In this document: in pieces, positions 1 through 64,000 of the stretch
Position numbering within the stretch: the stretch's first letter is position 1
How the letters are laid out: each line of letters begins with the position of its first letter
Assembly (NCBI GenBank): GCA_003971905.1
Contig: RSEE01000001.1
Location: forward strand, 1,550,001-1,614,000
Origin: Moniliella sp. 'wahieum'
Lineage: Eukaryota
Direction: 5' to 3'
Length of the DNA: 64,000 bases
The notes under the pieces: model-generated
What the model saw: the letters and a program-made list of their open reading frames with translations, nothing else
The model's database searches: none
What the model was told of the DNA's origin: nothing
Translations under genes and position numbers: made by a program

Positions 1-518
1 TTCCCAAGGCAGGACACGTCCCCACATCTCCTCAGCCCGGTCCAGCACCTCGTTCAAGCCATCTCCGCTTGAAACGAGACAACCTTGGCGCTTCTCAGAT
101 CTCAACCGGCGCGCTTGTCTCGTGCTTGACTCGTGACCGGTGTCCCCCACCGACCATTCGCTTGGCCTTTGGAAGATCCCCCTCTGCAGCGCACACCTTT
201 CCTTACTTACCCAGCTATTCTCTTACCCACCCTCTGTACACTATATTCGAGCCACGTACTCTTTCATCAATGTTTGAATGGTGTGATGCAGGTGAGGGAT
301 CGGGTTGAGGCGATGTGTTCGCTCTCAACGCGAGCGGAATGAAAGGAGGCAAGAGCTGGATGGACAGAGCGGGACTCGCCTTGTCTCCCAGCTGTTTTTC
401 GTGATGCGGAGCGCAGTCACTCTAGCCACTAGTCTTGGAGCAGGTTGGTACATGCACTCTTTGCCTTTATCGAAAGCATATTGTACTCCGCATCACACTG
501 CCCCAGGGCAAGTGAGGC

Positions 519-1289
519 TTGAGCGGGCCAACCCTGGGGGAACTTAAGCAAACAAAGGGCGGCGAAGTCGATCCACGGTGTCAATCATCGCCCCGTAGCA
601 GGCAGTCGAGTGCGCGTGTCACAATGGATAGCATCATTGTGCGGATCAAAATCGCTGTAGAGCGTATGCTGCTACATATCAATCGTCCTGCCTGCCCTTT
701 GGTCTGCAGAACAGAGATCAGGGATGAAGAGCTGGGGTGAGTACAGTATTGTGGGGTAGCCAGATTAATTGCATCGCTCGTCCATCTCCTGTTGGGAAGA
801 AAGTATGACTTGGTAGCTCCCAGATTCGGAATCGGAAGAGGAATCGGAAGAGGAAGAGGAGGAGGAGGAGGAGAAGACCAACGAGGATGAAGGTGCGAAA
901 GCGCGATACTTCAGCCAAAAACAGTTTGCCTGCCGTGGGGGTTATCATCCTACGCACTTCTTCCGACTCTTGGAGATTACCGAGAACACCGAGATCGAGC
1001 TGGAGGTACGAGAAGCACCAAGTACGAGCTTTCCCGTCCGGCAGAACGGAACGAGATGACGCCCACACAAAGTCAAAGATGGCGAGCACAGAGGGGTAGA
1101 GCAACAGATGAAAAGGAATACAGGTTTACGAATTTCATGACCAAGCCCAATCAGGAGACCCGCCATTCTCGCGTGAAGAAAAGCGCATGCGGTTCGAGCG
1201 AAGTCCAAAGTAGCACCATTCCTTACCGGCCAACATCCACAACAGCAGAGAGAACGCCGTCTAGGGCCGTGATGGAGGTGACAGGGTGA
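519..1289 (+). CDS. Possible hypothetical gene (3' part) with an acidic Glu tract; structure uncertain
   Basis: The ORF 519..740 ends at a GTGAGT donor-like site (~737). Downstream sequence can read DSESEEESEEEEEEEEEKTNEDEGAKARYF, followed by ORF 1056..1289. No recognisable family. Confidence 0.3.
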
Positions 1290-1380
1290 CAGCAGTAATA
1301 TCTTCAGTCGCGACATCAAAAAGCTGCGACTTTGTTTCCAGCGATTCGTTCTATGGTACATCGCGTTGTGCATGCAGTGA

Positions 1381-1400
1381 CCCCCCCCCCCCCCCCCCCC
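1381..1400. repeat. Poly-C homopolymer (20 C)
   Basis: Seen directly; the length is unreliable in a long-read assembly. Confidence 0.9.
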
Positions 1401-1492
1401 TTCAGGGGGAACGGACATCATTGTTGTCCTATGGCTGAAGTACACAGAATGCGTTGATGGCATAACATTGTACCAGTTTGGAAGGCAGTCGA

Positions 1493-2546
1493 CTAGTAGT
1501 CGTAGAAGCCCTGTTTGAATAGTCCAACATATAGTCAGCATCCGCAGCGCCCAGCACAAGAGACGAACGAACCTTGCCACTCTTTTTTCCGAGCCAACCG
1601 GCATTAACCATGCGGCCCAAGAGAATGGAAGGGCGGTACTTGGAATCGGCAGTTTCGGCATACAGTGTTTGCATGATATACAGGCAAGTGTCCAGACCGA
1701 TAAAGTCGGCCAACTGGAGAGGACCCATAGGATGGCCATGCCAAGCTTGAGGCAGGTATCAATACCTCCTTGCTGCTCACTCCAGTCTCGAGCGCAATGA
1801 TGGCCTCGTTAATGAACGGCATCAGTAGTCGGTTCGAAACAAAGCCAGGGACATCTTTGGACTGGGTGACTGTCTTGCCGCAAGCTTCGGCAAATGCCTT
1901 GGCACGAGCCAAAACTTCCTCCGACGTTTGCAACGCCGGAATGAGCTCCACCAATTTCATCACCGGCACCGGATTGAAAAAGTGGAGACCCACTACACGC
2001 TCGGGGCCTTTGGGAAGAGCACCAGAGGACAGCGGTGTCTGCGAAGGCGCTACCCCGCCGCGGCAATCTTGGTCACACTGATGGAGGAAGTGTTGGTGGC
2101 CAAAATCGTCTGGAGAGGCAAGGCCTGAGCGAGTGCAGTAAAGATCTTTTCTTTGATTGACAGCGACTCCGTTGCAGCCTGCATGCAAGAAAACAGTTAG
2201 TTGTTAGCTTCCTTTGCCCTCATTCTGTTCGCGTGGAGGGGATGAACCAAGACAGACCTCGATGACCATCTCAGGCTTGGCCGCTTCAAATTCAGGGATC
2301 CCCCCAATGGTGACGAGACGTGCGCGGGCAGCCGTGGCGTCTTCCTGGGTCATTCGGCCTTTGGCCACGTCCTTGGCCAGGAGCTGCTCAAAGAAAGAGA
2401 CGCCCTTGGCCAGCTGCGCCGAACTTGTGTCGCACACACTCACTTGGGCCACCTTGGCCCTCGTCGCGCACACGTACGCAATCCCAAGCCCCATCTGCCC
2501 CAGCACCAACAACACCCACGTGAGTAACACCGTGCGCAACAGACAT
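1493..2546 (-). CDS. 3-hydroxybutyryl-CoA / 3-hydroxyacyl-CoA dehydrogenase
   Basis: Rossmann motif [78 protein letters not shown]. Introns at 2179..2257 (CTAAC branch site) and ~1511..1572. Several 1-nt frameshifts. Confidence 0.92.
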
Positions 2547-3729
2547 GTTGATCGTGGAGGGGACGACAGAGGCGGGGGGGGGGGGAGATCGGAGAGGAGG
2601 TGATGTGCCAGAAGAAGGAAAGAACCCCCCAAAGCACCACCGCGCCTCTACTCCTCCCCAGGTGTGTGTGTGGGGCACCGGGCACCGGTTAGAGAGGTGG
2701 CCGGCCGGTGGGATCCGTTCCGAAGCCGACGCCGCGGCTAGTCAGGGCTAGTGGCGGAAGTCCAGGACTCGCCTCAGTACTTAGTCCATGCTCGCCCCAC
2801 AGTACCAGCAGGATCAGCCTGATCTCAGCTAAGCACCGCATGTATCACCCGCCAATTTAGCATCGTCACGCATCGCTGCCCCAACTTGCTGTGCACATCC
2901 TCCTTGCCATTATCAATGCCTCATCGAACCCATCGGACGTGCACACCGTATTGGCTGTTCCGTCGAGCAAACGACTCGCCCAGCGTTTCGTCCACATCAC
3001 TATAGAGGTTCTCACCCTACCGCGTAGCCAAACTGGGGGGAAAAGAGCGTAATGGGGGCATCCGCTGCCGCCCGTGGATTGATATATAGTTGAGAGAGAG
3101 AGACAACCGAGACCAGCTCGAGAGAGAGTCAACATATCTCTCCCATCTCGTCGATCATTAATTTCGACCAATCCCATCTCCCTGTGAGACTTCATAGTGA
3201 ACCTCGATGATGAGGCTGATGAAGAGGAGAGAGAGGCAGCCAGGCATCTGCCTTCCCTCTTCATACAAAGCAGTAGTCACAGGCAGTAACCGAGGGGAAA
3301 GGAGTTTAGAGAGAAAAGGGACCAGTGCCCCAACTGGATCCCACAACGGATATAGTGTCCAGCACATATAATAGTGACCAGCACATGCAGCATTTTGAGG
3401 CGAGAATCTTCGGGATCCACTTTACTAAGATCCAGTCTTAGAGTGCCCTCTCCCAATATGGAAATTGCCAAGACGCCAGGAGTTGGGTGGGGCTGCATCT
3501 CCAAGAGCGTCGATGCTATCAAAGGGGAGACCCGAGATGGAAGATATACAGAGAGAGCAACAGGGTAAAAGACAGTTTACATCTCGACCTTCAGCAGAGA
3601 TAGAGAGATTAGGACAATAAAAGAGGAGTGAGCCCAGCTCGGTATATTGGGCCTGGAGTTGGCCAGAATGATAAATCCTGGCAAAGAAGTGTAAGGGAAT
3701 GTGGAGTATAGGAAAAGCCGCCAACGATC

Positions 3730-5241
3730 TTAGCAAGTCTTGGTCGTCGCACATCCGCGATACGCTGCTCCCATGAGCACGACAAATGCTTGCGCCTCTG
3801 GGGAACGAGAGGTGGAGACGTTGCTAGTCCAGTCGTAAGGGTTCATAGCTGGGGAAGCGTATCCTTGCGAATCAATATGACCGTTGGATGAGATCGTGGT
3901 GCGGAGATGGTGGGCAAGAGTGAGATGGGTATTGTTGCCCAGACCCAGCTGGGCCATACGATAAATGGCACTGGCTACCCCTGCGCTACCTGCCACATCC
4001 CAGGCCAAATGGAGTTATCGTCAGGTCCTTGGGGCCCGCCGGCCAGGTAGCCCTTGAGCAGTCCCGTTAGTGAATCCACCATGGTGCACCCAGCTTGTGC
4101 AAAGCAAGTGGCGATCGGGTTCAAGATACTGTTCACATGCCTTCGACTTGAGTTGCTGATGAGCTGAGTTGTGCTGCCCCAGGCCAGTTTTTCAGAACAG
4201 CCAGTACCCGCAGCAGGCCATTAAGCGCCCAAGCATTCCCCGTCGTCCACAAACCCACAGATCGATCCCCTCCGCCAATAATGTGCTGCCAAATCCCAAT
4301 CAGCTGGGGATGACTCCATTGGTTTGGTCCCTGTGATTGGTACTCCAGTGTTTGCTGATACGATTGCATTTGGCTCACAGTTAGCTGGAGCAGACTGGTA
4401 TCGTTGGCTGCAGCGGCTTGGTACGCCATGAAAGGGAACGTCATATACTGTGGTATAAGAGAGAAGAGTTGTTAGGAGTTGTTACCTTTTTTTTTCAAAG
4501 CAGCAAAAAGTATCAGGCAGAACGTACGACAAAGTCCGACCACATTTCTAGGTTATGCTCACGCGAGCTGATCGCACCCGAAGGATAACGGGGCACACCA
4601 CCCAACAGATGGTGAAGCTGCCGGTGGACAGCATTTTGATATGCCTGGGCAGGTGGGTAGGAAGAATCATTGGACGCATGGTAGGAAGAAGAACAGCGCT
4701 CACTCCCAAGGAGCAAGGGTCACCCGAGGAACAGCCCCGTTGATAAGAACGTCGGAATTGTTGTGTAGATCTTGGGCGCAATGTACGCCAACGCTGGAGT
4801 GCTAGCAACTTGGACGTTCTTCGGAACCGTTCCTTGAGGGAAAGATGACTTGGAAAAGACGGCTTGAGTCGGGGAATATAGTTCCAGAAGTGCCTCGGCG
4901 TTGGCACCGTACTCCCAGCTGGGGAAGCAAGTTCTTGTGCACGCTGTGCCACCAAATCAATGTTAAACCCCATATCAAAAGATCGGGACCGATGAGTAAT
5001 TCTTCGAGCAAAACCCGTCCTGCGATGGGGCCCAGGCGCCTGGCCATGTCTCCGACCCATCGCGACTGGTCGACGGGAGTTCGGAGCGATTGGAGTGGGG
5101 GAACAGAAAAGAAGTAGGTTGGGGGTGGGGGCAGACCGAATGGACGCTTGGGGTGCAGCCCATGCTTGTGCGATGGCGATGGATGGCAAGGATGAGCAAG
5201 TAAACGACCGAGTATGCGGCCCCAGTAGCGAAGAGAAGCAT
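3730..5241 (-). CDS. Secreted glycoside hydrolase, GH105/GH88-like (alpha/alpha)6 fold
   Basis: Hydrophobic N-terminus. Motifs SWEYGT.AEAL, GDPCSLGVSAVL, WSDFV|YMTFPFMAY (intron 4448..4527), LWTTGNAWALNGLLRV and C-terminal SPEAQAFVVL. Frameshifted. Confidence 0.75.
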
Positions 5242-7076
5242 GATTATAATGGTGGCCTGGAAACATTGAAGAGGGAAGAAAAGGCCACGCGCAGGGGACA
5301 AGGAAGATGAAGAGCCGTGCGGTAAAAGAACACAAGCAAGAAGATGTGGTGGTGGTTTTGAAGAGAGAGCCGAATGGAACGAGCACAAAGCGAGGCAGGG
5401 TTGGACGCCTGTCGTTCGCTGAAAACGGTGAGATGAGGCGTTTGCGAGGCTGTTACTATTACGCTGAACGAGTTGAACACACGTTGAGGAGATCAGCATT
5501 AACATTCGATCATGAGAGCCAGGGGGTGCGGCACGAGGTGTATACATCCAGGTACATACCCTGCCATCTCCGACCCGGTATAAGAAGTCCATACTCTATG
5601 ATCGATATGATCGTAGCATCGCAGGGAGCCGGTGTAACAAAGTTACCGTGCTGCTGTCTGTGCGAGAGCAGGCCGTCTTCTGCACCAAGCCCGCATGGTT
5701 CCCGCCGTCCGCAATGCGCGCGCAGCGGCAATTTATATCAAAATTAAGTTGCAAATGAGTAACGGCCTGCGCCTGCGTGTTGTTCGCACGGGCAGCAGAT
5801 GGCTGTGTATGTTCTGTGTTGTGCTTGTGCGGGGTAGCTGGCGTGGCAGTGGCCGCGGCACAGGCTGGGACAGTACTTCCGATTCGGAGCAGCTCGGCGC
5901 AGGGTGGCTGAGCGCGCGTGCGCGAGAGCGCGGCAGAACGCCACCCAGTGACACTGCCCCTATGCTGTTATCGTCACACCACTATACTAACTTGTCTCCA
6001 ACCCCTGATCGGGTTTTCGCCACTGGGTGTAAATCCCACGGCCTCAGAATCACGTGTATATATACCCCTCCATTGACACAAATGCAAAGGGAATAGTCGA
6101 TAGGCTGTGTCCTACTGGTCGATGATCGTGGTTCCCCAGCCACGTCCGAGAACAGTTATGCAGTGGTGAAGCTTGAAGGGAAGACTGGAGCTGAGTTGAG
6201 CTTGAGCTGCGCTGAGCACGTTGAATATTGAATCCTAGCAGTGAGAAACAGCAGAAAAGGATAATTTAAAAGGAGAGTGTGGCACTAGGTCAGAGAGGAT
6301 AGGGATACTGGCATGCCGCCCGCATGTGTACTAAAGAAGATCAGAGTGATCTGGTCGGGGGGGCTGTGGTCCTCAGACCCTTGGTCCATGTCCTGCACGT
6401 CAATTGTTCCTAATATTCGCACAGCGGCCAGTCGCAGGCGCAGGTCAGCAGGTCAGCAGGTCAGCTAGCGATCGCCATACATGCACAGGTACAACGTGTT
6501 AAACAAAACTAGGTGCTCAAAGCAACAGACGAGGTGATGGAGTGAACAAAAACGTTGTTGAAAACTGGAGCTGCTCGCTAAGCTAGCGCTAAGCGCTATA
6601 CTAAAAGTGCTATATCGTCCGCTATAGCTACGGCGCCCGCTACTCACGGTTAGCTGTATGTTTATTGTGGCGGTGGCTGACTTCATCGGTCGTGAATTAT
6701 TAAGCACTTTCAGCCTCACCAAGCCCCCGGGGCTGCGCAGGCTCCGAGAAGGCTGATGGCGCGCGCGTGTAGCCACGTAAGCCCAGGGACAACTACAGTA
6801 GTATTCTTTTTTTCTGAGTAGTCTTCCTTTCGCCCTGATCGACCTGATCCTACCACCAACGCCTATTTCTCCGCAATCGATCGCCCACCCTACTCTGATC
6901 CTGTCCTTCGACACATTTCAGCAGCCATTGCTGTCTTCATAACTGCGCGGATCAGGACGACGTCGCTACAAAATGTGATACTCTTTGGTCTGCTTTTGGA
7001 CGGAAGAACATGACATTTGTATAGGACACCAGCAAAGAACGTAATTGAAACACCATCGCTTGTGTAATGGTAGTAA

Positions 7077-9009
7077 CTAGAACCAAATCCAACTGATGAT
7101 GCGAATCCACCCCTTGGGCTTGGGTTCTTCTGGTTCCGGGTTTTGACGGTACTGCGTTAGCCATGGTTGGATTGGGACATCCTTGAGTGGGATCCAGAGA
7201 GGAGTGCCAGTGTAAAACTTGTATCCTAGCAGAAGGAAAACATTGAGATGGGAGCACAATAGGCCGAAATGAACGTCTGTGGCTCTTGGTTACCGGGGAT
7301 GAAGAAGGGAAACCCGCCCGTGATAAGACAGAAAAAGGAGCCAGCCAATCCAATCCATCCCAAATACGGCTGCCCCCACGCCTGCCACGGGAGCGCTGAA
7401 CGGGGAATGCCTTGTGCTCGCATGGCATAGTATACTCGGAGAAAAATCAAGCATGTGACGAACCACTGGTACAGTGCCAAGGATGCAGTCAAGCTTTGGA
7501 AGTACCCAAACACGTTGGTTGCACTTGAACTGACTGCTGTGTACCCCAAGGGCCCCCAGCGATGACGACAAGGATTGCCACATAGGGAACGCCCCACCGG
7601 TGGGTTTTGCGGAAAATCTTGGGGCAAACCCCATGTTGGCCAGAGCCATTACCGAGCGGGATCCAGAGAGCGTGCCCGACGAGAGGGAGCTGTAGGCGGA
7701 CGTGATAAAAACCACATTTAGTAGACTTGATAAGCCTTTCACCCCGGCATTGGTGGCAGGACACGACAAAGGGAGATGCTGATGCGTTACCCGAAGAGCT
7801 GATTAGACGCGGGTCATTAGAGGGGACAATCAGGCCAACACAAAAGACGAGCGAGAGGTAGATTGCAACTACACGAATGAAGACGCGTTTGGCTGCTCGT
7901 GGTAAGGCTTGGGCGCGGATTCCTCGTTTCAGCTGCGGCCGCACAGATGGTCTCCATACCCTGGTAGCTATACGCGGCGTTGGTGAGGGTGTACCACAGA
8001 CCATACCAACGACCAGCTGACCCTTTGGCGAGGTACGACACCATAGGGCCTGGGTTCCGCCAGTATTGAAATCCCGTCATGTGCCCGTTAGGCCCGGCAC
8101 CAAGATCGACGCATATGCAGAAGATCACAAGCCCAATCGCAGTAGTAAGCTTGATGATAGAAAATGCGTACTCTGTCTCGCTGTAGACCGGGTAAAGACG
8201 AGCGTGGAGACCATGAGCACTACAACCAAAATGGACACGATCACCGCCGGATTCAGTGTGGAGTTCCAGTACTGCGCTAGCGCGGATGCGGCGAAATCTC
8301 GCCCGGTAAGCCAACGAAAGAACCGTACACGGTGGCCCATCCCGATGAGAAAGCGAGTGCTTGGGAAACAAACATTCCTGCGTGTCGAACGTAGTAACCG
8401 CTCACGGGCGCTAAGGTGGTGAGCTAATAATCAAAAGTCAGCGTCTATATCGCCAGGTGGCAGTATACGAAGCGAGAGGGTTCGGTAGTATAAGAGACGT
8501 ACCTCTGCCTGACAAAAGAGCATGGAACACGCAAATACGCCCACAATCAAGTACCCGAGGAACAGGGAAAGGGGGCCTGCATGGGCCAAAGCTTTTCCCA
8601 CTCCAAGGAAGACACCTGTACCCACCGAACCTGCGTCACAACAAAAAGTCATTCATTAATCCTCGATCCTTGACGACAACATCATCACATAAGCGTGTTG
8701 TGAAACGTACCAGCAAGGGAGATCATGGCCAGTTGGCGGGAGGTGAACGCTTCTCTCACTCATCCTGGTCGAACAGTTTCTTCGCAACGTCGGGATCAAT
8801 GTTGGAGGGTCGCCAAATGTTTTAACCTTGCCGGCAAAGCGATCCACCGCGCTTAGCTTGACCTCTACCTTCTCTTCAAACTTTTCGTCCACCTGGGATT
8901 TTTCGTCCAGCTCGGATACCTGTTCAGCTCGAGGGTCGAAGACGGTTGTTGGGACGTATGCCACCGCAGGCGACGATGGTGTCGGCGACGGCGCACGGTG
9001 AAAGGGCAT
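7077..9009 (-). CDS. Amino-acid permease (APC superfamily, fungal YAT family)
   Basis: MISLA|GSVGTGVFLGVGKALAHAGP (intron ~8630..8710), ETEYAFSIIK, GFQYWRNPGP, AAYSYQGMETICAAAAETRNP, ASASPFV, LPWQAWGQPY, C-terminus RIISWIWF*. Frameshifted. Confidence 0.92.
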
Positions 9010-10309
9010 GCCGTTAAATGCCGTTAATGGGGGGAGAAGGAAGGTTTCGTCTGTGGCACAGAGAGAGAAAACTCGTTTTAAAGCACTGAGTCAAGGCATA
9101 TATGGAATGACACATCTCGGTATAGAGATGTCTCTATCCGAGGGTAACAAACACCATGCCCCAATCTATCGTGCGTGACAGCGTTCCTGGGGCAACATGT
9201 TTAAGCTACACTACAGAGTGGAGCACAACAGAGACTGCATAAAACATAAATGTGTGATGATAGCTTCAACCCCTGTGTGGCGCTCACAGCGCTTGTCCTA
9301 TTATCGCATGGTGGACTTTTCTTAGCGTCCGCGTGCTTCAACAATGAGTAATGAAGCTCCATTCTAATCGTACCTGATGCGTTTCGTATTATTCACTCTT
9401 TCCATCTCGGCTCCTGTGGTAAAGAGATGAGGGCCTACGGACTGTTTGCGTATAGTATGTGTGGAGCACTAACACGATATTGCTATCGCGCGATCCATAT
9501 AGCACGTTGTGCTTCTATGTCACAAGCGATTGCATCACACACTTGCTTGTTATGCGGTAGTGGATGGTCTGTCGAGATACACACCGCAAAAGATCTCTAG
9601 TTGGTGTTCCTTACTCTTAGGGCCTGAGGCTGAAAAAGGAGTACTACATACATGACGACGACTGTGGCTATATAATGCACAATTGCTGATGGGGATGGAA
9701 TATCCGTTCGGCCTTTATCTCACTGCAATAGCCGTTGCGGGGCAGCCACCTACACCGGCTATGCTCTTCTCTGAGCTTTCCTTGGAGGAAGATTCGCATT
9801 GCAAAGCTCCGTGTATGGCCACAACGCGGTCACGGGCGACGCTCGCCATCGCAACTTTCTCCCAGCACTTTGGTACCTGAGCTCGTCAATCGCGGCCGAA
9901 GGGACATTGAAACATTGAAAGCACATCGATGCGCGTACGTCAGCCGCGGGAGATTACGATCTGCGATGGACGATGCGGGATGTGCATTGGATGTTCAAGT
10001 TGAACTTCAACGCTGAACGTTTGGATGTTGGACTTCAACCTTCAACGTTCAACCCTCGCCGTTCCTAATAACCTTGGCACGCCCTGAGGCCGAAAGGGGT
10101 TATTGGGAGCTAGGTCCGCCAAACTGCCCTGGCTGACGTCAGCTCCTGAGCCAGCCGTGCTCAGCCTGAGCGCTCCCCGTCACCGGTCACGCCCAGACTC
10201 CAGCTTGATGTGCCACGCATCGGCCATCACACATCGGCAGGCCGCCGAGCGCACCCCTGCTCCTCCACCCACACCAGCCCTCCCCCCGTCCCCCCCTGCC
10301 CCAGCCGCC

Positions 10310-11499
10310 ATGCGTGGTATCTCCAAGGCATTCAGCCGTGCACCCCACATGCTGACCTCCAAGGTCGGCATGTCCCACAAGAGCACCGATGCCCAGTTCG
10401 ACGAGCTTGCCCGCCGCTTCGGCACCTTTGAGAAAACGGCCGAGAAGCTCCAGAAGGATGCTGTTGCGTACCGCAACAGCGTGCAGAACATGCTCGTGTC
10501 TGGTGCCGCGTTCGGCACTACGTTCCAAGCCCTCTTCTCCCCCATTGGATCCGAGGGAGACCTGCTGCACCACCACCCCGAGGCCGCTCACACCCTTGCC
10601 AGTCTCCCTGAGTACGACGCCATGCTCGCCAGTCTGCGCGACACGCTTACCCCCGAGATTGAGCTCATTGAGAACCGCATTGTTGGACCGCTCAAGGACT
10701 TCCACGCTGTAGCCCAGGCCATCCGGAAGAACATCACGAAGCGCGACCATAAGCTGCTGGATTACGACCGCCACAAGAACAGCTATGAGAAGCTCAAGAA
10801 CAAAAAGGAAAAGTCGCTCAAGGAGGAACAAAACTTGTTCAAAGTCGAGCAGGAGTATGAAACGTCCATGGCAGACTACGAGTACTTTAACAATACCCTC
10901 AAGGAGGAGATGCCCCAGTTCTTTGAACTGGCCGCTACTTTTGTCAAGCCCCTCTTCCACTCCTTTTACTACATGCAGCTCAACGTGCTCTACCACACCC
11001 TTGACCGCGTCCAAGCCTTTGCGCAGGGCAGATACGAACTCAATGTGGCCCATGGCCAGATCGAGTCCGATTACCAGGCAGCGATGGGGGATGTGACAGA
11101 GCAGCTGGAAAACCTGTCCATCCGCAAGCCGGCTGCATCCTCCGTCCGCGTGCTTAGCCAGAATGGGCGGTCGCTTGGCCCGACGGCCCGCGGCGGCAGC
11201 GGTCACGGTATGGCAGCCAATGCGCCCAGTAAGGGTGGTGGAGCCGCTATTGGACGCAGCAGTACCCTCGGCAAAAAGGCGCCTCCCCCCTCCCGGGAAA
11301 GAAACCGGGAATGGAATCTGCACCGGAATATGTCATTGCGCTGTACGATTACACAGCCCAGGCTGATGGTGACCTTACGTTTGCCGCGGGCGATCGGATC
11401 GAGGTGGTGCAGCGTACGGGCTCGGCAGACGATTGGTGGACCGGAGTGGTGAATGGGGTTCAAGGCATCTTCCCTGGCAACTATGTGCGGGACCCCTGA
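10310..11499 (+). CDS. RVS167: BAR-SH3 amphiphysin-like protein Rvs167/Hob1
   Basis: N-BAR region (MRGISKAFSRAPH..., KRDHKLLDYDRH, EYFNNTLKEEMP) and a C-terminal SH3 domain (YVIALYDYTAQADGDLTF...DDWW.G...GIFPGNYV) reached across a frameshift near 11300. Confidence 0.92.
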
Positions 11500-12102
11500 A
11501 TGCCGAGCCGCTGAGCGCTTTGCCCAAAGCTCCCTGACTGAGCAGCCTCAGCAGAGGCAGCTTGGTCCCGGAACCAACCATCCCTTTACTCTTTTCCTCC
11601 ACCTTTCTACTCATCTTTTCCTCCCATCCTCCATTGAGGGTCCAGAGCTGTTGCAAGCAGTTGGTTGGCATCCTTGATGCGATACACTTTTGCCTATTGG
11701 TTGAGTCCCATCCCAGTCTTCTTGTCTTGTTGTGCAACGGTCTCATCTTCGGGCCCCCTCTCCTATCCAACGAACCATTTTCCCTAGCCCTCCCTCTTTT
11801 TTTCTCCCCCGAGGTAAGTTGTTTGTTGCTTATAGAGTTTCGCTCCCTGGTGCTGCCTAGACGTGGTTGCAGGCTTCAGCCCCTTGGCCTCAATTCAACG
11901 TTGAAGTTCAACGTTCAACGTTCAACGTGTACCATGTGGAAGAAGACACGCGGTAAGTTGAACCCGATGAAGTTCATCGCGTTCATCGATCATCTGATCG
12001 ATTCAACGTTCAAGTTGAAGTTCCACGTTCATCGATTCACTGTTCGTAGAGTTCATCCGGTTATCGACATGGATGAAGTTGAAGTTCAATGATGAAGTCG
12101 AT

Positions 12103-12144
12103 GAAGCTTGAAGCTTGAAGCTTGAAGCTTGAAGCTTGAAGCTT
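12103..12144. repeat. (GAAGCTT)x6 heptamer tandem array
   Basis: Six perfect copies, embedded in a longer TGA/TCA-rich quasi-palindromic tract (11893..12165). Confidence 0.95.
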
Positions 12145-12459
12145 GAAAGTTCATCGTTCATCGACATGGCTGCAAGAGCTGTAGCAATTGCACTTCGTGC
12201 CGGCGGAATTTACAGGCGGAGTGGGACAGCGTAGCACCAATGCCACCCCTGCTAGCTTCATAAGGCCTACGGCCTAAGGCTTAGGCTCAAGACCCATAAA
12301 GTTTAAAGCCGTGAGGCGTACCGCCCTCTTACGTCCCACTGAGCCTACCAGCCTAGGCCGGGAGACAGGTGTGCATCCACCGGAGTGCTTGCTGCTCCTG
12401 TGCCGCTCCTCCCCCAACAACAGCACCCATCCCCGAGCACACCCGGTGACTTTGACGAC

Positions 12460-13695
12460 GTCACTGCCCACCAACCAGCCCGTCGTCATCGACAACGGAG
12501 CAGGCACCATTAAGAGTGGTTTTGCTGGCTAGGAGCAGCCCAACTGTTTCTTCCCTTCCTTAGTTTGGTTTGTGGGCCGACCCAAGCACCCGCGCGTCAT
12601 GGTGGGCGGCATAGAGCGTGATGCGTGTTCGTTGGTTGTCGGGCAGAAGAGTTGCGCAGGCTGCACCAGGTCAGCTACCAAATGGAACATGACGTTTGAT
12701 GACCGACTGGGAAGACATGGAACACATTTCGGCCCGCATTGACGACGAGAAACTGAAGACGGTTTGTCGGAGGCATATACCGTGTTGCTCGCCCAGGCTC
12801 CGCTCAGTACTGAGAATCAGTACTCAGTACTCATCACTCAACCCACGCCAAACCTGCGAGGTTGCAGCCCAAGTGCTTTTCAAACCGGTCAACGTACCTG
12901 CGGTCTTTACCTCCATCCAAGCCGTCTTGACCCTCTACTCTCGATAGGCCGCGCTACCGGTTTAGTTCTCGATGCGGGCGATGAGATAGCCTATGTCGTA
13001 CCTGTGTTCGAGGGCTTCTTGATGCCCCGCGCTATGCGCAGGATCGACATGGCCAGGAGGGATGTGGTGGAGCAGATACCAATGCAAGACTCCACAGGGT
13101 ACGGACCAAGAGCCTCTGCAGCTCTCGGCAAAGCAGGTTGTGATGCAACAGATCAAAGAACAGTGTGGATATACCCCCTCTCAACCAGGCCAATGCAGAA
13201 ACCAATGTAGGCACTTCGCACGAAACCCAAGAATTCAAACTCCCAGATGGAAACAGCGCCAAGGTGCATGGTATCCTTCCCCCTGAGGGACGGGGAGAGG
13301 AGTGGGGTGGGGCGAGGGATGACGCTGAGCGCTACCGTGGTACCCGGTACCCGGTGACGGTACCTGTTGCGTAGCTCGGGCCCGAACCCTTTTCCGTGGA
13401 GATCCTGTTCAACCCGGACCTGGTCGGGCTCCCGTACCTAGTTATTGTTCACCAGGCGGTGTACAACAGAGTGTCCTCCGTGTCAACCTGGACTTGCGAC
13501 GGGACTTGTAAACCAACATTGTCCTTTCGCTTGGGACGACCTTGACCCGTTGGTTTGGCGAGCGACTCTTCCTTGAGATCCGTGCCCTGTTTGGTTGGGA
13601 CACCACACTCAAGATCTATGCCCTCCCTCATACTCGGCCTTGATTGGTGAACCGATCTTGGTGGGGGGCTCAGTAAGTTTCCCAAAATCAGGTTT
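12460..13695 (+). pseudogene. ARP1: Decayed actin-related protein 1 (centractin/dynactin) copy
   Basis: NQPVVIDNGAGTIKSGFAG, VGRPKHPRVM, TDWEDME, FNVPA-like VNVPAVFTSIQAVLTLY, GLVLDAGD, FKLPDGN, EILFNPDLVG, NIVLS. In-frame stops at 12530..12532 (TAG) and 13509..13511 (TAA), many substitutions at conserved residues, a 34-bp insertion, and a retained intron at 13264..13374. Confidence 0.85.
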
Positions 13696-14350
13696 TGTTG
13701 TTGTTGTTTCTTCTTGTCTTGTTGGCTCGTTTAGCTGCTGGCTGGGCTTGGGTTGGATGTCCAGCCCCAGAGTATTACACAGAGCCATATAAGTACAGAG
13801 TGCTACCCATGGCCGCGACTTTGCTCGGCAGTGGAAAACGATTAGGCCCGGTGCTTGTAGATGCGCATGCCCACTTGAACATGCCCATCTCCTGATGGCT
13901 AACCTATCCCCCACTGACTTGCTCCCCAGCCCATCCTGGACCAACACGTACCCGCTTTTCGCACGTCCCTTTTGGCAGGTAGGTTGGCTCTTGTTGGTCC
14001 CTAAGAGAACAGGCAACTGGTTGGTACAAAGAAGCTTGAATGAATCTTGAAGGGTGGTGGGAAGAGGGTGGGGGGAAGGGATGGAAGAGGACACAGCAAA
14101 AAGTCAAGGATGTATGGATGTTGCTGTAGCCTAAAAGCGTGTGCAAAACACGGAACACAACAGTGATATGCAACTTGTTCTTGTAACATGTAACGGGTTA
14201 GTTGTGAACGTGTTGAGCGCACGCTGAGCCAGTAACGTGTTCGGAGTCCGCGCGCGCGGTTGCGATTGCGGAGAAAGCGTTTGAGAAGAACACTCGGTTT
14301 GGGTAGTGCTTGCTGCTGTTGGTGCTGAGATGGTGAGTAATTGTTAGGGG

Positions 14351-14398
14351 TGTCACATGTCACATGTCACATGTCACATGTCAGGCATGTCACATGTC
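14351..14398. repeat. (TGTCACA)n heptamer array
   Basis: Four perfect copies plus partial copies, followed by AAGCTTC and TGACGCG units. Confidence 0.9.
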
Positions 14399-15169
14399 AA
14401 GCTTCAAGCTCTTCAGCATGTTGATGCGCGTGACGCGTGACGCGCGCTGGTGGCGCACTGAGGTGCTGAGCTCAGCTGAGCGCCGGCGCTGATGCACTGA
14501 TGGCGCTGTTGATACACGGAGGTGATGTTGAGCTACTGAGTAACGAGTACCTGAGGCCTTGGCTCTGGCCTCAAGACGAGTGTACGCAGGCACTGGGGTT
14601 CTGTGTGCTCGGGTGGCTGCGTGTCGGGAGTGGCCGGAGGGTGTAGGGTCCAAGAAGGGTCCGGTGGCCTTGCCTGCAAACGCGGCTCCGTTAGCAGTGC
14701 CCTGGCGTGCCCGCGCGTGCCGTTGCGCCGGCTTGCTTGTTCTGCAATCTGATTAAATCGCCAAAAATCAAATGTAGGAGGGTCTCGAAGGGTCTCCATC
14801 CACCTGTGAAACCCATGAGATGCCCATTCCCCATCCCCGCCCAGACACATCCACGCCGGCCTAGCCACACGCGGACAACCATTCTCCATTAAATATTAAT
14901 CCCGGCTAAGCCGCCCAAGCCCCGACGCCCGGGATGCTCCGGCGGGGCGCTGGCAGGCAGGGCAGGCATGCGCCTCTGCCGTACAAACATCAACATAGCT
15001 GAGCTGAACCTGTGAGAACCAGACCAAAGGTATAGTAGTGCACGCATGACATTCGACGAAGAAGGGAAGAAATAAGAAACGCCCCTCTCTTTGACCTTGA
15101 ACTGCATCTTCTTCTTACCCATCCCATCAGAGCTTTCACCACAGCGCTGCCACGACTCCTGTCCAGACC

Positions 15170-16428
15170 ATGTCCATCAGCTCCTCTACCGACGCCGTCT
15201 ACCATGAGCTGCGGCCGGACGCCAACCCTGTCCGGAAGATTCCTGGCGACAAGGACCCGCTCACCACAGCCGAAGGTTTTGCTGTGGGCTCGGCTGCGGC
15301 TGTGACGGCGGTGCTGGCGACAAACCCGATGGGTAAGCCCTGCAACTCCACCCGCGTCGCACCATTCTTGATTCGGCCTATTAGGCTAACCTTCTTTCTT
15401 GACAGAGGTGGCCAAGACTCGGATGCAGTTGCAAGGTGAGCTGCAAAAGGCGACTACGACGGATGGCAAGCCGGTCTCCAAGCTCTTTCATAACTTTGTC
15501 GACTGCCTTCGAAAGACGTACCGCGGTGAAGGTGTGCGTGGACTGCAACGTGGTCTAGGTGTGGCGGCGGTCTACCAAGTCGCCATGAACGGGGCACGCT
15601 TGGGCACGTACGAACCACTGAGGCAAACGTTCAACTCTCTCTTTGGTCTTCCACGGGAAGAAATGTATGCCTCGACATCCCTGCTGGCCGGTGCTGCGTC
15701 CGGCGCGTTTGGCGCCACGACGGGTCACCCCTTTTACTTGGTCAAGGCGCGTATGCAGGCTTACTCCCCCGTGTATATTGGCAAGCAGAAACGGCACTAC
15801 AAGAATGGATGGGACGGGCTCCGGACGATTGTCCGTCTGGATGGATTTTCGGGTTTGGCTCGGGGTGTTACGTCCAACATCCTTCGCACCGCGTCGGGAA
15901 GTACAGTGCAGCTTCCGTCGTATCACTGGGCCAAAACTCATATCGCTGCTCTTGACCCTCACTCGAACCCGTACAACCCGCTCACCCTGTTGGCCGGGGA
16001 CAAGCACCCGTTCCTTACGCTACTGACTTGCTCTGCGTTCGCAGGCGCTGTGGTGCTCGTTGTGATGCAGCCTATGGATGTAGTTTTGACTCGGGTCACC
16101 AACCAGCCCACCCACGTTGATCCCTCCACTGGTAGGCGGGTCGGGTCACTGTACAGTGGCCCGATCGACGCGTTGAGCAAGATTGCCAAAGCCGAAGGGT
16201 TCCGTGGGTACTACAAGGGCTCAGCAGCTCACTTTTTCCGGATTGCGCCTCATACCATTTTGACACTCAGTCTGAATGACGTGTACTTGGTACGTTCTTC
16301 CCTCTTGTGCTGCTCTACAGGAGCGAGCAAAGCGGCTAACGTTACCCGGTGGATGTGGTGGGTAGTCATCCTACAAGCTGGCCAAAGCCGACTTGAAAGC
16401 GTTCAAGGATACGAAAACAGTGGCTTAA
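15170..16428 (+). CDS. OAC1: Mitochondrial oxaloacetate/sulfate carrier
   Basis: Three PX[DE]XX[KR]X[KR]-type carrier signatures (PM|EVAKTRMQLQGEL, PFYLVKARMQAYSP, PMDVVLTRV) and YKG..AHFFRIAPHT. Introns 15333..15405 and 16290..16365; the spliced frame ends at TAA 16426..16428. Confidence 0.9.
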
Positions 16429-17036
16429 ATGTCTGTGCTGCTATACCGTACGTGTTTTGCATGTTCTACTGTCTCTTCTCACTGGATTTGTTGTTCGAGG
16501 CGGGAATGGAGCGCTATGGTATACCCCATTTTTGCCATGTATATCGATGCATCGTGCATCGTATTAGTATAGCTAGACAGCTGTATGCTGCGTTGAGAAG
16601 AAAAGTTTACCCCAAGAAGTGAGGAGCGTCGTACGGATGAAGGACATGTTCACTTGTGCCAACGTAAGGGTGAGGTGCTGCTCATCCATGTGAATTGGAA
16701 GTGGGAGTGGGATGGGCTTGCATTGCGATGACTGCCCTAGGCAACCGAGGTCTTCCGTTGAGGTACTATAAACCCAGGCGAGGGCAGGAGCACATTTTTG
16801 CACAGACGCGACGCGGAAGGGCAGATTGGCTGCTTGCATGAAATTTCATTAATTTCATTAGGCGCCACCGCGAGGCGCCGGTGCTGACATAAGAGACGGT
16901 TGAGATTACAAATGGCCCTCCATCGGCCATCCCAGTGGATCTGAAGGTTAAGTCACCGCAAAGGCAGCTCCACCGTCGTGGTTGTGTCTGCTGCCGGCGT
17001 TTGCGTCTCCTCTCCTCTGCCCTCGTCACATCTGCC

Positions 17037-17883
17037 ATGCCTGCATTGCGTCTTGCTTCCCCCTGCACCTTGCTGCGCTCAGCGGCGCTCCTTCCGCGCT
17101 TGTCTGCCGCGGCGGTGCCTTGCCTGCGCGTGCCCTCAGCACCAGCCCAGCGCTCCGTTCCGACCACCTTTTTGTCCATCGCGACTCGCCCATCAACAAC
17201 CCCAGCATCCCTTTGAATTTGACGATGCCCACATGGCCAAGGCCCAGGAGGTCATCTCCCGCTACCCCCCCCAGTACAAGAAGGCCGCTGTCATCCCCGT
17301 GCTCGACTTGGCGCAGCGCCAGAACAGGGGGGTGGACAAGCATCAGCTGCATGAACTATGTGGCCAAGTTGCTCGACATGCCCCCGATGCGCGTGTACGA
17401 GGTCGCCACATTCTACACCATGTTCAACCGCGATCCTGTCGGCAAGTTCTTCCTCCAGCTTTGCACCACCACCCCTTGCATGCTCGGCGGCGTGGGCAGC
17501 ACTGCGATCCTCGAGGCGATCGTTAAGCACTTGGGCATCCAACCGGGTCAGACGACTGAAGACAAGGTGTTTACCTTGGTTGAGGTGGAGTGCCTCGGTG
17601 CTTGCTCCAACGCGCCCATGATCCAGATCAACGACGACTTTTACGAAGACTTGACCCCTGAGACAGTCGTCAAGCTCCTTGATGACCTCAAGGCGGGAAA
17701 ACCCGTCAAGGAGGGCCCTCTGAACGGCCGTATTAGCGCAGAACCCCTCAACAACCAAAGACGCTCACTACCGAGGTGCGTAGGTTCTACTTTTTGTTTT
17801 GCCTTTTGCTGATTTTTTTTCTTTCCCTCTCTCGCACACAGCCTTATGGTCCAGGTGACTTTTGCCGTCCAGAGTTTGCGTAG
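17037..17883 (+). CDS. NDUFV2: NADH:ubiquinone oxidoreductase 24 kDa subunit (complex I, 2Fe-2S)
   Basis: [80 protein letters not shown]. Intron 17776..17841. Confidence 0.95.
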
Positions 17884-17994
17884 GCCAGGGCGAGGGGAGA
17901 GGCGCACTGCATGGTATTGCTCCACTTGCCAAGGTAAAATGAAACGAGGAAGAGAACAGAAGAGTCAAAGGTCACAAGGAGAGGTTGTTGTAGC

Positions 17995-19348
17995 CTAACT
18001 CTCATACAGCACGATTTGGTCCGTAATGTAGTCCGAGTCGGCATAGCCCAGGATCTTGCTGATCTCAGACGTCTTAGAGCCTCGGATCCGGACACACTCC
18101 ATCGAAGTGTAGTTGACAATCCCACGACCCACCTCCTCATCAGACCAGGCCCCAGCCGCCTCGGAGCCAGGCACCAAAGGCCCATCGGGCGTCGGACCAC
18201 GCACCTGCTCCGAAACGGGCTTGCGGACCAAGATCCGAACCGCTTGCATCCGCTGGAAGTTGCCTTCCACAGCCACCACCCCAGCCGGCAGCAAACGTCC
18301 CCCCGAGTCGTGTCTCGTGATGGCGCGGTACGCACCGAGATCAACCACCACGCTCCCGGCAGGGTGGAGGGCATGGAGGATGCTCCATTTGCGCGAGGAC
18401 AAAGGCTCGGCTTGCGGGACAAAGATGGTGTGAGGCGGCAGATGGGATCGCGCAGCATTGTCCGCCTCAGCATGCGCTTCCTCTGCTTCCATTCGCAGCG
18501 AGGAAACGGAATCTGCCAAGGAAACTGACGGGCCGCACGAGCGGGCGAGGGGGAAGAGGAACTGGGCACCCCTTCTTTTACCACTGTCGCAATGTTCTCT
18601 GGGTGTTGGCCATTGATGATCACCGTTGCTACCCCGGCCGCAGTGGCCAGCTCAGCAGCAATCAGTTTGGTCTCCATCCCCCCGTACCAAAGGATGAGCC
18701 GGCGGACTTGACATTGACCAGTTTCCGTACCGCGGCCAAGTCATGTACGACGGCCAGTTTTCGTGCCGACGGGTCGGTTCGTGGGTTGCCCGTGTCCCAT
18801 CGACATCGGTCAGAAGGAAAAGGAAGTGGGCATCGACAAGACTGGCTGGGTGACAGCACTGAGGGTATCGTTATCGCCAAAGCGCAGCTCGGCCGTCGAC
18901 ACCGTATCGTTCTCATTCACAATTGGGATCACGTCGAGTTGGTGCAGGAGGGTCATGAGGGTGTTGCGAGCGTTGCGGAAGCGAACGCGGTCCGCCAAGT
19001 CGTTCTTGGTGATCAGGACCTGGGCCACCGTCATGTTGAGCGCACCAAAGAGCGAGCTCCACAAGGCCATCAGCCGACACTGGCCAACCGCAGCCAGCGC
19101 TTGCTTTCCCCGAGCGAGCGGGGCGGGCGACCAGCCATGTTCATCTGTACTTTGCCCACGCCGATGGCTCCGGAACAGACGAGGAGGACTTTGTGCCCGG
19201 CTTCGCGCAGCGCGCGACACGCCTCCACCAGCGCTGAGAGGGTGGCGAGACGGGTCATGTAGGTGGCCTCGTTGAGGATGGAGGAGGTGCCGAGCTTGAT
19301 GACGACCTGGGCATGGGGCTTGTCCTTCTCGGGGAGCGTGGCAGTCAT
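17995..19348 (-). CDS. PRO1: Glutamate 5-kinase with PUA domain
   Basis: [79 protein letters not shown] region [13 protein letters not shown]...[11 protein letters not shown]. Confidence 0.95.
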
Positions 19349-19687
19349 GATGGGGGGGGGGTGCGTGGGAGGGAGGCTGGGGACGAATGCGCTTGCCTGA
19401 CTGGACCTGCGCAGGGGGTGACGGTGACACGGGCTGGACGGAGCGGCGCGGAGAAGAAGGGGGGCCGAGTCAAATTTACTGCCACGTTAAAGTGGACGGA
19501 CGATGGGTTTTTGAAACTGGCAATGGCGGCTGCGGCCGGTTGCGTCAATAATGCCTCACCTCAGGCCTCAGTAGCTGAATATTCAGTCTCGCCAGCCACT
19601 CCATCCCAGTCGGCGGGCGCAGGGCGGAACGCGGCGCGCAGCTGGTTCCGCGCGGCGATCCCACCCAATTAGCTTAGCAGGCCCAGC

Positions 19688-22309
19688 ATGCCACCACACC
19701 GGCCCAGCGCCCGCGCATCAGCACCACAGCCCGCCGCATCCACCCGCCTGCCCTCCATGCCCTCGTCGTCTGGCCCGCCTGGGCGATCCAGGCGCTGCAG
19801 GACTGCCGTCGTCCAGCGCGCAGCAGCGCTCGCCGCTATGGCCATCCTCGCTGCCGCCACTCTCGTTGCTGCCGGCGGAGGAGGCAACGGCGCACCCGTC
19901 GTGCTGCCCACCCCGACACCCGCCCCCCCTCCCTTCCTCCTCGAGCACCGCCAGCCCCTCCTCCCCACTGCCCAGTGCCACCAACGGCAGCCAAGGCAGC
20001 GCTGAGCCGCCGCCGCCTGAGGCAGAGCAGACCGAGCGCTTCTCTCCTTGGCTCTCTTCCTCGTCCTCGCCCTGCTCATCTTGTCGTTCTGGACAAGCTA
20101 CTACCTCAAGGTCCGTAAGATCACCGCCGTGCACGAAACCATCGTTGGCCTGTTTGCCGGCATGTTTGTCGGGTGCATCCTTCGCCTGACGCCTGGAGAC
20201 CAAGTACAAAATATGCTGTCCTTTTCCAACACCATCATGCTCAACGTCCTCCTCCCGCCTATTATCCTTGCATCAGGCTACGACCTGCGCCAAGGCAACT
20301 TCTTCCGCAATTTTGCAGTCATCCTCGCCTTCGCCTTTGCCGGCACATTCATCTCGGCTGTCGTGGTAGGCGTGATTGTGTGGGCATGGTCCCTGTTGCG
20401 TCTTGAGCACCTGCCTCTCACCCTTCTTGACTGCCTCATTTTTGGTTCGACTCTCAGCGCGACCGACCCAGTGACCATCCTGGCCATCTTCAAGTCCTAC
20501 AAGGTCGATCCCCAGCTCTACTCGGTCATTTTTGGCGAATCGATCTTGAACGATGCCGTGTCGATTGTGATGTTTGACACACTTTCCAAATTCCGAGGCA
20601 AGGAGATCATGCTCAGCTCCGTCTTCCATGGCTTTGGCTTGTTCATCATCATCTTTACTCTTTCGATGCTTTTGGGTGTCTGTTTTGGCCTGGCGTGCAG
20701 CTTGATGCTCAAGCACTCCAATTTGGCCCTCTACCCCGAACTGGAGAGCTGCCTGGTAATCCTTATCGCCTACACCTCTTACTTCTTTTCCAACTCGGTG
20801 ACCATGTCCGGTATCGTCTCGCTTCTCTTTTGCGGTATCACTCTCAAACATTATGCCTACCACAACATGTCCGCCGCTCCCAAAAAACAACCAAGTACAC
20901 ACTTCAGACCATGGCCAGCGTACGTTGCCCCAGCTCCCTTGTCTGCACTCCATGTACTTTTATTATTGTCATGGCATTGAGCATTGACTGACCATTCCCT
21001 TCAAGTTATCCGAGAACTTTATCTTCATCTACCTTGGTCTGTCCCTCTTCACTCAGGCCGAGTTGGTTTACAAGCCCCTATTTATCATTATCACCGTCGT
21101 TGCCGTCGTGTGTGTCGCGCTACTGCGCCGTGTTCCCCATTGCCAATGTGGTTAACTTTGTACGCCGACACCGGCGGGCACCACGCCTCGTCCCTCCCGT
21201 CCCTCACCACATCCTCCGGGGACAAGGAGGAGTTGCCACGCGAGTACCAGATTATGCTCTTTTGGGCTGGCCTGCGCGGGGCCGTCGGGTTTGCCCTATC
21301 GGCTGGGATTGAGGGAGAACATGCGGTGGCACTGCAGACCACGGTGCTGGTTACGGTCGTATTGACAGTCATCATCTTTGGTGGTACGACGGCACAAATG
21401 TTGGAGATCTTGGGGATTCGGATGGGCGTGACGGACGACGAAGATGCCGATTCGGACGACGAGCAACCTGTTTTGCCCGGTACGGGATCGACGGTGCGCT
21501 TGGCTTCGGTTTCGGGGCCCCCACTCCGTCGACGCCGTTCTCGCAACGGATTGCGCCACAGTGGCTCGTACCACGATGATGAGGGCGAACAGTTGCTCAA
21601 TGAAGCTTCGCCTGCCTCGTCCAGCGCGCAGGGCGACGAGGGCGACCCACCCCGCCTCCCTCTTACCCCCCCGGACCCGATGTGGACGACCAAGAAGTTT
21701 TGCCTGGAAGGGATACGGCCGTAGTACGCTCCCCTCACAGCCGACACAATTCCTTCCTTGCTACTACGGCCGCCATGCTGCATGGCGGCGAGGACGATGC
21801 GTGGGGTCCCCCGAAAGCGAAGGTCAAGGCCAAGCCGAAGCCGAAGCTCAAGGGCCATCGGCCTTGGACTTGACTGAGGCCCGGTCGGGCGGCGCAACAG
21901 CCCGTCACCTCATCGACCGCGCTGGCCTCATCTTCCGTGACGGCCAATGGTTCCAAAAATCGACGAACGATACCTCTTGCCCATGTTTGGCAACTCGGTT
22001 GCTCAGCGTAGAGCAGAGGACGACAGGGCACGCCGCGTGGCCAGTGCCAGTGCCAGTGCCAATGCCAATGCCACTGACACGTCCCGCAGTTCCACGCCCC
22101 GACCAAGTTCCAGCAGCCGCGGGGCCACCCGTTGGCTCTCCGAACCTGAGGGACCACTGGCCTCGGAACCGGACGCCCAGGACGCAGAAGAGGAGGAGGA
22201 GGAGGCGAGGGGGGGACCGAAGCTCCACTCAAGTTGCTGGGCAAGACGCCTTGGCCTTAAGATGCGTGTGGGCGCGGAGCGCGTTTGCACGCTCCCAGGT
22301 AGGTGCTGA
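19688..22309 (+). CDS. NHX1: Endosomal/vacuolar Na+(K+)/H+ exchanger (CPA1)
   Basis: LLPPIILASGY, FGSTLSATDPVTILAIF, IFGESILNDAVSIV, SGIVSLLFCGITLKHYAY, MLFWAGLRGAVGFALS. Intron ~20920..21005. Both termini are uncertain because of frameshifts. Confidence 0.93.
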
Positions 22310-23374
22310 TGTGCCCGCAGCGCCCTAGTAGCACTTGTCGCCGTTCTGTCGTTCGTTTGCCCTGGGGCTGCCGTAATGGATCGGTTGGTCGGGTTCGGGT
22401 TCGGATTCTGGTTCGGGTTCGGGGCCGGTCTGCTTGGACTGCCTGCGGGCTCGGAGGGAGTTTCCCATGCATGCCTTGTTTGTGTTTGGCCCTTCAACGT
22501 CCACACGGTATGCAGCGGGACCGTTGCTTGGGTTTTGTGTGTGGCACGATTCCCACGCCGTATGGTACCGTATGGTACCCTATCGTGGTCGTGTCAACGG
22601 CAGAGGGCCCACCGACGGCCCCCGTGGAGGGTAGTATTGGACATTTTCCCTTCGAGGTACGCGGCGAGACCACCAGCGCAGTAATGCTTACCACCGGAGA
22701 CCTGATGCCTGTAGTAGTCATGCGTAGTTGTAGACGGGAGATGTGGGTGGAGTTGGGTTGCTGTGCACAGGCGCTCCTGTTGGAGGAAACTGTGGGATCG
22801 TACAACACAAAACGAGATGCCCGATGGCCCGACATGTGCTCCGATGAGCGGGTCGGTTTAGGCCTTAATAGGTGCACCGTTTCCCTGTCCCAGCCTTAAG
22901 CTCTGTCCATGATATGGCTACGGGATAGAGAGAGCCTTAACTGGGCATCGTGCTCCATATGGATTTCCGAAATACCGAGACGCGCGGTGTCCACAGCACC
23001 TCCTCTGTCCCCATTGCTGCGGCGAAGGGGATCGGGTGGGTGGGTGGGTGGGTGGGGGGTTCGTGTGTGCACCCACAGACGCAGGTTGTGGATAGGTTCT
23101 TCGCGGCACAAACCAGGGCGTTGCATCGCAATTAAACAACGACGACGGAGTGTGCTCTAACACGCAGCACCTCTTTCAACATTTCAGCCACTGCGCCCGA
23201 GCCAATTGCGATGCCACCCACGGTGGGCTCGGCGACAAGCGGCACGCATGTAGGATGGAACCAAACCACCCTCCTTCTCCTCCTCCTCCTTAGGTCGCCA
23301 CCATCCGCTCCGCTCTACCCAGGCCCCTTGCCACCCCCAACTCCTCACCCACCCGAGGCGAATCCCACTTCCCG

Positions 23375-23925
23375 ATGTCTTCTGGAGACCCCTCGGGGTG
23401 TGCAGAGTGGCTTTTCCCTCCCTACCGTCTTCGCTCTGGCCAAGCCGGCGCTCGTCGTTGCTGTACCTCGCGGGCGCTTGCTTCGCACTCGGGTGGTGGA
23501 TTTTCTTGGACGCATGCATCACCAGTTCCGGTCGTGTACGGCACGGGTTGCCGGACGGAAAGGTTCCGCCGGTGCGTATCTCCTTTGTCGATTGGGTACC
23601 TGGTGTGCTGGGCCTGCTGGGCCTGGTTGGGATCAGTGCGTTGGACAAGACCATTCTGAGGGACGGGGACGAGTGGGGTGGGTCGGAGGCGCGTGAGGTG
23701 GCATGCGCCCGCGTTGGCTTGTTCTTGGCCTTGACCCTCCTCGCTTCCGACCTCGCCGGCAGCATCGCTGTGTTGGTCGTCAAGTACCTCGTCCCTGCCT
23801 GGGAGGGGTACGAGGGGTACGGCGTGGCCAACTTGGGCCAAGCGATGGGCGTGTTGTTGGCGAGTGGGCTGGTCTGGATAGCGACGAGCGTGTCGGACGA
23901 GACAACGTACACACTGCGGATTTGA
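23375..23925 (+). CDS. VPS68: Vacuolar protein sorting Vps68 / UPF0220 membrane protein
   Basis: YLAGACFALGWWIFLDA, ISFVDWVPG, GISALDK, LAGSIAVLVVKY, YGVAN; four TM segments. Frameshift just after MSSGDP. Confidence 0.8.
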
Positions 23926-24500
23926 GGTGGTGTACCATAAGCCGCCTGCTAACACTTCCCTCCCCCCCGCGAACAGCGAGGAGGAGGTGACAGAGGCGGA
24001 GGCAGATGCGCCCGGCGGATCGAAGCAGCTGAGTGTGTTGTAAGCAGCAGGAAGCCTATGTCCTCCCCGCTCCTTCCATGGCTGCCCAGCGAGGCCACGG
24101 TCTAGCGACGGGGGCGGCCGCCACTGCGACTAGCGAGTGCGGGACGTAGCCCTGCGAAGAGGCGGCAGCGGGCAGGGGAAGAGAGCAAAGAGCAGCAGGC
24201 AACCCTACCCGGGTGCAGCACGGGGCAGTGGTGGACAGCGCAGCCAGTGGAGAGTGCCATGACAGCGACTAGTACTAGTATAGCGAGCGACGGCTGATGC
24301 TACCGGTGAGCTGGCGGCCAGCCTTCGGGCCGGCGCTGTTCGGACTGGACTGGGAGCCGCGGAGGGGGGCGGCAGACGCCATCACTGCGCTGCGCCTGGC
24401 CGCCTGCCGCTTGAAGCTTGCCGCTTGAAGCTTGCCGCTTGACTTGCCCCCGGCCTGGTCCGCTCGCGTGCCCCCGACCAGACGCCCCGCCTCCGGCAGC

Positions 24501-27500
24501 ATGCATGCGCAGTACGCCGCCGCGCCTGGCGCAGGCCCTGGCGTGGTGCCGTCGGGCATGCCGCCCCCGCCCCCAGCACCGCCAGCCCCACGGCCACCGG
24601 CACCGGCCCCGGCACCCCTGGCCCCACGGCCCCCGCCTCCAACGCCCCCAGCGGCAACGACCCGCGTCGACTGCTTTTCCAGGCGGTTGCCCTTTCGGCG
24701 CGGGAGGGCGGGGCACGAACCCCGCTCCAACTCTTGATGGAGCAGGGCCACGTCGTTGTCCCAGCCCAGGCGGTGCCCGCCGCCGCCGCCGCCGTTCCCC
24801 TCCCCCGTCTTCCTGATGGCAACCTGGTCGTCTCTATCCCCCAGGCGTCGGCACTGGGTCTGTCCGCCTCCATGTTCCTCCCCTCTCACGACTCATACCC
24901 TGCGGGCATCCCTTCCTTTGCGCCGCTCTACCAGCAACTGCAGCAGATGCAAGCTCAAGCTCGAGCCGCCCAAGCCCACCTCCAAGCTCAGGCTCAAGCT
25001 CAGGCTCAAGCTCAAGCTCAAGTTCAGGCGCAGCACATCTCTCCCCCGACCAAGCCGACCCGTATGCCCAGCAGAGGCAGACACAGCTCCGTCTCCAGCA
25101 AGAGCGGTTCCGCCAAGCTCAGCTCGCTCAAGCGCATGCTCAGGCTCAGGCTCAAGCGCATGCTCAGGCTCAGGCTCAAGCTCAGGCTCAGGCTCAGGCT
25201 CAAGCTCAGGCTCAGGCTCAGGCTCAGTCCCCGGCTCAGGCTCAGGCGCAGGCTCAGGCGCAGGCTCAGGCGCAGGCTCAGGCGCAGGCTCAGGCGCAGC
25301 TCAGGCGCAGGCTCAGGCGCAAGCTCAGGCGCAAGCTCAGGCCCAGGCCCAGGCCCAAGCGCAAGCTCGTGCTCAAGCTCAGACACAGTCTCTTCCCCGG
25401 GTCCAGAGCCCTGCTGTTTCGTCACCCTTGGCTCAAAGCTCTTACTCCCCTCAGGAGCAGGCCACACAGATGCATCAGCAACAGTTGCAGTCACAACAGT
25501 ATCAAGCGGAGATTATGCGCCGAGCACGTCCACCCAGCGCTGGTACATCTGGTGCTGCGCGGCCAGGAGCCGGTCCCGGTCCCGGTACCCCCACTTCCCA
25601 TCCCCGTGCTCCATCTCACAATGCAGTTGATTCTGCACTTCCTCCTGTGCTGGGGGGGAATTTGCCCCCAACCAGTGCCTCTGGGATGCCCATCACAAGG
25701 TCCAATACCTCCGTTGTTCCCGTGTCCTCGGAACAGGTGGCTGCAGGGGTTGTCGGTCCCCTTAAACCTCAAGAGGAGGAGGATCTTTTAGCAATTATGG
25801 TCGAGATCAAGCATACCAACAAGCATTTGAACGCACCAAGCGGCGAATGAGCGAGGTGTCCAAGTCTACGGCCAAGCAGTGCAATGTCCAAGAAGATGCG
25901 CGTATCGGACCCTCGCGCAACCCAGATCAGTCACGATCAAGTTGGTATGCCTGGTCTACAATGGTGGGAGTGCAACATGTCAGAGCCTCGGGGCGCAACG
26001 ACCAAAGGTGGTTCTTCGTCTGTTCAGCTTATTTATCCCGCCGAGCGACGAGCTCTGGTGTTGGAGAAGCATGTGGGCCAAGCAAACCGATTGTTGGTAC
26101 CACCAGTTCTGCCAACCGGCCAGGAGAATTCCTCTGGTACGACTTCAAATCGGAGGGACGCAATCGTAACGTTGCAACCACAACGGCGGCAGCCACACGT
26201 GAGACTACGCCTTAGTACTTGCCCTAGTGCACAACCTCCCGGGCCAGGTTCTTCAAGGCCTTAAAGGAGGCCGCGACCTCTGCCTCTGCTCTTCTCGCAG
26301 AAGATTTGGTTCCAATCCGATTGGCTCTTGATATTGAGCCGCTTCGTTTGGCCGATACATTTACCTGGAACGCACATGAGCCTTTGAGCTCTATAGGGTC
26401 CTTTGCTCAGATGCTCTGTGATGACCTTGGACTGCCCCATTCTGTCTTTGTACCGGCCATTCGCGAGGCAATGGATCAACAGTTGACCCACATGCTACCT
26501 TTTTGGCTTCTTCCTCAACACTCCCCTCGATTCGACCTCACTCTGCCATTCATGATCACGTTTCTGCCCCAGTCGAGTCTCACGAGCTTGAAGCCGACCT
26601 TCAATGGTGGGCAACTGTTCGGGACCGATTTGCTGCGTTAAATCCTAGCCCGGGCGAGGACATGAACGTCATCGGCGACTCTGATCTTCCCCCGGATGAC
26701 CCAGTCGTGCTGAAAAATGAGTCCGAGCAGGCCTCAACTCGTTGGACCAACGCAGACCTGCGGATCCCCATCAAAGTATGTTGAACTGACTCTTCCCACC
26801 CTTCTTTTCGGATACTAATCCATTTTGCGTAGCTTGGCGTCACTATCGGTGGGGTCCAGCTAATCGACCAGTTTGAGTGGGATCTCTCCAGTCCCCCCGA
26901 TGCACCTGAACAATTTTCACAAGCTATGGCAGCCGACCTTGGCTTATCAGGCGACTTTGTTACGGCAATTGCAGAGCAAATTCGAGAACAAGTTGACATT
27001 TACCTGCGCAGTCTCGTTGCAGTGGGATACACCTTTGATGGCGCACCCGTCCTAAACGACGAGTTGGCTCCCTCTTTTCTTCCGCCTGTCGAAACCGTAT
27101 ATCGTACCGAAGCGGAAACGGAGATGCACACTCCTGTTCTGGCTCAACTGACAGAGGCAGAGGTGGAATTGCAAGAGCGCGATCGCGACGGGATGCACGG
27201 AGAAAGAAGCGCCAATCTCGTGGCCGAAGGGGCGCTGTGGCGCTGCCAGATCGCGAACCGCAAAGACCCTCCGAACTCCAGCCCTGTACGGTTGGCAAAC
27301 GGTTGCCCCCGATGTGCTTGCCGCCATGGTCCTTACGGGTACGGGAACAGACCGCGGAACTGGAGGTGGTACTCACCATTCCCGCCGTGCTGCTGCGGCC
27401 GCAGCCAATGCGCACTTTCACGAGTCGACCCCGACACCGGCCCCTGAGCCCTTGGAGAAACGCCCAAGCGCGCCTCAAGGGCTGGGGACATGCAGATGTA

Positions 27501-28400
27501 CTTTACGTATCCTGGTGGGCTTGGAAAGGGCGAAACGAAGTCCCTACCCGATGGGATGCAAGATCTCGATCCTCCAAGGCGTCGGCCGCGTCGACCGTTA
27601 GGTCCAGAGGGTTCATCGGTAGGTGGGGTACTCTGGTTGACGACCCACGTTGCACCCTAATTGGGTCGATGGAATTTGGCACTGTGCCATTTGTGGGGCA
27701 CTCAACCCAGTTGCTGCGAATCGCAGGACCGGTCCTTCGGGACCCCGGACACTTTGTGTCCCTTGCGGCGCAGTATGGGCGAACAACAAACGATACGTGT
27801 TGTCGAGTACACATTGGAGACAGATTCGCCTATCGCGGCTGGGGGTAAATCGAAGGAAGTTGATCCTGACTACCGCGATGATGAGGTGGAGGAACAGTCC
27901 ACCCCCCGTGGACCTACGACACTCCTCGCTTCCCAGAATGATGGCGACCCACCCGTTCCCACCGTTTCGACTACCGAAGCACCTACCCACTCGCCAGCCT
28001 CTGCCCCTTCGAACCTCCCGCAGGCAAGACGGCCCCCTCACCTCCCGAAAAGCCCGAGACAAGTTCCTGTCTAGTCAAACGAGCAGTCACCTCCACTGGT
28101 GCGACGTCGCCCCCCCCCCCAAACTAGTTCCGCCGCACCGCCTACGGCCGTCCTGGAACCCCCTGAGTGGCTCACCCGCCACCTCACCAAGTTGCGCGCC
28201 CATTACCCCACACGATCACATTGTGCCTGTCATGAGGGGGGTCGACACCATACCGCCGGACAGCATGAATGGCGCTTACGCTGCCTCGATTGTCCTGGAA
28301 AACTCTACACCGCCTGGCCCGGGCGAAACTCTAACCAACTTTGAAGTTCATCTCAAGAACCGGTCTCATCGCGCAACGTTACTGCCCGGCTGAACAAGTA
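24501..28400 (+). CDS. SNF5: SWI/SNF complex subunit Snf5 with QA-rich N-terminus and C-terminal zinc-binding motifs
   Basis: Rpt1 [22 protein letters not shown]; Rpt2 LIDQFEWD...PEQF...[21 protein letters not shown] (intron 26777..26832); CAIC-x20-[32 protein letters not shown]. Many frameshifts. Confidence 0.9.
24949..25382 (+). repeat. (GCTCAG/GCGCAG/GCTCAA)n coding repeat encoding poly-QA
   Basis: Two blocks (~24949..25030 and ~25110..25382) inside SNF5. Confidence 0.9.
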
Positions 28401-28911
28401 GCCTACCTCCCGCTGGGCCGCTGGGCCGTTGCGCCGGTAAGCGTGACCTTAGATTATTTTCTCCCCCTTTCTCTCCCCCTTTTCTTGCTCCTTTTTTCCA
28501 TGTGCTCCCTGTAAGGCCGAGTCTAATGCAACTGCAATGCATCCTCCCGAACCCAAATCGGAACGCGCAAGCGTGCGCTCTTGCCGCCCTTTTGGCCTAG
28601 GTCTTTGGGTCTTCGAGTGTTTGGGTGTTTGGGTGCTTGGGTGTTTGGTGGATAGCATCAAACTGGTTATGGTTGGCTTGGCCGGTCTTCACACCCGGTT
28701 GGTGCAACGCGGCTCACCGAGCGCTCACGAGCAACTCGTTGGTAGATGTCCAAATGTCAAGGAACTCTAGTAACTCGTAACTCGTAAGCGCGAATAGCGG
28801 GGGTGGCGCGATGACTTGGTGGTGGTTTAACACGTTCAACGTTCCTGCGTTCACATTCAATGAGCGGTCTAACAAAATAGTGTAAACATGTACCAGAGTA
28901 GTCCCAAAAAG

Positions 28912-29011
28912 TGTCGTGTCCCGGGATCGAACCGGGGACCTTGAGGAATCCAGAGGATCGGCTATTGAAGACTGCTTCAATCTCACGCTCTCCCATCTGA
29001 GCTAACCCGAC
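28912..29011 (-). tRNA. tRNA-Phe(GAA) with ~27-nt intron
   Basis: GTCGGGT-TA-GCTCAGATGGGAGAGC-G-TGAGA-TT-GAA-G-[intron containing TCTTCAA, complementary to the anticodon loop]-...AGGTC-CCCGG-TTCGATC-CCGGG-ACACGAC-A, followed by a T5 Pol III terminator. Confidence 0.88.
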
Positions 29012-29679
29012 GTTGGATGACTTGTTTGTATTTAAGGCTTGCAAGGTTCATTTAGGAATCCTGTTATGTACCAAGGAAAGCGGAAACAAAACAACGACAA
29101 CGATCATCAATTAGTATGGAAAAGAGGTAACTAGTTAACCAATCGACCACGGATTAACGTTTAACACCTTCGCGATCCAGGGCGTCTCATATTATGGTTG
29201 TCGTTAGCCGTAGTTCACTGTTTTGAACGTTGCACGTTGCACGTGTTGTGAACGTTGGCGAAATGTCGTGGAACGCCTGGATATTCAATCTCTAGGATCG
29301 CAGGTAGGATCAGGAATGTTTTGCAGGCCAAAAAGAGTGGAGGTGGGCTGCGAGAATGTCACTGGCGATCGATTGATAGAATTCCACAGGGCATTACTCG
29401 ATGCACACTTCACGCGTGGCGCGTCACGCGCATCACGCGTCACATGCATATGTCCATGTCATGCATCATGCTACGCCGCGTCACCGGTCACCTAGGAGCT
29501 GGGCGCTGGACGCGCATAAAATTAAGAGGCGCTAATCTGGAGCTCGCACCTCGCACCTCGCAGCACCTGCAAGCATCTCCAACCAGCTCGACGGGAAAAT
29601 AACAGTCATCTTTTTTGTAATCGCACACAGGCAGCCAGTTGGGACACGCCGCCCTCGGCCTGTCCTCGGTCGTATTGAC

Positions 29680-30050
29680 ATGTACTGAGTACTGAGTACC
29701 TGAGTATAGAGTCCCTAACATGTACACTGATCATTACTCGGATCCCAGTCCGAGTGCGTTGAGCGACTGAGCGACTGAGCGGCTGAACGGCTGAACGGCT
29801 GAACGGCTGAACGGCTGAGCGGCTGAGCGGCTAAGCGGCTGAGCAGCGCTGATCGATCTGATCGCGCTGATCGATCTGATCCCCTTCAATGAGCCTCAGC
29901 GCTGTGGCTAAGGCGCTGAGGCAGGCGGACGCAGATGATCGATGACGGATGGGAAAATCAATGACGCGTGACGCGATGACGTCGCATGTGACACGTTGCA
30001 GGTTAAGTTACACGTTAAACGTTAAACGTTAAACGTTAAGGACGTTAAAG
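29680..30050. repeat. Compound short tandem arrays: (GTACTGA), (CTGAGCGG/CTGAACGG)n, (TGACGCG), (ACGTTAA)x4
   Basis: Seen directly; (ACGTTAA)x4 is at 30012..30039 and the 8-bp array at ~29760..29845. Confidence 0.9.
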
Positions 30051-31893
30051 CTGGAAGTTTGCCACAAAGTACTACGCCGAACGTTAACCTAAGGTCGACA
30101 TGCTGAAAACCAATTTAACCCTTAAATTTGATTACAACGGGATGTGTCATGCATCATGCACATCATGCATCTTCTTCCCCAGGTCCCATCGACCATCCCT
30201 CAGGGCCTCAGGCTCACCGCGCTCAAGCCTCTCAGGCTCCCCTCAGGCTTCAGGGCTTGACCTCAAAAAGTATATCGTCACCGGCATCATCCACCCCTAT
30301 CGACCTCTCTCCTCTCTTCGCTGTAATACGTCTCTGTTCGCGGCTACTCCTGCGTTTGCTTCCACAACAGGAGTATGCGACGGCATCGCGCCGGCGTTTC
30401 CTGGCAACGCCCAACACACAACTGTTTCGGGCGCAAAAACCCACCCTCAAACTCTTGGGGCGATGCTTGCCAGTATACTTTTGTGTCGATATGAAGTAGG
30501 ATACACATTGGGTATCACCTGTAACATTGAGCAAATATATAGTGACCTATCCGGGCTTCCCCCAAAGAAAGCAACAGCTATATAGCTGTCCGTCCGATGT
30601 GTGACAAGTGACATCGCATGTGATGTGTGACATCGGATAGGAAGTGCGGAGTAGGGCATGAGGCCTGAGGCTCAGACCTGAGGCCGCCTGAAGCTTGGGG
30701 CGCCGGCCCTGAGGCCTGAGGGGCCTGAGGAGGACCTGTGACATGTGAAGCTGGCACAAGGTCACCGACGGTCACCAAAAGATTATAGAAGGCGGGTGGG
30801 CCACAGCGGCTTTTAACAACAGAGGCTGGGATCTGGAAAGAGCTAAGATCTAAGATTCTGAAAGCTGAGAATGCCAGAGAAGAGAAGAGCGGAAGAGCGC
30901 AGAGATGATGTAAAAGCTGAGAATGCCAGTGCTGAGATGCTGAGAGCTATTACGCGCGACGCGCTGACCCTCGCATCGAACTTTTTGTCGTCACCGGTCA
31001 CCACAACTCTTCTTGCCTGTTGTCGGAGGCGGCCCAACAGCCCGGCAGACTCTCCTCAGCCAGCCCATGGCCCCAATCGTTCTGACTGTGCCTGTGTATC
31101 GTGTATAGCCGGGACCAACCCCCTGGCTGACACTCTACAAAAACTCATCAAGCCAGGCCAGTGCACGGTGAAGCTTGAAGCTTGGAAGGATGAAGGTTTC
31201 GGGCGATCGATGAGTACTCCGACTCAGTTCCGATGTGTATCACTCGTAGGTACAGTCACTTCAGAATCCGGACCGACAGTCAATAACGTAAATCCGCACT
31301 AGAGGGCGCCCAGTCGCCGCGTATAGACTTTCCCAGCCCCCAACAGATGTTCAGCTGGAAGAATTGGAGCTTGATGGACCTAACGTTGGTTGAGAGAGTA
31401 CGTCTTAAATTCTGACCATGACGTATGGGGTGGACTGATGTGGAACGTGTGGTGCCACAGCTCTCGCACGGATGAAACGATACACCCGACACTGCATGCC
31501 CCGGGGGCCCACCAGGGGGCCCACCGCCATGTTTTGGTTTGATTGAGGCCCTGAGGCCTGATGTCGAATGATTGATGTAACGCCGTAAGGATCGGACGCT
31601 CAGCTAGGGAGAGCATCACGGGAAGGAACAGAACGATGGTGGAGTAGGTATTTGGGCGGTGTATGACTGGAAGCCCAACCTTCGCTATGTATGTGCACAC
31701 ACCCTCACAGGTATCAGCCTGGCGCGATGTGACGGGGAAGAAGTAGCAAGGGCCAGGTCGCTAGGCTGTTCGCCAATTCGTTAAAAAGCAAGGCCAAGAC
31801 GCACACCTCTTCTAAACCTCTAGCATATCCCCTCATTCAGCTCCCCAACAAAACCAACCATCGACCTTTGTGTCGCCAGCTTGTGCCTTTACG

Positions 31894-33789
31894 ATGAAAC
31901 TCAACGTTCGCAAACAGCCAGATCATACTGTGACGGCCACCAAGGATGCTGACACCAGGGAACAACCATCCTCGGGTAGCGCATCCACTCACTCCTTTGA
32001 CCAAGCCGCCTTCCTAGAGGAGCGGGCCTACATCGTCGGTGGTAAGTACGCCCACGACATTGATCCTGATATCAAGGAGCGCACTGTGACCATCGAACCC
32101 GATCTGCCCTTGACGGTCACCATCCCCACCCACCACAATGAAAATAACTACACCGTCATCGATTTTGTCAATGACGACCCCGAGGATCCTTACAACTGGA
32201 ATCCCATCCGCAAAGCCTTGTCAGTGGCCATGCTTTGCGGTATGACCTTGTTCATTGGTACGCATGCCCCTTCTACTGAATGCAGTGGTACTGACCTCGA
32301 CCAACCAAGGCCTGGCAACCACTGCGTACAGTAGTGGTATTCCCAGGATGGTGGAGGACCTGAGCACGACCACCGAAGTGGCACAGCTTGGCCTCTTTTC
32401 GTTCAACTTTGTCTGTGCCCTCTCGCCCATGTTCCTCGCTCCCTTCTGTGAGCTGCTGGCCGCCAGGTGATTTACGTGGGTGCCTACCTGTGCTTTTCTC
32501 TCCTCTTTATCGGTCTCGCCCTATGCAAGGACATTTGGGGAGAAATCATTCTTCGTGCCTTCCTCGGCTTGTTTGGTTGTGTCGGCACCATTCTGGTTGG
32601 TGGCACTTTTGACGACATTTATCACCCAGCTGATCGCGCCATCCCTATGGCCACCTTCGCTTGGGTCGCAATTCTGGGTTTGTATTTCGCTTCCGTTTGA
32701 ATGAGGTCTGTACTAACTAACTCTTTTTCTTAGGTACCGTGGCGGCCCCCATTTACTGTGGATTTATCGACATGAAAATTGGCTGGCGTTGGGTCGAAGG
32801 TATCCAGGGCTTGTCCAACATCCCGCTCCTCGCTTGTGTCGCTATCTTTTTCAAAGAGACCCGTGGCGAAGCTGTGCTTTCAAAGCGTTTAAAAATTATC
32901 CGGAAGGCCACCAAGAACCAAGACTACATGACGGCTGGTAAACTTGTTGCGCCTGACCTCAAGTCGATGCTGTACTCTTCCTCGGTTAAGGCCGTGTACA
33001 TGTTGTGTACAGAGGGTGTGTCTTTTTCTTCGGCCTCTGGATCGCTTTCTCTTGGTTCTTGACATTCATGTTCCTCTCGGTCATTAGCATCACTTACACT
33101 GAGCTCAAGGGCTGGAATGAGGGTGTCAGCGGCCTTCCTTACATTGGTCTCGCTCTAGGCTGCACGGCTGCCTACTTGTTGAACTTCCTTCAGATCTGGA
33201 AGTACAATCAAGTGAGCGCGCAAACTGATGGCAAGGCACCCCCAGAGGCTCGTCTCTATGGCTGCATGTTTGGCGCGCCTGCTCTCCCAATCGGCCTATT
33301 CATCTACAGTTTCACCCAATACTCCTTTGTCCACTGGATTGGTACGTTTTTTTCTGCGTCCGTTTATTTGGCGTTTCTGGGTCGTGTGAACTAACCCCCG
33401 CCTCTCTTAGGCCCGATCGTTGGCCTTTTCCTTATCGCCTTCGGTATTTCTGGATCTTTGAGAGCTGCTACTCATTCTTGGCCGATTGCTACGGCCCCAA
33501 CTCTTCAAGTGCTATCGCCGGAACGGGTTTGATGCGGAACACCTTGGGTGCCACCTCTCCGCTGTACGCCAGCTACTTCTTCCACAATGTGGGAAGCCAA
33601 TACGCGGGTCTCATTCTTTCCCTTATCGCGGTTGCCTTGACCGTGATTCCTTACGTTTTGTTCAAATGGGGCCCCCAGATCCGGGCTCGCTCCAAGCAAG
33701 CTGTTAGCCCTGGGGAGGATCTTGAAGAGAAGGAAGCCGAGAGTCAGCCGGAAAAGCTGGCTGCTGGGACGGTGATAACCAGTCCTTAG
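31894..33789 (+). CDS. MFS transporter, DHA1 (drug:H+ antiporter-1) family
   Basis: F..DDPEDPYNW, LAPFCEL, ILRAFLGLFGC..TILVGGTFDD, IGWRW, KETR..VLSKR, PPEARL, SSAIAGTGLMRN, WGPQIRARSK. Introns 32258..32309, 32678..32733, 33342..33410. Confidence 0.92.
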
Positions 33790-35335
33790 CTTTGACGACC
33801 TTGTACCAACAAACCACTGTTACATCCTTCCATCTGCTATCATATACTCTGCATGATTTTCATTGCTCTCCTTCTCTTCAAAGATGCTCCTCCCCTGGTG
33901 GGCAGGGCATACATACTGATGGACCCATTCCCCCGAAACACCTCTCTCGCCTCTTGATAAGTTTGGATCCAACGAATATTCTACGCATATTCTTCATTCA
34001 TAGTTATGGTTCTCATCTATATGATCCGCATCCTCTCCATATATCATGTGGTGGTCCAGAGCGATCAGCTCAGGGAGCCAGTGCTGAACCGTCCCCTGCA
34101 CATCCGCTGTAGCATGACCATCGTTCACCAAATAGAGTGAATTGTATTACACAGGATACATCGACAAAAGGAGCCAGAGTGCCGACAATCGACCAATAAC
34201 AGGAAGGCAGCTTACAATGCATCCCGGCATATAACCTGAGAGTTGAGGGATGATACACTGCGGATATATTATTGTGCAAGCGACCGTCGCAAGAAGGAGC
34301 CAGTGCACGGTGGATTTCAGCAGGAAACCAGTATCGCAACCAGTACTAATCTAAGATAGGTTAGCAGTGGCAATATGGGAGCCTATACGTAACGAACCCC
34401 TCGTCTGCAGCCATTTTCACCGGAGATCCGCCCTCGCATAATCGGCAACGAGCAACCCACTGGTCAGGAACAGAGAAAGCGGACAAGCTTCTTGCTTGCT
34501 ACCCAGCCTCAGACCTCAGGTCTCCCTTTATTCAGTCACCTGCCGACGACGGCTCACCGCCTATTCAATCTTCCTCTGGCCAAGCCGACGGCACTGTATC
34601 GCACTTGCACATAAGGCCGGTTCGGCCCGCCATGCACCATGCTTAATGTATCTTGCCCTCCCAAGTCACGCTTCAAGCTGCAAGACCGAGATCCACTGAA
34701 CGAGGATGAGGATGAGGCCGATGAGGTCGATGAGGGTGTTCCCCCGGTTGCGCTCGACGGTTCGGCCAGTGCCCAGCCTGTGCTTGTTTTCGCCTACGTG
34801 GTTTCCTCCGAGAATTGCCGGCAATAAGCAGCGCAAGCAGCCTCAGTTCTTCGAAGACGTTGAAGCCACCCTCAAATCAGGCCTCCGAGGGCCGGATTAG
34901 TTTTGATTTCATGTGAAATTTTACGTGGCTGCCCCCGTGCCGGGAGGACTCATGTGTCCCGCCAGTAGCCGAGGGGACGTCCGCTTCCGTCCTGGCCCAC
35001 CACTATCCGCGGCCAGCCGCACCTCGATCTGCACCAGTCCTCCGCTGGCCTTGGCACGTTATCTATCGATTTCCTCCACCTCGATGTCCCGCCGGGAACG
35101 ACGCCAGACGGGGCTTACGGGGGGCACATGACACTGCCGCCGGCAACGCTCCACCTGATCGATCATCCACATTGAGCAGCAAGACACGAAAAAAACCACA
35201 CAAGCCCCCCCATTCCAAGTGACTCGCAACTATGGCTATAAAAACGGAAGGGAGAGGGAGGCATCCATGCTCCCTTCCCTCCCACAACATCCACCATCTC
35301 ACCGTCTCTTCTCAGCCCAACCGCTCTGCTTCAGT

Positions 35336-36595
35336 ATGAACATCCACATCGTCGGAGTTGGCTCTGTTGGTGGCCTGATGGCCTTCTACCTTAAGCGGGC
35401 TCTTCGCGTCGAGGCAGACAAGACCTACCGTGACGGCAATGGCGCCTCCTTCCAACAGACCACCGTTACCCTCCACATCAACCGGCAGCCGCCTGCGGCT
35501 GCTCTTTCGGCCGATGGGACGGTGGCTATTACCCTGGAACAAGCCGACGGAACGCAAGAGCGTGAGCCCGGGTTCTTGTATGAGTTGCCGGGCAACCCAA
35601 GCGGCAACCCCCACCCCGCTGCCAACCCATCGACGTTCTCATTGTTGCGCTCAAGAGTGACCTCACGATCCCGGTTGTGACGTCTCTGTTGCCACGGATG
35701 CGGCGCCAGGGCGACCCCAAAGGTCCCTCCACGGTTCTCTTCCTTCAAAATGGCGTAGGCCACTCGGAGAACTTCCTTGCCCATTTCTTCCCCGAGGGCA
35801 AGCCTTCCCACACGGCTGCTTCCCCCTTGCCGGACGTTCAGCCGATTGCTCAACCGTACTTTTGCTCAACTCCAACTCCCATGGAACGGCCCGTCGCGAG
35901 CCTCTGCACGTTGCCATGTGGGCAAGAACACTTTCCATTTCGCTGTTCCCCCGAGGCACGCTTCGGCCCTCAATGGGAACAAACCATGCTCACTCACATG
36001 GCCGATGAGTCGCATATGGCCCCCGTTGGCACCAGCAGTATGTCCAACTTGATGCAACTGCTTGCCTCGCCCATTTTGGCCCCACCCTCGGATGCACGGT
36101 GCATCGTCGAACCCTTCCCCGAATTTGAAGTGCGCGTGCTGCAAAAGTTGGTGGTCAACTCGTGTGTCAACCCGATTGGCGCACTGTACGAGGTGCTCAA
36201 TGGTCAAATCATTGACGATCCCATGCTGCACGAGTTGTCGTTGGCCATTGTGGCAGAATGTGTCTCTGTGCTTCAGACGCGCTGGAGCGCAACGTACAAG
36301 GGGAGTGAAGTACCGGCCGGCCTGTCCCACAGCGCATTGTTGGGCTACGTCGAACAACTGGTCCGGTCAACGCCAAGAACACTGCCAGCATGCTCCAGGA
36401 CGTTCTTTCTCGTCGAGGCTCATCCGAGATTGACTTGATCAACGGTACCATCTCCTTTGGGGCAAGCAGTACCACGTCCCCACCCCTGTCAATGACCAAA
36501 TCGTCTTCCGCGTCAAGGAGAAGATGGACCGCTTGCGCCAAGAGCGCGAGTCGGAAGAAAAGGCTGCCATTGCAGCCAAGGCAGGCATTGCTTGA
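35336..36595 (+). CDS. Ketopantoate (2-dehydropantoate) reductase family protein, ApbA/PanE/Pan5-like
   Basis: MNIHIVGVGSVGGL Rossmann start, VLFLQNGVG, KLVVNSCVNPIGAL, SMLQDV..R..SEIDLING. Confidence 0.85.
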
Positions 36596-37112
36596 ACTTG
36601 CACTCAAGTGTCACCTGTTACTAGTTTCTGCTCTTGCTGTTTTTGTGTTCACCTTCCTCCTCTATTCGTTGTACTCATCCACCCAATCGGTAACGGTAAT
36701 CGCGTTCACCACACTCCCTTCCCCCCACCCGACCAAGGTTTACCATACCCCTTGATCGTCACGATACAATTTGTCACCGTTTCCCTATACCTATTGGCCA
36801 TTCATTCTAGACATTCTACATAGATGGCTGCCTCGATTTCGTTGAGGTGCTTTTCATCATTAATCATTCCTGCGTTCCAATATCCAATAACCGGTAATAC
36901 AACGGTTCGACCGACGTCGTGCGTACGTCATGCATTTGACAAGCGAGACAATAGGTATAGAACCAGAGACGCGACTCTGGATGGCGGGGCTTAACGATGA
37001 GGACGGTTAGAAAGGGACAAGAAGGAACGTGATGCGTGGGAGCAAGAGGGAAAAAGAAAACCCTGTTGCTTGAGCTCGGTGGAGGGGGAAGCGTCTGCGG
37101 CTCAATCATACC

Positions 37113-37969
37113 TCAATCGTCGTCCGGGGCTTCGTCGCCCACCGCATCCTCCGCATCAGCCCGGCCTTCAACGACGAAATCGTTGGCTTCATCCATCGCT
37201 TCATCCTCCTCTTCGTACTCGCCTTCGGCCCCGTCTCTTCCCCTTCCTCAGCAGGCACCTCGACGGCCTCCCCCCTTCCGTGGCAAGTTCGGCAAACGGT
37301 TGGGGCAAAGGTAACGTCCTCTGTACAATGTCAAGTAACGCATCCACGTCTTCGGTCTCCAATCGCGTCTCGAGCTCGTCAACGATCTGTACAGCACCAG
37401 GCGCAGAGCACAGGACAAAGAACCAGGTTAGTGATTGCAACCAAATACAAACTTTCCGCCACGTCCCACACGTACCGTGTACAGTTCCACCGTCTTAGTC
37501 GGTACGAGTTAAGGATCTGGAGTTGCTCCATTTTGGACAGAATGGCTTGACGTCTGCCTCGTGGCCCGTGTGGACCACGAAAGCCCGCCAGAGTCAATTC
37601 CTGGAGAAATGCTTCGATGCTGCCTCGGTCTGGTGCGCCGCGACGGAACGTCTCGGAAAGCATGCTCATCGACTAATCCGCATCCCCACAATCCATCCTT
37701 CAGTCAACTTTTGTTTTTTTAGGACAGGGTGACAAGGGAGGGACAGAAGCACAACGTACCTCGAGCTGCACATCCTTGAGGTTGGAAGGGATGGTGCGCA
37801 AATAGGCTTCCTCCTCTGGGTCCAGCTCAGTGGGCCCGGTCGACAGGTCGGTGTCTTCCTTGCCCTGGGCGCGATGAAAGGCGCGGATCTGCTGTTGCTG
37901 CAAGTCGCGCAGGACCGACAATACTTCGTAGTCGGATAGCAGGGCCGTGCATGCAGACACCACCTTCAT
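37113..37969 (-). CDS. RPC17: RNA polymerase III subunit C17 (RPC9/CRCP, Rpb4-like)
   Basis: MKVV..A.LLSDYEVLSVL, LSKMEQLQILN, VELYT|IVDELETRL...DALLDIV and an acidic tail. Introns ~37723..37759 and ~37388..37475. Confidence 0.8.
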
Positions 37970-38136
37970 CGCGCAGTCAGGCGAAGAGAGCGGGTAAAGA
38001 GTGTGGATCGGTTGGTCCACTTGGAGATGGACGCTGGCCCAGGCTGCTCCCAGGAGAAAAATCAGCCAGGCAGCGGAACAGCAGGACGGCCCCAATTCCG
38101 CCCGATCTCCCAGCCAAAAACTGAAATGGGCAAAAG

Positions 38137-38224
38137 TTCCCCGACCGGGAGTCGAACCCGGGTCTTGACGGTACTCAGCCGGAGCTGTGAGAGCGTCACA
38201 TCATAGCCGTTGGACCATCGAGGA
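38137..38224 (-). tRNA. tRNA-Glu(CTC) with 16-nt intron
   Basis: TCCTCGA-TG-GTCCAACGGCTATGAT-G-TGACG-CT-CTC-A-[16 nt]-C-CGTCA-AGAC-CCGGG-TTCGACT-CCCGG-TCGGGGA-A, then T4 and T5 runs. Confidence 0.93.
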
Positions 38225-38556
38225 TTGGTTATCGAAATCACGCAGGTGGTTTCCATGAGTAATTTCCACAGGTAGCAGTGCATTATCTTCAGCTGGCTTT
38301 TATGTCGTGTGCGACCGCTTAACCTGCAATGATTCTAGGGCATGCCAAGACCACATGCAAACGTCAAGTAGTTATGACTGGGGTCTGCGGGTTAACGTTT
38401 AGCCCTTGGGATGCAATGCAAGGAATACTGAGGGTACATCAAATAGACAAGCAAACACGCATAGTGATGTGCAGCAACAGACCAAAGGGAGAGCGGGAGA
38501 GGGAGGGGGAGGAAAGGAGAGGAGAGGAGAAGAGAATAGAAGAGAAGAAAGGAAGT

Positions 38557-39606
38557 TCACGCCTTTCCTGCCTTTTCTGCCTTGCTTGCTGTGCTTCGGT
38601 GGGGCAGCCGAAGCACGAACACGGGCTTCGTACCGGGCTACAACATCCGCGTGAGCCAACATGGACGCTGCCTTGTTCATCTGAATCACGTTGATCACCT
38701 GCTTAAATGCGCAAATGGGCAATGTGATCCCCGCCAGAAGCTGGGGCCAGGTGAGGTAGGTAATGCCGTGGACAAGGCACTGTGCCCATGCCCCGTGAGT
38801 ACCCAGCACCGCCTCGGATACCCACAAAGAGGAAACCTCGAGCGAAAAGAAGGCGGGGGCCAAACGTAGCTTGCCTGCAACCCGAGCGGGGTGGTGTAAA
38901 ACTGATCAGGTAGAGTGCGACAAAGAAGAGCTCGTTGGCGGCACAGACGAAAAAGAGGACGTTGCGGTTGTGGTAGTAGTACCACATCAATACACTCGTC
39001 TCCTTCGACACGGACTTGTGCGACGACGACCAGCGGAAATGGAGGCGTACATGTGAATGTAGTGGCTGCTGAAATCGAGCGCAATCACAGCTGGAACAGG
39101 ATCTTGTAATCGGGGTACTCGGCCGTTAGGAAACACAGCAGGCACGACGTCGTGCACCTAGGCTACCAATGTCAGCATGTGGGTGCATAGGGAGAGGGGG
39201 GTGCGTACCGGTCGGTGATCATGTCGAGCACAGCCCCAAACTTGGTGGACTGGTTGAGTGCGCGGGCGGCCATGCCATCGAACGCGTCAAGAAGACAGGA
39301 GATGCAGTATAGGACAGTGCAGTACTTGGGATGGTTGCCCATAAACACCAGGCTGCCCAGGGCGAGCACGACGCGCGCATACCCAATCAGGTTGGGCACA
39401 AAGAGGTACACATTCTCATGCGGAGTGGGCACAATCGTCGTGCCGGACGGGGTCTTCTCCAGTGCGGGTGCATCAGCGGGCGGGGGGGCAAGGAGCCCGT
39501 TGGGTGCGGAGGAGGCAGAAGCAGAGAGGCGGGCATGGCCAGCGAGGGCAGCGGGGGTGCGGCCACGGGGGAGGAGATGGTGGTTGTCAGACGGGCCAGC
39601 GACCAT
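38557..39606 (-). CDS. PIS1: Phosphatidylinositol synthase (CDP-alcohol phosphatidyltransferase)
   Basis: ENVYLFVPNLIGYARV, LLDAFDGMAARALNQSTKFGAVLDMITDR|CTT, LDFSSHY.HM, LFFVCAANELFFVALY, KQVINVIQM.KA. The stop is uncertain: 38557 if one indel, otherwise 38399. Confidence 0.93.
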
Positions 39607-40426
39607 GTGCGGTCGCTCCCCAACTCACTCGCACGGGGGCCGAATATCGGATGCGGCTGACGGAGTCGCCGACGTCACATCCCCATCACACCCAGCCACG
39701 GCCCGCTCCTGGCCGCTGGCAAGCAGCGGGGGCAGGGACAGCGCGGCCGTGCGGGACGCATCACTTGCACAGGCAGGCGCAGGCATCCCGCGGAGGGCGG
39801 CGTGGCGCCAGTGTCAGAGGCAGCATGATTGCATTGTTGGTGCGTGATGCGTGATCGGTGATCGATCGATGGTTGGTTATTAACCACGTGACTAGTCTGG
39901 TTAGTTACCAGATACTAGTTACTAGTTACGTTAGATCCGGCGGTGATGCGCTGGCGGGCGACGAGGGAGATAGCACCTGGAACGGCAGATGCTACGCTGT
40001 TGTTGGGTCCCATCATTCACCATTAGCCATCCACCGGCACCCGTCCCACCGCGAGATGAATACTACTCTTTGCCGCGGGTGATCAATTCCAAGGTGAACC
40101 AATGAGTAAGAATTCGAACGTGAACTCGTGAAAAAAACGTGGGACCAAAAAAGGATTCTCTCGAATATGGGAAACCAAAGGAACTGTGTGAGCTAAGAGG
40201 ACGGTGAGAGAGAGGGGGGCCCCAATTAATCGCGAGCGAGAAAAGAGACAAGTGAAAGGGTAAGTGGGAGTGTATAGTGTATAGTGCCATGTGCTGCTAG
40301 AACAACATCAGGCAAAGAAGGGCAGAAGATAGAATCACGGAAACGGCTGGATGTGACGGCAGGAACTTTTTTGTTGGAAGAGTCGTGACGCTTTATATCT
40401 AAAACGACGGTAAGCGTTTCATTGTC

Positions 40427-43384
40427 TTAATGTGGGGAAGGGAGAGAGGAACTGCGGTAATAAGGTTCTTCCTCAACCCCGTCCGATTGAGCCTTCAGAC
40501 CAACAGGCAAGACCGGGAGAGGGGTGGAACTTGATTTCCACCTTGGCCGAGTCGGTCCCACGAGAGAGAGACTCGAGCATCGCCGCGCTACATCTTCGTC
40601 GGTTGTCCAGATCACATGTGGGCAGGTTCCTCTGATTCACACGCAAGGTTCTGGATGGAAGATTGAAAGACGGGATCATGCTGATCAAGCTTGGGGGCAA
40701 CAGCAGAGGTTGTGGTGGCGCTGTACTGCTTCTGAGCTGGCCAATGGAAGCCAATCCGCCTCTGAAGCACCAAGTGGGAGGGTGTACATAATGTTGGCTT
40801 TCTGAGCTTGTTTTGATGGGTTGCACTCCCAAGTGGGGGCGGGGAAAGGGCAGCAGTGATGGAGAAGAGCCGAGTAAGGTACGCAAAGCCTTGTTTGGGA
40901 CACTGTGATTTTCCTCTTGATCTCCCTCGGCTCTTCTGCTTCAGCATCCATTTCTGGCTGCGTGGAAAACGGGGCAGAGTCACGAAGGCCATAGTAGCTC
41001 CATCGGTCCGAACGGCTGTCTGGCGTCTTGATTGGTTTCCGTCGTCGTTGCCGTTGCTTCCCACCCCAGCAACACCAGAACTACTTGGAAAGCGATGAAG
41101 AGTTCCGTTTCCTTCCAACGGTTGAAGTTCTTGCAGAACATTCCAGACCACATGGCCATCCTCATGCTCGGTGATCTCAATGTGTTGGCCCATTCCAGGT
41201 AGGTGTAGGGGAGGGTCAGAGCGGGGACGCTCCCGCCAAATGAAGATTGAGTGTATCGCGTTGTGGTGGAGGTCAAAAACCGTTCTCTTCCCGCCACCAC
41301 CCCTTGTAGCGGCAGTCCCGCTGGACCAGGAGCTGTCAATGGAAAAACGATCTGTCCTTCGAGGAGCGAACCCACCGTCATCCGTGGATCGGTTGTAGAT
41401 CCAAACGTGAGAGTACTATTTGCGCGCGATGCACGCGGTACCAATTCTCGCACTTCGCGCACGGTACATCCCCCACATGGCTCCGTGTTGCTTGGCGTGT
41501 GAGATAGCGGCGTGATAGGATAGAGAGAATTGAGTTGCGCCTATCCTCTCCCTCATCCCGGAAGATCAGCGTTCGACGGACCACCCGACTTGATGGCGCA
41601 CCAGACAGTCTTTGCACCCGACCAGCCTCGTCAGGTGGACGCAAGGGAACCGTTAGGGGGAAATCGGTGGTATTGCCTTCCATTTCCGTCTCCTTCTCAT
41701 CTGTTTCGGTATTTGTTGTTGTCCCATCTCCCTTTCGCGTTTGCCGCAGTCTTCGTCTCGCTTTTGGTTGCTTCAATTTGGGCTGAGAGGCTTTGGGGAC
41801 GTAGAGGGGATGGTTACCAGCCAGTAAGGGGTTCCCTGGCCCTGGTGGCAGGGGGGGGAACAGCCTTGTTTTTCTCTTGCAGAGGGTGAGGTAGAGTTGT
41901 CTTCTTTAACGGGCACGTGCAGTAGTTCCCTCCGTAGTAGGGTGGCTAATGTGAGCCGAGGATGTCCTTCTTCATTGATGCTGATGGTTGAGGAGTTAAG
42001 TAAGTTGGGTGTTGGGTTTGCAACAAGCGAGCCGCGTCCTTCTCCTTGATAGGGGTAGAGGCCGTACCGCTGGATTCGTCCACAGCAGGGGCAGTAGGCG
42101 TGCGAGCAGACGATGTCGATGCAGGCTGCCATAACGGGAGAGGAATTGATTTACTTTACCACCCTTCTGCCATAGGGACACAGGTGGTGGCGGCTTCTCT
42201 GTTGTGGATTGGGCTTTCGTACGCTGTTCTTGTGAACGGGAAACCGTGCCCCGCCCGCGCCAAAAAGATAGGGGGGAGCGGCCACTAGCGCTGGTGCAGC
42301 TCCGCCTTAGAAGCCCGTCGGACTGTGTGGTCGGCTGGACCATGCATCCTTCATTAGCATCTTTGCGTTGGGCGGATGAACGGGGAAGGACACTCTTCGC
42401 CCTACGAAGGAAGGACGATGAGGTGGAACCCAGTGCAAAGCGCGGGCTGGGGGATGTAGCGCCATCTGCAGCGGAATTGTTGGTCGTCGTCGGGAGAGGG
42501 TCGAAAGCGCCTCGGTTTCGGGGACTGTGTTTTCCGGAGTGCTGACGAGAGCAGAGATGGATCCGAGGGGAGGAACGGGCAATGTCTCCATTTTTAGTGT
42601 CCTCAGAGCGATGGGTTGTGGTGAAGCACAGGTTGGTTCGGCCTCGGCCTCCGGGCATGACGAACAGGGCGTTGGACTTCATTTCTCATGTAGGGGCGAG
42701 GAGAGGGGGATGGACTGGCCAACCCCTAAGACCAATTCTGAGGTGGATGAGGTCTTCTCGGTCTTCTCCTACCAGCTGGGCAGCTGCTAGCTGCCGAGCC
42801 CGCTTACGGTTAGAAATACCGCAGGAAGGGGGGTGTCTTCGTCGGTGACAGCATTGGCGGGGGAGAGCACCTTTTCAAAAGGCGGATCAGGCAAGGAGGA
42901 CATCGCAGGCACGGTTGCTTTGGTGGATGTGGCGACAGATACCGGTATAGGCACACATAGGGGATGGATACTGGGGGTGGCGCACAGCAGCTAGTTGCAA
43001 GGCGAGTTGGTCCAGACCGCGGACCGAGGAGGCGGCAGGCGTTGCAGGGGGGAGGGAGGCAGATCGAGAGGTGCATCGTCCATGCGGAGGAGGGTAAACC
43101 GTTTGGCGAGCTGAGGGAGCAGGAGTGAGGTGTCTGAACGCCGCATGGTAGGGCAAGTCAAGGAACGTCAGCGCTCTGGTGAGATATAGGCGTCTATCCA
43201 CCACGGGTTGTGAGGAAGGAAGGAAGACACACGTGGAAGCTCGGCGAGCGAGGGCAAGATGAGGGTGGGGGCGCGTGGGCGGGCGGCGGCACAGCGGCGG
43301 CGCCAGCGAGGTAAGTGGGGCATTGCACGATGGGGATGGAGGATGCTCAAGAGGGATGCGTGGGGGTTGGTGGGACGTATCCAT
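40427..43384 (-). CDS. Large Ser/Pro-rich hypothetical protein, fragmented by frameshifts
   Basis: A chain of overlapping minus-strand ORFs with coding-like composition (e.g. HIEITEHEDGHVVWNVLQEL), starting from MDTSHQPP. No family recognised. Confidence 0.45.
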
Positions 43385-44406
43385 ATTACGAGTATCATGT
43401 AGTTTGCAGCTAGTACCTTCGATTCTCCGCCGCTCTGACCGAGCAGTGACTCCAGGGGTGTTATTCGCTTCGCTCTGCTCCGCTTGCTTCACCTGCCCTC
43501 TACCAGCACTATCGCCCTCATCGATCATCGATCATCCCTCATCGAGCGAGTAGGCCCAAAGACGATGGTGAGAGATTGGCGTCTTCTGGCCCCAACCAGC
43601 TTTCCAAACGCTAATATTTTAGTGGCACTGTAGTGGCATTGTTGATACTTCTCGTGGCGCAATCATGCCCTCAGCCCCATCTCTGATGGGCCAGCCCACA
43701 CGCAACCGTGTTGTCCTCTACGTGATTTGAGTGCAGGAGTACCTTCTCCGGTAGAGAGAGACATATGGGCATACTGACCAGCAGCCTCCCGATTCGCTTC
43801 TAGCTTGACGCCACACTCTCCCCACTCTACATAATATGATCTTCTTCCCAGTGCGCTACCGGTGCCTATATTTGTACTAGTATAAGCGAATTGAAGCCAG
43901 AAAACCCCGACGGCGCGTGCGCTTGGCCAATTGAGAGGGTCTAGCAGAAGAGGTAAGATAAAGACAGGCGGGCATCAATGGGGGTCGGTTTCTTAATAGA
44001 GTAGTCAGGCCGGCCCCCTTGGTACTTTTAGACGGATGTGGCTTGCCCCGCTTTGACTGATGGGCGTGCAGTGGAACGTTCGAACGCAGCAAACGGAGCA
44101 CGGCCTCGCCATCGTCGTTCGACCACTTGCCGCCCTTCCTCTCGCTGCCAAGCTACACCCTTCCTGCATGAACTGATGAGGGGGGGGGGGGGCTCTGATG
44201 TAGGGCAACCCTTTTGCCATCAGTACTCAGTACCTAGTGCCTTCCAGTGTCGGGGAGTACGAGCGACCCGGACGGGAAGAAGCAGTTGTGGGTGGGGGCG
44301 CGCAGTGTCGGGGACGGGGGGGGGTACGCACAGGAGTACACAGAGGAAAAATATGCGGGAGTGTAGAGGAAAAGGGGGGAACTACGGGGTGGTGGGTGAA
44401 AATGGC

Positions 44407-44505
44407 TGGAGTGGAGCTGGAGCTGGAGCTGGAGGAGCTGGAGCTGGAGCTGAGCTGGAGTGGAGCTGGAGCTGGAGCTGGAGGGAGCTGGATGGAGCTG
44501 GAGCT
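44407..44505. repeat. (GGAGCT)n imperfect hexanucleotide microsatellite
   Basis: About 15 degenerate copies, seen directly. Confidence 0.9.
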
Positions 44506-44852
44506 AGGACGGACGCGGGGGAGAGCGTGGTGGCCCGATGTGGGCTATGTTGGCGGCTATGCTGGCGGTGGGGCTACGGCCGACGCGCATGGCCACTGCA
44601 GTGCCTTCTGCCCGATGAGAGCTTGGGGCCGGGCAGCCTGGCGAATCTCACCTGCAACAACCCGAGAATCTGAGCCCCGCCCCGTGCGGCCGACGCAACA
44701 CTGCCCGCATGCCTGCTCCACGTGGGAGATCCTCCATCTTCCTCCTATCTCCCATCTCCAATTTGTCACGCTGCCACTCTATTCTTCAGCGCACATTTGC
44801 CCATCAGTCACACCCCCGCCGCCCCATACCTTCGGCAAGGCATCCATCCACC

Positions 44853-45980
44853 TCATCTGCTATGTAGATTTCTAGCAGCCAGCAGCACCTCGCTCTCACC
44901 ACGCGTCCTCTCTCCAAACCCAGTGCATTCCTCTCCTCTACTGAGGTGCCGTCGCACCCGCAGGCGCATTCCCCCCTCCTCCTGCTTCGCCCCCCGGGCC
45001 GGCCGCCGCAGCCGCGCGAAAGCACGGTCGCCCTTCTCGAGCCGCTGCAGCAGCTTGTCCCGCGCCGAGTCCTGCCAGCGTTGGAGCACTGCCGTTTCGT
45101 GTACGGGGAAGCCAAAGATCCGAGGCTTGTACCGCTCAATCTTGACCAGCGCAGCGGTTGACGCCTGCACAGGTACCGTATCACCTGTCGCATCCTCTTT
45201 GCTCTTATCCGCGTCCTTGTTGTCCTTGTCCCCGCTGCCATTGGTGCTACTCCCATCTTTGCGGCCGCCGTCGCGGCCGCTGCCGACACAGCCGTACCAC
45301 CGCCATTGGACACGAGGAAGGGCGCAGGTCCGCCGGTTGTTTGGGGGGAATGAGATGCGAGTACACCATCAGCTGAAGGGGAAAAACACGTGTACACATC
45401 CGGTTAGTCTCTGCGAACACCGAAAGAGAGGGAGGAAGAGCAACACAGCAGGTGCGATACCACGTACAAGCATATGCGGGAAAGTGGTGCCAAAGAAAAA
45501 GCGCCATCAATCGTGCCGTGGCGGGAAGACTTGGGGGAATAAATGTCCTCGCAGCGTGGGCAGTAGAGCTTGACTGCCTTCGGAACGGGTGGTCCGACAA
45601 ACCCACCGGCAAGAGCTGCTGCCCGAAGCACAGCACGCGCGGGCAGCGACCAAAGTCGGCGCGCTTGTACTTCTCTACCATCTTGGCCAGACCGCGAGTG
45701 GTGAGGATGTAGCGGGCGTGCACCAGCCCATACAGAAGCCGGCCTTGGCTTTCGATGTGGTCGAGACTGTTGGGGTAGTCGTACTCCATCGCATCGGTGA
45801 TGAGGTCGAGGGCTGCCTGCGGGTAGTTCTGCACGTCGGCGTTGAGACCAGTCAGGTTGAAGCGGTCGAGGATGTAGTCAATGTCGACCTCGCAGAAGTA
45901 CTCGTTGCCTTGAGGGAGAGGTAGCAGAGGATCCAGTTGTTGGCGACATAGTCGCTGGAGCCCGAACTGAGCGCGTCCAT
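44853..45980 (-). CDS. CKB: Casein kinase II regulatory (beta) subunit
   Basis: [85 protein letters not shown] (intron 45373..45467), YKPRIFGF. Confidence 0.95.
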
Positions 45981-46224
45981 GCTGGCAGGTTCTGCGCGGT
46001 GTGGGGTGGTGGGATGGTGGGGCGACGGCGATGCCGGGCGCGGACTGCGAGCGCCGGACGATGGGCAGAGCGCAGACCCGCGGATGATCGGTACAACTGA
46101 CGTAAGCAGCGCGGATGAACGCGCAGTTGAACATTGAACAACAGTAGGAGATACTTGAGGCGGGGTGGGGCTAATTTAACTGACCCTGCCTTCTCCCTCC
46201 TGCGTCGAGCACAGAGCAAGGCAA

Positions 46225-48589
46225 ATGGCGCTGGACGCGGCCATGGGCGCGCACGCCTTTTCGGACGCGGTGCGGCGCACGCGGGTCGTGCGCATGCAGT
46301 GTGTACATGCCTATGTGTTAGCGGCCACCACCACCACGGCGGCGCTTGTGCTCTGCGCCGGCACCCATGTCACCGCACCCGTCCCCGCTGGCTGTGCTGC
46401 GCCGAACGGCGCCCGTGTCATCGGCTGGGCGCGAGTGATCGCCGCCTGGCTGTCCGCCTCGCTTGCCTCGACGCTCGTGGGCGTCTTTCCTCTGCTCTTT
46501 GTGGCCAGGGGTCCGCCAAGGCCAACCTTCCTCTCCGTCCGCCCAGCGCAGCCCTGGCCAACCTCTTCCGCCGCCTCCACGCCCACCCACACAGCCCCCT
46601 CGCTGCCCTGCTTGGTACTCTGGGCCACCCAGCCACCTGGAGCTCGGCTGCGCTGTATGCTCTCTTTTCCCTGGCATTCACACTGCCCCTCCTCGGCGCC
46701 CTGGCTTACTCACCCCTTCCCTCCCGGCCCCGCACGCCAACGTGACCTGCGCCGCCTTCATCTCCTCCTCCCCCTGGGCTTCCGCGTGCCCGCCCTCCAG
46801 CCGCAACTGCCACTGGGAATCGCCCCGTCCGGCGCTGGTTCAGCCTTGGCCGGTACCAGCAATACAGGCTCTGGACAAGCGACCCAACGAACTCGTTATT
46901 GTTGCCCTCGCTCCTCTCTCGCTGTTGCCGTCACGTGTTCCCTCGTACAAGACTTGATCCCTGCATTCCAAGCGTGGTATCTGTCCCGCTCCCCAGCCAC
47001 AACAGCATCAGCAGCCCCGCCCATACCCTCCATCTCTCCCCCTTGCTCCGCTATCCACATCTGGGTCCTGGCTTTTCACGCCCCCTACGTTGCGTGTGTA
47101 CGCTGCAGCGGCTCCGCCTCCCTTGCCCCAGTTGCTGCGGCACGCTTCTTTCCTTCGTTTGCATCCAGGCCCTTGCTTTCGTCGGGCCAAGACACGCTGC
47201 AGAGCTGGTATAGCCCTGCAACCTGGACTACTCTCTCAGGGATGTCCTCCCTACGACGGTGGTGACCACGGGGATTGTATCGTTGGGTTACCTCGCCTGC
47301 TACCGGCTTCTCCGTCATTCCCTCTGGGCGAGTGTCTTTACCCTTGGGCCCCTCCTTCGTTCCCTCATTTCGCCTTCCTCTATGGTGGGGCGCGTACTTT
47401 CCCCCTTTCTAGGCGTTAGCGTACCTTGGCCTGACTTGACGCTTTGCTTCTTCACCTCGCCTTGGCCATCTCTGCTGTGTTGCCCGCGTTGTCTGGTCGG
47501 TGTACGCTTGCTATCCGATGCCGGCTGTCGATGCCCCTCACGGCCCAGCCCTCAAACCCATCTTACAATCGCTAGAGAAGAATATGCTCCTTTTGCATTC
47601 GCCTCCCTCGCTTCCGCTGTAGGTACCAGAGCCGCCGTTCGCAGTGCAATCTACAACGATTTCCTCCTGGCAGGTGCTTCAGCCTGGAAGACGGGATTAA
47701 AAGGGTGTCTGCATCAACTCACCGCTTTTGAGTACCGTTTCCGCTCCCTTCATACCTCTTCCCGGCCTCTCTTGGCCGGTCCGGCCCAGTTACAACATAG
47801 CCAACATAACAACCCCTCCAGCATCACCTCCCGCCCCGTCCAGGATTTTTCCGCCTCGGTATGGGCACGTCTGGCGACGGAGACAGCGCCTGCGCGACAA
47901 CCCTTCTTTACTACTCCTGTTCCACCCGCCCGTGAACCGTGCGGTGACTCCCTTGCCGTTCGAAGCCACCACTATGCCGCGTATCCAGACATACCTGGAT
48001 GTCACTCATAGCGCGGCGGCACGCTCGGTTGAGCTGGGGATTGTACCTGCGGTACCTAGACAAGTTGGTTAAAGCCTTCATCCTTCCTTTCTCCCCATTC
48101 CGGCTCCAACAGGCGTACTACTACGTCAAGGACAAAGCGGTAGAATGGCTGGAGGCAGCTCTTCGACCTTCGGAAGTGGTGCTGGATCGGGCCCTGGTGG
48201 GGCTCGTGGATCCGTCAGCCAACTCTGGTTCGGTCGCCACGGCTGCTTGGGCCGCTCAGATACTCTGTGCTCTAACCGTGCATTCAACGGAGGAAGACCC
48301 GTATGGGAGGGTGCAGCGAGAGATGTACCTGCTGTCGTGGTCGCGTTAACAGCGCAGTAGAGGCCGCGACGCCCTATCTTCTTTCTCCTTCTTCTTTGGC
48401 GGGACTGGGACAGACGGTGAGACAGTGGGCCGTTGTTCATACTATTCTTTTTTCTTCCCTCGTCGAGGTGCGCGATCGGTTTGCCCCGTTTCTGTCGGAC
48501 TTGCCTTGGGGACCTGACGATCCGAGGGCATACGGACATGGGAGCGCATGGAGCGCGCATTGGCTCGTGCTGCTCAAGGACGACTGTAG
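46225..48589 (+). CDS. NDC1: Transmembrane nucleoporin Ndc1
   Basis: Multi-TM N-terminal half, AFASLA...R.AIY, and the C-terminal signature LTVHSTEEDPYGRVQRD(V)P.V, typical of fungal Ndc1. Many frameshifts. Confidence 0.7.
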
Positions 48590-49091
48590 CAGCGCAGGGA
48601 CACTAGAGAGAGGGGGTTTTGTATTAGTAGTTTTGAGTTTCGGGTTTTGTCATGTGTGTGCATTCTCAGGTTTTCACATTATTACTGTTGAATGAAAGCG
48701 TCTTCGTCTTCGCTGTACAACAGATCTGTAGGATGAAAAGGAAACGGAGAGCAATCCGTCAGAACAGGCAAAAAGGGCGAACCGCCTTACATCTTTGTGC
48801 CATGGAATAAGACACGATAACAATGTTCTGCAATCATATCATCATTGACAGAGAACTTAATGCTGGGACAATAAAGAAACGCTGCGCTTACACCGACCCG
48901 TTCACCCGGCGTGTTTATTGCTTGTTAAACGGCTGATGGGATTGAGAAGCGTAACCCATTGCCCATATCAACTTTACAGTGATAAAAGCCCCAGATAACG
49001 CTTCACTCTGCACTATTAGTCATTGGCCCCCAATGATGGAAGGCGGGCACTACATCGCTATAGTTCCAGCCAGTAGGGTGTCCGCGAGTCA

Positions 49092-49135
49092 CAGTTATGC
49101 TACAGTTATGCTACAGTTATGCTACAGTTATGCTA
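49092..49135. repeat. (ACAGTTATGCT)x4 11-bp minisatellite
   Basis: Seen directly. Confidence 0.9.
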
Positions 49136-49699
49136 CTCTGTGTTACCATATGACATGGAGTCACTGGTCACCCCAGAAATCATCGAGAGAGTGTAGATAG
49201 AGATCATCTTCTTACCAAGCTCGTAAGGGAAGGTGGGGCCCACAGGCCCTGTGTATACTTCCGCGCAATTCTCCAAGCCTATACCCTTTTTTCTCTGTCA
49301 TACTAAGAATTGATCTCAACTTTTTGTATGCATGGCGGGAGGTATATGTAATCGGGTCAAAAACTTTCATGCCCCCCCGCCTCACTATAGTCACACTACA
49401 CCCTGTTGTGATGTTTGTGGTTGTTGTGGTCACCTCTCCTGTGTTCCTTACCGCAACATAGCGACGGGAGTGCGGGATTCCAATCCACGTCCTGTCCTAC
49501 AGGACCGGCTCACATATCTTCGGCGAGACACCGACAAGGGTCGTGACGCGTGACGTGTGAAGCGTGAAGCGTGAAGACTTGTCACACGTCAGCGACAGTT
49601 TGTCCAGAAGACTCCGCGCTCTATAGCTCTATATTACTCCGAAATGGCTCATTTCTACAAGTACTAACTATATACACCCGTACCTCTATTAATGAGCAA

Positions 49700-50260
49700 T
49701 ATATGATGTGATGACCAACAGGACCGTACGTACGTCAAACGTTGACCCCACGCATGAAGTGAATGAGGTCGACCACACGCTGCGCGACACGGGATCACTG
49801 GCAGCGCAGAGCGCGTTCCGGAGGGTGGTGCACGCGAGCACCGCAACCCCCTTGGAACGCCGGGAGAAGGAGCTGCTTCGGATGCTTGAACAAGCAGAAT
49901 GCGAGAAGAACGCCAAGTACCAGGGACGCACTCAAGAGACGTTTTTCCCCCTGGTTTTGACGACGCGAGGATACTACGGCACCAAGACGGCGAGCAAGTT
50001 GTTTGCGCATTGGAAGGAGTTGGCTACTAAGTCTCAGTGGAAATGGTTCCTCGCTCGGATGTCAACCACGTTCCTCCGTGTCCATACGCGCTTCCTAGGG
50101 TACGGGACCGGATGGCATGAGCCGGAGGGTCCTGATATCCTGGCGATCCCCCTGGTTCCTTGACCCTGGTGGCGCCCCTAAGTAACCCCCGCAAGATGAA
50201 CGGTTAGGTTTAGACGTAGCGTTCCCCCTGTCCCAGCCTTCTTAAGTCTGCCAATGAAAT
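49700..50260 (+). mobile_element. 5'-truncated non-LTR retrotransposon remnant: C-terminal restriction-like (REL) endonuclease, CRE-clade-like
   Basis: YDV...AECEKNAKY.....FFPLVLTTRG..G...S..LR matches the D...E.xK..KY...F.PL...T.G layout of REL endonucleases. The ORF (49708..50163) has no upstream RT domain. Confidence 0.7.
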
Positions 50261-51990
50261 GGAAGTTACTAGGTCTCGGTCACCGGTCACAACCAAAACG
50301 TTTTAATGCCAACTGCTACCACGGATTATATGGTAAAGCTAATAGTAATAGGACCCTACATTGTGGGACTTGTATGCCGGGCTTAACGCTAAGCACTTAT
50401 AGCGCTTCCTGGTACCCCACCATAAAAAGCCTCTTTGTGTACAAGGATTCCATATACACATTGGAAGTCGCTGCAGTTGAAGGGCATGTGCATGATGTAG
50501 TCATCCACATGTTTTCCACACACAGCTGTGCTGGTATGGAAGGTCGAATTAAGGGATGTGACCTGTAACCATGGCCGTGCGAGAGGAGAAGTGGTACTTA
50601 TAGGCTTCTCCGTGTCGATCGGTGACGCGGGTAATGCTCTGTTATATGGTTGCTGGACCTGCTACGAGCATTACTAGAATGACTTTTGGGGGACTACTGC
50701 CTACCCTACCTTCTTATACGCCGTGAGGCCGAACTCCGGCCATCGATGAGGCGCCGTCCATAGTGCCCCCAAGTTGTACTACTCTAGCAGGTCGGGTGGC
50801 CTTCTGTACTGTCGCATGTCACATGTCACATGTCATTGTCATGCAAGCACCGTGCAGAAAATTGAATCAGGTGGCACTCAGGAAGACCCTTCCGAGTGAT
50901 GAAAGAGTGATAATCGATAATGTGGTTTTCACCAGTCCCTGCCGCGGGGGAAACCATTTCTTCCTAAGTCCCAAAGCCAAGAACATTTCCTTTGGTGACA
51001 TGTGTCGATGACCCTAGTTTTGTTGACTAGTGACTTGCCTTTTTTGGTTTGACACGGTAGGGCTTGAGAGATAGGTTGGCCCGCGACAGACTGCCAGATA
51101 ATTGATTGATGGACACAAAATGCGTCAGACGCATATGTCCGTTTGAGCAGCACCTTTTTGACCCCACAATTGCCGACTGTGCCGTCAGATCACAGGCAAC
51201 ATCTGGTGGACCATAGACCATTTTGCTCTATACATCCTATATTCTGACTCGCGAAGCGATCGTGCACTTTCTCTAAGCTTCCATCAACGTCATCAACGCA
51301 TGTGCGGCCCGCAGAGCCACACCAGAAAGTCAATATACAGAAGTTAGTATATATACAGTAGAAAGTATAAGCGGGAGGACCTTTTTCGCCAGTTTTTCGT
51401 TTTTCTTTTTCTCCCTGCTGTCTCGCAAGTATCGTATCGCTCGTTGTAGCACCCCCGCCACTGCTTCATTACTATCCTCCCGTGGTTAATGATTACTGGC
51501 ACAATCCCTTGGGGTTCACATGTACGCCGAAAACCCATCTCTACTGTATATAAATCAACACTCAACAGAAGGACACAGAGACCACAAGTTATGACCGTAC
51601 CCTCGCCATCGTAACAATATAGCTCTGAGTTGCGCTGTTATACGCTCTGTGCGGGGTTAATTTGGCCGCCGCGACAGTACCCAAAGCGAACTACACTGTG
51701 CCCGTTTGCTCAAGTAAAATGGCAGGCCATCAACGATGGTCATCAAGCTCTGCAAGGTGCATAAGCGAGATTAATCATTCCCATATAAAACCCCTCCGCC
51801 ACTCGTTGATAAGCGACTACTTTTTCTGGTAGACACCATCACCTCCTCGCAGGATAAAGTTTTAAAGGTCCCCTGGTTGGGTTCGCTTGTCGATACAGGG
51901 GTGGATTGTTACCATCGGTGTGCCGGACACAGCGAACCTCACCTCCTATCGCACCTCCCGCCGCACCTACCGCCGCACCCCGCACTACCG

Positions 51991-52051
51991 CCACACTCCC
52001 CACACCTCCCACACCACACCTCCCACACCACACCTCCCACACCACACCTCC
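51991..52051. repeat. (CCACACCTCCCACA)-type 14-bp C/A-rich tandem repeat
   Basis: 3-4 copies upstream of the zinc-finger gene. Confidence 0.85.
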
Positions 52052-52232
52052 AACATCACACCTCTCACTCCATCGCTACAAAACCACTGCATTCCCATTG
52101 CGCTCGTTCATCTGGTTTGTATCTGCCCCATCGCTTGCGCGGCGCTCGTGTTGAGGCTCTCGACAACTTAACTGACCACAACATATTTACTCCTACTTCC
52201 CACTCCAGGCGACAGATATTTAAGAGCATAGG

Positions 52233-55025
52233 ATGAGTATGGAGCGTCCCTTGACGCATCCTTCTCTGAGGCGCCGAGAAAGAGAGGAGAGAAGCGATTA
52301 CTACCAACAGTCTTCCAAGAGCGTCGACCAGAGGAGCTGCAAGATAAGGACTCCAGGGTGTTTTCTAGTCACGCATGGGAGCAGCAGGTGCTATCTCCTC
52401 AAGAAAGGAGGGGTGTAGACCCACCGTATGAACGCAACCCCCGGCATTCGTTTCAGGGGGGCTTTCCTCCTCATCCATCAGAATTTTGGGCAGAGTCCAA
52501 TGCATCGAGTCATCCTTGGACAAGATATACCTCTGCTACTTGGTCAGGCCCTCGGGAGGACAGGAATCTGCCAAACCCCAATATGAGCGCGCATCGTCCT
52601 CTCTATCCGAAGCCTCACGCCGAACTGGGGGGATCCAGTCAACGCCGGAATGCCAACGAAGAGATTCCATCTTCCGAACCCCTGACTGGGGGGGCGGCCG
52701 GATTCGTCACGAGCGTCCAACACTTTCTCAACGTCCTCCTCAATTGCCTTCCTTCAACCTCGCCTTTGGGACTGACACCATTACACCAAGGCGACCGCCA
52801 ATGATGAGCCCATACCGGGGCACAGCTGCAATACACCATTTCTCGAGTCCAGACGGTGGACAGCGTGACCATGCTAGCTTGTCTGAGTACAACACAATTC
52901 AGCAGCCTGTGGTAAAACGTCGTCGCCTGTCAACATTAGTATCGGGCCAGTTCCCTCCTTTCCATCGTGGCCATACCCTCGAGAGGCAAGGCATTCGTTC
53001 GCTCAGTCACTGCCCACTTGTTTGCCCACGGGCATGGTTTTCGCGGACAGCGGCGCTGGTCCAGCCGCTCACCCAGCACACGGGCGTGAGGAACTAGTAG
53101 GCCACACGCGTCAGCATTGGGGGCCAGTACAAGCGCCACCGCCGTTCCATTCCATGAATCTCTCCCTCTCGGGAAGGGGGTGTTGGTCAATGGACAAAAC
53201 CATTCCGATGACACTTACGCCCATCCTGGGCCATCCTCCCGAAAAAGTGTGGGAGTGGCGAGGGCGAGCATGTCTGAACCAACAGAAAAAGGAACGCCAC
53301 GATTGAAAGCGGCACTAGTAGGGAAGAAAGTACTGCTTCTGTTGCTTCCGCTCCCCGAAAGGCTACCTCCTCTTCGTCCTCCTCTTCCTCCTCTTCCTCT
53401 CCTCCTCCTCTCCACGCGCAGGCCCACCTGGGGGCCAGCGTCTCGCCAACAGACGGATGAAGGAGGTTGTGAAATGGAAGATACGTGAGCCAGCGCAGCC
53501 CCGTCCCCGCAAACAGCGGAAACGGGACGTGTCTTCTTCCAAACACGCAGTTCCTGGGGATTTACTTGTACGGCCCTATGCCTGTGGTGTGCCCGCTTGT
53601 AACTCACCTGGACTCGCATTATCAAGCCTAACGAGGTGGAGACCCGTACATTGGCTCGTATTTTACCACACACCCGGCCGTCGAAGGCGATGGCCCCGTT
53701 CTTTGGCCCAGTTACCGCTGCGTCCGATGACGGCGATGGGGAAGAAGCAAGTTCCAACCGAGTGGCAACGTACCTTAGCGGAGCTGCGCTCACCCACCAT
53801 ATTGCCCGCGCCCATCCTGAGATCTCCAATGCTCTCTATGCTCAACGCAAGACGGAGCGTAGCGTCCCTTCTTCAATGGCAGGCGGCGATTCAGCTCGTG
53901 CGTCGGGCAGTAGCAGCGGCACCAATCATCATTCGGAGTTTAAAGAGCCGGAGAGGGTTACCTCAGATGGCCCTCATCTCTCTCCGTTTGAGGCACAGTT
54001 CAAGGAGATGTGATGGCTGGCTTGTACTGCTGCTCCATACCGGGGTGCACGGCAGCCTACCCCCGCCTGTCCAGCCTGCTCTACCACATCCAAATTGCGG
54101 GGATTGGAGCCCATGGCCACGCCGTGTTGGCTAACGGTCTGTGTTTGCAGAACGATACCAAGAGTCCACCAGAGGACTCGAGTGTAAGTTCCTTCAATAC
54201 TTTTTCCCCCAAAGAAAAGCGGTCCAGCCAATTCGCCACTGCGCACCGCTCAGCGACTCTACGAGACGGCTCAGGCACCTCTGGCCAAGAAACACGCAGA
54301 GAGTGGGACTATTTGGGAATGCGGCGTGCTGATCTTGAGGCCTTTGTCAAACGGGAACACGACTGCCGTACCCATAGCCAGAGCGCTGCCCAGGCCAAAT
54401 TCAAGTTCCCTTGTCCTCTCACCACCAGGCCACGGGGTATGAAACACGCCCAACCCCTCTGACTTTGGTCTTGCTGGAGCTGAATCGGTTAATGAGTCGT
54501 GCGGGGGGTAGGGCTCAATGGGCCAATATGGACAAGACATCTGAATTTGGAACGAGAGCCAGTCGGGACACGTACCTTCCTTCGGGTACCGTGGGCGTTC
54601 TTTCCCCTCCCTTTGAGAACATGACTTATCGCAACCAAGCTGCTGACACTTTTACGACCCGTGGAAGCTTCCCTATCCTCGGTCAAGAGGAAGAAGACGA
54701 AGCAGTAGGGGCTGGCATCCCTTGCACCAAGACCTTTCAACAACGTGGAGGTCTTGTGTATCACCTGGTCAATGCCCACGGTACATTGATGCAAAAGGTG
54801 GTGCCGATGTGCCATGCGTTTGGTTGGGTTGACACGGATGATTATTCACCTTCCCTTTTGGATGGACGAATCCCTCGTTGTACCCCTTGCTCCGCCCTCT
54901 CGGTCAAGTTAGAGGAGGCCATTGTCCGTCTTGGATTGGTCTCTTCGGGACCTAGTGCGATGCGTGCATTGCTCAGTTTCTTGACAATGACCGCGCCACC
55001 TTTCACGCGTTGCGCGCTGTCTTGA
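52233..55025 (+). CDS. Putative C2H2 zinc-finger transcription factor with dispersed, split fingers
   Basis: RPYACGVPAC...HIARAH, YCCSIPGCTAAYPRLSSLLYHIQ....H, KFPCP...PCTKTFQQRGGLVYHLVNAH. Low-complexity N-terminus; boundaries uncertain. Confidence 0.65.
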
Positions 55026-57050
55026 GACGGATGGCAACACTGTAAATTAAGAGAATAAGGAATGAAGAGTGAATGTGAGCTATGTGTATATAGGCGTCAT
55101 GAACTAATAGGCTCACCTCCAATTATTCTGTGTGTGGTCCACAGTTGAACACATACACATTTACAGCATAGCATGATACAGATACAATACATACTGGATA
55201 CGGCACCCTTTTGTTTTCCTCTCTTCTTTTTCGACCATGGAATGGGTGTTTTCTCTGTGTCTTCAGATTGTTGCCGATGGCGACTCTCGGATCTAATTTC
55301 GTAGTGCTTCAATTTATCAGTATTACTTGAGGTTGGGGCAGCCTCTCATCAGCAGAACACATGAGGCGCCTGATGCTAGGATGTGACGGCATTTGGCTGT
55401 GAAAAAGGGTGCCGGAATCAACCCTCCGGAAAGCCTTGATTCTGGGCTGCGATGCGCCGCTCATAGATCCCAGATCCGTCCAGAATTGGTGGAGCGCCGA
55501 CACCATAACATCGGCCATCCGCTGTTTTGACCTAACACCTGATGTTTGGACGCGGCACAGCCTCAATCTGAACCTAGTCCTGAGCGCCTTACCTCCCTGG
55601 AAGTCCTGCTTGTATTAGTGCACGATAAGTCGCTACTAGGTCTGAGATCGGACGATAATGGTGGAGCCGGGGCACCATCAACACCGACCTGTCCGTATTT
55701 GAACCTATACTGTGCACCATCTCTTGAGCATGTGAACAGATGCAGCTGTTAGTCGGCAGGCACCCTGGTGGAAGGCGAACGACTCAACTATAACCATTCT
55801 CTTTCATGAGGTAAGCCCCACAAACGGTTCAATCTGTCGATCTGTTCCCATCCTGTCAGGCTCGGGTGATTTTCCGTCTACCCACAGTAGCGCCAACTGA
55901 GTCCAAACTCGAGTCCAAAAGCGCCAACAGAGTCCAAACTCGAGTCCAAAAGCCAGGATGATTGGGAACCTTGATGTTGCAAGCATGTGCATGAGAAGAG
56001 TGCACACCACTCCTCTCCAGTGGAGAAGTGTATGTTAGGTCGGAGGGTCATCCCTGAAAACTTAAGTGGACACCTGAAAACTCAAGTGGAATATGCATGT
56101 CAGTGAACGAGCGGGGGATGCGCTTACACATTGGGTGTGGGAGAAGTGCGGGGTGATTTTGCCGGGGGCCTATAAGCGAATGGATGAGAGATGTCACATG
56201 TCACATGTGACACAAAGCGTCGGATGCCGGCGGTGGAAGCGGGGCGGACCGGACAGTGCGGACCGTGCGGCTCAGCCTCAGCCTCACTAGTTACTGCGGC
56301 CGATGCGTCGCGCTGGCCTTTTGCCATGCGTACTACCAGTTACCAGCTTAATTCCACCCCGTCGACTTCCCTAGATGCGTCTCCCCAAGTAGCTCTGCAG
56401 CCGTCCACTCGTCGCTCTTCCGCCGCCATTTTCGCGCACAAAAAAAACAAATGTGGGAGGCGAGCAAGGCAGCCGGGGAGGAAGTTGCTTGCATTGGCCA
56501 AGCAGCGCTTGTATGTGTTTGGGGAAAGGGTTAACAGGCTCAGGGGCGAGCTCCGAGCCGTCTTCAATCCGGAAGAGGTGAATCCCCGTTGGCATCTCCC
56601 AGATCAGGCAGGCTACAACCACGTCGTGGTCGAGTGGCTTCCAACACGATTCTCCCTGCAGCTGCAGCTACATCATCGATTTGGTCGACAACAACAGGCA
56701 CACAGCCCTCGCGACAAGGAATCGCACGTGGAGGAGAAAGGCAAAATCAATGACGCATGTAGGGCCGGTATCTGTGCCGTCGTCCGGCAGCCTCCTGGAC
56801 GCAGCTCAACAAGCAGCCCCTGGTTCTCTTTGGTCTGCGCACGCCGCCGGGGCTAGGAGCCGTGTGGGGAGCGGCGCCGGGGCCAGCGCGGCCGAGGCCA
56901 GCGTCGACGGCGGTGGCGGGTGGAGATGCGAAAATAACGCATACCCCGGGCGGAAACGTGCCAGCGGGGGCGGAATGGCCATTTGTCAGCCTGCGGCCGC
57001 TGCTCGCTCGCCGCCTCTCCACACGAACGCAGCTCCACCACCGGCCCGCC

Positions 57051-57519
57051 ATGTCCACAACGGCGTACAGCGCGGCGCACAAGGCGTACGTGCAGCTGCT
57101 GTACAAGCGTTACTGCAAGAACGCTTTTGACCTCGGTGGCAGCATGCTCAATTGGCGCTATGACGTGCTGGACATTCGGGCCCGCTTCGAAGCCAACCGC
57201 AACGTGCTCAACCCACGTGCATTGGCTCATGTTCTGGCCCCGGCCGAGGAGCTCAAGAGGATCCAACACCCGGCGCCTTACATCCCTCCCAACCAGCCGA
57301 ACGGCACCAAGTGGTACGTGCTTTTATTTTCTTGTTTTGACTGCGTACCTGCGCGCTGACTCTGCCCTCTCCTTCCTTTCCCTTTTCTCGCTCCTCAGGG
57401 ACCGCGACCCGGCCCCGCGTACGGACTGGAGTTATGAGAGTACGATCCAGGGTGACCTCAAGCCTTCCTGGAAGAACGCTAAGACGGGAGGCAGCAATGA
57501 TTTCCGCAATTCATGTTGA
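57051..57519 (+). CDS. NDUFB9: Complex I B22 subunit (LYR family)
   Basis: AHKAYVQLLYKR.., IRARFEANRNV.NPR, HPAPYIPP..P.GTKW|DR. Intron 57314..57398. Confidence 0.88.
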
Positions 57520-57582
57520 TCCCAATCACTGTTCAAGCAGCACCCAAGCGAGAATGAGTGCACGGAGAGAGAGAAAGCTCAT

Positions 57583-58895
57583 TCAATTTGTTCGCCGGTC
57601 AAAACGACGGTTGACCCCACCAAGCAGGGCCTTGACGATCAAGTCGTACGAAAGGCCATCCCGCTATAGGGTGTAGTATCGACGATATCCCTCACCCTTG
57701 GGACGAAGAGATGGTATCATCCAGTTCTTGGAGAAATTCGGTTGCCTCCGGATCGTTCCCCACTTGGATAAAGAGAAACCAACCTGAGAAATAGGGAAAT
57801 GGTTCTGATCCAAACGGCGGGCAATCGAAATAATCACATCCTCAACCTCGTCGGTCGCCGCGCCATCGTAAGAACAAGGTAATTACGTTTGGGGGGCTCC
57901 ACCAATCCTTCCGGCAATGGCTTGCCAATCGCCTTGCTTTGCTTGACCACTCAATCGTATCCAGGTACTCCATGATCAACTCCTCGATCTTAGCCCCTGT
58001 TGGAGTCGCACCGTCAGGGGAGATGGAATCAAACAGTGCACGTACCGCGGCAGGATCAGTACAAGAGAGCAGTGCTGGGGAGCATTGAGAAAATGGACAT
58101 CCACTCCGTCAGGGTCCTTGTCCTTGACCAAAGCCACAAGACCCGCTAGGGCATCCTTGGCTTCCTGCCACCGCGTCAACCCCTCTTGTCCTGCAGCTGC
58201 ATAGAGCCACTGTCATCAACAATCAGGACCGTATCAAACGCTTTGAGCAAATCCAATGGGTCTTCTGTGTACTTGCCGCCCGTATTCGCCTGCCGCATCG
58301 ATCGTGTGGCTCTGCCTGAAACCCCACCTACAGGGCGTGGTAAATCAGGTGTGTTATGTTGCTGCTGTAGGGGAACAGGGGGATGCCGGGGATCACTCCA
58401 TTGACTTGTGGGCGAGGCAGGACCGGAGGGAGAGATGTGTCCGGGGCCCTGAGGTGTGTATCCTGTTGGAGACGAGACCAAGGAGGGAGTGGCAGCGCTG
58501 AAGGTGTTAGAATAGGGACGGTCCAACGGGGGCGAAGATGCAATAAAGTCCATCCCACTCGCCAGGCTGTTCCGGCCTGCCGGCGACAGGGGGCCCGACG
58601 ATGGCTCCTCGACCAACTGCCCTTGGTGGAAGGGAGGGGGCTACCGCCGCGGCAGGGTCGCCCACACAATAGGCCGGCGGGGGTGCATCTTGCTGAAAGC
58701 AGGAGGTGAATGAGTAGAACGCTTGGAGCGCCGGATGCTGAAGAGACCCATGCTGTGGCCAGGAGCAGGATGCCGGTGGTGGTGGGGGCGGGAGTGCTAT
58801 GGTCGCCGGAGTGCCTCTAACGGGGGCGCTGCGTCGAGCTCCGCAGTCGCTCATCTCGGCCACGAGGCCAGTGTCCTTGGCAGAGCCTCACCCAT
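57583..58895 (-). CDS. Fungal von Willebrand factor type A (VWA) domain protein
   Basis: FDTVLIVDDSGSM (MIDAS DxSxS), RWQEAKDAL, DPDGVDVHFLN, GATPTG, LVLTDG.ATD, FIQVGND..ATEFL.ELDD, DIVDTTPY, KALLGGVNRRFD. Confidence 0.85.
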
Positions 58896-61372
58896 GACAT
58901 CATCGCCAGGGCGCAACGCATCACATAAGGTGGGGGGGGGGCTGTGGGGCCGGCACTCGTGAACATTGAAACTGAGTGGCTCTTGTGACCCTGCCCTTCT
59001 CTCAAACGAAAACGCCACCATCTGCCAAAGGCATACCGTCACGAGCGATCGTCACGAGTCAATTACTCACTAGTTATAGTAATCACTGGACAGATCCAAC
59101 AGTGAGAGCAACAACGCAAGCATTATCACGGCCCTTGATGCAGTATGCTCTTTGGAACAATCGAGTCAACGAAAACAGAATGCAGTAGTCTCTATCGGAG
59201 GAAAGTTAACAGTATAGCTGATAGTATAGCTCAACAGTCACTATATCCGGGTGGCAAGAGTGCCTCCCCACGAGCCCTGTCAGGGGCGGGCCCCGTCAGG
59301 GGGTTCATCCACCAGGTTTGTGGGGTGCAACCCCCCTTAGAAGACCGAAGGACGACTCACGGTAGTTTCGGGCTTGTGCTAGTAGTTGTGGTGGATTCGA
59401 GCGTAGGTAGGGACGAGCAGCTGAGGGCTTTGGGCGCGAAGCAGACTGAGGCGGCTGCATGTGGGGCAAGGCTGCATACGCACCGGCGTGGGGTAGTAAC
59501 GTGTCTGAAGCCTCCGAGGGTTAGGCTTAGCGACGGGGTTAGAGGCAACAGTGGAGGACAAACACTGCCAGAGCTGGGACCAGTGAACAGGGGCGGCGTG
59601 TGTTCTTGCATTGGATTTAGGGAGGACTTTCATAGCCATCGCCTCTCGATACGGTGGTATTTAGGGGGTGCTTTTATATGTTTTTTTTTGTACATTTGCA
59701 GCTGCTGCCATTTTGCAACCGCTGCTATACCGGCAGCTGCTCTCTTGGGCACCATAGATGATGCTTTCTTTTGTAATGCTCTTCTGAGGGGTGGGAAGCG
59801 AGTTGGAAAGTGTAGGATGGTGTCACGGGCAAAGACGAGAGCCAGCGAACCCTGCTCAGAATACAATGCTCTCTCTTTTCTCCAGGCATTCCGTGTGACC
59901 CTGACGGCACAGGCCGGGCGCGTACCGGGCTCTCGCCCATTTGTGTTAAGAGTAGGTTCTTTGCGGATTTCATGCGAGTTAGCCGTCCTAGTAATAGGGA
60001 TGCTCTCCTTTCCCAACTACTAACAGAGATGGGGGAAGATGGGGGAAGCTGACTAGGAGTAAAGCATGAGGAAAAGCCTTGCGAAGGGGGGGTGAGGCTG
60101 AGGTGAGAAAAGTTACGGATGCTTTGTTCAATCCTCACAGAACTCTCTCCCAAACCATCTCTATCATTAGGATCGTGGAGCGCCGGTAATACAGAGATAC
60201 CTGGCAGCTAACGGAGGTATCGACTCTTCTGCGGTTCCATGGTGACGACATTTGCCTTTGTGCCTGCTTAGTAGTTTTCTGTCGCTGGTCCACTTTTCGG
60301 CCCCGTTGACGATAGCGATCAGCTGGCCCATTTGTTTCCGATCCGTGTTCACCTCTCTGGAACATCTTCTAGTACGGTTATAGGAGTGCAACTGCTCCAC
60401 AATCCCTTGTACATGTCCTCTGCTCTCCAGTAGAATGCGCTCCCAGATTCAACTCAATCGGATTGTGGCTGGCAAGCGCGGCAGTTCTACGTATTCATGC
60501 GACAATAGCCGCCTTTCGCCCAAGTGAATTGGTAGCCCCACGTGGCCACCCAATTATCAGAGTATCTTCCTTTGCGACGACGGTCACCCGTTTCCCATAC
60601 CAGGCTTTCATTTCTAGGTCGCCCGTCCGGCAACCGTGCAACCGCGCATCCCCTCTTTTCCTCTGTTGCCCCGTTCTTCCTCTATTGCATTACTTTCCCT
60701 TAGTCCGCTTTCATTATCGGCTGATCTGTTAACAAGGGTTCGAGGTTTTACCCCACAGCCCTTTATTGGCGTCTACGACTGTACTCTCCTCGCCAATTTG
60801 ATCAACGGGCCACTGTACAATCAACTCCTTCTCTTAGTTGCTCCTCCGCTTCCCGACCTCGTCTCCAGATCCCGTTTCAGCTCTCTGTCCCTCAGTCAAC
60901 ACAGTTCGTGTGTTCTACCCATGTGCCAGGTCGAAGCCCAGCTCAGTTCAGCCGCGTGTGATCCGCTTTCAGTCACGCCGCCCCCGTCCCAGTTCAGATA
61001 CAGCCCTGGCAGTGTTTTTGTCCTTCGCTGCCACTCTCTGCCAGAGCCCGAAGGCTTTTGACATGCTCCTGCCACTCAAGACAGTGCGCAACACACTGGC
61101 CGTGTGACACCTAGTTGCACCCATCTCGACTAGGCGTCAAGCAGCCTTTCCTGGTTCCTAGGTCCGCTAGGATCTACGGCCATTATGTTCAAGCAGAAAC
61201 ACATTGAGTCGTCTTCTCCCTCTCCATGGGATCATATCACTAAACACCCCTGGGTAACCCCTTTCGTTGGGGCCCGCTCATAACAGGGGTCCATGACATT
61301 AATCTCCGTGGAGGCCTTTTAGTAATACTGAGGCTAGGGATAGGGTCGCTATACCCTGATGAACGTGATACC

Positions 61373-63070
61373 ATGGATCTCATAATGCGTAAGTTTTTTT
61401 TGGGAGCAGCAGGAGAACGTGGTGACTATGGAAATGCCTGACTTCAATTCCACAAGAGTTTGTGGGGAAGCCCGTCCATGTCAGCCAATAGGACTCAGAC
61501 CGAAGAGGGCGAGGGAGACATAGCGAAGTGATCTGGGCACTGATGCCGATTGCATTTGAGTAGTGAAGACCTCGTTCGCGGCGTAGACCCATAAGCAAGA
61601 TGTTGCTGCCATGATAATAGTTGTCCGGAAATGGGGGCGGCGAGGGGAGCCCGAATGTCATGAACTACACACACACTACCAATGCAGGAAAGCGATTCTT
61701 TATAGCATTTGAGTTTGAACAAGTGAGAATGTATTATGCGCCTCAAGAAAAATTGTAAGGTGACTTTCTTCTAACTAAGCCGAAACGTTTCCGATGATGA
61801 TGCCTCGATACATCCTATTGTTAGGCATACCTCACTCTCTCACGTCGCGCGATACAGCAAACAGTCACAAGACGAGAACATGCCATAGCGTATAAGCAGT
61901 GTCATGAATGGATATCGGACAAGGACCCGATCTGCTTTCTTCATTTGAACAGGAGAAGTGACTCCACGTTCATTGAACCTGATCAGTAAGTGCGAAAACA
62001 AACGGAACCAGGGACTAATTGAAGTCGCCACGCTCACTATTACATCTGAATGCAAACACTGCACATCGTACTAAAACACTTCTGTCACTGACTCGTCTGG
62101 AAAAGGGAGCTAGTTCTGATAGACGAACAAACAACTGGCATGAATACGACTCAACCGGTCCCAGAACGGATGTAAACAAAGTCCCAAGAAGAGAACAATT
62201 TCAAACATCAATTAGGAGCGGGAACTAGCAAACGCAGCAAGGGCGAAAGTATATGTCGCAGATTCTGCGTACGAGCTTACCAGGATTGAGAAAGCATGAG
62301 GTGGGAAAGGCGATTACCGAAAACAAGACCATATAAGGCACCCAGATTGGCATGTCGCTTAACGAATACTCGCTTAAGCCAAAGAACAAAGCCCAAACGT
62401 AATTTACGGGAAGCCATTGAACACAGCCCAAACGGTAATTTACGGAGGGTAAATGCAGGCAGACCACAAGGAACTGTGCAAGCTGCATTGAACGAATTGA
62501 CCGTATTGATCTATCTACAGGGAACATGTTCCATTACAACGTCAATGACAAATATATGACAAGCAAGGGAGACAAGGCTCGTGCATCAATCCACACGACT
62601 CTCGTTAATCTCGCTGCTTTGTTGGAAAAGTATATATCTTTTTGAAATACGATTTCTCCATTGGGAAATGCCGATGCTGCAAGCGCTATTCCTTTGACAA
62701 GTACGTATGTATCTCATATCTAGGTACTGACATCCCCCTTCAGAATTCGGGCGGGGCGAACACCAATTCCTTAAATCTCGTCATGCGAATGCAGTGATCT
62801 CTAACCACTGACCCTGCCTTGAAATCGGGTAGCTGTATGCAGTGCTTTCATGCACCCAGTGGGACTACCGCACATTTTTCCTTCTTCTTCTCCCTTCAGG
62901 CCAATAAAAACTACCGCACCATTTTTCCTTCTTCGTCTCCCTTCAGGCCAATAAAAGGATGGCTGTTGTTGGAGATATGGAATGTATCTTATGGCTTTAC
63001 GACTCCATCTCCAGTTAGGTGCAAAACATTTGGGAATACTCTCAGAGTGGCCATATGTAGAACTGCGTAG
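61373..63070 (+). pseudogene. Intron-containing orphan gene or pseudogene, function unknown
   Basis: Intron-like segments at 61389..61456 (GTAAGT..CTGAC..AAG), 61723..61779 (GTGAGA..CTAAC.TAAG) and 62701..62743 (GTACGT..CTGAC..CAG). The putative exons contain stops. Confidence 0.35.
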
Positions 63071-63733
63071 GTGTGGGGATGGGGGGACCAGAGGGTGAGC
63101 CCGTCTTCGGATTGCTGTACATCCGACGTGCATCGCATCTTTGGATACGAGGACGGCTTGGTTGGATCATAGGACGATGGTAAGAGCCCCCATTACGGAA
63201 AAAATCATATTCTCATTCTGGATAATAAGACTCACTATTTGGCTGGGGCAGAGTATGAGGACAATTTACACGTTCATATTCATCTGGAGCAAAAGGCCTT
63301 TCTCTCTAACGATTGCACGTAGACTCGTAATACCGGTTTCATTCAGACTGTTTGAATTGGTCACGAAGTTACCTAAAGGATTCAGGCATTCCAAAAACCT
63401 GAATATGGCTGTAAACGCGATGTGAAGGATTCTCCTGTCGTTACCCACTCTTTGGTAATTCATCCCCATGTTGAATAGTATGCCCGCGTAAGGCATTGGG
63501 GCAATCAGATCTGTGACTGCTTGAGAATTAAAGAGCAACTCGGTTTGATGATACCTAACTTGACCAGGCACCACCCTTCTTGTTTTACTTCCCCCCCTAC
63601 TGCATTTTCTAGGCGGACTGGTCGTTTCGGCACCACCGTGATTTCATGTGTTGCTGAATGGTGCCGTTTAAAATTGTCGCACAATTATTGGACCAAATTG
63701 TGAGGGAAAAGGAAACCACTGATATATAAATAC

Positions 63734-63963
63734 CTTCAAAAATGTCAGAGGAGTAATTTGCCGTGGGTGAGGCAATTCTGCCAGCGCGCTGCAGGTCAGT
63801 GACGTCGCCGATGTCACCACCCTGAACGTCAGATATGTCCTCGATGTCATCCCCTTGAACGTCAAATACATCCTCGACGTCACCCCCTTGAACGTCAGAA
63901 ACGTCATTGACGTGCCCATGGACGACGTATCTGACGAATCTGATCTTCCTATGCTCGCTCTCC
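63734..63963 (-). CDS. Probable internal exon of an orphan gene that continues beyond the window; encodes an acidic 11-aa repeat
   Basis: Bounded by a CAG acceptor (63964..63966) and a GTATTT donor (63733). The open frame is ESEHRKIRFVRYVVHGHVNDVSDVQGGDVEDVFDVQGDDIEDISDVQGGDIGDVTDLQ..., with a 33-nt unit repeated about three times. Confidence 0.45.
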
Positions 63964-64000
63964 CTGGGTTAATACATGACCAGTGTAAACATAAAAACGT

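Follow-up and report, generated by a model that had tools for sequence, protein, structure and literature searches.

Palindromic 7-bp repeats at T-N-A triplets in Moniliella sp. 'wahieum' are mutation scars that may be excision footprints of a cut-and-paste transposon

Short palindromic repeat arrays in Moniliella sp. 'wahieum' are built from one elementary event, an insertion adjoining a T-N-A triplet (T-S-A in 86%). The sequence examined was a single 64-kb stretch of contig RSEE01000001.1 (the window), and all counts refer to it. The elementary unit reads TNAxy + y'x' + TNAxy, that is, a 5-base direct repeat with its last two bases inverted between the copies. The apparent "grammar" of the arrays is a mutation scar, not a code. 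In our judgment there is an even chance that the arrays represent built-up excision footprints of a cut-and-paste DNA transposon, or of something functionally very close to one.

Tandem Repeats Finder returned 136 rows for the window, 31 of them with period 7. Perfect period-7 runs of at least 14 nt numbered 41, compared with a mean of 3.1 and a maximum of 7 in 30 dinucleotide-preserving shuffles. In 23 of these runs the unit was dyad-symmetric, defined as one base plus a 6-bp palindrome, where the same shuffles gave 0.4 on average and never more than 2. All but one of the 23 symmetric units had the form A....T plus one base, which is expected of 2.7% of random heptamers. Decamers of the form TNA, 4-bp palindrome, TNA occurred 73 times against 8.25 in 20 shuffles, and the cores of perfect scars represented 13 of the 16 possible 4-bp palindromes. 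The enrichment proposed from a sequence-only reading of this DNA was therefore borne out, and the 25 units that it had placed were all found at their positions (25/25). Its single shared palindrome rule was overstated: the rule was obeyed by all five runs of at least 21 nt and by the 23 symmetric runs, but broken in 18 of 41. Its frequent switching between TCA and TGA did not hold up either, since just 6 of the 73 decamers had a C/G flip at the centre base and 60 had the same base in both copies. In a few decamers, including those at 11895, 12804, 16839, and 19576, the flipped centre made all 10 bp palindromic. Tandem repeats of other periods likewise exceeded shuffles, and two-copy tandems of symmetric heptamers were in excess.

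The inverted spacer was specific to one anchor. Among T.A-anchored 5-nt direct repeats spaced by 2 nt, the spacer was the reverse complement of the last two bases in 72 of 100, compared with 0–5 of 23–78 for each of 15 control anchors; the self-complementary controls gave 0/29 (A.T), 3/23 (C.G), and 2/35 (G.C). This restriction to T.A argues for recognition of T-N-A by a protein, not for a purely structural effect. TNA and the first half of the linker form a 5-nt direct repeat, which places the origin of the linker in the flank. Such a flank-derived repeat was present in 58 of the 73 decamers (right side only in 23, left only in 16, both in 19), and the remaining 15 without a flank match compare with about 7 in shuffles. 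The two mirror orientations were both used and equally common (23 versus 16, p=0.34). The scar bases were whatever flanks the TNA; position by position, 42 scars had no conserved base around the triplet.

The inverted part was invariably 2 nt, and the copied part varied in length. Copies of 5 nt accounted for 72 hits at 39 loci, copies of 7 nt for 10 hits at about 8 loci, and copies of 6 nt for 3 loci, the extra bases of the longer classes extending further upstream; control anchors gave 0–1 at 6–7 nt. Junction cores were even 4-nt palindromes, xyy'x', in 39/39 perfect loci. In 19 of 40 scar runs the period-7 match covered only 5–6 nt, with unrelated flanks, so these are not tandem duplications of a pre-existing heptamer. 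The scars create palindromes that were absent beforehand. Fully symmetric starting heptamers were over-used (9/28 versus 3.1 expected, p=0.002). Within the window, we found no joint carrying P nucleotides from both flanks, and plain 7-bp duplications that had TNA at the centre but lacked the inversion were not significantly enriched. Perfect loci (39, with 0.3 expected) were in greater excess than one-mismatch loci (35, with 10.6 expected), which indicates that the scars are young. They occur at about 0.6 loci per kb of window and are strongly clustered, with 15 of 39 loci within 2.5 kb and an uneven density per TNA site. The arrays are intergenic and often lie upstream of reading frames.

A dense cluster at 11893–12165, upstream of an Arp1-like pseudogene, contains (TTCAACG)x5, TCATC-GA-TCATC (11983–11994), a scar with 7 nt copied and 2 nt inverted (7+2; 12091–12106), and (TGAAGCT)x6.6 (12102–12147). 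Frame-aware alignment to P0201 identified a 34-nt TCAGTAC-type array, inserted at TCA on the + strand (12806–12839), that separates the Leu and Asn codons in the conserved APL-NP stretch of the Arp1/actin-like pseudogene. At 14351–14410, two arrays have one common TCA: the left, (TGTCACA)n, takes its core CATG from the left flank TG, and the right, (TCAAGCT)x2, takes its core AGCT from the right flank AG. The (CGCGTGA)x2.6 array at 14427–14444 equals TGACG-CG-TGACG. Single 5+2 scars at 29154–29492 (TTAAC-GT-TTAAC at 29154, TCATG-CA-TCATG at 29459, and TCACC-GG-TCACC at 29481) are followed by (GTACTGA)x2.6 (29682–29699) and by an 8-bp array, TGAGCGGC x10.6 (29760–29845), readable as 7 nt copied (GCTGAGC, central TGA) plus 1 nt inverted. 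This array and a 6-bp unit at 12074 are the length variants of the sequence-only reading, and both are as it described. Further along, 29962–30039 holds TGACG-CG-TGACG-CG (29962–29975) and (ACGTTAA)x4 (30012–30039), and 30147–30171 holds TCATGCA x2 and then the 7+2 scar CATCATG-CA-CATCATG (30152–30169). The stretch at 30659–30748 combines TGAGG-CC-TGAGG (30659), CCTGAGG x2 (30708), a 7+2 scar (30713–30730), and TGTGA-CA-TGTGA (30737), and that at 30843–31184 combines CTAAGAT x2 (30843), GTCACC-GG-TCACC (30990), and TGAAGCT x2.3 (31169).

Other arrays are (TACTAGT)x2.4 with a central TTA (39913–39929), (TCATCGA)x2.7 (43518–43536), TCAGTAC x2 (44220–44233), CGGTCAC x2 (50277–50290), (CATGTCA)x3 (50815–50835), and (ATGTCAC)x2.6, which ends in a flipped TGACA (56191–56212). 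At 49542–49576, CGTGACG x2 precedes (GTGAAGC)x2.9, one mismatch from the rule. Single 7+2 scars read TATGATC-GA-TATGATC (5597–5612), CCTGATC-GA-CCTGATC (6834–6849), TTTCATT-AA-TTTCATT (16844–16859, about 100 bp 5' of an NDUFV2 reading frame), and CATCAAC-GT-CATCAAC (51282–51297). Minimal scars include two with unrelated flanks at 6167–6233 (TGAAG-CT-TGAAG at 6167 and TGAAT-AT-TGAAT at 6222), TCAAC-GT-TCAAC immediately 5' of a BAR/SH3 gene (10041–10053), CCTCA-GG-CCTCA in mirror orientation (19559–19571), TCATT-AA-TCATT (36856–36868), and TGACT-AG-TGACT (51024–51035).

If the scars are excision footprints, integration would cut the target nnTNAnn symmetrically around TNA with a 7-bp stagger, leaving the heptamer on both flanks. 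On excision, each flank would be sealed as a perfect hairpin, and a host nuclease would open the hairpins 2 nt off the tip to give two 4-nt self-complementary 3' overhangs that could not pair with each other. End joining would keep one overhang whole (+2 palindromic bases) and remove the other (−2), for a net gain of 7; partial retention of the second overhang would yield +8 or +9. Each scar would present a new TNA inside a symmetric heptamer, and as such heptamers are seemingly preferred targets, scars would seed arrays, which may also lengthen by slippage. Symmetry bears on the length of the cut. The invariant A would fall at the centre of a 5-bp duplication, where a two-fold symmetric enzyme could not read it, and this counts for a 7-bp duplication. 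There, T and A lie symmetrically around N, which together with the equal use of mirror orientations fits a symmetric cut. We infer the 7-bp duplication from the footprints and did not see it around an element: the 64-kb window yielded no inverted-repeat pair with a matching target duplication, and none of its 331 reading frames of at least 85 aa matched a transposase, integrase, or reverse transcriptase family. Further points speak against footprints, among them the lack of joints with P nucleotides from both flanks and of a significant excess of inversion-free 7-bp duplications. The outcome is more stereotyped than the usual end joining of two hairpins, and arrays of up to 6.6 units with strong clustering need many visits to one spot, or slippage. 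In addition, the hAT element Hermes reportedly nicks one base into the flank, which predicts odd-centred junctions, whereas the palindromes here are even.

Among known systems, the classical hAT elements match in part. Inverted flank bases at the joint, a hAT trait, are what the T.A-anchored repeats display, but the odd-centred junctions are not found, and the hAT target consensus, nTnnnnAn, is not the pattern of the window scars. The copied lengths of 5, 6, and 7 nt stand beside a symmetric hAT duplication of 8 bp (7 bp in hAT7), and terminal inverted repeats with a hAT transposase were not found in the window. An exact-border nick leading to a perfect hairpin and an even palindromic P insert, as in Transib and RAG, agrees with the xyy'x' cores. 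The 5-bp symmetric duplication of that group does not agree, as T in position 1 with A fixed at the central position 3 does not make a two-fold symmetric site, and the 7+2 class also conflicts with it. According to excerpts of PMC5499845, hAT, Transib, Mutator-like elements, and RAG form hairpins on the flanks; these are opened by host enzymes, and footprints remain after end joining. Like the window scars, the footprints of hAT (Ac/Ds, Hermes), Transib, and Mutator-like elements and V(D)J P nucleotides place a short inverted flank copy exactly at the joint between target-duplication copies, and in those systems, as proposed here, a host nuclease opens the hairpin and end joining seals the joint (PMC5499845). 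The window scars differ in being near-invariant (+2 on one side, −2 on the other), frequent, and array-building, and their putative 7-bp duplication centred on TNA compares with 8 bp for hAT, 5 bp for Transib, and at least 9 bp for Mutator-like elements. Cut-and-paste elements with 7-bp target duplications occur in Basidiomycota, namely hAT7 (Puccinia, Melampsora) and Kyakuja (Laccaria), and the superfamily of hAT7 forms hairpins on the flanks (PMC12730594, PMC5499845). The excerpted text of PMC12730594 describes both from rusts and Laccaria, not from Ustilaginomycotina, and the window yielded no copy, transposase, or terminal repeat of hAT7 or Kyakuja.

A site-directed break made without a transposon is an unlikely alternative. 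Here a host nuclease, such as a domesticated hairpin-forming transposase, would make a staggered cut at TNA, and overhangs would be filled, one end via a hairpin, before rejoining. It predicts the same T.A specificity and 2-nt inversion as transposon footprints; the window holds neither element nor transposase, the scars are young, and their clustering could reflect accessible DNA. However, a single hairpin-forming cleavage leaves one hairpin and one blunt end and no duplicated duplex, the 5–7 nt direct repeat demands an extra fill-in step without precedent, and a nuclease targeting 3 bases would be hazardous if it were not kept under tight control. The hairpin nuclease and P nucleotides put forward in the sequence-only reading survive in part: they fit the 2-nt inversion but alone leave unexplained the direct duplication, for which a staggered cut or a target-site duplication is needed. 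We regard as improbable that polymerase template switching or snap-back synthesis at TNA, during break repair or replication, made the scars through re-annealing of the near self-complementary triplet. T-N-A does self-pair except at its centre base, some decamers are the flipped-centre palindromes expected, and symmetric heptamers are over-used. Nevertheless, other self-complementary triplets were null, even the stronger-pairing CNG and GNC (0–3 of 23–35), steric constraints make a 2-nt fold-back with no loop implausible for a polymerase, and fold-back copying would flip a centre base that mostly stays the same.

Ordinary hairpin-aided slippage of heptamers that were already palindromic is very improbable as the origin. 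Perfect multi-copy arrays, the excess of two-copy symmetric tandems, and the abundance of other periods all suit it, but slippage makes new units as direct copies and has no means to invert 2 nt, the 19 runs matching over 5–6 nt duplicated no existing heptamer, and T.A restriction is left unexplained; slippage probably contributes to array growth only. We attach still less weight to a selected regulatory grammar, in which promoter arrays would bind dimeric factors. Although the arrays are intergenic and often 5' of reading frames, the 13 cores and 42 scars have only TNA as a common motif, a 5+2 construction rule is meaningless for binding, one array sits within a dead gene (the Arp1-like pseudogene), and scars per TNA site are unevenly spread and clustered. 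The PIF/Harbinger and IS5 groups target TNA, and a Tc1-like model from the sequence-only reading built the unit from a duplicated 3-bp TNA target and the two outermost bases of either transposon end. Its arithmetic (3+2+2=7) and its TNA or TWA target are apt, and Tc1/mariner footprints also place palindromic filler between two copies of a short target. The model is refuted, and we consider it scarcely credible, because the repeat in 58 of 73 decamers is 5 nt and flank-derived, not 3 nt. Tc1/mariner filler comes from the transposon and is constant per family, whereas the filler here has 13 forms, which would require 13 transposon families; decamers lacking a flank match, as tip-derived filler would give, are few, and the 7+2 class could not be produced. 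Canonical Harbinger elements likewise make 3-bp duplications (PMC12730594), in contrast to 5–7 nt with a 2-nt inversion. An assembly or sequencing artefact is just as hard to credit, as no known error mode yields flank-dependent 5+2 insertions at a single triplet and the window has long reading frames that are intact.

The wider idea of the sequence-only reading is supported: the arrays bear the mark of site-directed cutting followed by repair, or of transposon footprints, and slippage alone does not account for them. We found no published description of the TNA 5–7+2 scar pattern. It is possible, and we suggest it only tentatively, that the scars record a new and recently active DNA-cutting system that forms hairpins, whether a transposon lineage or a nuclease retained by the host, with a T-N-A target, a 7-bp stagger, and a genome-wide, self-reinforcing signature in which each scar is a better target and palindromic heptamer repeats build up in gene-flanking DNA. 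A parallel is offered by Ustilago maydis, a related transposon-poor fungus, for whose short intergenic repeats an origin as transposon footprints has been suggested (Laurie et al. 2012, cited in the excerpted text of PMC4081816); those repeats have a period of 10 bp, compared with 7 here and with the U. maydis heptamers (ATTCGTG/ATTCACG) named in the sequence-only reading. The scars provide a concrete test for this old suggestion about smut fungi. If the footprint reading is true, footprints alone would record intense cut-and-paste activity where the element is rare or gone, and would disclose that it targets nnTNAnn with a 7-bp stagger and that the host opens hairpins 2 nt off the tip. Transposon scars, not slippage, would then seed microsatellite-like palindromic arrays beside genes. 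If no element exists, the fungus would have a novel site-directed break-and-repair process, of interest for DNA repair.

The heptamer arrays are real and exceed chance expectation within the window. Tandem Repeats Finder reported period 7 in 31 of 136 rows, and 41 perfect period-7 runs of at least 14 nt were observed, against a mean of 3.1 across 30 dinucleotide-preserving shuffles. Dyad-symmetric units made up 23 of these 41 runs (0.4 in shuffles), and 22 of the 23 consisted of an A....T hexamer palindrome plus one base, a rule obeyed by all five period-7 runs of at least 21 nt. Thirteen of the 16 possible 4-bp palindromes were in use as the core of the unit. The sequence-only reading had proposed that one rule governs the arrays; this describes the dyad-symmetric majority, but 18 of the 41 period-7 runs do not follow it. 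All 25 unit positions listed in that reading were present, though the frequent C-to-G flipping of the centre base that it described was seen in only 6 of 73 decamers made of TNA, a 4-bp palindrome, and TNA.

The "TNA plus 4-bp palindrome" unit and the tandem odd palindrome y′x′TNAxy are one thing. The 73 decamers compare with 8.25 in shuffles, and 58 of them also repeat the two bases adjoining TNA, yielding TNAxy-y′x′-TNAxy or its mirror. We call this joint a scar: 5 nt repeated directly with the last two inverted in between, or 5+2, with other copied lengths written likewise. The repeat lay on the right only in 23 cases, on the left only in 16 (the two mirror forms being about equal, P = 0.34), and on both sides in 19, while the 15 decamers lacking a flank repeat were roughly double the 7 seen in shuffles. 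Among 100 direct repeats of 5 nt that begin with the anchor T.A and have a 2-nt spacer, the spacer was the reverse complement of the final two bases in 72; each of 15 control anchors gave 0–5 of 23–78. Across 40 scar runs, the period-7 match was exactly 5 nt long in 9 and 6 nt in 10, and the flanks of these were unrelated. Together, the flank-derived repeats, the excess at the T.A anchor, and the unrelated flanks indicate that the palindrome is a product of the event, made from the bases beside TNA.

Palindromes made in this way rule out slippage as the origin of the arrays, though it may add to their growth. A binding code is also excluded, as the positions around TNA were unconserved in 42 scars. 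The sequence-only reading had offered repeated transposon insertion and excision, each cycle leaving a 3-bp TNA duplication plus two tip bases from each transposon end. Because the 58 decamers repeat flank bases together with TNA, the filler comes from beside TNA and not from transposon tips, and this model was dropped. The broader interpretation survives in part, with a footprint or cutting signature favored.

The joint itself was nearly uniform. After TNAxy and y′x′, the copied length was 5 nt in 72 matches (39 loci), 6 nt in 3, 4 nt in 10 (about 2 expected), and 7 nt in 10 (about eight loci, one of them inside a coding-like 9-nt repeat); control anchors gave 0–1 at copied lengths of 6–7 nt. 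The inverted part was always 2 nt, with no matches for 3-nt inversions and two for 4-nt inversions. Joints with inverted bases (P nucleotides) from both flanks had no match in the window, 5+0 duplications were at about chance level (four matches), and the 5+1 and 7+1 classes were present at levels indistinguishable from chance. The 8-bp array at 29760–29845 can be parsed as 7 copied nt centred on TGA and a single inverted base, a 7+1 class of three loci that is not separable from chance among period-8 arrays. A hexamer array, (GCTCAG)x43, with (CAAGCT)n beside it, lies within a long open frame (25126–25382 (+), also 24950–25029); its unit would fit TCAGG followed by a single inverted base, a class (5+1) that does not exceed chance.

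One array could be placed in a formerly coding context. Frame-aware alignment to the full-length relative P0201 identified an Arp1/actin-like pseudogene at ~12430–13700 (+), which is dead through in-frame stops, including a TAG in the GFAG|EQP stretch, and about a dozen small frameshifts, and which keeps one GT..AG intron (13270–13374). Of its lesions the largest, at 12806–12839, consists of 34 nt of TCAGTAC-type units sitting at a TCA between Leu and Asn codons. Since this run interrupts the conserved APL|NP stretch, the array arose in formerly unique, formerly coding DNA. It contains several flips and a variant spacer. A 7-nt gap in the alignment at 13638–13644 was considered as a scar and rejected, as it does not follow the rule. 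The pseudogene intron also holds GGTACCC x2.4 (13339–13355), the sole dyad-symmetric heptamer array centred on CCG rather than TNA.

How such joints might form is suggested by their symmetry. The 5-bp TNAxy could not be read by a two-fold symmetric enzyme, because its invariant A is central and its T lies at one end only. The longer wvTNAxy is symmetric about N and mirror scars are about equally frequent, so we take the initial event to be a staggered cut of 7 bp with TNA at its centre, which would leave each end carrying the heptamer. Each end would then be closed into a perfect hairpin and reopened 2 nt off the tip, producing two 4-nt self-complementary overhangs unable to pair with each other. 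A joint that kept one overhang (+2) and lost the other (−2) would give a net gain of 7, with a smaller loss giving +8 or +9. All these steps, from the cut through the hairpins to the trimming, we infer from their products, which alone are observed. On balance, we give an even chance to the arrays being transposon excision footprints, each formed by a 7-bp TNA-centred duplication with 2-nt hairpin inserts. A nuclease acting independently of any transposon is the main, though less likely, rival, and in its favor the window offers neither an element nor a transposase. Within it, we found no convincing inverted repeats with flanking duplications, and a Pfam scan of all 331 window reading frames of at least 85 aa returned no transposase, integrase, or reverse transcriptase family. 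Pairs of 7-mers with central TNA bounding inverted ends gave one match, inside a scar cluster, compared with 2 of 30,168 control pairs.

The excision-footprint reading has partial counterparts among known systems. Hermes places its nick one base inside the flank, so odd-centred joints are expected of it; the cores here are even, and for this reason we do not class the scars as hAT footprints. Their even palindromes look closer to RAG/Transib chemistry, and PIF/Harbinger elements resemble the scars in target alone. Hairpin-type excision footprints with P nucleotides are among the closest known things: it is established for hAT, Transib, Mutator-like elements, and RAG that host enzymes open hairpins on the flanks and that the joining leaves footprints (PMC5499845). 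Basidiomycetes also have cut-and-paste families with 7-bp duplications, the length proposed for the scars: hAT7 is known from rusts and Kyakuja from Laccaria (PMC12730594). In a relative, Ustilago maydis, repeats of period 10 have likewise been suggested as footprints (PMC4081816). Tandem repeats are reported to make up 4–7% of smut genomes, and 11% in Pseudozyma flocculosa, interspersed repeats being few (PMC4824034). A full-text literature search found no description of this scar pattern. Scanning metagenomes for three copies of one unit gave at least 120 loci; among the matches listed, eight had three or more scar loci, and these had the same unit throughout or were AT-only, ordinary microsatellites with the many-core pattern in none. 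Four features are new: a joint that hardly varies, a target inferred to be nnTNAnn, the scar density, and the building of palindromic arrays.

The window is nuclear fungal DNA with a GC content of 46–65% (2-kb steps), encoding a BAR/SH3 protein, a mitochondrial carrier, the complex I 24-kDa subunit, a Na/H exchanger, casein kinase II beta, SNF5, and others. For the complex I subunit, the best match overall was 71%, and the nearest species-assigned proteins were from Ustilaginomycotina (Tilletiaria anomala 65%, Parajaminaea 63%, then Ceraceosorus, Tilletia, and Pseudozyma). An amino-acid permease at 7229–8401 (−) gave Pfam matches across four overlapping reading frames (profile positions 134–226, 223–273, 274–325, and 347–448); it appears frameshifted and may be a second pseudogene, with none of its breaks being a 5+2 scar. 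A 3-hydroxyacyl-CoA dehydrogenase at 1432–2647 (−) is spread over three reading frames, through introns or frameshifts. Self-BLAST of the window found no dispersed repeats; homopolymers include C x20 at 1381–1400 and a G run of ~14 at 44183–44196. The window end (60000–64000) has lower GC (46–51%), tandem repeats of 33, 35, and 47 bp at 62376, 62864, and 63795, no Pfam match, and almost no scars.

Scars occur at ~0.6 loci per kb of window, and the 39 perfect loci are clustered, with 15 in 29.1–31.6 kb (2.1 expected, P = 7e-9) and 7 in 12–16 kb. Only 2 of the 39 fell in predicted coding DNA, both in a doubtful frame, a split that is indicative only because the codon-usage mask (27% coding) is crude. 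A perfect 11-bp tandem repeat, ACAGTTATGCT x4.2 at 49091–49136, adjoins a scar cluster and does not follow the rule. Of 42 scars, 36 had C or G as the centre base, compared with 67% of the TNA sites in DNA not predicted to be coding (P = 0.008). Tandems holding two copies of a fully symmetric heptamer exceeded expectation (9 of 28, 3.1 expected, P = 0.002), so symmetric sites seem preferred; as each scar creates such a site, arrays should seed themselves. At 14351–14410, units extend in both directions from a shared TCA, with core CATG on the left (left flank TG) and AGCT on the right (right flank AG). Perfect loci (39, 0.3 expected) stand beside 35 one-mismatch loci (10.6 expected), roughly 0.6 decayed per intact scar, implying by rough estimate a mean age on the order of 5% substitutions per site. 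Rough as it is, this estimate suggests that scar activity in this fungus is recent or continuing.
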